A model generated the notes under the pieces. It made no database searches. It was not told the DNA's origin and worked only from the letters and a program-made list of their open reading frames with translations. From positions 1,178,001 to 1,242,000 of the forward strand of contig OZ037772.1 of assembly GCA_964035545.1 (NCBI GenBank): 64,000 nt of DNA, in the 5' to 3' direction. Of this stretch, positions 1 through 64,000 are shown one piece after another. How positions within the stretch are numbered: position 1 is the first letter of the stretch; each line of letters starts with the position of its first letter. The stretch is from Bugula neritina (Eukaryota; Animalia; Bryozoa). A program made the translations under genes and the position numbers.

Positions 1-1
1 A

Positions 2-3000
2 CTCCCTCGACACCCTATTCAGGGACGAGGGGCAGTCCCAACACATCTCCGGGAGTTATACGAGACGGCCAGTAACGGCTGCGCGAGTAACAGAGAGCGC
101 CAGGCTATGGCCAAGTTACTACGCGACTACGGTGATGTGTTCAGCAGCGGAGAGCATGACGTGGGACTGACTGGAATTGTCAGACACGAAATACCGCTGA
201 CTGCAGGGACAGTCCCTGTCCGGCAGCCCACACGCGGGCTGGGGCCGGAGAAAGAGAAGGAGGTTAGCCGACAAGTACGGGATCTTCTGGACCGGGGACT
301 GATAGAGCCCGCCCATAGTGCGTGGAGCTCGCCAGTCGTACTGGTCCGGAAGAAAGACGGCAGTTGGCAGTTCTGTGTGGACTACCGCAAACTCAATAGC
401 GTAACCATACAGGACGCCTACCCCCTACCTCGTATTGACGAGTCATTGGACGCCCTAGCCGGCAGCAAGTAATTCAGTACGTTAGACTTGCTAAGCGGCT
501 ATTGGCAGGTTCCTCTGAGTCCCGACGCCCAGGAGAAAGCGGCGTTTATCACACGGGACGGTTTGTGGAAGTGGAAGGTGCTGCCCTTCGGGTTAACCTC
601 CGCCCCAGCCACCTTCCAGAGGTTGATGGAACAAGTCCTTAGCGGACTCCATTGGAAGACACTGCTGGTCTACCTCGATGATGTCATCGTAATCTCTCCA
701 GACTTCGAGACACATGTCAGTCGTCTGCAGGAGGTTTTCGAGAGACTCCGAGGTGCCGGTCTTAAGCTCAAACCTTCCAAGTGCGCTCTGTTGCAGCCGG
801 AGGTCAAGTACCTGGGGCACGTTGTCGGTCGAAACGGCGTGGCAACGGATCCCGAAAAGGTACGGGCAGTAGAAGACTGGGTCACCCCTCAAGACTTGAC
901 CGGACTCCGGGCTTTCTTGGGGCTGGTAGGGTATTACAGGCAATACATACCAGACTTTGCGGGCATAGCCCAGCCGTTAAACCGGCTTACCGCAAAGGGA
1001 GTGACGTGGCAGTGGACTCTAGTCGAACAAGAAGCGTTCGACCGCCTCAAGGGCTGCCTCCTAACGGCGCCCATCTTGGCCTACCCAGACCCCACTCTGG
1101 AGTACATCCTAGACACGGACGCCAGTGACCAGAATGTTGGCGCTGTGCTGTCGCAAGTGCAGGAAGGCCGAGAGGTAGTAGTAGCCTACTACAGCAAGTC
1201 TCTCTCTCCCGCTGAACGAAATTACTGCACTACCCGCAAGGAGCTGCTGGCAGTAATCAAGTCAGTGAAGCACTTCAGACCATACCTATATGGCAGGAAG
1301 TTCCGGCTGCGTACGGATCATGCCTCGCTGATCTGGTTGTGCAGGAGAGCAGAGCCCTCTAGTCAGGTCGCCCGGTGGCTCGAAATCCTAGCTGAATTCT
1401 CGTACCGGATCGAACACCGACCGGGCAAGAGACACAGCAATGCGGATGGGTTGAGTCGCCGACCTGACGGAGGTTGCAAACAGTGTCTCAACATCGAGAG
1501 GAGGGATGGAGGTCCCCCACGATGCGAGTTGGAGACGCTGGCTCATCACGGAGCACCGTTTGACTGGGATCAAGGTCAACTCAGGCAAAGAGTTGATGAG
1601 TCCCCGGAGGATGTACAAAACCTCCGCGCCAACCCTGTACTGGCCGGTAATGTTCGAGAGCTGAAGAAGCTCCAAGAAGAGCTGCCTGGAGTCGTGGCAG
1701 ACATCTACCGGGCCAAAAGGGAAGGGCGACGACCCAGCGAGGAACGCATAAGACAGGGATGCGCCGAATTCCGGCTATACTGTCAGCGTTGGGACTCGCT
1801 GCGGATCGGGCAGGATGGGTTGCTAACCATCTCTCTAGCTGCCAGCGGCAGACACCCGGAAAGGAAGAGGGTAGTCTGCCCCACAGCCATCCGCCGTGAG
1901 TTGATTTGGGATACTCACAAGCAGGCCCACGCAGGGGTCAAGCGAGTGATGTCCAAATTACGACTCCGGTGGTATTGGCCGCAGATGGAGCGTGACGTCC
2001 GGCTCAGAGTCAAACAGTGTGAGATCTGCCAGGCCAGTAAGCATAGCCGCCCCCCTGGTGAAGCAGGACGGCGGAGGCTATATGCTGGTAGGCCCTGGCA
2101 AGTAGTCGCTGTAGACCTGGTCGGACCCATGCCCCTGACCCCCAGAGGCAATAATTGGATCCTAGTACTAACCGACCACTTTACTAGGTGGGCGGATGCT
2201 CTGGCTATCCCAGATGCATCAGCCCCAACAGTGGCCAGGGCACTAGACCAACACGTATTCTGTTATTTTGGGCTTCCCGAACAGATACACTCTGATCAAG
2301 GCGCTCAATTCCAGTCTCAACTGATGAGCGACCTTTGCCACCTCTGGGGAGTAAATCAGAGCAGGACCACCCCCTACCACCCTCAAGGTAACGGGGTGGT
2401 GGAGCGCAACAACCGGATGCTAGGTGATGCGCTCCGGAGTCTCCTCCTTGGACGAGGTCAAGAGGAATGGGATACGGTGTTGCCGCAAGTCATGCGTGCA
2501 TACCGTAGCACCCCACACACCAGTACTGGTGAGACCCCAAACCTCTTGATGCTCGGGAGAGAGACTCGTGTCCCTGACCATCTCACCTATCACGTTCCAG
2601 AGCAAGATAACTCAGTCCACGAGTATGCCAGTGAACTAGTGGAACGGATGAAGGCCGCACACGAGATACTGCGTCAACAGCAGTGGAAGGTGCGGCACGA
2701 AGATTCCGATGAACCACCCCTCTATCAAAGAGGAGATAAGGTGTGGATGGTCAATTACCGTAGGCGCCGCGGACAGGCTGATAAGCTGAAGCCTAAGTTC
2801 GTAGGCCCCTACGTGGTCGTCGAGGCTATGCCCAATCATACGTACAAGATTGAGCGCTCAGGACAGGTGTCTATCCAGAATGAGTCTCGCTTGAAACCGT
2901 ATTGGGCTAGCCCCGGCGGAGTGGGAGAAGCCCCCCCGTTGTTAGAGCCCAGGAGGCAGACAACAACGCGCGGGCGACGGCGGCATGGACCTGAATACGA

Positions 3001-3529
3001 AGTGGTCATACCGCGGGAAGAAAACTTGGTGAGAGAGGAGCGGCAGCTTTTGGCAACAGAAGCGTGTCCGCCACCGCCAAGTCTAATTCCATCACTTCCA
3101 GAAACCGAGCCGGTTCCGGAAGTGCAAACCCCCACGGAGGGAGGGGCTCCATCCGGAGAACAAGAAGAGGTGACTGCTGACGGTGAAGTAGAGACGCCAT
3201 TAGAGGCCCCTACTAACGAACCGGCAAGCGTGTCACCCCCCCTAGAAAGGGGACAGCGTACGAGGCAACCCCCCGCATACTTGAAGGACTTCGTATGTGA
3301 CTGCGTTAAAAGCGGCACACATGAAAGTCTAGGGGAAAACCGTATGAGAAAAGAATCGAGCAAATGTGGGAGTTGTCAACACCACGGAAATATCAACTTT
3401 TGTATCGGCGGAAGTAGAAACAAAATTCATCCGCCGGGTGCACAAAGTCTTAATCACGCACCCCAACCACGTTGCTCGATCTTTTCATACGCTGATGCAG
3501 TCAAGAGTAGACGTGTTTCTAAGCAGTAG
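2..3529 (+). pseudogene. pol: Gypsy pol (RT, RNase H, integrase) interrupted by a nonsense codon
   Basis: ORFs 107-472 and 488-3529 are in one frame; TAA at 470-472 corresponds to TAC (Tyr) in copy 2. Motifs YLDD, TDAS, H-x3-H...CEIC, DLVGP, HSDQG, GVVER, GPY. Confidence 0.93.
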
Positions 3530-3553
3530 TTCAAACCATTTCACATATTCAGT

Positions 3554-4630
3554 ATGTCTTACGACAACAGATCGTGGGGTGAGTTAACTATATCTTAATA
3601 CGAAACTAGATTGCATCGCTCAGCTCTGACTCACTGAGTCAATCGAGCTGGAGATAGGTTAGTGAAATACCGTAGTAAGAACTCAGTTTGACTTAGAGAT
3701 TTTTATAATCTCATTGCAATACGGTTCTATCTGACTATTCACTATCATTAATCTCTACGAGGTAACTGAATTAGGAGTTGCCAAGCTGTTCAAGCTGACA
3801 ACACAGCAGTGTACTGTACTAACACTGTTGAAACTTTTTCAGATTACACTCGACCCGCTACAACCAGGGTACGGGATAGAACACTTCCCGCTCCGTATCC
3901 GGAGGACTATGCTAGTGGTGACCGGCCTGAGCCACTACGCCGCCGTTGGCGGTGGGTGTCTCCACAAACCGAAGAAGAAATAGAAACAGCCTGGGGGTCC
4001 AGAGGACGGACGAGATGCCAGATCTGTGGTGAAGATTGCGCCTCTCACCGCTCCCTTAAACTACACGTCAATGCTCATCTCCTACTGACCTTCTGCCCCT
4101 GCGGGTACAATGATGTGTATCCCTACCCCGTCACCAGACACAGAGCGGCGGGCTGTTTCCCTGGAAAAAACTATGTGGTCGACGCCAAGCTGTACCCGGA
4201 GTTCCTCACATATATACGACCTCTGGTAAAGAAGGCCATGCTACTAGCCGTTCTATCCTCGGGGTTCCAACGTGTGTTAGACAACGCCCGCCAACAATCC
4301 CCGTTGGTGTCTGACCGCCCTCCAATTACCTACACCCCCGAGGAAACTACATATCCAGAGGAAGGAGAGATCTCCCCTACCCCGGCGAAGAGACGGACCA
4401 GGTCCCCCAGTCCACCCTTACGCCGCAGACGGACACCGTCCCCAGACCCAGTACGACTAGCTACAGTAGAAGAACGCCTCCTACGATTACAAGAAGAGTT
4501 CACCCAGCTGGCGCCAGATCTACTCAACACTACCACAGGACTCTTCCAGCTGAAGGGATCCGTATGCCGTATGAAACGGAAACTGCGAACATGCCAAGCC
4601 AAGCACCGGCGTGCCCAACAAGGACTCTAG
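3554..4630 (+). CDS. Gypsy accessory ORF3 (zinc-finger / RS-P-rich / coiled-coil protein), predicted spliced: 3554-3578 + 3843-4630
   Basis: ATG 3554, donor G|GTGAGT at 3579, branch point TACTAAC 3817-3823, acceptor TTTTTCAG| ending 3842, phases match; C-x2-C-x12-H-x3-H motif in the product. Confidence 0.75.
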
Positions 4631-4909
4631 TATGCTACCCAGAATACTCCACATTTGGTGAGGAACCAAACTCGTGCAAATGCTTAACTGCTAGACAGGT
4701 TATTCCTTGTCTAATACCACAGCTAGCTAGTATTCCTCGTCTATCTACAGCTGGCCAATTGTATGCAACGGATCGTTATAACGACTCTGTGTATTATTAT
4801 GTCTCTTCCTGTATATTATGTATTATTTTTGTCCACTGATGTATGCAATTACTATTGAATGTTTTTTTATATATATATCAGAAAGATGGCTTTCTGCTGG
4901 TGGGGGCGG

Positions 4910-5214
4910 TGTGGTGGTTCGTGGAACTACCAGCAGCACAACATGTAGGGTCGCGTAATTGACCCGGAACAATGGATAGCCAATTAGCGTAGTTGATAGT
5001 TAGCAGCAATTGTAGTTTCCCGCTGCTAACTCAGTCGAAGCTAGAGTGTGAAATAGATTAGATGTGTAACTTGTTAGAAATAATGTATCGTGTTTTTATG
5101 ATGTATAGTTGTGAATAAAATATACTCGTTCACTCGACTTAGCCTGGTGCAGTTCTATACTAGATAAATAGACTCTCTGGATAGCATATCAACCCTAAAC
5201 TGAAAATTATAACA
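4910..5214 (+). repeat. 3' LTR of Gypsy copy 1 (305 bp, subtype A with AATAAA at 5114-5119)
   Basis: TGTGGTGG...ATAACA, matches the LTRs at 23973, 31162 and 62697. Confidence 0.96.
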
Positions 5215-5398
5215 ATAGCTCAACGTCATGCGTTGTACTTTTCTCAGTGTGTGACGCATGTTGACCAAACGTAACAGCAGGGCAATTTTATTTTTACCGT
5301 ATGGTAAATGTGAATAAGGGGTTAGAGTTGAGGGTTCGAGTTTGGAGTTTAAGAAAACTTATAAACACCAGTAAGCCATTTTTTCCTGCTAGGCTTTT

Positions 5399-5562
5399 TC
5401 CATTTGTGCCCTTGATACCAGAACCATTATTACCTGCGTGCCATTCTACCTGCGTGCCATTTTATTTGTGCCATTTTATACCTGTGCCATTTTACCTGTG
5501 CCATTATTACTTGTGCCATTATTACCTGTGCCATTTTCCCTCTGCCATTATTACCTAAAATC
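5399..5562. repeat. Tandem array of 14-16 bp units (GTGCCATTTTACCT-like), possibly the subterminal region of a DNA transposon
   Basis: About 10 degenerate units visible. Confidence 0.8.
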
Positions 5563-6560
5563 AACTACACTACATCACATGCTGTAGGAACACTATGGCA
5601 CTCTAATTGAAAAATTGTTATCTATAAAGTTTGTTACTTCAAGTACTATACAAATATTATTAGTAACTTGACATTTCTTATCCCTAAGGAGTGTTAAATA
5701 TAAATATAATACTTGAGATAAACATTCTCATGTGATATAATGTAGCCTGAAGTTATATCACATGACTTGACTATTTCTACTACAGTTAGGGTGGGTCACC
5801 CCACAGCCCACACATACAACTACACTACATTACATACTGTAGGAACACTGGCACAGCTGAGGCTAGGCTGACTTATAAGTATGGAATAGTTGACCCAGCA
5901 GTTATATACTTTGTTATAGAGACTCTAATTTTCTAGTATTAGAATATAAATATTACTCTAAAGATTTGGTATATCAGAGAGCCAGTCACTTAACACCAAT
6001 TAACTTGGTTGTCTCAATCAGAGCTGGTCTCTGTGTAGTTCAGTTTGTTTTAAAGGTTCTCTGAAGCTTCCCCAGTCTTTATATGAGCTGCCTTTAAATA
6101 TATACAATAGTTTTAATACAATACAAAGACAATTATTGTTAACACATGTCAAGTAATAGAACAGGAATAAGGCCTCTCTGATAGTTATTTGAATATCTAC
6201 AAGAAGTATAACTAAATATACAATAATAACTACATATCTAGAAACATGTAGAATATTATACTAGAAGAAATCTCTTGTAACAAAGTATTGTTACATAACT
6301 GGAAGATAGAGAAACTATATTTCTCAATTCAGAACACAATCTGCAATCAGCATTCAGTGCTGAAATTAAGCAAAAGCAATGACAGTTGTTATAATTATGA
6401 ATATAATAATATCATGATGTAAATAATGATAATGATATTATATTCATATACCAAATGTCATTGCAGTTCCCTAAGCCAAGCGTAACTGGGTATTGTAGGT
6501 CACGCGACTCAACAGATACACGCCCCTTCTGCTGTAACATTATAACGTCATTGAACACAG

Positions 6561-6606
6561 TCATTCACACGTTGACTGAAGAGGGCTACACACTGATAAC
6601 TCGGAG
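6561..6606 (+). other. Possible non-coding first exon of the TRIM gene
   Basis: Initiator-like TCATTC at 6561 followed by donor-like GAG|GTTAGT. The first coding exon is preceded by an acceptor (TTTTACAG, 8048), so an upstream exon is expected. Confidence 0.35.
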
Positions 6607-8071
6607 GTTAGTATAACATTTATAGACCTAGTTTATCAATAGTCGGCAATCAGTATAAGTATTACATTTACTACATTGCTATAACTATTAGAACTAGATT
6701 CAGTGTTGCAATCAGTTTTAATACCACGCTCGCTACCATCATCATTAAATTTATTTAAAATGATTATCTTAACAAGTTATACTTATAGTAGGTTTATTAA
6801 TATTATTATTTATAACCAGTGAGTCACTTATCTTTACTTTGTGAATTTATGATTGTAACACTGAATAGCATTATCATCATTATAATTATAATAATAATTA
6901 TAATTATGATTGCAAGTTTTTAAATTAATGTTACACTCACTCGATTTGAATATCAGAATATCTTACCACTGGCACTAGTCAGTTATTATTGACAGTGCAT
7001 AGTGATCACTGCATGTGAGACATTGTCATACCCTGCACATTCCAATGCACTGCGCTTCTGTATTCATTGTGAATAGCATATTTAGTTGGCTTATATTATT
7101 TTACTCAGCTTTGATTATACAACTAACACGTACTGCACTGCTCTAATTTATATAACAACACTAGTTGCTGCTATCTTTACCTCTAAATTTATATCATTTA
7201 AAAAACTAACATATTTACATGATAGGTATTAAAATTAAAGTTACATAATTGGAATTGACTATTCTATAGATTACTGAGAATATAAGGTTAGCCGCATTTA
7301 TATGATGTTGTAGACATAAAATATGAGGTTAGTGTTAACAAATCATTTGCTAGGTAAGAGTGTAGAATAAATAATTGGCTAGAGATGAGTGTAGAAGCTG
7401 CCAACTCATGAAACAACTACACCTGACCTAACAGAAGCACAAACATGTTAAATTAGTTTGTTTCACACCACCATAGTTTCTATTAGATGATTAGAATAGC
7501 AAACTAGCAATTGATGGCATGTTTCCTGACAGATGGAAGGGTGACTCTAAGTAACATATTAAATCATGCACCACGAGCACTGCAGAAATGTTAAAATGAG
7601 TTTTGTCATGTAGATTATCAAGGAAACAAAGAATTTCCAACACCCAGCACAAAATATTTCATAGAACTATGTTTTCTCACACTGCTATGTTCCCCCTGTT
7701 TAGTTTCTCACTCATGCTATACACTCCTTGCTATATAATAGTTCAAAGTACACCCTGGGAAGGAACAAAGTCTATCCTATGCTCAGGTGTAGACTCTGTC
7801 TCAGTAGTGTGTCAAAATACTCAGTTAGAAACACATTATTATTGGATGTTCATGAAGTCTCCAGCTTATATAAGCAGCTGAGCCCAATTCTGCTGTTTGT
7901 TCATAAAATTATTACATAACTCACTGGTATTCATGTTTCACTTCTACTCTACATTTTGATGGTCTGGTTATGACTTAGAACTTTGGTTGGGAAACCTTCA
8001 CAGATGTAGTGTAAAATATTATGCTAAGAGTATGTGTATCTTTTACAGGATTTCCTTATCATATAACCAAT

Positions 8072-11000
8072 ATGGCAGAATCCAGAGTTGTGAAAAAAAG
8101 ACTCAACAATTCGTATCGCTGTGGGTACTGCTCGCAGTACTTCAACAAACTTGAAGATCCCAGAACTCTGCCCTGTCTGCATGTGTACTGCATGAGATGT
8201 TTGAAGACTGACATCGGTGGTAGGAAGGATCATATTAGATGTGCTTATTGTAGGTGAGTTACAGTACATAACACAATATATCATATCATAGGCTTGCGTA
8301 TGATTTTCTCACTATCATCTAGGAGTTGTCTGGTCTGTGTCTATGAAAAGCTAACAATACTGTATATTCTATGTGAACTCTGGTTACTAACTTGTGGAGT
8401 GTGTGGATATCTTTTCACTAGGTAGAGAAAGTAACTGTTATGTAGATTGCATCATCAGCTGTCCTCTCTTGTTGAATTGTGGTGCTGTTGGATGTCATGG
8501 GATTGGGGTTGTCTCCTCATTATATTATTTTGTTCTCATACAGTACAAGACTTGTTAGACCAACCTTTTTCATATCATCCCCACTTTCATACATGTTTAC
8601 TATTAATTATCCCCCCTTTAAAAAACGATAATATAGATTACTATGCAATATTATTCCTATTACATTTGAATATAATATAGTTATTTCTGATAATTATATT
8701 ATGCATGTATAAAACACAGAGCAGTTCAATTATTAATATTATGGCTGCAGCTGATGATATTGTGTCAGCTTGCTTTCAAACCTTCCACCCCAACCCCGAA
8801 ACTCCAACCCCAATATTGTAATTAAAACGCATTCATGTAGAAGTAGACTGAGATGACAGAATTGGTTAAATAGATGAGCTAAGATGAATGCTTATAGATA
8901 TACATGTACATGTAACTTGCAAGAGCTCAAAATTCTTTAACAAACTGCTTGAAATTTTCAAAATCGAAATCCAGGCTCCCCCTAAAAAGCCCAAATTCCC
9001 TTTTATAGGGGGATTCTCCCAGGTTGGGAACCACTGTGTTGAATTGACTTGTGTTTACTATCTTCTTTTCTGTGATTATAAACATGTATGATGTTGTCAT
9101 GACAACAGAGTTGCTGTGGCACAAAGTACAGTTTACTAGTATGTAGTGATTGTGTAGTGAGAGTGGAGTGTCTGGTTATTGTCCATGGTTATGTGTAATC
9201 TGTAAGGAGTAGAATTATATTATTTTAATATAATGTTGAGAGAGGTACTTTTATAATGGCAGTTTGCTCAATAGCTTTAGTTCTAATGCGATAGACTCAT
9301 AGCTCTGGAGTCTAGCAGCTGTTACTATTACCACTAGCTGTTCAAAATTCTGCCAACATCCGGGCTGCCAAAGCATAATAGCCATTGACATTAAGGCCAA
9401 GCAGTCACTGGGAAATTATTTGACTAAAGAGCAAGTCTTATGACAATTAGTAGTCAGTCCCTTAGACAGGAAACAGTGATTATGTGACCTATTTAGTTAA
9501 ATCCAGTGCTGAAATTTTAATAGATTATTAGACGGCCATCACAATTGTATTTGGTAGTGAGTTGTACAATATAATATTATGGGGTGCCAATCAGTGTGTA
9601 ATGAAGTCTGTGAATTGAGTGTCTCTTTTAGCTTTGATGAGTTGATTACTTCTTCTACCATCAGTCAGTTGTATTGAGTGTTACTCTGTATTGAGTCATG
9701 AATAGTGCTGAGGATTTGGGCCTTTATTACGCCAACCCACCCCCCCCTCTGACTCAGACTGTGACCCAACCTGCTGCACATACATAGCAGTACTACACTG
9801 AAGATAGTTAACATGTGTATATATCATATACATATATATATAACATATATATATACATGCATATATAATCCTACTAGTAATGGATTACTAAGTACAAGTT
9901 ATCCTATGACTCACTCTTCTTATGCTAGCTGCACGAGATAGGCAACTCTCACACGTGACACGCACTCACAGTGCACTAGCTCTTGACACATTGCCAAGGA
10001 TGATGAAATGACAGTTTCGCGTCACTCCTAGCAGTTAGAGCGGCAGGGAATACTGTTAGTATGTTGTAGTATTTGCTCCTCAGAATTCACCCCTCAGTAA
10101 TTAGTTGCATTGCACAAACTTGCAACAATAGTGAATAATTATTGACAATATGGCCTCCACTCAGTAGTTAACTAGTAATTTGTCTTGTCATTTTACAATA
10201 CAAGTTATAATTGAGTCTATTTGTTGAGTAGCAGTTCTTTGTCATGAGTGACTATTTTCCAGCATATTAGTACATAATATAGTCAAGTGTGTTTTTGTGA
10301 TAGCCTGTGGTCTATAATATAATGAATGTGTGTTGATGAGTGATGAGTATTTATATGAGTATTTGTCAAGGACACAGCTGTGTGTGTGGATGGAGTATTT
10401 CATTACTTGAGATATACTAAGCACAGCTAACACAGGTAACATACTGATTGCTATATATTGTAGGAAAGATCACTATGACATCACAGATCCCACAACACTA
10501 CCAGTAGCTCAGCATGGAGACCCTTTAGAATACAAGTCTCCACCCAAACCTGCACCCATTCTTTGCGATGTGTGTAAAGGTGGAACACAAGCTGCTGTGT
10601 TTTGTCTTGAGAGTCAAAAGAAATTGTGTCAGCAGCATCAAGAAGTGAGTCTTTCTTGTATCATTTCTCAAGATTAGTTACTAAACCAGTTCTGGTTTGT
10701 GTGTAGAATATTATTGAAAAGAAATGTTGAGTCTGTGTGACTTTTTATACTAAACACACAGTTTCACAGTGCAGTGAGTCAACTATGACAGACTTGTTGG
10801 TGAAAATACAACCAACTAAACTGTTGACCTTTATTATACAGAATCACAGAGAGCTGATGGGAAATAGACATCAGTTTATTGACATTGAGGTCTACAGAGC
10901 TTCTCCCCAAAGATATACTATAACTGAATGTGAACATCATAAACAGGAACAGCTGACAGAAGTGTGTTCCAAGTGTCACCAGATATTCTGTATGAGATGT

Positions 11001-14000
11001 GATATGAGGACTGGCTGTAAGGATAAGACAGGTATTTACTTGCTGTTTCTATTTCTGTAGGAAGAAACTGAGAAATGTTACAAGAAACTGTTATTTATTA
11101 TTTTATTATTAAAGTGAGTTATGTAACAGTAAAAGAGGAAGTAAGTTTGTCAGCATTAAGGCTTGTGTGAGACAGAAGTGGATAGTGCAGGAGTTTATAT
11201 TCTCACTGTTATGTTGAATATTTAGTATATTTCATCCTTCAAGTGTCTGTTTCCTTGATAAGATGGTATAGGCATAGCTTTAACTCAGTGGTGTCCCACC
11301 TTCTTCATACCATTCCCCTTTTTATAAATGTTTTCTATTAAGTTTCCCCTCTTTTGAGAAACACTGTAACTTATATTCATAAAGAAAATCAGGGTACAGA
11401 TTTTTTCCAGAAAAGGCCAGTGTGTTTGACATGGACCAGTGTCTGCCACAGCTTCAGTTTAGCTTTGAAAGCATTGATGCTGGTATTAAAAGCAGTGAGT
11501 TGATGATTATACTCATTCATTTTAGGTTCAGAGTTTTTAGTACAGCAAATATATCTACTAGGTATTCAGGAAATATTTTATGGAGATCAGTTTGACTGGC
11601 TGCAACAAATTCCTGTTAGTTTTTGCTTTCAAGAAACTTTTTAACCTCCATTCGTAGTAGAAAGGGTAGCAGCTAGAGTAGAAAAGGAAAAGGCACTTTG
11701 TGTTTGACATGGACCAGTGTCTGCCACAACTTGAGTTTAGTTATAGTCATACATTTACATGTAACCTGGAAAACAAGGCAAGAGCTCAAAGAAATGAAAC
11801 CCCTGAAAAGCCCAAATTCCCTGCAAGGGGAATTCCCCCAAGGTTGGGAGCCACTGCTGTGATTAATGAGCTAACCTGTGAAATATTTCTAGTCCAACCA
11901 ACTGTCTAGTTATTACATAGTATGTGTATAGTGATACATCACCAACCTGTAGTTAGAAGTATAGTAGGTGCAGAATAAGTACAATATCATATCTAAAAAG
12001 GCTTTTATGGATCGTGTGATTTTATGTATACAGAGGAGACAGTAGCATCCCATGACTTGGCATCTTTGAGTGATTTGTCTTGTGAGTTACGAGAAAGTCT
12101 GACTGGTGGAATAGAGACTCTGTCTGAGAAAGTTGCAGAGTTGAATGACATCTCAAAGGATGCCTGGAAAGAACTGAGTAAAATAGAAGATGAAGTGAAG
12201 AAGATGGTTGCCAGAGTAAACTCTGTAGCTGACGCTCAGGTATGCTGACATGATGTCATCTAATGTGTTTCTGTTTGTCTGAAATTAGGTTTTGCATTTG
12301 GTCTTTGAGTTGTAAATAGAAATGAATTTCATTTGCCACTAGAATCAACTGGCCATTAAAGCTTTATCATTCTGTGTAAAAGTAGCAGTAGTCATTCATC
12401 ACATGTTACTCAGTGCAGAGGAACCTGTCAATACAGATGACTCACTCATCCTTCTGCAACTGTCAATCACTCACACACAGAGGTTGGCTGGCTGAGTGAT
12501 TGACAGGTGTCAGGAGGAGGAGACTAGTCACGTGATGTACTAGCTCTCTGCTGTGTATAGAGTGTCACGTGACTGAGTCATTGTACACTCAGTGGGTGAT
12601 CTGTCATTTTCATTTCAAGTGCAGAGGTTGTGAGGTGCAGATGTGGTTACACTGTGTTACTATCTATTAGATAGAAAAGATTAGAAAGAGAGCTACAAAC
12701 CTGAGGCTAGAAATATATGGATATTTGAAGAGCTGCACACAGATAGTGGATAATTATAGAATAGAGCTGGCCTTGAGTAAGACAATGGGCAGACAGTCTC
12801 TGCTGGACACAGTACAACATGCAGTTGATAAGTTCAATGATGCAGGGATTGTGAGAGACTACAAAGAGATGAGTGAGAAGATGGAAAAGGCTACAGATAT
12901 TGGTGTAATAGAGAAGTGTGTACTTCCAGACAGCATCTTGGTACCAACATGTAGGTGGAGTCTATAAATAGTAACACTAACTATAAATAACTTTCTGCTT
13001 GTAATTAGTTGAGTTGTTTTCACTGAGTATTTAATAGTAGAATAAGTAGATAGAGTTTATTTATCAGAGAATTGAGTTTTGTTCTACTCTCACATTATGA
13101 GACATTTCTGCAGTGTTTCAGAGTTTATGATGTATAAGTGAGCTGCTAAACTGTGTTATGCTGACTACCTGCTGTCAGTATTAACAAAATATTCTCACTT
13201 AGACCTGTGCATCACGTAGCAACTTGTAGTAACTACAGACTGCTTGTATTTAAAATATATTTTCATTTTAAGTTTGAAAAGCTGTTCCCACCTCCTCAGG
13301 TGATGAGATTCTCAAGTTATAGAATTGTTATTTTGTTGTTGCAGACAGTGAAGACAGTCTGGGACTGAAGCTGCTGCAGCCACCATCTTCTCTCCAGTCT
13401 GATGGACTTCCTGTACGTGACTTGTGTGTCTCAGTAAACATCTCAGCTGATGGACATCTCATGTGTGGGACACGAGAAGCTGTAGAAGTAAGAAATAGAG
13501 ACACTCTGGATACTATCAGCTCAGTGAAACGCACCAACACTACATGGTGGGGGGAGATAATCCAACCTGAAGGGGTGATGGTTGGCTGCTCGTATAACAG
13601 AGAGGAGAAAACAGTTGAAGTCTCACTTCTTGATCCGAACTCCTTTGAGAAGACTCGCTCTCTCTTCAAGCAGTCAGTAGATGGACTCACTTACTATAGT
13701 ATAGCTCAACACCACTCACTGCTCTGTATTGTAGACAGGAGTAAGAAGCAGCTGGTAGTCTGTAACCTAGTTGACAATAAAATACAGAAGTTCTCACTTC
13801 CTGGGATGAAGTTCCCTGTACCTGTATGCATCCTCCCAGACTCAACTCTCCTCATAGGAGACTACACTGTAGATGGTGCAGTGAGAAGATATAAAGTGGA
13901 GAACACAACTCTCACTCTAATGTGGGAGTTTCCTCGCATCTCACATCCATCTGGTATTTCCTTTGATCCAACATCTGAACTGATTCACATCTGTACACTG

Positions 14001-15172
14001 GAAGGACCTCTCCTCATCCTCTCACTTGAAGGTAAATACTCTGTTTATTATAGTAAGTCTAGTTATTTTATATATAATTATGTTGTAGTAAATAATATAT
14101 TTTAATAATTAACTGTAAACAACTTCCACTCATAAGATATATTATGATATTGTTAGTATTTATCAAGTCACTGATGTTATTTTTAGCTAAAAGTTATGTA
14201 TTAAAGAGTGTAACATGCTGATAGTAGATGTTGTATTCTTCATCACATGACTTGTAGCTAATAATAATATTAGTGAATAATACTGCCTCCCTGCAATAAG
14301 TTTATTTCCAGCTGCAGTAACGTGCAGGATGTAAGCACAGGTAAAAGTGTATAATATATTGTACAGGTTTAAGGTGTACTCTGTGTAGTGTGCAGTGAGC
14401 TCTTAGTAAACTCTCTATTCAGTCTTCCTTTCCAAGTGTTCACCTGGTAGAGTAGAGGATAGGGACTCCACACTGCTAAGTGAGTTGGTGCTGCAAGGGG
14501 TTCAAACCCACCCATCAGCGTGTCTAGTTAGTATACTATGCAAGTGTTTTACAGTAATTTTAGAGGTGCTCAGTCTAACAACTGTACAGACTGCCAGCTA
14601 CACATGAGTTATGAGTTGTAGTTTGACTTCAGTCTAGTGCTGCTATTGTTTTGGTCATCAGATAATTTAAATATAAATAATTTGATACTTTTTGACTGCC
14701 ATTACTGAGACTAGAGTAACTTGATGATGGCTTGTCGAGCAGTGTTTGCTGGTGGGACTCAGTTGGCTGTGGTTGGTTCTTGTCAAGTATTTAATATGTG
14801 ATAATGTTGGAGTAGCTGCATTAGTAGTAATAGAAGTAGACATGTGGGTGTGTTCATGCTAAGAGCCACAGGCTAAGTTTGTGGGTCAAGGTCAATACAG
14901 TTGTATAAGGAGACACTATTTTCTGCTGTTTGAATATTTACTTCATGCATGTAACCTGCTTAGTTCCATCTTTAAAGGCAGTCTGTCTGTTTCTCTCAAT
15001 ACACACCAACTGATACAATATGATGCTATTATTTACAGGTCAACTGGTGCTTACTGTTCCCAGAGAAAGTCTTGGTGTGAGTAGCTGGGTGTGGGACATT
15101 GCTGTGTATGACAGAGACACAGTGTTTCTAGCAGGTGAAGATGGACTGAGGAGATACACAATAAAATACTAA
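8072..15172 (+). CDS. TRIM-family E3 ligase (RING, B-box 1, B-box 2, coiled coil, C-terminal NHL-like beta-propeller), 619 aa
   Basis: Exons 8072-8253, 10464-10644, 10842-11031, 12034-12239, 12671-12950, 13345-14031, 15039-15172. All introns are GT-AG with matching phases (2,0,1,0,1,1); total 1860 nt ending TAA. C3HC4 RING CGYC...CLHVYCMRC...CAYC; B-boxes CDVC...C...CQQH and CEHH...CSKC...CMRC. Confidence 0.92.
8560..9036. mobile_element. Partial hAT-like MITE in a TRIM intron
   Basis: 3' end ...GGTTGGGAACCACTG and the ~100 bp before it resemble the end of 11286-11856; left boundary is approximate. Confidence 0.55.
11286..11856. mobile_element. hAT-like MITE in a TRIM intron
   Basis: Termini CAGTGGTGTCCCA / TGGGAGCCACTG; 8-bp flanks match only partially (old copy); internal ~45-bp direct repeat (11421, 11699). 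Confidence 0.65.
14290..14560 (-). mobile_element. Possible tRNA-derived SINE remnant in the last TRIM intron
   Basis: Minus strand reads GTGGGTTTGAACCCCTTGCAGCACCA (B-box-like T arm plus CCA) at ~14485-14511; boundaries approximate. Confidence 0.4.
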
Positions 15173-15351
15173 ACTTATCAGCTACAGTTTACTAATAATC
15201 AGCTCAGTGAGGTGCTGAGAGATAAAATGGATAATATTTGTCATCATCATAGTTGGATTCATTACAATTCATCATTACACACACTCTGTATTTATAGTTA
15301 GATATGAGATGTTTTACTGTATCAAATATATATGTTGCCAATTTACTATCT

Positions 15352-15357
15352 AATAAA
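15352..15357 (+). promoter_or_regulatory. Polyadenylation signal of the TRIM gene
   Basis: AATAAA 180 nt after the stop codon. Confidence 0.65.
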
Positions 15358-16603
15358 GTTTATTTGCTAGCGAAAATATAGCAGTATATATTTTCCTAGA
15401 ATGTTGTTTAGAGACATAAAAAAACTGCCTATGCACAACATACTTTGCATCTGTTTAGTATCTAGTAATTAGACATAAAAAAATCAAAGCCAATTATAAG
15501 GCAAAAGACCATAATACTGTACTATCATTGGATAGTTCTTCATCAATAAACAGGTAGTCGCCAGTGGTGGATATGAACCCCTCCTAGATGTTTCTCGTAC
15601 TTCTTCCTCAAAAAACATTTTCATTAAGCCAAAAAGAAATAACAATACACCTTTTTAGTATACACTTTTTAATTTCTGACTGATATTTCACCTTATTTCC
15701 AATTATAATTAACTTTTAACCGGCACTTTTCTTTGTAGTAATTCCTACCCTTTAGACTGTGTACTTTGAAATGAGTCTGTTTTACTCGTTACATAAAGTA
15801 TAGTTGCACTGGCTACAGGTTGACACAAAAGCAAGCCTATCTTGATAAAATCATGCGCAAATGTAGAAACTACCGAGGAGTTTGTTCCTCATAATTAGAA
15901 ATTGACAAATTATTTTTAATCCGTTTAAAAGCATCTGGTTAGGGAAGCATATGACGTGTTCAATTTGTTATTCTAGCATTAACAATAACAGAATGCAATA
16001 ATTATAAGTTTATGAAAGTAATTTGTTTTCTTTCTAATTACAAATATAATATTTTAGCATATATTATTGTAAATTTATAAGGCTTGCATTAGCAGGGCAT
16101 AATTTCACAGTATCTCGTCCTCAGACATAACACTTATGTACCAATACGAGATACATTACATCATAATTACATGTTGTCTATCGGCAAAAATTTTGCAGTA
16201 GCCAATCATAGTACTATAACAGGGCAGTCTGAGTGTAGTATCTCGTTTATCGGCATAATTATAATAGCCCGTAGTTGAAGATGGAGTTGGAAGCTTTTCA
16301 AATACCTCCCGCATATAATAGCATTTATGCTAGTCCTTAAAACTAAATAAACATTATGGTAGACCAATAATCATGAAAGCTCTACTCATTTGTAACTGGA
16401 GGATTTGCAGCACCACAATACTAAATTTCTTGCATTGGAGGTGCTTAGGCTGTGTTGTCATAGTTATATGTACTTATTGGGGCTTGGTATAAAATTAAAC
16501 CTGACAATTATAACGATTAAAGTATTATTGCTGTGGTTTTAACTGACCAACTTTGGAGTTATTATCTCGATTCTTTGTCAGGAATGGTTAGATAATTTCA
16601 TGC

Positions 16604-16667
16604 AATAATGAGTTTTGGCTTTATATCATTATAAATAATGAGTTTTGGCTTTATATCATTATAAATA
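16604..16667. repeat. 30-bp tandem duplication
   Basis: AATAATGAGTTTTGGCTTTATATCATTATA present twice. Confidence 0.9.
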
Positions 16668-17749
16668 TCTACATTAATGGCAGCACTGAGCTAGAATTCT
16701 AATATCTTTTCAAGCTCATTGGGTGGCAGCTTATCGGCTAAATTTTATGCAGATATTGAATAATGTGGTTTGATAGTTATGCTATATTGTTAGGTTCACA
16801 AGCATCTTTAAAAAGTTATAATTATTGCGTTGACCATAGGGCAAAAAATTACCTAAAGAGAGGGCAGACAACTCCAAAAGATTGTTTTCGCAGAAGCAAG
16901 TAAAATTCAGCTAAACTGAATACTCCAACTGATCAACATTTTCATCTATTGAAATTGAAGAAAAGTTAAATATTATTATACTATTCTAATCATGAATAGG
17001 CACAAGCTAAAAAGATATTTATTTCAAAAAATATAAAAAGTAAAGTAACACAACAATGTTTGCAAACGCAGACCTAAAAATGTGAATATTCTAGCTTGAA
17101 ATTAAGTCTGAAATTCAGACTTTTCTAGGTTGAATTGACTTTAATTGACTCACCAGAAAAAACAATTCATAAAATTATAAAGACAAGCATATAATGAAAA
17201 ATGTAGTTCATTAGCAAAACTGGAGGAAAGCACTTTTTTTCTAGAAATCGTTCGATTACATAATACATTTTTGTGCAAATGATATTTTTTAATAAAATGA
17301 AACTGTTGTATTGTTTGGCTAGATGAAGTTTCAAAAGTATTTTTAATATTTTCTCAAATAAAGTAGACATGCACTCCATTTTCACATTTTTTGGCAAAAC
17401 ATATGATTGGGATTCAGTAGTCAATCAGTTAAGTTTGACACAAGGAGTTGTCACATCCATCCTAAAGAACAAGACCATCTACAATAACAAACATGGAAAG
17501 TACTTAAAATTACATTTAAGTTTACAATAATCCTTAAAATATATGTTGCCTTCTGCAAATGCTAAATAAAACACGATGTAATGCTATGTTTACTTAGACT
17601 AAATCTTGCTGACTTACAATGAAATTCATTCATTTCAATTTGAAAATTCCTGTCAATAACTTGACTATGCTAACAACTAATTGTAATACCAAAATCACAC
17701 TGCTACTTTTAGTTTAGGGAATTTATTTTCATTATTAGTTCAATATTCA

Positions 17750-19570
17750 GCAGAGGTTTTTCTTTAATGAACAAACAATAGGCATACATGCAGATGAAAG
17801 ATTAGGTCTAGTGAATACTAATTTTGTGCCTAACAAAAAAAAAATGAAAGACTGCATGAAAAACTAACAACTCTAAAAAAATGCAATTTGAATGAGGCTC
17901 AGGCTTTTAGGTGAGCAAGAGTAACCAGAAGAGCTACTTTAATGGAAGAAATTACTGACTGATTGTGTAGTTGCAGGCTGCATGGTGTGTTTTGATTGTC
18001 ACAACCACTTTTGAAAAGGGAAAATCCATTAAATTAAGACTACTGGCAAACAACAGAACGATAAGGAAAAAATACCAAGTAGAAATTCACTTCTCAAAGC
18101 AAACTGTAGTTAATGCATTATAGATGCTTAGAAGAAGCAGGCAATAGTGAATGCTATAGGGCCTATAGTGTAGATCAGGATTCTATACAATGACAAGTAA
18201 ACTGAAATTCCAGTGCACTTTGAAACTACTTGTAAGAATGGGCTTAGTGCTTTGTAGTGCCTTGAAATTTTTTCAAGTCTAATTGGCACCATGCTATTAG
18301 AATTCGCAGAGAGATGACCCTTTAAACTTTCACTTTAAACTTTAATACCTTCACGATTTTCAGTAAGAAATTCAATTTATCTAGGTCTGAAATTTCACCG
18401 AGTTGCATTGCAAGCCGCTGGTCAAAATGTTTAGTTTGTGATAACTTAATCAGCTGATTTCAGAATAACAATCATTGGGAATGACATCTTCATGTAGATA
18501 TAGATATTTATGCTTATAATTATATCGGCTGCCTTCATCAATCATCGATACTATGCTGCCAAATCAACTAATTAATTACAGTTGGAAACTTCAAAGGGCA
18601 TTGAATAGCAATTAAGCAAGTTATACTTTTAATATTACAAAAAGAACTTATGCATCAATATGATTTAAAATATAGGTGGGCACTCCGCTAGTGATATTAA
18701 CTGAAACTGGAACTTTTTTCATGCAGGAAAAGCAAAAACGCATCTCAACAGAAACCCAAAAATTTCCAGCACACTTTATGCTTTGACAACACGCACACAA
18801 TAACTTTGTTTATGGTACAAACCTTTTTGTTGATTGTTTTCCAACATTTTCACTAGAGCAAAGCCGAAAGAAATTTGGAAACTGCAAAATGATGCCAGCC
18901 ACCGTGGCATCATCTTCTCTGGAAAATTATTGACAAATCATCACCCAAAAACTTCAGCAAAGCCTCCATCAATAGTATGTAATACTTTAGGTGAAACTAA
19001 AAAGAAAGAGACAATATTTTCGTGTAATTTAACCCATCAATAAACGCATCAATAGTTAGTGTGGCCACGGTTTAAACCTCATTAATTTCATGCTATTTAA
19101 GGCTTTTACAACTTAAAAGAAGTAATTCATCTGCAAGAGAAATGTTAGGTATATGAAATGAGTAGAAGTGCAAAAGCAAGCAGGTATTAAGGAAGGAAGA
19201 GTTAGTAGGTGTACTTTGACTTGCGATAAATCAATGTGATACCAGATGTGAATTTTGAGGTGTGTTTACTCCAATCTTACTGAAAAGGTAGAAATAGCTA
19301 AATTTACGAGACACACAATATTTTATAAAACACTGCACATTCATTAAAACTTTATAAAACTCTAGTGTGAAGGGTGACTCACACTTTTAAACCGTCAATG
19401 AGCTAAGTTGTAAAAGTTTGATGAGAACCTTTTACTCTATAAATTTATGCAATATAAAATACTCTCCACATATTCAACAGCTACGAAGTTTTGTTGAAGA
19501 TAAACTTCCTCAACAAATATACAGAAAAAAGCTATTTGAAAGCCAAATTTCATTAGCATATTATAAGATT
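17750..19570 (+). pseudogene. Heavily decayed putative hAT transposase, N-terminal and central part
   Basis: Frame-broken fragments: CMVCFDC...EIHFSKQ (zinc-finger-like), HC-x-x-H-like at 19331, YSPHIQQLRSFVEDKL...KKLFES at ~19460-19545, in the order expected for hAT. Weak motif-level evidence only. Confidence 0.4.
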
Positions 19571-20043
19571 ATTTGTGTTTCATCTTTATAAACAGTGATA
19601 TAGTCATTTAACGGATAACTAATGATTTCACTTTGTTTTTCATTCAATAAAAACTAAGTGTAGTTGGTATTAATAACAGCTTTCATTTCTCACTTTTTTT
19701 CTCACCCTAATCTGCGTAGGCAAACAATTGGTTTGTTTCAAACACCACAACAGTAAAGCGTGACAGCATAGCCAGTGGAGAAAACAATCATCTATACTGC
19801 TGGATCAGTGGCAACTTGTGAGTGTGTCAGAGTAGTGTCTTGTTGTGTGACTCTACAAATAAATTATGAATTTGAATATACTACAAAGTTGCAAACATTG
19901 TTTTAACAAAACACAGCATTTATTTGATATTGTATGTAAAGCTCAAGTTGGTATAATATATATTAAATAAATTTTAGCTTTCCTTTTGGATATTCTGAAA
20001 CAAAATAAAAAAATAAACCAAAATTGGGTAAAGCCATGCAAAC

Positions 20044-20360
20044 TAGAGAGAGAAAGAAAGTGGGAGAGGGGGGGTGGGAGAGAACGGTTAGGAGAGAGGA
20101 TGGAAGAGAAATGGGGTAGAAGAGAGAAAGGGAGAGAGTCAGAGAGATAGTGGAAAAGGGAAGAGAGAAATGTTAGGAGAGAGAGAAGGTGGGAGAGACG
20201 GAGAGTGGGAGAGAGAGAAGGTGGGAGAGACAGAGGGTGGGAGAGAGGGAGGGTGGGAGAGAGGGAGGGTGGGAGAGAGGGAGGGTGGGAGAGAGGGGGA
20301 GAAAGAGAGAGAGGTTGAGTGGAAGGTGTGGGAGAAAGAGACAGAGAGAGGAGTGAGAGA
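20044..20360. repeat. GA-rich low-complexity repeat (GGGAGAGA / GGGTGGGAGAGA units)
   Basis: Direct inspection; accounts for the spurious ORFs in 19943-20583. Confidence 0.95.
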
Positions 20361-23300
20361 GCTTCCAAACTAACACCATTGACTTAAAAAATGTTGATAA
20401 AAACTGCAGCAAGTCTTTAAAAACGATGCTAGCAAGTTCAAAGCTCACTATAACTTTCAAAATCAATAAAATGTCAAGTTCAAAAAACTCATCTGCGAGC
20501 AAAAAATAGTTACAGCGACAACCAGGTATTGGGCAAGAGCCAGCTAATAGGAGTACCTTTTTAGATAAACTGCATGCAGGCACAGTGAGATAGCATCGGT
20601 GAGTTGTGTCTTCATTTTAATTTCCTAAAAATGAACATAAACAAATGCTAGTAATGAAAGTTTTCAGGGTTATTAAGGGTGCAATTTTATCACTAAACAT
20701 CATAGCAATAGCAAAAATTGCTCAGTACAAATTTAAGAAAAATTTCTTTCATCCATTACATAATACCCGAAATCAAATCCATTTATTCAATTCATCAAGC
20801 TGAAAAACCAAGAATAATCAGAAAGACAGTAAAATCACGTTCTAGTAAAAAACAGCTTTAGATCATAATTGTTGGGTTCAGCTCTTAAGCTAAGACACCG
20901 ATGCACTGAAATACGACAAAGATCAGCATACTTTTGACTGTCACAAAATTTATTTTACGTGCAACAGACATTTTAAGGTCACCCGCCACCCGCGCAGGAC
21001 CACGTTGGTGAAAGGTGACCAGATATTTTAAGGTCAATCAAAATCAAGCAAAGTTCATCGTCATATTGCTTACTGCTGAATGCTGCAGCTTATTTTTGCT
21101 TACCAAGTTTCTTTCTGCAGAATAATTGTAGCTAGCTTCTCGATTTGCCATCTTTATTCCAGTCCAGGTTCAAATGACATCTTGATCGTTGCAAATATCC
21201 ATGCAAGCTAAAAAATATTTATCAATCAGTACAACAACAGAAATACTTACAATGATCCAAATATTACTATTACATTACTATAACATTACACAGTAACACT
21301 ATGTTTATAATTGTAATACGGAAGCATGACTTTGTGGTAGTTTGATATGCTATAGCAAAAGGTAGAAAAATCAACTGAAAAACCGACAGAAATAATCAAG
21401 TACAATTAACTAAAGTAAATAAACTTACTGATTAGTAAATATTTTACTATACTTAGTGAATTGATTTACTTCCACTAGGTTTACTTTCATGATTAAATGC
21501 TTCTGTCTATTTTCCAGTTTATAGGAATATATTGAAAGTGAAACCAATTATAATTACTATTACCTTATCTAGTTTTGACTATATATTTTTCACAAATATA
21601 AACATAGTTATATGCGTATTCCTATTGTGACTGCAGATACCATTGCGGTAACTGAACTCAAACTTCATTCTACTTCAAGTTTCAAACATTGTCCCAGTTC
21701 AAAGACTAACAAGTAAATAATTAATAACTGTGAAAGCTCCAATAAGTTACTTCATTATTAAATAAGATACAACTGATTCTACTGTATATGATATATGGTA
21801 TCTGTATTAAATTAAAACATAATTATGAAAATCAAAAGTTGTATTTTGAGCACTTATATTATAGTAATTAAATTAACAGCTTAAAATAGGCACATTAAAC
21901 CATGATTGGAATTTTTATCCATTTATCTTTATAATTATATTTATTCTTTATTCTGAAAGTTGACCCAACACTGGTAACAAAACTAAAAGTAATTGATTAA
22001 GTATGATTTATTCTTACACACTTTACCATTATATTTAGTCTTCCTGACTTTCAGTCTGTCATAGTGACTACTACTATATGAAAATGACTTTGACTTAGGA
22101 GTCATAATTATAGTCACAGTGTTGATAAGTCAACAGTGTAGGATTAACACAGCACTAGACTAGTACTACCTCCAGCTTTCAAGTTTATGTTAGGGTATCT
22201 CTAAGACTAAAGAGTAACCCTAATAATGTAAGCAAAGAGCAGTGAGTAATAAGCATGCTATTCAACTTCAAGTTTCACTAGTACTATAACCAATACCACA
22301 TGTATTTTAATAAAATTATGTAGCTGGTGAGTGAACTATAAAATTAAATAGGGATCAAACTTTGAGCAATATTAATAGAAATAATATTAGGACAGAGGTT
22401 TCCAATTATTAGTATGTGAAACCAAAGGGGAATGGATAACTACTATTAGTATTATTACATTTACTTTATATTTAGTTTTACCAGTTCGTATTATGATTAT
22501 CTTACTTTGAATTGTAAAGTATAATAATTATAATATTCATAGTAGTATATTTATATTAGTAATTAATATGTATATTAGTAAAAACATTTGTTTTAAGTTG
22601 CTTGTTTATTAAATTATTCTAAATCCTAATAACGATAATCTTAATATTAGTGATAATCATTATGCTCATCACTGTCCCCAAGTGCTATCAGTATGACCAT
22701 CGCAATGTGAACCTAGACGTGAATGTAAAAAGGCACTGCAAAACAGAACATGGGATGGAGGCAGATATCCATACCATAATACAAATATTGAATTTGATAA
22801 TCATAATTATTATACAAATATAATGATAATAACTACAATGATCAAAAATAAATAATACCAAAGAGTTTTCGGATTACTATTCATAAAATCAAATATCACA
22901 TTTATAAAGATATAATCATATATATTATTAAATTTAAGTCAATTATACTAATAGCAATAGTAATATAAATAGAAAAAAGAATCATTGACCAGGAGTAGGT
23001 GCAAAATAAAAGTCAATTTTAAGACAAAGAGTAAGAAAAATACTAAATCGATATTTAAAATTACTTATTTTTAATCTTAGTCACTTACAGTCAGTCTTAG
23101 TTTAATTTTTACTACTAAGTCTTTAATTTCAAGTTCATTTTGACAATAAACTTGAAGACTTTAACTAAGAATATGTATAATTCAAAATTCCAAACTGGTA
23201 CAAGTAAAAGTTGCTACCGAAGCTTTGTAATATTATTTTAAATTATTGGTATGATAGCATTATATTTTGATTCATAGCAATACTGATAGTGACAATTTCA

Positions 23301-23972
23301 AACATACCCATACCATTACTGTTACAGTTTAAGTTACTATTGCCATTGTGATTGCCGGTAATGAGTAAATATAACTTAAATTTATATGACTATTACTATT
23401 ACTATTAGTATTACTATCACTTTCAGTACCGGTCTAGTATCAGTATCACCTTAATTCAAAATCAATGTATAATTTATCAAATTACTTTTATATTATCATT
23501 TATCAATAATATGTCTATCACTATGATATTATCATGATATTGATTTTTAATTTAAACATAATAAAATCATAGGTATAATCATAATGATAATCATAATCAT
23601 AATGCTTAATTTTACTTTTAGTTCAGGTTCAATGATTTAAGAGTAAGTGAAAGTTACTATAACTATTGCCATTGTGATTGCTAGAAATAAGTAAATATAA
23701 TTTAAATTTATATGACTATTAGTATTACTATTACCAACACTCAGACTTACTCGGACTCACTCTGTCTCTAACTCTAAGTCTGAGTCTCACTGCACCAGAG
23801 TGAGAGTGATACTGAATTACTATAACTATTAATATTACTATTAGTATTAGTATTAGCAAAGTATATCAACCTTATGATTATCTTATTAGTTATTACAATA
23901 TGTTCGGCATTGATGTTGAACTAAAAATATTAATAGTTATTTCAATCACAATGACAATGCAAATATCAATAT

Positions 23973-24278
23973 TGTGGTGGTTCGTGGAACTACCAGCAGC
24001 ACAACATGTAGGGTCGCGTAATTGACCCGGAACAATGGATAGCCAATTAGCGTAGTTGATAGTTAGCAGCAATTGTAGTTTCCCGCTGCTAACTCAGTCG
24101 AAGCTAGAGTGTGAAATAGATTAGATGTGTAACTTGTTGGAAATAATGTATCGTGTTTTTATAATGTATAATTGTGTATAAAATATACTCGTTCACTCGA
24201 CTTAGCCTGGTGCAGTTCTATACTAGATAAATAGACTCTCTGGATAGCATATCAACCCAAAAACAGAAAACTATAACA
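23973..24278 (+). repeat. 5' LTR of Gypsy copy 2 (subtype B)
   Basis: TG...CA, direct repeat of 31162-31467. Confidence 0.97.
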
Positions 24279-24279
24279 G

Positions 24280-24297
24280 TGGTGGCAGCGGTGGGAT
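24280..24297 (+). promoter_or_regulatory. Primer binding site for tRNA-Leu (AAG/TAG type)
   Basis: TGGTGGCAGCGGTGGGAT, 1 nt after the LTR, is the 18-nt complement of the animal tRNA-Leu 3' end ...AUCCCACCGCUGCCA-CCA. Confidence 0.9.
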
Positions 24298-24309
24298 AGT
24301 GCATCCAAG

Positions 24310-25269
24310 ATGGAGACTGAAAATGCTGAAACTCAACCACCGGCAATCGAAGGTGAGCGTAGAGACAATGCTGTAGAGACAATGCCTGTTAACCATGTAG
24401 TAGAAGAGCGAAGGGTTCCGCGAGAACTAGCTGAAGACCGCTACAGGTTAAAGGCGCCCACCTTCACGGGTGAAGAGGAGGTGGAACAATTTATCCAAGA
24501 GTTTAGCGACGTAATGGACGTCGCTCAGTGGCCCCCTAGGGTGGCCCTGCTGAAGCTTAGAATGGCATTGATGGACAAAGCCAAGCCCTATGGGCTGGGC
24601 GTAGACATTGATAATATCTTTGCTTCTCTGCGGGCCCGCTTTGGCCTCTCGACTACAGATGCCAGGGCCCGATTACAGAGGTTGCGGCGTGATCCCCGCA
24701 CCCCGCTGCGGGAGCATGCCACCGCGGTCATGAAGCTTGCACAGATCGCGTACAGCGACTTGCCCCCAGTCAACCGCGAGAGGTACACCCTCGACGCTTT
24801 CATAGCATCTGTCGACGATCTGGGTCTCCACCACCAGTTTCTAGCTAGGGGAGTCACCACCGTTGAAGATGCTCTGACTGAGGGGGAAGCTTACCTCCTA
24901 GCTAACCAAATGCATAAAAGTCGCGGAAGCTCCCGCCAAGTGGAGATAGACCGCGCAGACACGGCCGCGGGACAAGGGGAGGAAACCCCCGCCGCGGCTG
25001 CCGTGTCCCAGTTGGCGACGGCATCAAAAGTCACTCAACTGACGGACATGCTAGCTAAGCTGATAGCAACACTGACCCCACAAAACCCAGTGAGTACCGC
25101 CCCTGAGCCCATGCGGCCATTGGCGCCGCCACAGGGAGAAACAGTCAGTTTTTGCTGGGAGTGCGGAAATCAAGGACATTTCCGCCGATATTGTCCCTTC
25201 CTAAATCAGGGGTTAAACTACCGCGGCCCGCAGATGTTCCCACCTTCCGCGGGCCGACGAAACCTCTAG
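24310..25269 (+). CDS. gag: Gag (capsid-like region plus CCHC zinc knuckle), 319 aa
   Basis: ORF directly after the PBS; APTFTG...FIQEF capsid-like start; CWECGNQGHFRRYC knuckle. Confidence 0.95.
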   Translation: METENAETQPPAIEGERRDNAVETMPVNHVVEERRVPRELAEDRYRLKAPTFTGEEEVEQFIQEFSDVMDVAQWPPRVALLKLRMALMDKAKPYGLGVDIDNIFASLRARFGLSTTDARARLQRLRRDPRTPLREHATAVMKLAQIAYSDLPPVNRERYTLDAFIASVDDLGLHHQFLARGVTTVEDALTEGEAYLLANQMHKSRGSSRQVEIDRADTAAGQGEETPAAAAVSQLATASKVTQLTDMLAKLIATLTPQNPVSTAPEPMRPLAPPQGETVSFCWECGNQGHFRRYCPFLNQGLNYRGPQMFPPSAGRRNL

Positions 25270-25274
25270 GGAAG
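25212..25274 (+). promoter_or_regulatory. Predicted -1 ribosomal frameshift signal (G_TTA_AAC plus pseudoknot)
   Basis: Heptamer 25212-25218 in the gag/pol overlap; stem CGGCCCGC 25224-25231 / GCGGGCCG 25249-25256; loop TTCCC can pair with GGGAA 25269-25273; pol is in the -1 frame. Confidence 0.75.
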
Positions 25275-28200
25275 AAGAAACGCAGGTCACCCAGACGGGC
25301 ACCGCGTACTGGCAACCAACAGTGGCAACAGCCGCGACGGACCAGCAAGGGGCTTCGCCCCGCGGCTGCCTTTTCTATGCCCCTTCACAACAGATTCACA
25401 GGGCTACAAGTCCAAGAATCTGGATGGGAGCACACAAAGGTAGCTGAGAAACCAGCCTCGGCACCCCCGAGGCCTACCTATCACCGCCCCAAGAGACCTC
25501 CTTCGCGACCCAAAGCGAGGGAGGTACTCCCTGCGAGAGTCAGGCCTGAAGGGAGAGTTCAGATGCAGCCCCATGGGAACAGCTATTTCTTGCCCGGTAA
25601 ACTGGAAGGCAAAGCTGTTACTTTTCTCATTGATTCGGGCTGTACCACGAACCTCTTAAGCCGCCAACTCTTCGACACCCTCAGTGCTAGGGTCAGGGGC
25701 GAGATGGAAGCATACGAAGGGGAATACGGCACCCTAGCTGACGGGTCGTGCCTTCCCTTCTATGGTATAATTGAGCTGACGGGACGAGTCCGCGATCAAA
25801 CGATCCAAGAGACGTTCATCGTCAGTCAGCTCAAGGAGGATGCTATCCTCGGGATGCCGTTCCTTAAACGGCACGGATGTCACATAGATTTTAGCAGATC
25901 TGCAATGATGATGTCCGGGCGGGAACTCGCCTGCGTCGACAAGTTCGGCTGCCCTTTAGTGGGAGGTGTGCAAGTGGTACGCAACCGTACCATACCAGGC
26001 CGCTCCCGGGCTACCATTCACTGCAGGGTGAATAGTAGCCGGATCTCTGGACTCGGGGTGGTTGAAGGCGCGCACGAAAAGATCCAACTTGCCAGCAGTC
26101 TGAATCAGCTGACTGAGCAAGGGGAGATCTTAGTGCAGTGCGTCAACCCCTTTACCGAGCCTATCAAGCTCCCGGCTGGGTCGATGCTGGGCCGTTTTCA
26201 CTCTGTTCAAGAGGGAGACGTAGGCCCGTCGCTGAGTGATGCGACAGAGGCCCCCCCTCGACACCCTATTCAGGGACGAGGGGCAGTCCCAACACATCTC
26301 CGGGAGTTATACGAGACGGCCAGTGGTGGCTGCGCGAGTAACAGAGAGCGCCAAGCTATGGCCAAGTTACTACGCGACTACGGTGATGTGTTCAGCAGCG
26401 GAGAGCATGACGTGGGACTGACTGGAATTGTCAGACACGAAATACCGCTGACTGCAGGGACAGTCCCTGTCCGGCAGCCCACACGCAGGCTGGGGCCGGA
26501 GAAAGAGAAGGAGGTTAGCCGACAAGTACGGGATCTTCTGGACCGGGGACTGATAGAGCCCGCCCATAGTGCGTGGAGCTCGCCAGTCGTACTGGTCCGG
26601 AAGAAAGACGGCAGTTGGCGGTTCTGTGTGGACTACCGCAAACTCAATAGCGTAACCATACAGGACGCCTACCCTCTACCTCGTATTGACGAGTCATTGG
26701 ACGCCCTAGCCGGCAGCAAGTACTTCAGTACGTTAGACTTGCTAAGCGGCTATTGGCAGGTTCCTCTGAGTCCCGACGCCCAAGAGAAAGCGGCGTTTAT
26801 CACACGGGACGGTTTGTGGAAGTGGAAGGTGCTGCCCTTCGGGTTAACCTCCGCCCCAGCCACCTTCCAGAGGCTGATGGAACAAGTCCTTAGCGGACTC
26901 CATTGGAAGACACTGCTGGTCTACCTCGATGATGTCATCGTAATCTCTCCAGACTTCGAGACACATGTCAGTCGTCTGCAGGAGGTTTTCGAGAGACTCC
27001 GAGGTGCCGGTCTTAAGCTCAAACCTTCCAAGTGCGCTCTGTTGCAGCCGGAGGTCAAGTACCTGGGGCACGTTGTCGGTCGAAACGGCGTGGCAACGGA
27101 TCCCGAAAAGGTACGGGCAGTAGAAGACTGGGTCACCCCTCAAGACTTGACCGGACTCCGGGCTTTCTTGGGGCTGGTAGGGTATTACAGACAATACATA
27201 CCAGACTTTGCGGGCATAGCCCAGCCGTTAAACCGGCTTACCGCAAAGGGAGTGACGTGGCAGTGGACTCCAGTCGAACAAGAAGCGTTCGACCGCCTCA
27301 AGGGCTGCCTCCTAACGGCGCCCATCTTGGCCTACCCAGACCCCACTCTGGAGTACATCCTAGACACGGACGCCAGTGACCAGAATGTTGGCGCTGTGCT
27401 GTCACAAGTGCAGGAAGGCCGAGAAGTAGTAGTAGCCTACTACAGCAAGTCTCTCTCTCCCGCTGAACGAAATTACTGCACTACCCGCAAGGAGCTGCTG
27501 GCAGTAATCAAGTCAGTGAAGCACTTCAGACCATACCTATATGGCAGGAAGTTCCGGCTGCGTACGGATCATGCCTCGCTGATCTGGTTGTGCAGGAGAG
27601 CAGAGCCCTCTAGTCAGGTCGCCCGGTGGCTCGAAATCCTAGCTGAATTCTCATACCGGATCGAACACCGACCGGGCAAGAGACACAGCAATGCGGATGG
27701 GTTGAGCCGCCGACCTGACGGAGGTTGCAAACAGTGTCTCAACATCGAGAGGACGGATGGAGGTCCCCCTCGATGCGAGTTGGAGACGCTGGCTCATCAC
27801 GGAGCACCGTTTGACTGGGATCAAGGTCAACTCAGGCAAAGAGTTGATGAGTCCCCGGAGGATATACAAAACCTCCGCGCCAACCCTGTACTGGCCGGTA
27901 ATGTTCGAGAGCTGAAGAAGCTCCAAGAAGAGCTGCCTGGAGTCGTGGCAGACATCTACCGGGCCAAAAGGGAAGGGCGACGACCCAGCGAGGAACGCAT
28001 AAGACAGGGATGCGCCGAATTCCGGCTATACTGTCAGCGTTGGGACTCGCTGCGGATCGGGCAGGATGGGTTGCTAACCATCTCTCTAGCTGCCAGCGGC
28101 AGACACCCGGAAAGGAAGAGGGTAGTCTGCCCCACAGCCATCCGCCGTGAGTTGATTTGGGATACTCACAAGCAGGCCCACGCAGGGGTCAAGCGAGTGA

Positions 28201-29780
28201 TGTCCAAATTACGACTCCGGTGGTATTGGCCGCAGATGGAGCGTGACGTCCGGCTCAGAGTCAAACAGTGTGAGATCTGCCAGGCCAGTAAGCATAGCCG
28301 CCCCCCTGGTGAAGCAGGACGGCGGAGGCTATATGCTGGTAGGCCCTGGCAGGTAGTCGCTGTAGACCTGGTCGGACCCATGCCCCTGACCCCCAGAGGC
28401 AATAATTGGATCCTAGTACTAACCGACCACTTTACTAGGTGGGCGGATGCTCTGGCTATCCCAGATGCATCAGCCCCAACAGTGGCCAGGGCACTAGACC
28501 AACACGTATTCTGTTATTTTGGGCTTCCCGAACAGATACACTCTGATCAAGGCGCTCAATTCCAGTCTCAACTGATGAGCGACCTTTGCCACCTCTGGGG
28601 AGTAAATCAGAGCAGGACCACACCCTACCACCCTCAAGGTAACGGGGTGGTGGAGCGCAACAACCGGATGTTAGGTGATGCGCTCCGGAGTCTCCTCCTT
28701 GGACGAGGTCAAGAGGAATGGGATACGGTGTTGCCGCAAGTCATGCGTGCATACCGTAGCACCCCACACACCAGTACTGGTGAGACCCCAAACCTCTTGA
28801 TGCTCGGGAGAGAGACTCGTGTCCCTGACCATCTCACCTATCACGTTCCAGAGCAAGATAACTCAGTCCACGAGTATGCCAGTGAACTAGTGGAACGGAT
28901 GAAGGCCGCACACGAGATACTGCGTCAACAGCAGTGGAAGGTGCGGCATGAAGATTCCGATGAACCACCCCTCTATCAAAGAGGAGATAAGGTGTGGATG
29001 GTCAATTACCGTAGGCGCCGCGGACAGGCTGATAAGCTGAAGCCTAAGTTCGTAGGCCCCTACGTGGTCGTCGAGGCTATGCCCAATCATACGTACAAGA
29101 TTGAGCGCTCAGGACAGGTGTCTATCCAGAATGAGTCTCGCTTGAAACCGTATTGGGCTAGCCCCGGCGGAGTGGGAGAAGCCCCCCCGTTGTTAGAGCC
29201 CAGGAGGCAGACAACAACGCGCGGGCGACGGCGGCATGGACCTGAATACGAAGTGGTCATACCGCGGGAAGAAAACTTGGTGAGAGAGGAGCGGCAGCTT
29301 CTGGCAACAGAAGCGTGTCCGCCACCGCCAAGTCTAATTCCATCACTTCCAGAAACCGAGCCGGTTCCGGAAGTGCAAACCCCCACGGAAGGAGGGGCTC
29401 CATCCGGAGAACAAGAAGAGGTGACTGCTGACGGTGAAGTAGAGACGCCATTAGAGGCCCCTACTAACGAACCGGCAAGCGTGTCACCCCCCCTAGAAAG
29501 GGGACAGCGTACGAGGCAACCCCCCGCATACTTGAAGGACTTCGTATGTGACTGCGTTAAAAGCGGCACACATGAAAGTCTAGGGGAAAACCGTACGAGA
29601 AAAGAATCGAGCAAATGTGGGAGTTGTCAACACCACGGAAATATCAACTTTTGTATCGGCGGAAGTAGGAACAAAATTCATCCGCCGGGTGCACAAAGTC
29701 TTAATCACGCACCCCAACCACGTTGCTCGATCTTTTCATACGCTGATGCAGTCAAGAGTAGACGTGTTTCTAAGCAGTAG
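25212..29780 (+). CDS. pol: Pol polyprotein (protease, RT, RNase H, integrase), intact, likely translated as a Gag-Pol frameshift product
   Basis: Open frame 25152-29780 with no nearby ATG; FLIDSGC protease, YLDD RT, RNase H, HHCC and DDE integrase, GPY motif. Confidence 0.96.
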   Translation, partial: VKLPRPADVPTFRGPTKPLGKKKRRSPRRAPRTGNQQWQQPRRTSKGLRPAAAFSMPLHNRFTGLQVQESGWEHTKVAEKPASAPPRPTYHRPKRPPSRPKAREVLPARVRPEGRVQMQPHGNSYFLPGKLEGKAVTFLIDSGCTTNLLSRQLFDTLSARVRGEMEAYEGEYGTLADGSCLPFYGIIELTGRVRDQTIQETFIVSQLKEDAILGMPFLKRHGCHIDFSRSAMMMSGRELACVDKFGCPLVGGVQVVRNRTIPGRSRATIHCRVNSSRISGLGVVEGAHEKIQLASSLNQLTEQGEILVQCVNPFTEPIKLPAGSMLGRFHSVQEGDVGPSLSDATEAPPRHPIQGRGAVPTHLRELYETASGGCASNRERQAMAKLLRDYGDVFSSGEHDVGLTGIVRHEIPLTAGTVPVRQPTRRLGPEKEKEVSRQVRDLLDRGLIEPAHSAWSSPVVLVRKKDGSWRFCVDYRKLNSVTIQDAYPLPRIDESLDALAGSKYFSTLDLLSGYWQVPLSPDAQEKAAFITRDGLWKWKVLPFGLTSAPATFQRLMEQVLSGLHWKTLLVYLDDVIVISPDFETHVSRLQEVFERLRGAGLKLKPSKCALLQPEVKYLGHVVGRNGVATDPEKVRAVEDWVTPQDLTGLRAFLGLVGYYRQYIPDFAGIAQPLNRLTAKGVTWQWTPVEQEAFDRLKGCLLTAPILAYPDPTLEYILDTDASDQNVGAVLSQVQEGREVVVAYYSKSLSPAERNYCTTRKELLAVIKSVKHFRPYLYGRKFRLRTDHASLIWLCRRAEPSSQVARWLEILAEFSYRIEHRPGKRHSNADGLSRRPDGGCKQCLNIERTDGGPPRCELETLAHHGAPFDWDQGQLRQRVDESPEDIQNLRANPVLAGNVRELKKLQEELPGVVADIYRAKREGRRPSEERIRQGCAEFRLYCQRWDSLRIGQDGLLTISLAASGRHPERKRVVCPTAIRRELIWDTHKQAHAGVKRVMSKLRLRWYWPQMERDVRLRVKQCEICQASKHSRPPGEAGRRRLYAGRPWQVVAVDLVGPMPLTPRGNNWILVLTDHFTRWADALAIPDASAPTVARALDQHVFCYFGLPEQIHSDQGAQFQSQLMSDLCHLWGVNQSRTTPYHPQGNGVVERNNRMLGDALRSLLLGRGQEEWDTVLPQVMRAYRSTPHTSTGETPNLLMLGRETRVPDHLTYHVPEQDNSVHEYASELVERMKAAHEILRQQQWKVRHEDSDEPPLYQRGDKVWMVNYRRRRGQADKLKPKFVGPYVVVEAMPNHTYKIERSGQVSIQNESRLKPYWASPGGVGEAPPLLEPRRQTTTRGRRRHGPEYEVVIPREENLVREERQLLATEACPPPPSLIPSLPETEPVPEVQTPTEGGAPSGEQEEVTADGEVETPLEAPTNEPASVSPPLERGQRTRQPPAYLKDFVCDCVKSGTHESLGENRTRKESSKCGSCQHHGNINFCIGGSRNKIHPPGAQSLNHAPQPRCSIFSYADAVKSRRVSKQ

Positions 29781-29804
29781 TTCAAACCATTTCACATATT
29801 CAGT

Positions 29805-30879
29805 ATGTCTTACGACAACAGATCGTGGGGTGAGTTAACTATATCTTAATACGAAACTAGATTGCATCGCTCAGCTCTGACTCACTGAATCAATCGAGCT
29901 GGAGATAGGTTAGTGAAATACCGTGGTAAGAACTCAGTTTGACTTAGAGATTTTTATAATCTCATTGCAATACGGTTCTATCTGACTATTCACTATCATT
30001 AATCTCTACGAGGTAACTGAATTAGGAGTTGCCAAGCTGTTAGCTGACAACACAGCAGTGTAATGTACTAACACTGTTGAAACTTTTTCAGATTACACTC
30101 GACCCGCTACAACCAGGGTACGGGATAGAACACTTCCCGCTCCGTATCCGGAGGACTATGCTAGTGGTGACCGGCCTGAGCCACTACGCCGCCGTTGGCG
30201 GTGGGTGTCTCCACAAACCGAAGAAGAAATAGAAACAGCCTGGGGGTCCAGAGGACGGACGAGATGCCAGATCTGTGGTGAAGATTGCGCCTCTCACCGC
30301 TCCCTTAAACTACACGTCAATGCTCATCTCCTACTGACCTTCTGCCCCTGCGGGTACAATGATGTGTATCCCTACCCCGTCACCAGACACAGAGCGGCGG
30401 GCTGTTTCCCTGGAGAAAACTATGTGGTCGACGCTAAGCTGTACCCGGAGTTCCTCACATATATACGACCTCTGGTAAAGAAGGCCATGCTACTAGCCGT
30501 TCTATCCTCGGGGTTCCAACGTGTGTTAGACAACGCCCGCCAACAAACCCCGCTGGTGTCTGACCGCCCTCCAATTACCTACACCCCCGAGGAAACTACA
30601 TATCCAGAAGAAGGAGAGATCTCCCCTACCCCGGCGAAGAGACGGACCAGGTCCCCCAGTCCACCATTACGCCGCAGACGGACACCGTCCCCAGACCCAG
30701 TACGACTAGCTACAGTAGAAGAACGCCTCCTACGATTACAAGAAGAGTTCACCCAGCTGGCGCCAGATCTACTCAACACTACCACAGGACTCTTCCAGCT
30801 GAAGGGATCCGTATGCCGTATGAAACGGAAACTGCGTACATGCCAAGCCAAGCACCGGCGTGCCCAACAAGGACTCTAG
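29805..30879 (+). CDS. Gypsy accessory ORF3, predicted spliced: 29805-29829 (or gag exon 24310-24352) + 30092-30879
   Basis: Donors at 29830 (GTGAGT) and 24353 (GTGAGC) are both phase 1; TACTAAC 30066-30072; acceptor ends 30091; products 270 or 276 aa. Confidence 0.78.
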
Positions 30880-31161
30880 TATGCTACCCAGAATACTCCA
30901 CATTTGGTGAAGAACCAAACTCGTGCAAATGCTTAACTGCTAGACAGGTTATTCCTTGTCTAATACCACAGCTAGCTAGTATTCCTCGTCTATCTACAGC
31001 TGGCCAATTGTATGCAACGGATCGTTATAACGACTCTGTGTATTATTATGTCTCTTCCTGTATATTATGTATTATTTTTGTCCACTGATGTATGCAATTA
31101 CTATTGAATGTTTTTTTTATATATATATATCAGAAAGATGGCTTTCTGCTGGTGGGGGCGG

Positions 31162-31467
31162 TGTGGTGGTTCGTGGAACTGCCAGCAGCACAACATGTAG
31201 GGTCGCGTAATTGACCCGGAACAATGGATAGCCAATTAGCGTAGTTGATAGTTAGCAGCAATTGTAGTTTCCCGCTGCTAACTCAGTCGAAGCTAGAGTG
31301 TGAAATAGATTAGATGTGTAACTTGTTGGAAATAATGTATCGTGTTTTTATAATGTATAATTGTGTATAAAATATACTCGTTCACTCGACTTAGCCTGGT
31401 GCAGTTCTATACTAGATAAATAGACTCTCTGGATAGCATATCAACCCAAAAACAGAAAACTATAACA
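31162..31467 (+). repeat. 3' LTR of Gypsy copy 2
   Basis: Direct repeat of the 5' LTR, followed by TSD ATAT. Confidence 0.97.
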
Positions 31468-32407
31468 ATATGATCAAAGACAAATGATTCCAAGCAGTTT
31501 GAGTTGAAGGTAAGTTATAAGTTGAAGTAGTACGTAAGTGGTAGTTGATACTGATACTATCAGTGATAGGTCTATACTCCATACCAATGAACTCAATAAT
31601 ATTACCTATATATTACCATAAATTATATTACCATTAGTATTACCTATAATTAAAATATATTATTTCTTTTCCAGCTCAGTGCTTTATACCCTCTACTTAG
31701 TCTAATGCCGCGCGCATGACGAGAATGTGAGGTGAAGGTCACTCACAGCTAAAATCGCCAAGGATCTGTAATCCATCACTAGTAGTAGTAGTTCTAGTAG
31801 TCGTACTACCAGTAATCTGGCTTCGCTATGGCACTACGAAGTGAATGTTGACAAGACGCATGCATGTTTGCTGTTGGTAAACTAATTTTTACTGAATTTT
31901 AATCATGCTAAGCTGCAACCTATTTTCTAATGAAATAATATATTCAATAATAATATAATAAATATAATAATTATAATTATCATTATAATATTTTATCATT
32001 TAATTTTATAACTTTTACTTTTAGTTTTAGTATTTTGGTTTTACATCAAAATTTACATCATTATGATTATCATTATGATTACAAAATGAAAATAATTATC
32101 ATTAATCATTACCTTTTAATTTATGATTATAATTAATGTTAGAATTACCACAATTACAATCATAATGATAATCATAATGGCATAATCATAATGCCAATGA
32201 TAATCACAATCGTAACACTAATAATAATAGTAATAGTCAAACTCAAGGATTGAGCCAATGATTCAGATTGTCTAAATTTAATTATATAAATTTCAGCCTT
32301 GGGTTTAACTTTACAGTTCACAATTTTATTTTACATTACGACTGAGAGTCACAGTAAGACTAAGAAAAAGAGTAAGTCATACCTTTCTTGCAGTTATTTT
32401 CAAAGTT

Positions 32408-32535
32408 TGTAGTTGTACTAGTACAGTAGTAGACCTAGTAGTAGTACTAGTAGTAGTAGTAGTAACAGTACTATTAGTAGTAGTAGTAGTAGTACTAGTA
32501 CTAGTTGTAGTACTAGTATCAGTGGTAGTAGTAAT
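32408..32535. repeat. (AGT)n-type degenerate microsatellite
   Basis: Inverted counterpart at ~61800-61955 with a different repeat number. Confidence 0.9.
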
Positions 32536-34112
32536 AGGACTGCGATCTTAGATGTAAGTCTAATGAAATACGAATAATAATAGTATAAGTATAACTTTTA
32601 CATATTTAGTTTTACTATAAGTGTAAATATAATGAGTAATAGTAAAACTCAAAATTATATACATTAACTCAGTTTAGCATTAGTGATAAAATATAATAAT
32701 TATAATAAAGTAATATGATCACCATTACGATTATAATTAAAATTCTTAGTAACACTTTTATGATACTCAGTTTAATTTATTAATATTAAACATTAGTTTG
32801 GCTACCACAAATAACTAATAAGTGCTACTATAGGTAACTGTAAAGATAAGTATAAATTTAACTATAACATAGACTATCAGCAATAATAATATATCATATT
32901 GGTATTAAACTATATATGGATAATGCAAGTCATAGATCATACCTCATGATAATTATTCCTAATGATCTTACTTTTATATGCTGATGCTAATAAGTAGTAA
33001 TTTTAAATTTGATAACTCATGAATGATGAATAAGATAATAAGAATAATACCGGACTTAGTAATACTATTAGTCCCACTACTAGAATTTTATTATCTTATA
33101 TGTGTAATACGCTTCTTTTAGTAATACTGCTGGTCAAAGTTAGTGTTAATCATATTTATAGTTAAATGTTGAAGGAATAAATTAGTTCATAACATAAACA
33201 TTGCACTATGTGAATATGAAATTTAATATGAATATCCCAATTACACTTGCTGTTGCTCTTTAGAGACTAGAGTTATAACTTATAACTATGATATATTAAT
33301 GAATACCATTATTTTAACTAATCATATTACTCAGCTAATGTTAATGATAACTGTAAGTCTAAAAACCATTACGGTTATAGGTATCACTGACTAATATTAT
33401 TAATAATATAATCATTCGTTTTATACTTGTACCTATATTTATATTTATACATACCTATTTTTATACTTATGATCATATCTATACTTTCACGTATGCTTAT
33501 ACATTTTACTCATAGTATCAGGGTGGCAATCGAAAAGTCATAATCGATAATTTTTAATCCAAATTTCATTTCTATATTCCTTGTGAAGATCCCGGCAGTG
33601 TTTACCAAAGCTTCCAGTTCTAACTTTGATTTCCTATTTACCTTCAGGTCATCCACATATAGGAGATGGTTTGTTTTCTGTCTCGTCGAAATTTGCATCA
33701 TTGAGCCGCTTCTGTCATGCGAATCGGTAGTTGGAGAAAAGGGATAGAGATAAAGAGTCTCCTTGGAAAATTCTTAGTTTGATCTTTATTTTTCCTATCT
33801 TTTCTTCCAGGTATTTCAGTTGTGTTTTCCAGGTTTCATGCTTTTTCTTATCAACCTTATGACATTAATTGCTATTCCAGTTGTTTGCATCGTTTCTAAG
33901 ATCTAATTTCCTTGTCTTTACATATGCTCCAATTTGTTGCTAACTTTATTTAGTCATTCTGCATTGGTATTATTTTTAGTTGGCTGACCCCATATATTTT
34001 ATCAGAATGCTTTTGATTTCCTTGTCAGGTGCCTCTTTAGATGTACATTCATTTCCTCGTAATTCTTGATAAAAGCGCTTATCATTGTAAACATTGTGTT
34101 CTGATTATATTG

Positions 34113-36669
34113 CACAGTTGGTTTAAGGTCATTACTTTCCAGATTCAGGCACTGCTTTATGTTATATATAAACGGTTTCCAGGGGATAGCTCGAACAGTT
34201 TTTGTCTCACATTAACAAATTTTACATGAAAAGATAGCTCTTGCATTCCTCTTTCATATACTTTTTTAATTTTTCAATAAAATCTTTTTTGAGAAAGTTG
34301 TTGCATAATAAGTAAAATTTTACACCCTCCATGTTCCACTGCTGTAGCACAGGGGATTCATTTTATAAAGTATAAAAGTTAAACTTGACATTCCTTGATA
34401 TGTTTTCTCTAATATACTTTCTTTGTTTTTTAAAATTCTGTTTATGCTCTTCACAATTTGGTAAAAACATACACCATTTTGCAAGTTTCACTGCAATTTT
34501 CTAAATTCTTCATATGGTGGTTCTAGCTACGCTCCTGTGACTAATTATAACATTCCTAGTACGTTTGCCGCTCTGCGCTATCACAATAACATATAGTACC
34601 CTCTCGCACAAATTGGCAGTCTATTGGATTTCTGCCAATATAATGTTCCCTGTTTTACATTAGCACTTAGCTGAATCATCTCACTATGTTACAATAATAT
34701 ATTGAAAATGCCTCAGCACAACATAATTCTTTGTTTGTTTGGCAGAGTTAATTTCAGCTAAATCACTTCACTTTGCAGTCTTGTTAGTAAAGGTCTGTCT
34801 ATAGAGCAGCAGGTGTACTTTCAGTTTCTCTAATTCACATATGATTATTTTAAGTACATTGTATTCTATAAGATCAATTTAAGGTTTAGTCCAGTGTTCA
34901 GTATCTAATTATTATGCATGTATGTTGTCTTACTGTTGAACAAAAGTTAAAAAAAACTTTACAATTATAGTCATATTTATTATACATGCGTAGGATTTGC
35001 ATAAGTTGACAAAAAAAATTGCGACAAAACAGGGTTGAACCATAACCAACTAACTCCTCGCTGACGCCTCTAACCTCTAGACCACGCAGTCATCGTTAAT
35101 AAGACGCGCACTATATGAGTAACTATCATTACATAAATATTTCGCGCGCAAAAGGGTTATAATTATTAGGCTGTCAACTGTTGCAATAGTCTCGGGTTAC
35201 TAGCAAAGCTAATGGTTTTGAACAAATAACCCAAAAGTTTAAAAATAAGTAGCTTGGGTATTACTAGCTACAAAAACAGGTCTGAAATAGACTGGTAAAG
35301 CAAGCTCTTATTGTAGAGTTTGCAGATGTGCTCTAAAATAAAACTTAAACTGTATGGTATTACATAAGTATTTGTATGCGAGAGATAAATGGACATTACT
35401 GAGTTTCTGGAAAACAACATACTTGAAGTTAACTTTGACAATGGTGTGTTATTTTCATCATACACTAGCACAGATAGGGCCTATAGCATAAATCTCTAAT
35501 CATATGAATCTTTATGAAGCCCACAGCTCATGTAAGGGTGGCAAATGTAATTTGAAACTAAAAATTGTGTTGCTGCATTGTGTCTAAGGTATATTAGAGA
35601 GCAGAATTTGGTTTTACTAGCCTACCCCAACGGCATTCTACAATGCAGCTTATATGCTGGCAGTTGTAATAAGTACTGTCAATAGCAAGGTTACTATCAC
35701 TGCTAGCTCTGTGCAGTATGTAACCTCTTGAATAATTGCGCCAATTTTAAACTCTTGGAAGTTGGCCAAGTTATCATATCGCAGCCAGCCACCGGAGACA
35801 AAGCATCAGAGCTATTCATATAATATTATACTGATGCACTTGGTAGCAGAGTGGCTAATCTAATATAGTTCATAGTTCAACACCCTTTACTTTGGGAATA
35901 CAGCCTCTTTTTTTAGGTTTACCTTACAAAGCATGAACATATCTAAACTGATATTCTGATAATTTAGAGGTACATTTTGAAAACTAGGTTAATTGCACTT
36001 GTTTGCACAACAACAATAATAAAATAGATATTATGCAGTATAATAAAAACACACATAATACTATATAATATATTATAATGATAATAATATAATATTATAA
36101 GTACCATTACTGCATTTTATAAATCACATGGTTGCCAAAAAAATGTATCACAAATTTTGTAATTATACATCAAAAATAGAACTATAGCTAGGCAGCAGGT
36201 TAGAATAGAGTAAATTTTTAAAACATGAAATCATGATTTGACTATTGTTTTATTTAGGCCAACCAACCTAGGAATACAAGATTGGGTTTTAGCTGACAGT
36301 TTATAACATTTAGCTTTTGAGCCAGCAGCACTGGCACTTGTGAAGTATAGGCAAAGTTAGTGAAGCGGGACTAACTAGCACTCAAATACAAGGCATATTG
36401 AGACGCAATAACAAGTCAGGAGCGTATAAATTGAAAAGAATGTGGAAGGGGGACTATGTTTTTCAACAAGCTATAACTTAAACATGAATTGGTTTTTGAA
36501 AAAAATAAAAAAGTATATTGGAGAACATAAGTTTCTTTATTTTTTCATATTTTTTTTGTTCCTGTGACATTCAACCTGTTCGAGCTATCAGTGGAACATT
36601 GTTCATATAGAACATAAAGCACCTGGCAAAGAGCCAGAAAATGAAAAGTGTGACCTTAAACTAACTGTG
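34113..36669. mobile_element. Non-autonomous CACTA/EnSpm-type DNA transposon (2557 bp)
   Basis: TIR CACAGTTGGTTTAAGGTCA / TGACCTTAAACTAACTGTG with further imperfect subterminal symmetry; 2-bp TSD TG; empty site present in the other arm at ~58781-58800. Confidence 0.85.
35021..35089 (-). other. tRNA-like / SINE-head sequence
   Basis: A-box-like TGGTCTAGAGG and B-box-like GGTTCAACCC, followed by a T run; cloverleaf not convincing. Confidence 0.45.
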
Positions 36670-39279
36670 TGATCAACTCATTCTGTATATCTGTTTATTT
36701 TCTGGCTTACAGCTCTCAGGTTTTGCTTCAGTTTTTCAATCACTACACCACACTCTTTGTTCTTTATCCTATATTTTTCTTCAACCATTCTTCTCAATGA
36801 ATCATTGTAAGCTCTACTTTTTCACTCTGCTATTTTACTTAAGTCTGATCTAATTTCTTTTTATTTCTTCTGCAGTCGTATTTTCCATACTTGTACATTG
36901 TCAGTTTTTCTTTTTCCTTTTTGTTACACACTTGTTCTGTTACTATTTTTCGCACAAGCCATGGTGGTGTTATTAAGCTCAATGGTATTAATAATCTCAA
37001 CACAGTTTAGCACATCATTAATCTGTTTTACTGCCTGTAGTAATTTGACCCTCTCAATGTGCCTAAGGGCTCTTAGTGTTGGTCGATCATTAGATAGTTT
37101 GTTATGCTCATTTATAATTTTTCTACTAACACTTTTTCTACCTTTGAACTAGGTACTCTTAAAATTCTCATGGCTGATTTATATGCTATCTCATGTTGTA
37201 CTATAACATCCTCTATTTGCAAATTTAGCTCTTCATTATCTTCTTCACCAATTGATGTGCCTAGTTCTTGCAAGGTTCCTTCTTCAATCTTATGGAGTTC
37301 TTCTTCCATAAAATGCTTGTGTTTCTTCATAGTTCTTGCTTAATCCGCTAGTCTCTATTCGCTGATGTTAAACTCTCCTCTGTTTTTCAGCGTTTGCACA
37401 TTCTTTTTAAATAATTCTTTGATCCGGGTCTACAGAGCTCATACATTGTTTTTCTATAACCTCTCAATTTGGGTGTACTTTTGAAGTAGCATTCCATGAC
37501 AACTCTGTTGTCTTCTCTTAAGTATCTTCTTCTAGTTGTCCACATACCCACTGCCATACCAGACATGCCATGTTTAGTTAGACATACCATTAACGTCGTT
37601 GGCTTTATTAGTTCTATTTTAATGGATCATATTATTATTTTTAATTATTATCACTATCAGTAGCAAATAAATAATTTTATATTTGTTATTAGTTACTACT
37701 TATAAAAATTGAGTGCCACAGCTTGAGGGTTATAAAGTCAGTCTTAGTCAATGTAATGGGGATGCTGATACTGACATTTGGCTTCGAGCCCATACTTAAA
37801 TTGCTAACAACTATACCTAAGGATAACAGGAGTATTAAAATGTTAATTTATAAGGATTATAACCTTAGAGTGGAGATATTATTCTCAATTTATTTAGTTT
37901 TTACTTTACTAACTTTTATTTTATTCATCAACCTTACTGTCTATTTAAATAGCAAACTAAAGAATAATTATGAAGGCCTTTGAATTGAAGTACTTTTCTG
38001 TAGCTGATTAGATTTCAAGTATTAAAATAACATACTAAGACAGAATACCATTATATGAGCTAGATTAATAAAGTAAAGAAGATTTCTTTGTTAATCAAAA
38101 TATAGGTGTCACATATGCCTATTTTTAAGATTATGTTCTTATATGTGCTGTCTTTTTAATATTTTTAAAGTGCTACATTTTGAGGGTAGCCTACATCAAT
38201 ATGACTGCCCTGTAATTGCTTGTCAACTATAAGAGTTAGACCTATAAACTGTCTCATTTTCAAATTATCTTTACTTTTCTAATTGATGTTAACATGACTA
38301 TTCCTATTAGTATTTTGGTGTTTACCATTAGTAATGTTTGAACTAACATCAATATCATTGTTAATTTGTCTAATTATTCAAATTTTAATATTCATCATTT
38401 GTGAACAGTAAAAAAAAATTTGTCTTTCTTAAATTAATGTGATGCTAGATTAGCTACTCTAGCAAGTGTGTATTGTGCAATGAGTACTAATGCCATATTT
38501 TTGCACTTCTTGTTCTATATAATTTAGATTTAAGGTAACAATTCCTAAAGCTATCACATAATGCTGCTATCAGCTATAAAGATGTCACTGATCCAAACAT
38601 TGAAAACCAGCTGAGTGCATGCAAGGTTGAAAACTTATTTTCTCTGGTTAGGTAAGTAGAAAGGTATTTGCTGTAATTTACAACTATTTTGTTTTCAACA
38701 TCCTTGATGTTCATCTCTAAAAGATAAGTAGCACATAATGGTACCTGTTTTACTTAGCAGAAGAAATTATTGTCAAAGCTCTATTACTACATTTTAAATT
38801 GTATGACACTCTTTTGACTACACTTGATTTCATATCTCAAATAATTATATTTCTGACTCATGAAACTGTAACCACACACTTGAGAACAAAATAAATAATG
38901 ATATGGAAGCTTTCTTTACCTTTGTCAATTTAGTCAACAGCCAATGACTGAAAACACGTTTTGTACACTATTGATTGCCTCTCTATTTCCGCTATAAGGC
39001 AGAAACTTTAATCTCAAAATTTAAGACACTGGCAATTCTTCCCAATAATACGTTGTTCAAAACAAATATTTTTTGCCAAGTAATATAGTATTTAATTATA
39101 TTTTTTAGTCAAAGAAATTTGTTTGGTTTCTTGTGTCATCTTGAATAGCTTGTTATTCATTATCTTTTTCTTCGTGTTATGACTATGAGTGTATATAACC
39201 TTTGCTGACAGGTTTTTCCCCCATCAATATATGTTTCTCTGTTTACTCTCTAACAGTTTTATTTCCGTTCATTTTTTAG

Positions 39280-39489
39280 AGTTTACTAAAATGACATGGG
39301 TGTGCTTTGTTGTGGCTCCTAATTGAGCGCATCCGTTGAGATTATTGGAAGTTTTGTTGAAACTGAGCTGAGGCCTCTTACTCCTAAAGGCAAGAATTTG
39401 AGTCATCTTAGCTACTTGTAGCATATCAACATCGAACAGCACCATTCCACTACTCTAAGCTTAAGGTTTTGGCTGCATTAGATCAACAG
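39280..39489 (+). pseudogene. Decayed exon resembling the hAT C-terminal catalytic/dimerisation region
   Basis: Bounded by TTTTTTAG| and |GTAAGT; with one frameshift reads EFTKMTWVCFVVAPN..ASVEIIGS, similar to the hAT P-x-S/N-x-A-x-V-E-x-x-(F/G)-S motif. Confidence 0.35.
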
Positions 39490-39689
39490 GTAAGTTTAAT
39501 AGTTTGTATTTCGTACACTATTTCATGATGTCTGTTCAGCATTTACTTCGTAGCACACATTTATAGATTTTGCATTCTTTTAGTTTTTTGCAGTACAACT
39601 TTTCTACGCAACTATTACACTGTTGTTGCTGTTAATTGTAGTTTATTCTGCTTGACCATGCAATTATTGAATTATGTTGCAAAGGTGAT

Positions 39690-40085
39690 TGAGTCCTTTT
39701 ATTTAATTTAGTACACACTGGAAATCTGCAGTTTTTAGCCATTTTTACAATTTAGCTGCTAATGAACAATGCTTTTTGCTTAAAATTAGTGAGACATCAA
39801 GAAATACACCTAAATAATCAAGGTTCTTCGTAATTTTGCATGATTTCTCATGTTTTTTCCTATTTATTCATTTCATTTGGATTGCCTACTGTTACAAACT
39901 AACCGTGGCGATCCCCAGTCAGAAGTTGCTGTAATTAGAAATAGCATAGGAAATCAAAGAAAATTAAAAAGAGCCTTGATTATTTAGGTGTATTTATTGA
40001 TATTTTTTTAGTTTCGGGCCAAAACTCATGTTCATTAGCAAAAACTTGAGATCTTCAGTATGTACTAACTTAAATAAAATGAACC
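39690..40085. mobile_element. Palindromic MITE-like element
   Basis: Imperfect inverted arms, e.g. AAATACACCTAAATAATCAAGG (~39802) vs CCTTGATTATTTAGGTGTATTT (~39974). Confidence 0.6.
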
Positions 40086-43000
40086 AATTGCAGTAAATTT
40101 CTGCATTTTCTAATACTTCTCAAATTTACACCTAAAATAGTGCTGTCTTAAGAAAATGACACTAGCTGCTGTTTTCATGTATGTGCCCCAATTGTATATA
40201 ATGCTGTTGATTTGTTTAGTGTTTTTTCTATTTGTTTGTTATATAACTTTTCTTTTATGGTTGTTGCCAGCACCTAAAGCATTATTCATTAGTGTCAATT
40301 AATTTCTACTCACAGTTTTACTGTTACATAGTTTATAAAGCCCTTGTGTCAACTTTTCTAGATATCCTGGTTAAAATTGTTCTACTTGATGAATGGCATA
40401 GGGCATATGCAATAGCAAAACAGTTGCAGGCTGTTTTGGAAAAAAAATTGTGCATATAACCTTTATTTTATACATGTTATTTAGGCTTTGGTAGAACTGT
40501 TGGAGAGCCTTCTTCTTGAATAAAGCTACTCAACTTCCCGGATTCTACTTTATTGACATTAACCCACTACCTACAAAACGCCTTGAAATTTAGCTAATAA
40601 ATTATGTATTTTGTGAGTTTTTTTAAATGTACAATGTTATGTATAAATTACAATCAGTTTATATATATATACATGTCTTTTGCTATTTAGTATTACAGTG
40701 TAAAAAGCATTTCAGGGTTAACAATTTAATTAATTGGCCCTAACAGTAATTATGTATAATACAGATTTGCAGATGCTTTAAATGAACCCAAAAAGCTGAT
40801 GTTGTTAAACAGTGTACAAAATAGTCACCTCATATCAGCCAGACGTGCTTAGTCATTACATAGCATTAAAATCATATTATGAATGCAGTCAAGTTTTGAT
40901 ATGCATCCCTATTATTGATAGTTTGTGAACCAGCAATTAAATATCAAGAAGCAATATTACTAACCAATGTGCTGGTTAAAGAGTTTCAAGTTGTAGTTAT
41001 AGTATCAAACTATTATAATGGCATAAAAACTATCAGTTAAAACATCTTATTAATATTTACTACAGGAATACATATTATAGGTGTGCTAAAAATCTGGTAG
41101 AAGCATCAATTGTTTTAGATGTTTTGGATTTAGTATCTCTGTACTATAATGTAATATACAGAACATCAGGTGCTGTCTCCACAGTGCATTGATGGCACTA
41201 ATGAATATTAATACATGCAGGCAGTGTTGGTAATGATTTATTGAAATAGGAGTTTAAAAACTGTTTAAACAACAATGAAATGCCTGAGATTAGTCCAAGG
41301 AGAGGGGTATTTCAAGCTAGCAGATGAGCAATATAGATGCGAAAGTCTTGCCTAAAAATCATTATTGTTATATCTAGTCATTAATTTCTTGCAATAGATC
41401 TATTTCACTATTGAGAAGAACAAAATTAGCTAGTAAACACTGTAATAGAGTCAAGGCACTTTGGCAGTGCTAGTTTAAAATAAACCTGGGATAGTCGAAT
41501 AGCAGAAGTACTTGTTGATGCATAATATAATTATGTACAGCTTAAGATTTTGCAATACTGTGTTTTCAGTGAGATATTAATTTCAATAGCTACATTAAAA
41601 TAATGTACGCAGTGATGCAAGTGATGCAAAATCTTCTAAGATGCTATGACTGTAGCAGTTTGCTACTAGTCTCAAGTAACAAACCAAATAGCCTTTCTTT
41701 GTGCCATCATCCAAATGCCAAACAAATAACTCATTCACTCTGTAACAACAAGGTGGTCTCCCAAGTAGATTGTTAGACATTTCAGGCATTAATAACCAAA
41801 GGCTTTTCACTTTGGCATAATTGTATAGTTACCCAGATAAATAAATAATGTATTCATGGTATTGTAATTCCAAGCCATGCATTTATCTGTGAATGCAGCT
41901 AAGTATTTAATACGGCCATACATTTATGTACTATGTAGCAATGCCTAATGTAGCTGTCAAGCTTCTACTTATACTCATTTTACTGATGCTTTACTTCTGA
42001 TTACATGATTACAAACATAGCAGTTCAAACAAAATTATTTTAGATAGGAATAAATATAATGCTCCTAGCAAATGTTGTAAAACTATTTTCCAAAAACATA
42101 TACTTTGCAAACAGACTTTTCAGAAAATTATAATGCATTTATCATATTATTGTTTCATTTAAAAGTTATAATGATAGAATATTATACTTAAAACACACCC
42201 AAATTTTTAGATTCTTGTAATATTGTTAAACAAGAGTTAACAGTAAGATTGGCTGTAGAGTAGAATGTTTAGCTGTTTGTACTGAAGCTAACAAGTAACT
42301 GGCATTAAAAAGAGATGTAGATAAAAAGTGACAGAATAACAACTGGCTTGTATATTGGTAGTGCAAAAAGCTGTATATAACAGTTTAAACAAATACCCAT
42401 TAGAAGAAATGGTAACCCAGTACTTAAAATGTGGTATGTCATAATACATATTTGTGGTGTATTGACTAGGCTAGATCAACACATAGCACTATATAATTGC
42501 TTTAGTATTTACAATTAGTTTGTGGTCTGGTGGGATTTGTTGATAGCCATTGTCTTTATTAACATAACAGTTTCATAAAATTAGCAGTTTTCCTTATTCA
42601 CCTAGTTAATTTTTAAGATTTATGTACAATATTTACATATTAGGATATAAAAAATATCTTCAACCAGTGAATATCAAAATAATGATTAAAGACATATTTT
42701 ATGTCATATTCTTGTGGCAATCTAAATAATAAGCTGGTCTAAATTGTACTTGTGCAAACAGAACCAGCTCATGAATATATGTTGTCTTTTTTTAACTTGA
42801 CAGTTAATCTAATATGGATGTGTATTTTATACTTGCTTTTGTGTTTAAGGTGATAAAATTGCACTGGTAAGGTAAATAAACATTGCTTGTTTGGCATGCT
42901 TTTGCGTGGCATTGCATATTATGCTAAACTAATGGCCAGTTTTGCAGTAGCTTCACCATAACCTTCAAAAGAATGCAAATATCATCTAATTATTGTAAGC

Positions 43001-45747
43001 TTTTTAAGTTAACTTGACTAGCTATAAACACATGTAAAACTATTAGGCTATTCCAATTTCACGATATACATAGCTCTATAATTCTGAAAAACTGCTAGGT
43101 AGAGTGGAAATTAAACATGATCTATTCATTGCTAAAGTATTACAGCTATGAATAATATATATGTGATTACCTGAGTGATATCACAATCTTCACTTGCTAA
43201 GTTAGTTTAAATACAGGAAAAAAAACTAATCTGGGGAAAGATTATATATGAGAAGCTGTTTTTGTAATAATTCCCTGCTCTAGGTTGGTTTAGAAGAATT
43301 GTTTTAAAGCAAAACTTTTGCATACATGAGTTGAATAAAATCATTGAGAGTTTTATGAAGGTCTATTTGTGTATAGGTAGCCCTATGTCACAACTCAAGT
43401 TTTTAGATTTTATGTAATTTGTGGTGCAAAGTTGCAAATAAAAACCTTATTTTAATAATACTTAGACATATGCAAGCAATAAAGATAATGAAAAAAATGC
43501 TATAGTTGCTAATTAGCTAATATTACTTGCATATGATGCAAATATTTGTATGCATGCAAGTTTAGTTTATTAGCATTGGTTAGATATAATTGAATATATA
43601 TAGATTTGATGTGGAAATTGAAGAAAATCAATATGTTGTGTTCTATATACAACAACAGCTTTTACATTGGTTTGTTAATTACTTCATAAATCATTCATTA
43701 CTTCATGCAATATTTGTTCCTGCAACTTTGCAGAGTGGCAAAATGCATTTCAAAGACATATATTAAGTGATTTTAATTATACTAGAATTTTCAAACTAAG
43801 AATTTTTGGGAGTTTTCTTCTTCCTAAGACATATGTGGCAATTGAACACATAATAAGTGGTGGGCCACAACTCCTTTATACAACCTTGCAAGAAATTATG
43901 CAGCCATTTAAATAGAAAAGGAATTATTGAATTTATTTATTCAACATTATTAGTATTTTATAAATATTTGTTGCATTTAATTAATGAGCAAAAAATTTGT
44001 CTTACAAATACTGTAATTAACAGCATGGTAAAAATATATTATATATACTAGTATATATTTTGTATTGTATTAGATTTAGGCTACATTTCTAATCAAAATG
44101 AGTTAATGGCTAAGTTTAAATATCTTCGACTTATAGAGTACATTTTTATGTGCTATAAAAATTTAACTCGTTTGTTACGACATTTCTCCACGCATAAAAG
44201 CAAAACTTACGGCAAGAAATCCTTAGCTAGAAAGATAAATAATAATTTACTTTAATTACATCAAAAGCTAATATCAGCAAGCATTCTATAAATAATGGTA
44301 ATTTACCTAGTGTAATTTTTCTTAAACTAGCTAAGCTTGCTTGGTACTTTAATAAGTTTATTGGCATAGTGTATTATGTTATACTTATATATTTTTAAGG
44401 CTTTAAGGAAAATGATGTTTTAGCTGCGTTATTCCTAATGCAAGCCTTATAAATTTACAATATATTATACTAAAATATTATATTTGTAATTAGAAAGAAA
44501 ACAAATTACTTTCATAAACTTAAAATTATTGCATTCTGTTATTGTTAATGTTAGAATAACAAATTGAACACGGCATATGCTTCCCTAACCAGATGCTTTT
44601 AAACGGATTAAAAATAATTAGTCAATTTCTAATTATGAGGAACAAACTCCTCGGTAGTTTGTACATTTGCGCATGATTTTATTAAGATAGGCTTGCTTTT
44701 GTGTCAACCTGTAGCCAGTGCAACTATACTTTATGTAACGAGTAAAACAGACTCATTTCAAAGTACACAGTCTAAAGGGTAGGAATTACTACAAAGAAAA
44801 GTGCCGGTTAAAAGTTAATTATAATTGGAAATAAGGTGAAATATCAGTCAGAAATTAAAAAGTGTCAACTAAAAAGGTGTATTGTTATTTCTTTTTGGCT
44901 TAATGAAAATGTTTTTTGAGGAAGAAGTACGAGAAACATCTAGGAGGGGTTCATATCCACCACTGGCGACTACCTGTTTATTGATGGAGAACTATCCAAT
45001 GATAGTACAGTATTATGGTCTTTTGCCTTATAATTGGCTTTGATTTTTTTATGTCTAATTACGAGATACTAAACAGATGCAAAGTATGTTGTGCATAGGC
45101 AGTTTTTTTATGTCTCTAAACAACATTCTAGGAAAATATATACTGTGCATTAGGAATAACGCAGCTAAAACATAATTTTCCTTAAAGTCTTAAAAATATA
45201 TAAGTATAACATAATACACTATGCCAATAAACTTATTAAAGTACCAAGCAAGCTTAGCTAGTTTAAGAAAAATTACACTAGGTAAATTCCCATTATTTAT
45301 AGAATGCTTGCTGATATTAGCTTTTGATGTAATTAAAGTAAATTATTATTTATCTTTCTAGCTAAGGATTTCTTGCCGTAAGTTTTGCTTTTATGCGTGG
45401 AGAAATGTCGTAACAAACGAGTTAAATTTTTATAGCACATAAAAATGTAATCTATAAGTCGAAGATATTTAAACTTAGCCATTAACTCATTTTAATTAGC
45501 AATGTAGCCTAAATCTAATACAATACAAAATATATACCAGTATATATAATATATTTTTACCATGCTGTTAATTACAGTATTTGTAAAACAAATTTTATGC
45601 TCATTAATTAAATGCAACAAATATTTATAAAATACTAATAATGTTGAATAAATAGACTCAATAATTCCTTTTCTATTTAAATGGCTGCATAATTTCTTGC
45701 AAGGTTGTATAAAGGAATTGTGGCCCACAACTTATTATGTGTTCAAT

Positions 45748-48700
45748 AGACCATGTAAAACTCAGCCAATCAGCGAAGTGTACCAGGTCAATGTCTTACC
45801 ATCGTAACTGATATAAAATTCTGCAAGTTCAATTGCAAAATGCATGCTTCTAAAAGCTAGTTGTGCAACTTTTTTTTCATGCATTATTTAATTTCATATC
45901 TTAAATTGATGACTCTTAAAATGATTTTTTAAAATGTCTAAATTAAGTGTTTATAAAATGCAATTAAAAATTTCATGTCTAGAAAAATGACCTGGTACAC
46001 TTTTGCAACTTAAGGCCAATTATTACATAACTGCCAGCTTAGTAGTTATTTGTTGTTGCAGCTTGAATGGGTTATTGTTTAGCATTGGAAGCTTGCAGTA
46101 AACATCTGTGAATTTGGTACATGACTTTGATTGGCTGGTTTTTGAATTGCCCTTTAGTATATGCATCTGGATGGCTTGACTAGTGTAGACTCCGCCTACA
46201 TCTAGCTAATGTACAGTAGCCAATCCACAGTAGTATTACAAAATTTCTGTTTAACAAATGAAATATTCTGGTCATTTGTCTTGTACTTTACAATAGTAAA
46301 TATTCTATTCAACTAGAATTTTATTGTATGTGAGCCATGCATGGGAACTACTAAGAGGTTAAATCAACCACCCATGCTAGTAATATTGTAGCTTGCAGTA
46401 ATAGCAAGTCCACACCATATAAATATACACATAAGCTATTATGTGCAGCTTATGAATGCTGAAATGACCCCATTTCTTACCTTCAATTTGAAAAAAATTG
46501 TATTACATATTCTGCCACCTCTGCACCAGGAACTTGTTTTCCTTTTAAATTTTGAAAATAGTGGTCAGTTTCTGCAGCAGTCAACATCCACAATAAACAA
46601 CGTAAGCTTTCAAATAAACTATAAATATGTGAAATATTAGTGTGGAAACAATGTAATTTATTCATTGCTATGATGAAAAAATTACAAGAATATTATATAA
46701 AAGCTAAATATAGATTTCTAGTAAAATGGCACAGGTAAAAATAACACATTTTTACTTCAAATTCTAAATTTCATCAGTCACCAATGGTGGCTGTAGATTA
46801 CAGAGAGCACAGCAGACTATCATAATCATAATCATAAGGATGGTCAGCCCACTGAGCAAAATCCAACTCCAACCCTTCATTTGGGTTACCAATGCACTAA
46901 AGCATATAATGTAAGACGCACACAAAAACAGTGGTTTTAATGAAACATGTGAAAGAAGCGAACAGAAAACGTCTTCAACAGAGTCAGCTGATATAGAGCA
47001 ACAGAACTCATCTGACAGCCATCCTCATAGTCAGACTTCATCAGAAGTAACTGAGTTACCAGAATCATCAACTACTCAGAAAAAAAGATCTGCACATTCT
47101 ATTGATAGATGAAAATCAAAAGTTGGAAGAAAAGGCTCAAAAAGTTCTACGTTTAAACAAAAAGCAACTATTGAAAAAGTAAAAGTTTTTAAAACTTTCA
47201 CCACTACAGATGAGCGAACTAAATTCTATACTGGAATTCCTACACGTTCTCTATCCTATTTTTTGGCAAGGTAAAAATTATGATTTTCTTATTGCAAAGA
47301 TAGACTATGGTTTATTACAAATAAACAATGCAAGTCTCACTATGCTAAAATTTGTACATTGATTAAATTTGATGTGTAGTAAAACTGTCATTTTACTTAA
47401 ATCTGTTGCAGTATGAGTGTATCATTCATACATTTTTTATTAAAGATGTTGTTTTATGTAAGATATTCATAAATACCACAGTGGTCATCTGCATGCTTTG
47501 ATTTATTTAGTTTAGGGTTTTATTTAAACAAGCAGCAGTCTTTTATTTGTGGACAAATTGACTCACTTTCTCCAGGAAAAGTAAATTGTCTTGACTTAAA
47601 TTTTCCTTGGCTATTTTAAAGCTTATCAAAAGTGGCCTCCTAATCTAATTTTTAGCTGAAACTAACTCAGTGTTTAAAACTAAAATGGTTTACACTTGTT
47701 ACTAGTTTCACTTATTCACAAACATTATTAAATGCTATTCTAGAAATAATATGGGTTTGAATTAGTTATAGTATAATTATAAAATGAAGTAATAATTGTT
47801 TGTCCACAGTATTTGTTTAAACTCATGACTTCATTCAAAGGATGTATTCATACAACTAGCTTATTATGTACTGTTACAGTATTATGTAACACATGTTGAC
47901 ACACATTACATTCTGTTTGGATGGTGATATATTGGGTCAAGCCTTCAACTAGCAGTTCTTGAACTTCATAGTTCTTGCAAAAGATAACTGAAGCTACTTA
48001 CCAAAGGGTAAAAACTGCTGAATAAATACAAACTAAGCACAAAATTTATTTAGCACATACATTATAATTTGAATCATAATTTAATTTTCATTTTTTGTTT
48101 ACTATATCTAGATTTATATGTCTGAAGATGAAAGTTCTCACTTTCAGAAAAAAAGTTAACAGGACAAGATAAACTTTTATTGGCTTTGATGAAGCTGCGT
48201 CAAGATTTACAGTTTCAAATGCTTGCTGGCCTTTTTTATATCTCTAAATTGCTAGCAAGCAAAACCTTCAAAGACACATTAGATATTTTAGCAGATGAAC
48301 TAAACAATCTAATAGTTTTTCCAACAAGAGAGAAGCTGAACATTTCTCTGAGCTTTCAAAGCCAATATGCTAACATTAGGTGCATTATAGACTGCACAGA
48401 AATATTCATTTGTAAGCCTCAGTCAAAGCTGGCTCAATCTTAAACATGGAGTGAGTATAAAAAGACCAACACCATCAATTATTTGGTTGCGATTACACCC
48501 AAGGGTACTATTTGCTTTATTTCGCATGGAATGGGAGGTAGAGCCTAAGACAAGTGTGTAGTGAATGACTCTGGGTTCTTAGACTTCATAAACCCAGATG
48601 ATGTGGTCATGGCAGATAGAGGCTTTCTTATTGAAAAAGAACTTATAGGCGCTGGAGCCAAGTTGGCCATACCACCTGGGAAAAGAGGCCATTTGCAAAT

Positions 48701-49921
48701 GACCAAAATGCAGTTACTACAAACAAAGTTGATTGCTAACCTTCGAATCCATGTCAAAAGAGCAATCAAAAGAATAAAGGAGTTCAATATTTTAAATGGT
48801 CCTGGAGGTGTGAACCTGGTGTTGGCACCTCTATTAGACAAGATTATGATAGTTTGCTGTGCTCTCTGTAATCTACAGCCACCATTGGTGACTGATGAAA
48901 TTTAGAATTTGAAGTAAAAATGTGTTATTTTTACCTGTGCCATTTTACTAGAAATCTATATTTAGCTTTTATATAATATTCTTGTAATTTTTTCATCATA
49001 GCAATGAATAAATTACATTGTTTCCACACTAATATTTCATATATTTATAGTTTATTTGAAAGCTTACGTTGTTTATTGTGGATGTTGACTGCTGCAGAAA
49101 CTGACCACTATTTTCAAAATTTAAAAGGAAAACAAGTTCCTGGTGCAGAGGTGGCAGAATATGTAATACAATTTTTTTCAAATTGAAGGTAAGAAATGGG
49201 GTCATTTCAGCATTCATAAGCTGCACATAATAGCTTATGTGTATATTTATATGGTGTGGACTTGCTATTACTGCGAGCTACAATATTACTAGCATGGGTG
49301 GTTGATTTAACCTCTTAGTAGTTCCCATGCATGGCTCACATACAATAAAATTCTAGTTGAATAGAATATTTACTATTGTAAAGTACAAGACAAATGACCA
49401 GAATATTTCATTTGTTAAACAGAAATTTTGTAATACTACTGTGGATTGGCTACTGTACATTAGCTAGATGTAGGCGGAGTCTACACTAGTCAAGCCATCC
49501 AGATGCATATACTAAAGGGCAATTCAAAAACCAGCCAATCAAAGTCATGTACCAAATTCACAGATGTTTACTGCAAGCTTCCAATGCTAAACAATAACCC
49601 ATTCAAGCTGCAACAACAAATAACTACTAAGCTGGCAGTTATGTAATAATTGGCCTTAAGTTGCAAAAGTGTACCAGGTCATTTTTCTAGACATGAAATT
49701 TTTAATTGCATTTTATAAACACTTAATTTAGACATTTTAAAAAATCATTTCAAGAGTCATCAATTTAAGATATGAAATTAAATAATGCATGAAAAAAAAG
49801 TTGCACAACTAGCTTTTAGAAGCATGCATTTTGCAATTGAACTTGCAGAATTTTATATCAGTTACGATGGTAAGACATTGACCTGGTACACTTCGCTGAT
49901 TGGCTGAGTTTTACATGGTCT
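45748..49921 (+). mobile_element. ISL2EU / PIF-Harbinger-type DNA transposon (4174 bp) with 1080-bp terminal inverted repeats
   Basis: Ends AGACCATG...CATGGTCT, 2-bp TSD AT (45746-45747, 49922-49923), empty site GGCAATTGAAC at ~43837-43847; IRs 45748-46827 and 48842-49921. Confidence 0.9.
46835..48905 (+). pseudogene. THAP-remnant + HTH + DDE_Tnp_4 (HARBI1-like) transposase pseudogene
   Basis: GQPTEQNPTPTLHLGY (THAP C-terminus), KFYTGIP, probable intron ~47271-48111, LLLALMKLR, IIDCTEI, MADRGF, RIHVKRAI (catalytic E replaced by K), in-frame stops at 48441 and 48546. Confidence 0.88.
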
Positions 49922-52900
49922 ATTGCCACATATGTCTTAGGAAGAAGAAAACTCCCCAAAAATTCTTGGTTTGAAAATTCTAGTATAATTAAAATCACTT
50001 AATATATGTCTTTGAAATGCATTTTGCCACTCTGCAAAATTGCAGGAACAAATATTGCATGAAGTAATAAATGATTTATGAAGTAATTAACAAACCAATG
50101 TAAAAACTGTTGTTGTATATAGAACACAACATATTGATTTTCTTCAATTTCCACATCAAATCTATATATTCAATTATATCTAACCAATGCTAATAAACTA
50201 AACATGCATGCATACAAATATTTGCATCATATGCAAGTAATATTAGCTAATTAGCAACTATAGCATTTTTTTCATTATCTTTATTGCTTGCATATGTCTA
50301 AGTATTATTAAAATAAGGTTTTTATTTGCAACTTTGCACCACAAATTACATAAAATCTAAAAACTTGGGTTGTGACATGCATTAGGGCTACCTATACACA
50401 AATAGACCTTCATAAAACTCTCAATGATTTTATTCAACTCATGTATGCAAAAGTTTTGCATTAAAACAATTCTTCTAAATCACCCTAGAGCAGGAAATTA
50501 TTACAAAAACAGCTTCTCATATATAATCTTTCTCCAGATTAATTTTTTTTCCTGTATTTAAACTAACTTAGCAAGTGAAGATTGTGATATCACTCAGGTA
50601 ATCACATATATATTATTCATAGCTGTAATACTTTAGCAATGAATAGATCATGTTTAATTTCCACTCTACCTAGCAGTTTTTCAGAATTATAGAGCTATGT
50701 ATATCGTGAACTTGGAATAGCCTAATAGTTTTACATGTGTTTATAGCTAGACAAATTAACTTAAAAAGCTTACAATAATTAGATGATATTTGCATTCTTT
50801 TGAAGGTTATGGTGAAGCTACTGCAAAACTGGCCATTAGTTTAGCATAATATGGAATGCCACGAAAAAGCATGCCAAACAAGCAATGTTTATTTACCTTA
50901 CCAGTGCAATTTTATCACCTTAAACACAAAAGCAAGTATAAAATACACATCCATATTAGATTAACTGTCAAGTTAAAAAAAGACAACATATATTCATGAG
51001 CTGGTTCTGTTTGCACAAGTACAATTTAGACCAGCTTATTATTTAGATTGCCACAAAAATATGACGTAAAATATGTCTTTAATCATTATTTTGATATTCA
51101 CTGGTTGAAGATATTTTTTATATCCTAATATGTAAATATTGTACATAAATCTTAAAAATTAACTAGGTGAATAAGGAAAACTGCTAATTTTATGAAACTG
51201 TTATGTTAATAAAGACAATGGCTATCAACAAATCCCACCAGACCACAAACTAATTGTAAATACTAAAGCAATTATATAGTGCTATGTGTTGATCTAGCCT
51301 AGTCAATACACCACAAATATGTATTATGACATACCACATTTTAAGTACTGGGTTACCATTTATTCTAATGGGTATTTGTTTAAACTGTTATATACAGCTT
51401 TTTGCACTACCAATATACAAGCCAGTTGTTATTCTGTCACTTTTTATCTACATCTTTTTTTAATGCCAGTTACTTGTTAGCTTCAGTACAAACAGCTAAA
51501 CATTCTACTCTACAGCCAATCTTACTGTTAACTCTTGTTTAACAATATTACAAGAATCTAAAAATTTGAGTGCGTTTTAAGTATAATATTCTATCATTAT
51601 AACTTTTAAATGAAACAATAATATGATAAATGCATTAAAACTTTCTGAAAAATACACCTAAATAATCAAGGCTCTTTTTAATTTTCTTTGATTTCCTATG
51701 CTTTTTTTCTAATTACAGCAACTTCTGACTGGGGATTGCCACGGTTAGTTTGTAACAGTAGGCAATCCAAATGAAATGAATAAATAGGAAAAAACATGAG
51801 AAATCATGCACAATTAAGAAGAACCTTGATTATTTAGGTGTATTTCTTGATGTCTCACTAATTTTAAGCAAAAAGCATTGTTCATTAGCAGCTAAAATGT
51901 AAAAATGGCTAAAAACTGCAGATTTCCAGTGTGTACTAAATTAAATAAAAGGACTCAATCACCTTTGCAACATAATTCAATAATTGCATGGTCAAGCAGA
52001 ATAAACTACAATTAACAGCAACAACAGTGTAATAGTTGCGTAGAAAAGTTGTACTGCAAAAAACTAAAAGAATGCAAAATCTATAAATGTGTGCTACGAA
52101 GTAAATGCTGAACAGACATCATGAAATAGTGTACGAAATACAAACTATTAAACTTACCTGTTGATCTAATGCAGCCAAAACCTTAAGCTTAGAGTAGTGG
52201 AATGGTGCTGTTCGATGTTGATATGCTACAAGTAGCTAAGATGACTCAAATTCTTGCCTTTAGGAGTAAGAGGCCTCAGCTCAGTTTCAACAAAACTTCC
52301 AATAATCTCAACGGATGCGCTCAATTAGGAGCCACAACAAAGCACACCCATGTCATTTTAGTAAACTCTAAAAAATGAACGGAAATAAAACTGTTAGAGA
52401 GTAAACAGAGAAACATATAGTGATGGGGGAAAAACCTGTCAGCAAAGGTTATATACACTCATAGCCATAACACGAAGAAAAAGATAATGAATAACAACCT
52501 ATTCAAGATGACACAAGAAACCAAACAAATTTCTTTGACTAAAAAATATAATTAAATACTATATTACTTGGCAAAAAATATTTGTTTTGAACAACGTATT
52601 ATTGGGAAGAATTGCCAGTGTCTTAAATTTTGAGATTAAAATTTCTGCCTTATAGCGGAAATAGAGAGGCAATCAATAGTGTACAAAACATGTTTTCAGT
52701 CATTGGCTGTTGACTAAATTGACAAAGTTAAAGAAAGCTTCCATATCATTATTTATTTTGTTCTCAAGTGTGTGGTTACAGTTTCATGAGTCAGAAATAT
52801 AATTATTTGAGATATGAAATCAAATGTAGTCAAAAGAGTGTCATACAATTTAAAATGTAGTAATAGAGCTTTGACAATAATTTCTTCTGCTAAGTAAAAC

Positions 52901-53739
52901 AGGTACCATTATGAGCTACTTATCTTTTAGAGATGAACATCAAGGATGTTGAAAACAAAATAGTTGTAAATTACAGCAAATACCTTTCTACTTACCTAAC
53001 CAGAGAAAATAAGTTTTCAACCTTGCATGCACTCAGCTGGTTTTCAATGTTTGGATCAGTGACATCTTTATAACTGATAGCAGCATTATGTGATAGCTTT
53101 AGGAATTGTTACCTTAAATCTAAATTATATAGAACAAGAAGTGCAAAAATATGGCATTAGTACTCATTGCACAATACACACTTGCTAGAGTTGCTAATCT
53201 AGCATCACATTAATTTAAGAAAGACAAAATTTTATTACTGTTCACAAATGATGAATATTAAAATTTGAATAATTAGACAAATTAACAATGATATTGATGT
53301 TACTTCAAACATTACTAATGGTAAACACCAAAATACTAATAGGAATAGTCATGTTAACATCAATTAGAAAAGTAAAGATAATTTGAAAATGAGACAGTTT
53401 ATAGGTCTAACTCTTATAGTTGACAAGCAATTACAGGGCAGTCATATTGATGTAGGCTACCCTCAAAATGTAGCACTTTAAAAATATTAAAAAGACAGCA
53501 CATATAAGAACATATTCTTAAAAATAGGCATATGTGACACCTATATTTTGATTAACAAAGAAATCTTCTTTACTTTATTAATCTAGCTCATATAATGGTA
53601 TTCTGTCTTAGTATGTTATTTTAATACTTGAAATCTAATCAGCTACAGAAAAGTACTTCAATTCAAAGGCCTTCATAATTATTCTTTAGTTTGCTATTTA
53701 AATAGACAGTAAGGTTGATGAATAAAATAAAAGTTAGTA

Positions 53740-56700
53740 CACAGAGAGAAATATTAGTGTTAGAGTGAACATTAGCTGACAACTAAAACAGCTCGTTTTT
53801 TGGCTCCTAAATTGACCAGCAGTGAACAGAAATTAGTGTCAGGTACTGTTCACAGTGAATAGTATGTTAGATCAATGTTGATATAAAGAGTTGTGAAGTT
53901 GATTCTTTGTATTTATCACAATGAGCCAAGTTATGTTCAATGGTGATCTTATATATGTTCAATGGTGATCTTATATATGTTCAATGGTGAGCTTATATAT
54001 TTTCAATGGTGATCTTATTTATGCTCAATAGTGGTATTATCTATGTTTAATAGTGATCTTATTTATGTTCAATAGTGATATTATATATGTTCAATAGTGA
54101 GCTTATATATATTCAATGATGATCTTATTTCTGTTCAATGATGATCTTAGATATGCTCAATGCTGAACTAAGTTATATTCAAAGCTGAACTTATAAATGT
54201 TCCATGCTGCTCTAATTTTGTTGGAAATAAGCTTCTGCAAAAATTATTACTGATCACTCTGAACTAACTTGTCATAACTTCTAACTAGTATGAGAGTATA
54301 GTAATGTAGATTTTATTGTATATGATAGTTGAATATAAGAAATGCAACAAAAAATAACTTCTAAAGATTAAAATAAGAAAAAAAAACATGAAAATAAACA
54401 TTTGCAAAATTTTTCTACGACTGTAAATTCAGTTAACTTTTCTCAATATTAGCAGAACCTGCTAAGACCATAGTGTGTGTCATTACATTCTTGCTCTGTA
54501 GTGTATCGATAACCAAGCAGTTGTAGTGTGTAATGGTTAGCACACCTGTGTGCAAGTCCGAGGTCTGTAATAGTAACCCAAGTACGGGAGAGGGAAGTTT
54601 TATAACTAATTCCAGCGGTTAGTAAAGTGCGGTAGTACTCCAAGAGGAGTTGAGTGGTCAGGGAAGCTTGAAGGAGTAGTATAAAAGGCAGCTGAGTTCT
54701 TGAAAAGTGGGTAGATGTAGTGTCGAGAGCACCCAGTGACGCTTGTAATGTAGTGGTGAGTGCGCCTGCTTGCAGGCTGAAGGTCTCAGCATGATTCAAA
54801 GTTTTGTAGCGGTCAAATTCTTTTTTGTGCTCCTGTTCAGCATCTTTGAGTGCACGTTCTTCAAAAATGTTATGGGATCTACAACAAAAGATAAAAGTTG
54901 GGTAATATTTAAACTGTATTAGTATGAACAGTAAACATTTGGTTAGGATATACAATCACAAGCAGCGTAAATAAATTAAGTTCAACTTTGAAGAAGCTGA
55001 AGTCTAAGGCCAAAACGAATAGTATCAATGATGTTAGCTATGAATCTTTAAGCATATTTTCAGCACCATCATACCAATTGTTTGACTCTGAATAACTGTA
55101 CAGGCTTTGGCAAACTTATGATCATTATGTTGCGTTGTGTTTGGGTTAGTTTGAGCTTATCAAAATTTAGTAACAATTTTGGCCATCATTTTATTTTACT
55201 TCTTTCTTAATTACAAATGCAAGAGCTGTTAGGCATAATTAGATTAGTTAATAGAAGCTTCACTGCATTAAAATTATCTCAAAATGTCAGTGAACCACAA
55301 TTTAAGCTAGAGTCAGCATTTTATATGGACCCTCATATCGAGATAACAGATATTGATAAGTTTCAGTATGTCTATAAATTGAAAAACAAATAACGTACTA
55401 CCAAGAAAAATATTGCTACTTAAACATGTTTTTATATTTAATTGTGCTGTGCAAAGATAAATAAAAGAATAAACTGGTAGCACGGAAGTTAATAAAAATT
55501 TTTGCCAACTTTGCCAACTCACCACCAATATTGGCATTTTGGTACTTAGCTATAAAACAAGAAGCTAGCTTGGCAGCTGCTTAAGGCTAATAACTACTTG
55601 TAGGCTGCTAAACTGCATTATTAACAATACTTCTACAATGGGGGGGGGGGCTTCAAATTAATGAATTTAGCACGAATTGCTAGAAGGTGAAGGGGAAATA
55701 AAACGCTAAATTTTTTGAAAATAGATTGTTACAGGAAAACTCGTATCAAATTGATATAGGAATAGAGTAGTTTGGGAAATATCAGTCAATGTGGTCTCTT
55801 AAAAGTTATAGTTGCACAAATTCAATTATCTGTCTGCAGCAATAGTCATACTGATACTGTCATTGTGATATAAAATGACAACGTTAAGCAAATGATTGAG
55901 CTTACCTTTTGCTGCAATGATAACTTCAGTTCCTAACTCTGAAAGGAAGTGATCATCTTCTATCTCTGAGAGGTAGCTGCAATCTTTACCCATGTGATGA
56001 AATGAATCAACGTTTTCCATGTTGTGAGGTTGTTTGGAAGCACAAATTCACTGAATCTCAAAGCACAACCTCTTAGTCTGAGCCTCTGGTGTTCACTATG
56101 CCGGCAGAATATTTCTTCTGTCAATAGCCATGAATGAAAACTATGTGCTGTTATGTAATAACCTTTGTTTTGCTCTTTCGATGCTTGGTAAGCCAGTTTC
56201 TTGCCTTTGAATTACAATTTAAATATTTCCTTGCTATAGCTCTGTTATGCAACATTTTCTTTTGTTCCACCAGGTAGTTTACACAAGTTACTAAGGCTTT
56301 TGAAATGGTTCACCTTATCCACAATTGACTATTCAGTAGCTTGTTTCATTGTTAATTTTAAGCTTCTTATTTGAAACACATTTGCTGATAACTGAGTACA
56401 TTGGAGTTTAATGGTGCATCTCCCTGATCTCTCTTTTAGACACATTTTAAATTAGTTGGCTTTCCTTTCCATGAATGAAATTAACTAGTGAAGCCTAAAC
56501 TACTCATGCAAGAGAATTGTGCAGTTGAATTTTGTTGTTGATAAATTCAACTTAAGTCTTTGATAAACGGAGTGGGACAATGTTTAATAGTAGTCTGGTA
56601 ACAAACTATTTGAAAATGTCTTGGGTTCAAAAAAATTTCGAAATCATAAACAGCTAGTAGGTTGAAGGAGTTTCATTCCACTGATATGCTCCCCAGTTAG

Positions 56701-57503
56701 GTTGTATTTTTTGTTTTGGTACTAAGTATTATATACCTATATACCCTTATATAACTTCCATATCGATTGCTAAACATAAAATAACCATTAATGTGATATA
56801 TTTGCAATAATATTTAAATTTTCCCAAATTTGTGTTGAAAAAAAGCATTAAATGCATTATTAATAACATTTTTTCAAAAAACAAAAAATATAGAAAATGC
56901 AAAATTAATAGGTTTATGCAGAGCAAAAAAATTTATTTGTGTGCCAATTATAAAAAGCAATTGACTCAAATTTATTTAAATACACATATATTTCAATAGT
57001 GTTCAAATAAATTGCACGTAAAATGTATAAATAGCATCTAACTGGGAAGCACCAATTGAAATGACCCAAATGTAGAGTTCAACTTTATCCTAGCTTCCTA
57101 TAAAGGTTTGTGATCATCATTGGTGCACATGTGAACGAATAATGTTGTTAGGTGAACAACTGCCAATTGTTCCATAATTCTTATGTAAATAAAATTTTGC
57201 TTGAACATATGTAGTTGTAGCATTGATCTCATTTTCTGCTCCTATCAACTACTGTTTAGCTTCATTCAGACCTAGGGATGATGATTACGTAATACTTGTG
57301 AAAAGTAGTGTTGACTTAACAACTAAGTGGTTTCAGAGCTACTACAAAATATTTTTCAGCTTACACTAATCGGATTAATTTTCAATTTCATCAAAATAAG
57401 TGCAGGTCTAACAACTATTAGAGGTGTGGTGCAGGCTATACTGACAATAAAAGGCTCTTTGAACAACTTTAGTGCAAGCGCTGCACTAATATTTCTCTCT
57501 GTG
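53740..57503. mobile_element. CACTA/EnSpm-type DNA transposon (3764 bp), no intact transposase
   Basis: Perfect 20-bp TIR CACAGAGAGAAATATTAGTG, 2-bp TSD TA, empty site in the other arm at ~37900-37915. Confidence 0.88.
53933..54215. repeat. 22-bp minisatellite (ATGTTCAATGGTGATCTTATAT), about 12 degenerating units
   Basis: Direct inspection; subterminal in the CACTA-type element. Confidence 0.92.
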
Positions 57504-57786
57504 TAAAGTAAAAACTAAATAAATTGAGAATAATATCTCCACTCTAAGGTTATAATCCTTATAAATTAACATTTTAATACTCCTGTTATCCTTAGGTATA
57601 GTTGTTAGCAATTTAACTATGAGCTCAAAGCCAAATGTCAGTATCAGCATCCCCATTACATTGACTAAGACTGACTTTATAACCCTCAAGCTGTGGCACT
57701 CAATTTCTATAAGTAGTAACTAATAACAAATATAAAATTATTTATTTGCTACTGATAGTGATAATAATAATAATTAAAAATAATAA

Positions 57787-60753
57787 CATGATCCATTAAA
57801 ATAGAACTAATAAAGCCAACGACGTTAATGGTATGTCTAACTAAACATGGCATGTCTCGTCTGGCAGTGGGTATGTGGAGGGCCAGGCAACCTACGGCCG
57901 TCAACCCGTTAATGGCACAACTAGAAGAAGATACTCAAGAGAAGACAACAAAGTTGTCATGAAATGCTGCTTCAAAAGTACACCCAAATTGAGAGGTTAT
58001 AGAAAAACAATGTATGAGCTCTGTAGACCCGGATCAAAGAATTATTTAAAAAGAATGTGCAAACGCTGGAAAACAGAGGAGAGTTTAACATCAGCGAATA
58101 GAGACTAGCGGATTAAGCAAGAACTATGAAGAAACACAAGCATTTTATGGAAGAAGAACTCCATAAGATTGAAGAAGGAACCTTGCAAGAACTAGGCACA
58201 TCAATTGGTGAAGAAGATAATGAAGAGCTAAATTTGCAAATAGAGGATGTTATAGCACAACATGAGATAGCATATAAATCAGCCATGAGAATTTTAAGAG
58301 TACCTAGTTCAGAGGTAGAAAAAGTGTTAGTAGAAAAATTATAAATGAGCATAACAAACTATCTAATGATCGACTAACACTAAGAGCCCTTAGGCACATT
58401 GAGAGGGTCAAATTACTACAGGCAGTAAAACAGATTAATGATGTGCTAAACTGTGTTGAGATTATTAATACCATTGAGCTTAATAACACCACCATGGCTT
58501 GTGCGAAAAATAAGAAAAACAGAACAAGTGTGTAACAAAAAGGAAAAAGAAAAACTGACAATGTACAAGTATGGAAAATACGACTGCAGAAGAAATAAAA
58601 AGAAATTAGATCAAACTTAAGTAAAATAGCAGAGTGAAAAAGTAGAGCTTACAATGATTCATTGAGAAGAATGGTTGAAGAAAAATATAGGATAAAGAAC
58701 AAAGAGTGTGGTGTAGTGATTGAAAAACTGAAGCAAAACCTGAGAGCTGTAAGCCAGAAGATAAACAGATATACAGAATGAGTTGATCAATATAATCAGA
58801 ACACAATGTTTACAATGATAAGCGCTTTTATCAAGAATTACGAGGAAATGAATACGTACATCTAAAGAGGCACCTGACAAGGAAATCAAAAGCATTCTGA
58901 TAAAATATATGGGGTCAGCCAACTAAAAATAATACCAATGCAGAATGACTAAATAAAGTTAGCAACAAATTGGAGCATATGTAAAGACAAGGAAATTAGA
59001 TCTTAGAAACGATGCAAACAACTGGAATAGCAATTAATGTCATAAGGTTGATAAGAAAAAGCATGAAACCTGGAAAACACAACTGAAATACCTGGAAGAA
59101 AAGATAAGAGAAATAAAGATCAAACTAAGAATTTTCCAAGGAGACTCTTTATCTCTATCCCTTTTCTCCAACTACCGATTCGCATGACAGAAGCGGCTCA
59201 ATGATGCAAATTTCGACGAGACAGAAAACAAACCATCTCCTATATGTGGATGACCTGAAGTTAAATAGGAAATCAAAGTGAGAACTGGAAGCTTTGGTAA
59301 ACACTGCCGGGATCTTCACAAGGAATATAGAAATGAAATTTGGATTGAAAAATGTGCCACACTGGTTATGAGAAAGGGAAAGAAAATTAAGGACACAGGA
59401 ATCAGTTTGCCTGATGAACAGGTAATCAAAGATCTGGGTGAGAAGCCGTATAAATATCTAGGAGTTCTTGAGATTGATAGAATACAAACATATGAAATGA
59501 AAAATAAGATCAAGGAGTACTACAAACAAATAAGAAAAGTTCTGGATTCAAAACTGAATGGTGAGAACACAATCAAAGCAATAAACACATGGGCAGTAAC
59601 AGCAGTGCATTACACAGCTAGAATACTTGACTGAACTGTTTCATGAGCTAAAAAATATAGACTGAAAGACAAGGAAGCTAATGACAACAAACCGTGCACC
59701 CTATCCGAGAGCAGATGTAGGCAGGCTGTATTTTAGCAGAAGGGAAGGCGGTAGAAGAATGTTGTCAACTGAAAAATGCATAAAGATTGAAAACTGCAGC
59801 ATGTCAGACTACATAAATATAACATAGACTGATAGAAACACCACACTGAATACCTTCCTAAAAGACAGAACAGCGGTAGAACTAAATAATGATAAAGTGA
59901 TAGAAAGAACTGATGAGTGTAAAGAAAAGCTTCACGTGGTCAATACATCAAAATGGTGGAAGACATGAAAGCATTTTCCTGGAACTGGTTGAAGTATGGT
60001 TGGCTGAAAAAGGAAACAGAAGGACTGCTGACAGCTGCGCAAAATCAACTATTCACTACTAGAAATTATAAAGTGGCTATGATGAGAGAACAGGGTAGCA
60101 AGAAGTGTGGAATGTGTAACGCAAGAGACAAAACTTCGATGCACGTATTGAGTGAGTTTGAGAAGGTAGCAGAAGGAGAATATAAGAAAAAACACAACCT
60201 TTTGGCATTGATAATTTCAATAGTAGTTGTGTGAACTTCGTGGGTTTCAGAAAAGTAAGAATTGGTACGGCCATCAAGCAGAATAAGTACTGGAAAATGA
60301 TAATGTGAAAACCTTGTAAGATTTTAACATACACACTGACGTAGTCATCAAAGTTAGGAGACCCGATATATTAGTAGTTGACAAGCATAATGCTGAAACA
60401 ACGATAATTGATATCACAGTCCCTGTTAACTACAGAGTAAAAGAAAAAAATTCGAAAAGTTAGGAAAATATCAGAATTTAGCACTAGAATAAACCCGCCT
60501 TTGGAAAACATCAAAAAAGTCATCCCGTTGTAACTGGAGCCTTTGGAGCTTTATACAAGATTGTAGACTGGCTGACACTACTTGGAGTAGCTGAAAACAA
60601 ATGCTCATTAATTCAGCAGACACCCTTACTAGGATCAGGATAAGCTCACATCCTGAGGAAAGTTCAAGCCATTTCAGCCTAGTATAACTAGGCTAATGGT
60701 AAAAGGTTACACCAGCTAAAAAACTACGGTCAATCAACAATAATAATAATAAT
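57787..60753 (+). pseudogene. Decayed R4/Dong-like (restriction-like endonuclease) non-LTR retrotransposon
   Basis: Fragments IFQGDSLS, HLLYVDDLK, YKYLGVLE, KLNG..IKAINTWAV, ETEGLLTAAQ, CxxC knuckle remnant, RPDI..VD...IIDI.VP; (TAA)n on both flanks, as known for Dong-type elements. Confidence 0.85.
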
Positions 60754-61799
60754 AGTGCAGTTGGTTCTATTATTATATTAGCATATCGATTATGACTTTT
60801 CGATTGCCACCCTGATACTATGAGTAAAATGTACAAGCATACGTGAAAGTATAGATATGATCATAAGTATAAAAATAGGTATAAGTATAAATATAAATAT
60901 AGGTACAAGTATAAAACGAATGATTATATTATTAATAATATTAGTCAGTGATACCTATAACCGTAATGGTTTTTAGACTTGCAGTTATCATTAACATTAG
61001 CTGAGTAATATGATTAGTTAAAATAATGGTATTCATTATTATATCATAGTTATAAGTTATAACTCTAGTCTCTAAAGAGCAACAGCAAGTGTAATTGGGA
61101 TATTCATATTAAATTTCATATTCACATAGTGAAATGTTTATGTTATGAACTAATTTATTCCTTCAACATTTAACTATAAATATGATTAACACTAACTTTG
61201 ACCAGCAGTATTACTAAAAGAAGCGTATTACAAATATAAGATAATAAAATTCTAGTAGTAGGACTAATAGTATTACTAGGTCCAGTATTATTCTTGTTAT
61301 CTTATTCATCATTCATGAGTTATCAAATTTAAAATTACTACTTATTAGCATCAGCGTATAAAAAGTAAGATCATTAGGAATAATTATCATGAGGTATGAT
61401 CTATGATTTGCATTATCCATATATAGTTTAATATCAATATGATATATTATTATTGCTGATAGTCTATGTTATAGTTAAATTTATACTTATCTTTACAGTT
61501 ACCTATAGTAGCACTTATTAGTTATTTGTGGTAGCCAAACTAATGTTTAATATTAATAAATTAAACTGAGTATCATAAAAGTGTTACTAAGAATTTTAAT
61601 TATAATCGTAATGGTGATCATATTACTTTATTATAATTATTATATTTTATCATTAATGCTAAACTGAGTTAATGCATATACTTTGAGTTTTACTATTACT
61701 CATTATATTTACACTTATAGTAAAACTAAATATGTAAAGGTTATACTTATACTATTATTATTCGTATTTCATTAGACTTACATCTAAGATCGCAGTCCT

Positions 61800-61955
61800 A
61801 TTACTACTACCACTGATACTAGTACTACAACTAGTACTAGTACTGCTACTAGTACTAGTACTACTACTACTACTACTACTACTACTAATAGTACTGTTAC
61901 TACTACTACTACTAGTACTACTACTAGGTCTACTACTGTACCAGTACAACTACAA
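61800..61955. repeat. (ACT)n-type degenerate microsatellite
   Basis: Source of the Ser-rich ORF 61758-61949. Confidence 0.9.
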
Positions 61956-62374
61956 ACTTTGAAAATAACTGCAAGAAAGGTATGACTTACTCTTTTTCTT
62001 AGTCTTACTGTGACTCTCAGTCGTAACGGTAATGTAAAATAAAATTGTGAACTGTAAAGTTAAACCCAAGGCTGAAATTTATTTAATTAAATTTAGACAA
62101 TCTGAATCATTGGCTCAATCCTTGAGTTTGACTATTACTATTATTATTAGTGTTACGATTGTGATTATCATTGGCATTATGCCATTATGATTATCATTAT
62201 GATTGTAATTGTGGTAATTCTAACATTAATTATAATCATAAATTAAAAGGTAATGATTAATGATAATTATTTTCATTTTGTAATCATAATGATTATCATA
62301 ATGATGTAAATTTTGATGTAAAACCAAAATACTAAAACTAAAAGTAAAAGTTATAAAATTAAATGATAAAATAT

Positions 62375-62696
62375 TGTAGTGAGTAGTGCAAAGTACAAAT
62401 ACGGGAATCGCCCTCTCTCTACTCTTGGAATACTTAGACCCTTATGTAGCAACCAATTAGCAGCTCCGGAAGATATGCTTCCGATTCACGTGACACTTCC
62501 CGGGTTATTAACATTATATCACGTTGTTGTAAGCGGAGGCTTGAAGTAGTAACATGTGTTAGTAGTTGACTGATGTATAGGATAATTTGATGTGATGTTT
62601 GTTTTATGCTCTATTGTGGATAATAAATATAATTACTCGACAGCTACCCTAGTAATTGCTAGCAGAATAACCAGCTAACTATACGCAAGTAAATAA
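62375..62696 (+). mobile_element. Probable LTR of a second LTR-retrotransposon family, interrupted by Gypsy copy 3
   Basis: Homology to the left arm stops after ATAT (62371-62374); new sequence begins TGTAGTGAG, contains CCAATTAGC (shared with the Gypsy LTR) and AATAAA at 62622. Confidence 0.6.
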
Positions 62697-64000
62697 TGTT
62701 ATAATTTTCAGTTTAGGGTTGATATGCTATCCAGAGAGTCTATTTATCTAGTATAGAACTGCACCAGGCTAAGTCGAGTGAACGAGTATATTTTATTCAC
62801 AACTATACATCATAAAAACACGATACATTATTTCTAACAAGTTACACATCTAATCTATTTCACACTCTAGCTTCGACTGAGTTAGCAGCGGGAAACTACA
62901 ATTGCTGCTAACTATCAACTACGCTAATTGGCTATCCATTGTTCCGGGTCAATTACGCGACCCTACATGTTGTGCTGCTGGTAGTTCCACGAACCACCAC
63001 ACCGCCCCCACCAGCAGAAAGCCATCTTTCTGATAAATATATATAAAAACATTCAATAGTAATTGCATACATCAGTGGACAAAAATAATACATAATATAC
63101 AGGAAGAGACATAATAATACACAGAGTCGTTATAACGATCCGTTGCATACAATTGGCCAGCTGTAGATAGACGAGGAATACTAGCTAGCTGTGGTATTAG
63201 ACAAGGAATAACCTGTCTAGCAGTTAAGCATTTGCACGAGTTTGGTTCTTCACCAAATGTGGAGTATTCTGGATATGTATCTAGAGTCCTTGTTGGGCAC
63301 GCCGGTGCTTGGCTTGGCATGTACGCAGTTTCCGTTTCATACGGCATACGGATCCCTTCAGCTGGAAGAGTCCTGTGGTAGTGTTGAGTAGATCTGGCGC
63401 CAGCTGGGTGAACTCTTCTTGTAATCGTAGGAGGCGTTCTTCTACTGTAGCTAGTCGTACTGGGTCTGGGGACGGTGTCCGTCTGCGGCGTAATGGTGGA
63501 CTGGGGGACCTGGTCCGTCTCTTCGCCGGGGTAGGGGAGATCTCTCCTTCTTCTGGATATGTAGTTTCCTCGGGGGTGTAGGAAATGGGAGGGCGGTCAG
63601 ACACCAACGGGGATTGTTGGCGGGCGTTGTCTAACACACTTTGGAACCCCGAGGATAGAACGGCTAGTAGCATGGCCTTCTTTACCAGAGGTCGTATATA
63701 TGTGAGGAACTCCGGGTACAGCTTAGCGTCGACCACATAGTTTTCTCCAGGGAAACAGCCCGCCGCTCTGTGTCTGGTGACGGGGTAGGGATACACATCA
63801 TTGTACCCGCAGGGGCAGAAGGTCAGTAGGAGATGAGCGTTGACGTGTAGTTTGAGGGAGCGGTGAGAGGCGCAGTCTTCACCACAGATCTGGCATCTCG
63901 TCCGTCCTCTGGACCCCCAGGCTGTTTCTATTTCTTCTTCGGTTTGTGGAGACACCCACCGCCAACGACGGCGTAGTGGCTCAGGCCGGTCACCACTAGA
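62697..64000 (-). mobile_element. Ty3/Gypsy LTR retrotransposon, copy 3 (3' end only)
   Basis: 3' LTR 62697-63001 (subtype A), PPT and ORF3 on the minus strand. Confidence 0.96.
63281..64000 (-). CDS. Gypsy accessory ORF3, copy 3 (5' part outside window)
   Basis: Open frame nearly identical in protein to copies 1 and 2. Confidence 0.8.
   Translation of the reverse strand, partial: SSGDRPEPLRRRWRWVSPQTEEEIETAWGSRGRTRCQICGEDCASHRSLKLHVNAHLLLTFCPCGYNDVYPYPVTRHRAAGCFPGENYVVDAKLYPEFLTYIRPLVKKAMLLAVLSSGFQSVLDNARQQSPLVSDRPPISYTPEETTYPEEGEISPTPAKRRTRSPSPPLRRRRTPSPDPVRLATVEERLLRLQEEFTQLAPDLLNTTTGLFQLKGSVCRMKRKLRTCQAKHRRAQQGL

Follow-up and report, generated by a model that had tools for sequence, protein, structure and literature searches.

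The window, i.e. the whole stretch of 64,000 nucleotides analysed here, from an AT-rich animal genome that we do not regard as human, harbours two copies of one large DNA transposon, one (the inner copy) lying reversed inside the other (the outer copy), both of them invaded by further mobile elements. The inner copy spans positions 16093-45145 (29,053 bp) with both termini present, and the features delineated in the window are as follows:

15374-15381, no strand: AAATATAG, host bases adjoining the outer right terminus, candidate half of the outer 8-bp duplication (sequence read)
15382-16092, minus strand: terminal 711 bp of the outer copy's right end, severed by the inner insert (reverse complement of 45145-44435)
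16093-16132, plus strand: left terminal inverted repeat (CAGGGCATAATTTC...), 26/40 with the right end
23973-31467, plus strand: Ty3/Gypsy element private to the inner copy, with 306-bp LTRs, a 4-bp ATAT duplication and an open pol ORF of 1,542 aa (Pfam domains)
37626-33550, minus strand: inner equivalent of the LINE listed below (by homology to it), its 3' 1,430 bp (outer 59354-60783) deleted
34113-36669, no strand: 2,557-bp element bounded by CACAGTTGGTTTAAGGTCA inverted ends, with TG on either flank; found in the inner copy only (outer copy and L002 have the empty site)
39996-42116, plus strand: 2,121 bp of ancestral sequence that the inner copy retains and the outer one has lost (at 51650/51651), present in L002/L003
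45106-45145, minus strand: right terminal inverted repeat (CAGTATATATTTTCC... inward), 26/40 with the left end
45146-62375, minus strand: remainder of the outer copy, running from 704 bp within its right end to a private break (collinear with inner 44442-31980, 98-99%)
45748-49921, plus strand: Harbinger-type element whose inverted ends measure 1.09 kb, found in the outer copy only (inner copy and L002 have the empty site)
53740-57503, no strand: 3,764-bp element bounded by perfect CACAGAGAGAAATATTAGTG inverted ends of 20 bp, with TA on either flank; found in the outer copy only (inner copy and L002 have the empty site)
57800-60783, plus strand: degraded non-LTR (LINE-type) retrotransposon of the outer copy (frameshifted reverse-transcriptase pieces including a YVDD motif)
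62376-62696, no strand: ~320 bp that only the outer copy has, starting (T)GTAGTGAGTAGTG (without a homolog elsewhere in the window)
62697-64000, minus strand: third Gypsy copy (3' part) inside the outer private sequence (98.5% to the inner Gypsy; flank TTAT against ATAT)

The inner copy is bracketed by an exact 8-bp duplication, TGCATTAG, located at 16085-16092 and 45146-45153. This octamer or its complement occurs seven times in the 128 kb of both strands, corresponding to a chance occurrence of ~5e-5 at a fixed position. On the left, the flanking sequence (15382-16092) matches the inner copy's own right end in reverse complement with 98.2-98.5% identity, the homology stopping exactly at 15382, and on the right the sequence at 45146-45747 corresponds likewise, in reverse complement, to 44442-43841 (97.8%). 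Because both outer flanks match the 8 bp at 44435-44442 (CTAATGCA) in this right end, these bases represent the uninterrupted target, and the same 8 bp were also found uninterrupted outside the window, in the sequences L002 (706-713) and L007. The inner copy is opposite in orientation to the outer copy, into which it inserted 704-711 bp from the right end. As a result, 711 bp separate the outer right end from the inner left end, the two being in direct orientation, and the inverted arms exceed 13 kb. The inverted homology extends to 31980 in the inner copy and to 62375-62382 in the outer one, interrupted by five large indels; the arms, which align over 8,485 bp within the inner copy's right-hand 13 kb, are 98.7% identical (K2P 0.0133). 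An inner copy lying reversed in a copy of the same element constitutes a well-supported natural "double element". The first-pass annotation had proposed a reverse self-insertion about 700 bp from the end, with an exact 8-bp duplication around 16093-45145, rejoined flanks equal to the reverse complement of the inner right end, and an intact target at ~44426-44446. Our results confirmed the duplication and the flanks, pinned the target to 44435-44442, and upheld the self-insertion itself, the metagenomic relatives L002 and L003 being un-nested with the target intact.

Large inverted arms could also be produced by an inverted duplication (template switch, breakage-fusion-bridge or sister-chromatid transposition) or by a fold-back assembly artefact. 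This origin is highly improbable here, since the arms differ by 1.3% and by at least seven arm-specific indels, each private insertion having its own empty site, and since the junction lies 711 bp off-centre, where true element ends are flanked by a perfect duplication of 8 bp.

The self-inserted element begins with CAGGGCATAATTTC at 16093 and finishes with TATATACTG at 45145. Its CAG-initiated imperfect terminal inverted repeats, already recognized at first pass, agree at 26/40 positions in register and ungapped, which is the best non-self 40-mer match among ~128,000 window positions, and the similarity between the ends fades beyond ~40 bp. Subterminal motifs were identified on both sides, with AGTATCTCGT at L+17, L+145 and R+76, AGACATAA at L+31, R+31 and R+90, and a partial repeat of the left terminus at L+127. 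A pattern built from the 25 shared terminus positions and allowing up to three mismatches retrieved the three known termini only, against zero matches expected. The terminus search of viral_contigs gave 0 matches, as did the searches of metagenome_contigs with the terminus pattern and the junction-adjacent 30-mer; the latter two are uninformative, as L002/L003 contain this 30-mer exactly and are therefore missing from that collection.

These ends point to the hAT superfamily as the most likely affiliation of the element, an assignment drawn from the 8-bp duplication, the CAG termini and the subterminal repeats. In the inner copy, L002 and L007, the empty site holds the target of the 8-bp duplication as a single copy, and the subterminal repeats (AGTATCTCGT, AGACATAA) are common to both ends. 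Compared with the hAT terminus (C/T)A(G/A)NG, the left CAGGG fits, whereas the right CAGTA fits at the first four positions only; compared with the hAT target nTnnnnAn, TGCATTAG and AAATATAG, the two sites available and too small a sample for a verdict, share the A at position 7 but lack the T at position 2. The hAT transposase comprises a BED finger, an RNase H-like DDE domain and a hAT dimerisation domain. No hAT transposase domain was detected in the left flank, and the Pfam scan of stop-to-stop ORFs of at least 55 aa outside the Gypsy element revealed no transposase domain of the element's own, the private Harbinger-type pieces being the only solid domains; PDB sequence searches with two ORFs returned chance-level matches only. 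Because its ORFs of at least 55 aa hold no transposase domain, we consider the element non-autonomous.

Other superfamilies were compared on the same features. CACTA/CMC was rejected for the main element, whose termini are CAGGGC and CAGTAT and whose duplication is 8 bp, against 2-4 bp in that group, and Polinton/Maverick was rejected on the duplication (8 against 6 bp) and because no polymerase or integrase domains were found. MULEs usually display 9-11 bp duplications and long inverted ends; Mutator/MULE was rejected, as the duplication here is 8 bp instead of 9-11 and the end similarity fades after ~40 bp instead of reaching at least 100 bp. P elements have longer, better-matched inverted ends starting with CATG. 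Their 8-bp duplication is present here, but the ends are only 65% alike, compared with a well-matched ~31 bp, and no THAP-domain transposase was seen. That the same nesting was built by a superfamily with ~8-bp duplications other than hAT (P, Sola3, Zisupton, Merlin or an atypical MULE) is rather unlikely: the lack of any transposase hit, the CAGTA right end and the half-matched hAT target consensus speak for it, but the combination of short imperfect CAG-initiated ends, subterminal repeats and a duplication of exactly 8 bp is most typical of hAT.

Relatives outside the window provide the reference for the un-nested form. L002 and L003 (98.5-99.5% identical) are metagenome contigs from two JGI samples (3300002729, 3300003318); instead of a single third copy, they may represent collapsed or mosaic assemblies. 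Both follow the unit collinearly, starting 110 bp within its right end and reaching window position 17841, lack the nested copy and all private insertions of the window copies, and follow the inner copy through 31980 and through the Gypsy site. The un-nested unit deduced from them is ~20.3 kb, close to the ~19 kb estimated at first pass; the contigs break off 1.5-1.75 kb before the left terminus, so that a second copy having both ends and another 8-bp duplication has not been seen. Since they carry the inner copy's left half in un-nested form, this half belongs to the unit. Across 5,347 four-way columns, private sites numbered 33 in the inner copy, 22 in the outer copy and at most two in L002/L003, and because each window copy has its own private sites, both diverged independently from a common form. 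The inner insert might alternatively be a macrotransposon or composite, in which two small elements and the intervening DNA were mobilised once rather than as a family unit. Its interior, non-coding, AT-rich and carrying a dead LINE, does resemble ordinary intergenic DNA, but the three-mismatch pattern search found no internal terminus-like sequence, and the outer copy and L002/L003 show the 20-kb arrangement again, which makes this scenario very unlikely.

The cargo of the unit could be separated from later arrivals. The dead LINE, present in every copy, is ancestral cargo: the 1.43 kb lost from the inner copy is present in L002/L003, and 1,879 relatives of this LINE were found, of which the full-length ones carry RVT_1 and zf-RVT. 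The interior of the element is otherwise non-coding and AT-rich, and Rfam and tRNA scans revealed no RNA genes. By contrast, the inner Gypsy (pol domains RVT_1, RNase H, rve and related ones in Pfam; best match to its pol at 72% identity) was rejected as shared cargo, as the inner and outer Gypsy flanks differ and the element is absent from L002/L003, which display the empty Gypsy site; its LTRs are identical at 305/306 positions. The dead retroelement cargo proposed at first pass consequently stands for the degraded non-LTR retrotransposon, found in all copies, and falls for the Gypsy, whose pol ORF is open. The gene fragments also proposed as cargo had no counterpart in the Pfam scan of the element's ORFs of at least 55 aa, and the insert then called CACTA bears CACAG termini beside a flanking duplication of 2 bp, unlike CACTA ends with their 3 bp. 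The Harbinger-type element of the outer copy encodes HTH_Tnp_4 (48132-48440) and DDE_Tnp_4 (48549-48902) between arms that are 99.6% identical. The locus represents an ordered record of at least seven later insertions and deletions, each assignable to one arm through the outside reference.

The outer copy can be followed from 15382 to the private break, its far (left) end and second flank lying beyond the window; exact-protein look-ups meant to lead past the window end or to the left terminus gave no record. Its homology with the inner copy, initially placed as ending at 62374, stops at 62376-62383, and this break is private to the outer copy because L002/L003 pass through the 62376 point as the inner copy does. 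The inverted repeat running on to 63999 is only the separate Gypsy copy with its different flank, the LTR of this outer Gypsy ending at 62697. An alternative left end of the element at the break was rejected, as 40-mers around 62376-62391 reach only 6-18/40 against the right end and L002/L003 are continuous there; a CACTACAA-like string at 62374-62381 sits across this break, with 40-mers that match the right end at only 16-18/40. The ~320 bp at 62376-62696 are probably the edge of a further insertion running off the window. The outer copy, presumably complete, would then end downstream of the window in ...GAAATTATGCCCTG, a CAGGGC-type terminus, followed by AAATATAG. A less likely, though still appreciable, possibility is that the outer copy was fractured at 62376-62383, leaving a truncated relic for the inner copy to enter, with no CAGGGC terminus followed by AAATATAG downstream. 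The abrupt stop of the homology and the following 320 bp, unmatched in the window and in L002/L003, would agree with such a fracture; against it, the private sequence opens with TG directly after ATAT, like LTR element insertions here, a sharp change of composition is confined to the outer side, and at least four other private insertions designate the site as one where transposons accumulate.

Taken together, we consider it probable that a ~20.3 kb non-autonomous cut-and-paste transposon, most likely of the hAT superfamily, inserted in reverse into another copy of its own kind at TGCATTAG. The unit carried the dead LINE before the copies separated. A second copy, which became the inner one, would have been excised elsewhere, possibly from the sister chromatid or another locus, by a transposase supplied in trans that bound the CAG-initiated ends and the subterminal AGTATCTCGT and AGACATAA motifs. 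It would then have integrated in reverse into the outer copy, 704-711 bp from the right end, and repair of the staggered cut would have duplicated the 8 bp. Once the copies were separate, the inner one received the Gypsy and a CACAG-ended element and underwent the 1.43-kb deletion, and the outer one acquired the Harbinger-type element, a CACAG-ended element, the 2.1-kb deletion and the Gypsy-holding insertion at 62376.

This architecture recalls the maize double Ds, in which a Ds is inserted in reverse in another Ds with an 8-bp duplication. Both structures comprise a non-autonomous element reversed in its own copy, an 8-bp duplication and nearby ends in direct orientation, but the maize unit (Ac/Ds, hAT) is ~2 kb, compared with ~20 kb here, in an animal host and with no transposase partner found. 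The copies described here are, moreover, 1.3% diverged and heavily invaded, and the structure is for this reason old and probably inert, with no known phenotype of broken chromosomes. Nested Ds elements are rare, probably owing to the chromosome breaks they provoke (Du et al. 2011, PMC3260210), and aberrant transposition of such end pairs has been described (Xuan et al. 2011, PMC3239180). By analogy, the double-Ds layout would cause aberrant transposition and chromosome breaks given a transposase. The locus offers a clean natural animal example of the structure behind McClintock's chromosome-breaking Ds, with a unit about ten times larger. Its inverted arms could also give hairpin RNA if transcribed, in the manner of inverted-duplicate transposon loci such as Mu killer. 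The latter, an inverted duplication of MuDR in maize, arose by rearrangement and has a demonstrated silencing effect. A host genome would open tests of which transposase is involved, of chromosome destabilisation and of small-RNA silencing.

The size of the unit is a further peculiarity. Non-autonomous DNA transposons are usually small, making a 20-kb multi-copy unit unusual: ~20 kb of DNA, non-coding and with a dead LINE in its interior, behaved as a single mobile unit between short imperfect ends and exists in more than one copy. With Tol2 and other hAT vectors, the transposase moves tens of kilobases between short ends; these large-cargo vectors are engineered, whereas the element described here is natural. 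More generally, hAT ends can mobilise long unrelated DNA between them (PMC3260210; PMC3239180), and compound Ds-like elements and Ac/Ds macrotransposons likewise hold long unrelated DNA, including retrotransposon pieces, between their ends. The compound Ds-like element is 7.3 kb (PMC3260210), whereas the 20-kb interior described here recurs in at least three sequences.

At the start of L002, the right terminus is joined directly to an internal site, position 110 of an inverted copy. This junction may be a second self-insertion. If nested, its partner would consist of element positions 1-117 ending in CAATTATA, followed by CAGGGCAT; with a terminal inversion or a chimera, this partner would be absent. 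Only tentatively, and with low expectation, could inverted self-insertion near the right end be regarded as recurrent in this family. If both junctions are true insertions, a 20-kb non-coding element would be drawn to its own transposase-binding end region and would repeatedly build double-Ds-like structures, able to break chromosomes or form hairpins.

Finally, the outer copy lies ~1.3 kb downstream of a TRIM-like host gene, whose C-terminal ORF has paralogs at up to 82% identity.

The insert at 16093-45145 (plus strand, 29,053 bp, complete with both termini; hereafter the inner copy) begins with CAGGGCATAATTTC (16093), ends with TATATACTG (45145) and is bracketed by an exact 8-bp duplication, TGCATTAG at 16085-16092, repeated at 45146-45153, as the first-pass annotation had reported. 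Self-comparison of the window revealed two reverse-complement matches, 15382-16092 with 45145-44435 and 45146-45747 with 44442-43841, so that the flanks of the insert rejoin as one sequence mirroring its own right end. This likewise agrees with the earlier description, and the uninterrupted target, the 8 bp CTAATGCA, is present at 44435-44442 in the right end of the inner copy. The flanks belong to a resident minus-strand copy of the same element (the outer copy, 15382-16092 plus 45146-62375). Aligned in register, the left and right ends of the insert agree at 26 of 40 positions, the runner-up among non-self 40-mers on both strands of the whole window reaching 25. A pattern drawn from 25 shared end positions, with up to three mismatches, matches only the termini at 15382, 16093 and 45145, and has no match in shuffled sequence. 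Two subterminal motifs are also common to both ends, AGTATCTCGT (L+17, L+145 and R+76, counted from the left and right ends) and AGACATAA (L+31, R+31 and R+90). This nested structure of duplication, ends and rejoining flanks far exceeds chance.

The structure of the ends, an empty site and the 8-bp duplication together make nested transposition a highly probable origin of 16093-45145. In this model, a non-autonomous element of the cut-and-paste type, moved by transposase acting in trans, would have integrated in reverse orientation into a copy already present, 704-711 bp away from the right end of the latter. The backward self-insertion first proposed was essentially right, and the finding is real. 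Candidate sources of the inner copy are the sister chromatid, the homologue or another locus. The element's stop-to-stop ORFs of at least 55 aa outside Gypsy yielded no transposase domain, none was visible by eye in its left half, and its interior is AT-rich non-coding DNA (~30% G+C). Within the nested-transposition model, we lean towards a hAT assignment because of the 8-bp duplication, the short imperfect CAG-initiated ends and the subterminal repeats. Two observations speak against this assignment, a right end that reads CAGTA and a target that fits only half of the consensus; a P-type element or another 8-bp family is an unlikely but coherent alternative. CACTA, Mutator and Polinton, as well as an assembly artefact, each failed a defining feature.

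The core shared by both copies contains frameshifted remnants of a non-LTR reverse transcriptase, YVDD motif included (outer copy, plus strand, ~57.8-60.8 kb). Against protein representatives, the piece at 59269-59631 has 1,879 relatives, the full-length ones carrying RVT_1 and zf-RVT, and among them one 88-aa protein is 98% identical. This protein is encoded on three metagenomic contigs, of which two, L002 and L003, carry the element un-nested:
L002, 18,604 bp, JGI sample 3300002729
L003, 15,653 bp, JGI sample 3300003318
L007, 1,114 bp, identical to L002 404-1517

Over its positions 115-18604, L002 is collinear with the element (98.5-99.5% identity). The match starts 110 bp in from the right end and extends to window position 17841, leaving 1.75 kb before the left terminus; the target of the self-insertion is intact in L002 (706-713). 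The un-nested unit measures ~20.3 kb (18,490 bp from L002, 109 bp of right end and 1,748 bp of left end), a unit of the order first estimated, slightly above its ~19 kb. The DNA moved in the jump lies between ~20.3 kb and 29 kb, depending on the timing of the inner private insertions relative to the jump. Homology between the copies ends at inner 31980 and outer 62376-62383, and across this break L002 runs on as the inner copy does. From the L002 comparison, the left half of the inner copy and the shared right half form one unit, the break at 62376-62383 is private to the outer copy, and the dead LINE was aboard already, in line with the dead-retroelement cargo of the first-pass annotation.

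The inverted homology between inner and outer copies covers 8,485 aligned bases (98.7% identity, K2P 0.0133) with five large interruptions:
45748-49921, outer copy only, 4.17 kb, Harbinger-type element with 1.09-kb inverted ends
39996-42116, inner copy only, 2.12 kb, segment with no end features seen
53740-57503, outer copy only, 3.76 kb, element with perfect 20-bp CACAG... ends and TA flanks
34113-36669, inner copy only, 2.56 kb, element with CACAG... ends and TG flanks
59354-60783, outer copy only, 1.43 kb, segment with no end features seen

L002 has empty sites for the Harbinger-type element and both CACAG-ended elements, and contains both the 2.12-kb and the 1.43-kb segments, which are therefore deletions in the outer and inner copies, respectively. 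The Harbinger-type assignment rests on internal HTH_Tnp_4 and DDE_Tnp_4 domains; its inverted ends are unusually long (99.6% identical), AT stands on each flank instead of the usual 3-bp duplication, and the ORF of the DDE domain, which lacks the first 54 profile positions, extends 61 bp into the right repeat arm. The elements at 34113-36669 and 53740-57503 are unrelated, both starting with CACAG and ending with CTGTG, with apparent 2-bp duplications (TG and TA, respectively). No protein domains were found in either; membership of the CACTA-Mirage-Chapaev group or a Tc1-like nature is possible for both. The element at 53740-57503 contains a 22-bp tandem array (53866-54239). The outer copy has a 34-bp G+C-rich stretch (57879-57913), within the N-terminal portion of the dead LINE, that is missing from the inner copy and apparently present in L002 (7613-7647), judging from a gap between blast matches and not from direct alignment. 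At 20046-20329, a purine-rich GGGAGAGA-like microsatellite yields two overlapping low-complexity minus-strand ORFs of ~140 aa, which are not genes.

Over 5,347 gap-free four-way columns (inner, outer, L002, L003), pairwise differences were:
outer and inner, 1.12%
inner and L002, 0.67%
outer and L002, 0.50%
L002 and L003, 0.11%

Private sites in these columns numbered 33 for the inner copy, 22 for the outer copy and at most 2 for L002/L003, so that inner and outer copies diverged independently from a common form, with almost no shared derived changes. The left half agrees (0.54% between inner and L002). L002 and L003 resemble that form, and may represent a copy of master type, several copies collapsed into one consensus, or a mosaic made by the assembler.

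One Gypsy family occurs three times in the 64 kb (4-5214, 23973-31467 and 62697-64000; 98.5-99.1% identical, as compared by identity alone, without a consensus), at ~55% G+C against ~30% in the AT-rich surroundings and element interior. The second of these lies in the inner copy:
23973-31467, inner Gypsy, 306-bp LTRs differing at one base, 4-bp duplication ATAT

Its pol ORF is open (1,542 aa, with protease, reverse transcriptase, RNase H and integrase domains). A third ORF, following pol (224-273 aa), has no Pfam match; of its 97 relatives, one from JGI sample 3300002729 is 99% identical. Since L002 holds a single ATAT at this site, Gypsy is a later arrival in the element and no part of its ancestral cargo. 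The one-base LTR difference, where ~4 would be expected at the divergence of the arms (P ~0.085), weakly favours arrival after the jump.

Beyond the outer copy's break, the inner 512 bp and the outer ~320 bp are mutually unrelated, have no relatives in the window, and each run into a Gypsy 3' LTR with differing flanks (ATAT versus TTAT). The outer private sequence starts with (T)GTAGTGAGTAGTG directly after ATAT, with a sharp switch in composition, while the inner copy, L002 and L003 pass seamlessly through this point. We read it as a further insertion (perhaps an LTR element) running off the window and itself holding Gypsy; fracture of the outer copy at the break is a less probable explanation. 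The outer terminus first predicted, with its AAATATAG flank, would fall beyond the window.

L002 also carries a second junction. Its positions 1-114 correspond to the last 114 bp of the right end, running outward to ...TATATACTG and showing 5 mismatches to the window copies (two of them inside AGACATAA motifs), and this terminus directly abuts position 110 (CAATTATAAGG) of an inverted copy, a site different from the window's junction. It could record another inverted self-insertion, independent of the first and close to the same end; equally, the terminal 109 bp could have been inverted or the contig end could be chimeric, the contig ending within the would-be duplication. A hairpin of adjacent sequence was ruled out, and no window junction could yield it. 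The nested element is notable for its size and for this possible recurrence of self-insertion.

In maize double Ds, one Ds is nested in reverse within another, and the paired ends cause aberrant transposition and break chromosomes. This is the closest precedent: in the window, the right end of the outer copy and the left end of the inner copy stand 711 bp apart, in the direct orientation seen in double Ds. Unlike double Ds, the window unit is ~20 kb long, in an animal host, and its structure is old and decayed, with no known transposase partner or phenotype. Nested Ds are rare, probably owing to chromosome breakage, and Ds-like elements are able to carry filler DNA, including retrotransposon pieces (PMC3260210); alternative transposition and macrotransposons have been summarised (PMC3239180).

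To the left of the element lies a TRIM-like gene (8015-14105), which places the host among the animals. Its surroundings are unlike a human contig in three respects: the young Gypsy copies and their open reading frames, the Harbinger-type and CACAG-ended elements, and the background of 30% G+C. The gene comprises:
8015-8254, plus strand, RING exon
10731-11057, plus strand, B-box exon
13323-14102, plus strand, 260-aa C-terminal ORF

This C-terminal ORF has no Pfam or PDB match; its 45 relatives in short metagenome contigs, at 51-82% identity, suggest that it belongs to a large, fast-evolving gene family.

What the first reader, a model, noticed from the sequence alone, without database searches (positions are those of the whole stretch)
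24310..30091. Retrovirus-like splicing programme predicted for the accessory gene, with two in-frame donors
Seen: ORF3 has no ATG near its 5' end but is preceded by a perfect branch point TACTAAC (30066-30072) and acceptor TTTTTCAG (ends 30091). Two consensus donors join it in frame: AAG|GTGAGC after gag codon 14 (24352|24353), giving METENAETQPPAIE-DYTRP..., and GGG|GTGAGT after a 25-nt ATG mini-exon just past the pol stop (29805-29829), giving MSYDNRSW-DYTRP.... The mini-exon is itself preceded by an acceptor-like TATTCAG. A 2-nt indel and an in-frame stop that differ between copies 1 and 2 both fall inside the predicted intron, not the exon. Inference: singly and multiply spliced subgenomic mRNAs as in complex retroviruses, which requires regulated retention of these introns in genomic RNA.
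Basis: partly seen in the sequence, partly recalled or inferred. Interest (0 to 1): 0.8.

Follow-up and report, generated by a model that had tools for sequence, protein, structure and literature searches.

The report
Retrotransposon splices in a zinc-finger regulator
A young virus-like jumping gene, likely from an invertebrate animal, carries a zinc-finger gene where retroviruses keep their envelope gene and most likely expresses it by splicing from the start of gag (a relative's protein already holds exactly that joint), giving a predicted nuclear regulator of the element, while the proposed second, multiply spliced route is only weakly supported.

Summary
The signals are real, at the stated coordinates. 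They lie in an intact, young Ty3/Gypsy LTR retrotransposon (23973-31467). The gag-donor splice (24352^30092) has independent support. Protein P0022 of a relative begins with 14 residues identical to a relative's Gag start and continues into ORF3 at exactly the predicted codon. The Gly-Glu encoded by the donor is kept in 57 of 64 Gag N-termini, and the acceptor codon context in 13 of 14 ORF3 relatives that reach it. No RNA junction was seen; the only RNA run was too thin. The mini-exon donor is plausible but unproven. ORF3 is not Env. It is an unnamed family with a tandem zinc-finger domain, basic linker and coiled coil, likely a nuclear regulator of the element. The closest precedents are errantivirus env splicing and CERV of Cer1. 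Verdict: new variant of a known kind.

The parts
23973..24278 (+). 5' LTR (306 nt, TG...CA), 1 difference from the 3' LTR; 4-nt target-site duplication ATAT on both flanks
24280..24297 (+). Primer-binding site (tRNA-Leu type; assignment recalled, not tested)
24310..25269 (+). gag, 319 aa, one CCHC knuckle; first 43 nt are the predicted first coding exon of ORF3
24353..24358 (+). Splice donor 1, AAG|GTGAGC, phase 1 (inside gag codon 15)
   Evidence: Gly-Glu kept in 57 of 64 Gag N-termini; joint present in P0022
25212..25260 (+). Predicted -1 frameshift signal: GTTAAAC plus a G+C-rich hairpin
   Evidence: sequence; hairpin -22.1 kcal/mol, z -2.37; frameshifting inferred
25107..29780 (+). pol frame (stop to stop), PR-RT-RNaseH-IN order with C-terminal SH3-like domain
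29797..29803 (+). Candidate second acceptor TATTCAG (also overlaps an initiator-like TCAGT; that motif is recalled)
   Evidence: use not shown
29805..29829 (+). ATG mini-exon, in the pol frame 24 nt after the pol stop, phase 1 at its donor
   Evidence: 3 of 4 listed variants synonymous
29830..30091 (+). Short A+T-rich predicted intron (262 nt, 37% G+C against 56% in pol and ORF3); starts with donor 2 GTGAGT
   Evidence: 9 of 9 indel rows fall here
30066..30091 (+). Branch point TACTAAC (30066-30072) and acceptor TTTTTCAG (30084-30091)
   Evidence: acceptor codon context kept in 13 of 14 relatives reaching it
30092..30879 (+). ORF3 main exon: tandem zinc-finger domain (C59/C62/H75/H79 and C85/C87/H100/C105, counted from the split Asp), Pro/Ser/Arg-rich basic linker, C-terminal coiled coil; predicted product 276 aa with the gag leader
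31151..31161 (+). Polypurine tract
31162..31467 (+). 3' LTR

Best explanation
This is an intact Ty3/Gypsy LTR retrotransposon whose third gene is most likely expressed like a retroviral env gene, by one splice from a donor inside gag codon 15 to the acceptor at 30091, giving a 276-aa protein with 14 Gag residues in front of a tandem zinc-finger domain and a coiled coil that likely acts in the nucleus as the element's own regulator. Shown: element anatomy, phase agreement, conservation of donor and acceptor contexts, and one natural protein record with the exact joint. Inferred: splicing in this copy (about 0.9); unspliced RNA must still be exported for Gag, frameshifted Gag-Pol and packaging (general retroelement logic); P0022 comes from a reverse-transcribed spliced RNA or a cDNA. 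Function is the weakest step. I commit to a dimerising DNA-binding regulator of LTR transcription (about 0.4) over a Rev/CERV-like RNA exporter (about 0.3) or another role. The mini-exon donor is a possible minor second route (about 0.5).
For: P0022 residues 1-14 are 14 of 14 identical to Gag P0118/P0283 and residue 15 onward is ORF3 (D-H-T-R, aligned to the window's D-Y-T-R); it is the only one of 167 ORF3-family proteins examined with a Gag leader. Gly-Glu (G|GT GAG) lies within the first 22 residues in 57 of 64 initiator-bearing Gag N-termini, in 12 of 13 clusters, although the leader varies from 10 to 18 codons and the flanking columns are 20-50% conserved (120 hits listed). Of 14 ORF3 relatives that reach the acceptor codon, 13 read Ser/Leu-Asp/Gly (YAG|N) there and the 14th is P0022. 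In run X2 all 9 indel rows lie in the predicted intron, none in the mini-exon or in 30092-30200 (rows are not independent). ORF3 differences between copies are mostly synonymous (5 of 7 and 6 of 9). No early Met in ORF3. Cys/His ligands are nearly invariant in 64 homologues; the domain model has pLDDT 92.9 and its best local matches are tandem C2H2 fingers of Kaiso and SALL4 (Z 3.4-3.5, rmsd 3.0, 51-57 aligned); profile hit to SALL3 fingers E 2.9e-6. [quoted passage not shown]
Against: No RNA junction seen: X1 laid 20 low-depth contigs, with no joint among the rows shown and none on 29740-30200. In X2 no GT-AG joint at 30092 among the 15 of 51 joint rows shown or the 6 of 27 loose-end rows shown. 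The joint rests on one protein record whose DNA I could not see; its library type is unknown. Internal deletion derivatives are common in this family (table 5; P0068, P0124, P0161, P0183). Gly-Glu could be kept for protein reasons, and phase-1 GTGAG also occurs by codon usage in pol. 21 of 28 close relatives have an in-frame Met about 20 residues into ORF3, so they do not strictly need the Gag AUG. The structural matches are weak (Z under 4) and say nothing on DNA versus RNA binding.
Confidence: 0.8

Rival explanations
1. Full complex-retrovirus-like programme: both donors and both acceptors are used, ORF3 comes in two N-terminal isoforms, and ORF3 is a Rev/CERV-like protein that binds the element's RNA and licenses export of unspliced genomes; inclusion of the 26-nt exon would act as a frame-shifting switch that limits ORF3.
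For: Second donor and acceptor are near consensus. P0021 starts GTG-Ser 265 nt before the acceptor against 262 nt here, with recognisable intron similarity. 3 of 4 listed mini-exon variants are synonymous, none hits its ATG, and a variant at 29774 improves the upstream branch-point match. ORF3 has basic Arg-rich and Ser-Pro-rich stretches. CERV is a precedent (PMC10309623, abstract and section 9).
Against: The doubly spliced RNA is out of frame from a strong-context gag AUG. No protein with a mini-exon N-terminus among the hits. One loose-end row (2 contigs) shows a diverged copy lacking the donor's first G. The Ser-Pro/Arg tract is present only in the window and P0002 among 29 aligned. Fold matches are to DNA-binding fingers.
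Confidence: 0.25
2. ORF3 is made mainly from the 3' end alone: an internal promoter near the pol stop (or re-initiation or read-through after the pol stop) with only the 262-nt intron removed. Read-through would hang the zinc fingers on integrase as a targeting module.
For: The mini-exon ATG is in the pol frame 24 nt after the stop; the segment is A+T-rich with an initiator-like TCAGT (recalled motif). A distant relative, P0193, has the pol C-terminal motif in one frame with the ORF3 domain (E 1e-5).
Against: P0022 shows the gag-donor joint. An initiator there would leave a 3-nt leader. P0193 may be a deletion product (1 of 167 examined).
Confidence: 0.12
3. No functional splicing: the motifs are chance or protein-level features and P0022 is a random DNA deletion.
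For: Deletion derivatives are frequent; no RNA junction observed; donor and acceptor share a 2-nt AG microhomology.
Against: A random deletion would have to hit the predicted donor codon out of 319 gag codons and the predicted acceptor codon as well (estimate, about 1 in 10^4 per gag-ORF3 fusion). The window's ORF3 has no start codon of its own yet is under purifying selection.
Confidence: 0.05

Closest known systems
Insect errantiviruses (gypsy, ZAM, Idefix): env from a spliced subgenomic RNA
   Same: [quoted passage not shown]
   Different: ORF3 here has no signal peptide or transmembrane segment (highest 19-residue hydropathy 1.24) and is a zinc-finger/coiled-coil protein; a second candidate donor lies just after pol.
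CERV of C. elegans Cer1 (Gypsy element with a Rev-like protein)
   Same: Accessory protein from a spliced RNA that shares its N-terminus with Gag, with Cys-rich finger, coiled-coil and basic motifs (PMC10309623, abstract and section 9).
   Different: CERV is 517 aa, five exons, H/M/G domains, nematode-restricted according to that paper. This ORF3 is 276 aa, two exons, sits in the env slot and has C2H2-like fingers. No homology was seen in any search here; a direct comparison with the CERV sequence was not run. RNA export function is untested.
Non-env ORF3s of bdelloid rotifer LTR retrotransposons (GDSL, DEDDy, CC, TM types)
   Same: Non-envelope cargo in the ORF3 slot, described as typically expressed from spliced messages (PMC5408684, passages).
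   Different: Those are enzymes or membrane proteins; the word 'zinc' does not occur in that paper's main text.
Complex retroviruses (HIV Rev/Tat, HTLV Rex/Tax, foamy virus Tas; recalled)
   Same: Possible small nuclear regulator encoded near the 3' end and made by splicing.
   Different: Not a member of Retroviridae (best solved-structure match is Ty3 Gag-Pol); no env; productive multiple splicing not shown.

Membership tests
Ty3/Gypsy LTR retrotransposons (Metaviridae) | Two LTRs (TG...CA), target-site duplication, PBS and PPT | tested here: met
Ty3/Gypsy LTR retrotransposons (Metaviridae) | gag with CCHC knuckle; pol order PR-RT-RH-IN; RT closest to Ty3 | tested here: met
   Ty3 Gag-Pol E 2.7e-127 against 5.7e-41 for the best retroviral chain
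Ty3/Gypsy named clade | RT phylogeny against reference clades | not tested
   no reference set was available to the script machine; clade left unnamed
Errantiviruses (env-bearing Gypsy) | ORF3 encodes a fusion glycoprotein with signal peptide and transmembrane anchor | tested here: not met
   no hydrophobic segment; zinc-finger and coiled-coil model; no viral fold match with E <= 0.001
Errantiviruses (env-bearing Gypsy) | ORF3 expressed from a spliced subgenomic RNA | tested here: met
   at the level of sequence signals and a relative's joined protein; no RNA junction read seen
Complex-retrovirus-type expression | Productive multiply spliced mRNAs | tested here: inconclusive
   the proposed doubly spliced RNA is out of frame from the gag AUG; use of the mini-exon not observed
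Complex-retrovirus-type expression | Element-encoded trans-activator or RNA exporter with a response element | not testable with these tools
   needs reporter assays
Cer1/CERV type | Spliced accessory protein sharing the Gag N-terminus | tested here: met
   P0022
Cer1/CERV type | H-M-G domain architecture and sequence homology to CERV | tested here: inconclusive
   architecture differs (against PMC10309623 section 9); no direct comparison with the CERV sequence was run
C2H2 zinc-finger proteins | C-x2-C-x12-H-x3-H finger | tested here: met
   C59/C62/H75/H79; zf-C2H2_4 in 7 of 64 members at E <= 0.01; profile hit to SALL3 E 2.9e-6. The second finger is a C-x-C...H-x4-C variant

The most novel reading that the evidence does not exclude
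A widespread lineage of invertebrate Gypsy elements has independently become 'complex': it encodes its own zinc-finger/coiled-coil regulator in the env slot, makes it early from the spliced RNA, and uses it to switch on retention and export of the genomic RNA (a second invention of Rev-like control after CERV), with the 26-nt exon as a frame-shifting switch; the same domain also sits in an annotated bryozoan gene, so it has moved between host and element.
Probability: 0.2. Interest if true: 0.75.

Novelty: new variant of a known kind. Interest (0 to 1): 0.48.

Why it matters
Spliced third ORFs are ordinary for Gypsy elements, but element-encoded nuclear regulators are hardly known outside retroviruses; CERV was the only invertebrate case my searches returned. 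Here an intact young element has exact, testable junctions and an unnamed zinc-finger/coiled-coil family with 102 cluster representatives at E <= 0.001. It gives a direct test of whether env-less retrotransposons control their own transcription or RNA export, and it marks a domain shared with an annotated animal gene.

Tried and rejected
The search for related loci found no locus with the ORF3 alignment (metagenome and viral contigs) or the Gag alignment (metagenome, prokaryote genome and viral contigs), so relatives' DNA was never seen directly. A search for short proteins with P0022 residues 1-75 found no candidate. RNA run X1 held 0.18 of the words and gave only scattered low-depth contigs; it is no evidence for or against expression or splicing. 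The one GT..AG joint in X2 (24298 to 25609, one contig, 20-letter side, purine-rich before the AG) was rejected as a likely deletion. Pfam gave no family above cut-off for ORF3; the ESM Atlas gave only hits under 0.9, mostly C2H2 clusters; Foldseek gave nothing at E <= 0.001 in PDB or viral structures; the whole-protein VIA search was filled by generic coiled coils. The two-copy complex prediction returned 'no answer' (score 0.06). Env identity was rejected. Earlier findings: none by place or sequence. Literature: seven searches returned no description of this ORF3 family; Repbase and most subscription journals are not searchable here, and no supplements were opened, so an existing annotation cannot be excluded.
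Full report
Setting. The finding lies in the middle one of three copies of one element in the window: a partial copy at 4-5217, a full copy at 23973-31467 and a partial inverted copy at 62693-63999. The full copy has 306-nt LTRs that differ at one site, an ATAT target-site duplication, a PBS at 24280 and a PPT. gag (24310-25269) overlaps pol in the -1 frame, with GTTAAAC and a hairpin of -22.1 kcal/mol (z -2.37) in the overlap. Pol has PR, RT, RNase H and integrase in Gypsy order, and its best solved-structure match is Ty3 Gag-Pol. It is a young Ty3/Gypsy retrotransposon. The host is not given; an animal, likely an invertebrate, is inferred from the one named homologue among 20 ORF3- and Gag-family clusters looked up, which is a bryozoan gene. 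No whole genome is held.

Observation. Those copies are 99% identical, so that last point is weak alone. Shuffle controls put the branch point plus acceptor at 24 of 5000, the ATG-to-donor mini-exon at 79 of 5000 and the gag donor at 75 of 5000 (tests chosen after the fact). The segment between pol and ORF3 is 37-39% G+C against 56% on either side.

Independent support for the gag donor. ORF3 has 63 hits in the 90% collection and 102 cluster representatives at E <= 0.001; Gag has 128 hits, 120 listed. P0022 (261 aa, one 5320-nt JGI/IMG contig) starts with 14 residues identical to Gag proteins P0118 and P0283. Where Gag continues Gly-Glu, P0022 continues Asp-His-Thr-Arg, the start of ORF3. This is the predicted joint, codon for codon, in a relative about 53% identical in ORF3. 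It was the only such case among 167 ORF3-family proteins examined. I could not see its DNA. The contig is three times the size expected of a spliced copy (1756 nt here), which fits an integrated copy with flanks or a long transcript; that is inference. Deletion derivatives are common in the family (table 5; four Gag hits joined to internal pol pieces), but a deletion would have to hit both predicted codons. Of 64 Gag hits with their initiator, 57 have Gly-Glu in the first 22 residues (49 Glu-Gly-Glu), 6 have Ser/Asp-Glu variants and 1 has neither; the motif is in 12 of 13 clusters, while leader length runs from 10 to 18 codons (the anchored column values at 0 and +1 are circular and are not used). 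Of 14 ORF3 hits that reach the acceptor codon, 13 read Ser/Leu-Asp/Gly, as YAG|N demands, and the other is P0022. In run X2, 9 of 9 indel rows in 29740-30200 fall in the predicted short intron (several rows may come from the same contigs).

Against. No junction was seen in sequencing data. The only RNA run laid 20 thin contigs and none over the acceptor region; X2 is of unknown kind, and only 15 of 51 joint rows and 6 of 27 loose-end rows were shown. 21 of 28 close relatives have their own Met about 20 residues into ORF3, so only the window's sub-lineage strictly needs an imported AUG.

The mini-exon. For: near-consensus signals; P0021 begins GTG-Ser 265 nt before the acceptor, against 262 here, with recognisable similarity along the intron; 3 of 4 listed variants are third-position synonymous in the ATG frame, and a variant at 29774 improves the branch-point match for the upstream acceptor. 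Against: one loose-end row (2 contigs) lacks the donor's first G; no protein with this N-terminus was found; and no upstream donor other than the gag one puts the ATG first (no GTRAG in LTR or leader). I put its use at about even odds. If used with the gag donor it would switch ORF3 off rather than make a second isoform, unless ribosomes scan past the gag AUG. Its ATG is in the pol frame 24 nt after the stop, so internal initiation, re-initiation or read-through are rivals; P0193 shows the pol C-terminal motif in one frame with the domain in a distant relative, though it may be a deletion.

What ORF3 is. It is not Env (no hydrophobic segment). Eight Cys/His residues form two fingers; seven of them are invariant or nearly so in 64 homologues. 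AlphaFold gives a compact 135-residue domain (pLDDT 92.9, pTM 0.85), a disordered linker and a 57-residue helix. The domain has no whole-fold match (best Z 3.5 of 48,161 chains); the rows with low rmsd are tandem C2H2 fingers such as Kaiso and SALL4, in line with the profile hit to SALL3 and Pfam zf-C2H2_4 in 7 of 64 members. The linker holds basic, NLS-like stretches. A Watersipora subatra protein (XP_067940964.1) has two copies of the domain and a C-terminal helix-like tail, so the domain was either captured from or donated to a host.

Mechanism. Shown: anatomy, phases, conserved contexts, one joined protein. Inferred: one LTR transcript is either kept whole (Gag, frameshifted Gag-Pol, genome) or loses the 5739-nt intron to give the 276-aa ORF3 protein. 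The protein likely enters the nucleus, associates through its coiled coil and binds nucleic acid through the fingers. I favour LTR DNA binding and transcriptional control (about 0.4) over Rev-like export (about 0.3), because the closest folds are DNA-binding fingers and the Ser-Pro/Arg tract is not conserved; neither is tested.

Comparison. [quoted passage not shown] Non-env ORF3s are known in rotifer elements and described as typically spliced (PMC5408684, passages). CERV of Cer1 is a spliced, Gag-sharing regulator needed for genome export (PMC10309623, abstract, passages and section 9). Splicing in plant elements is summarised in PMC3735527 (passages). PMC13524379 and PMC8220671 (passages) did not mention such an ORF. 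Seven searches found no description of this family; Repbase and supplements were not seen. The element works like an errantivirus in its splicing and possibly like Cer1 in its cargo, and is a member of neither.

Verdict. Observation confirmed; interpretation partly supported. New variant of a known kind, interest 0.48.

Noticed in passing
window 25212-25260: Likely -1 ribosomal frameshift signal in the gag-pol overlap: GTTAAAC followed after 3 nt by a G+C-rich hairpin (-22.1 kcal/mol, z -2.37).
   Followed up: partly
window 31980-62382: Large nested inverted repeats with 97-100% identical arms (for example 38411-39941 with 51706-53236, 42117-43385 with 50383-51651, 45744-46827 with 48842-49925): a roughly 30-kb palindromic duplication or an assembly artefact, flanked by element copies 2 and 3 in opposite orientation.
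   Followed up: no
window 4-5217, 23973-31467, 62693-63999: Three copies of one element within 64 kb. Copies 1 and 3 share the same 9 LTR differences from copy 2, and all three have different 3' flanks; copy 1 has a premature stop in pol.
   Followed up: partly
proteins P0191/P0278 (XP_067940964.1, XP_067940963.1): An annotated Watersipora subatra gene has two copies of the ORF3 zinc-finger domain and a C-terminal helix-like tail: possible domestication or source of capture.
   Followed up: partly
protein P0193: Distant ORF3 homologue whose N-terminus matches the pol C-terminal motif (E 1e-5) in the same frame: a Pol-ORF3 fusion lineage, another splice, or a deletion.
   Followed up: partly
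window 13323-14105: A 260-codon stop-to-stop frame on the + strand outside the element, in a slightly G+C-richer stretch.
   Followed up: no
window 53866-54239: Tandem array with a 22-nt period.
   Followed up: no
run X2 on window 23900-31500: 5868 contigs laid, many with internal deletions of the element: a very high-copy family with abundant non-autonomous derivatives.
   Followed up: no
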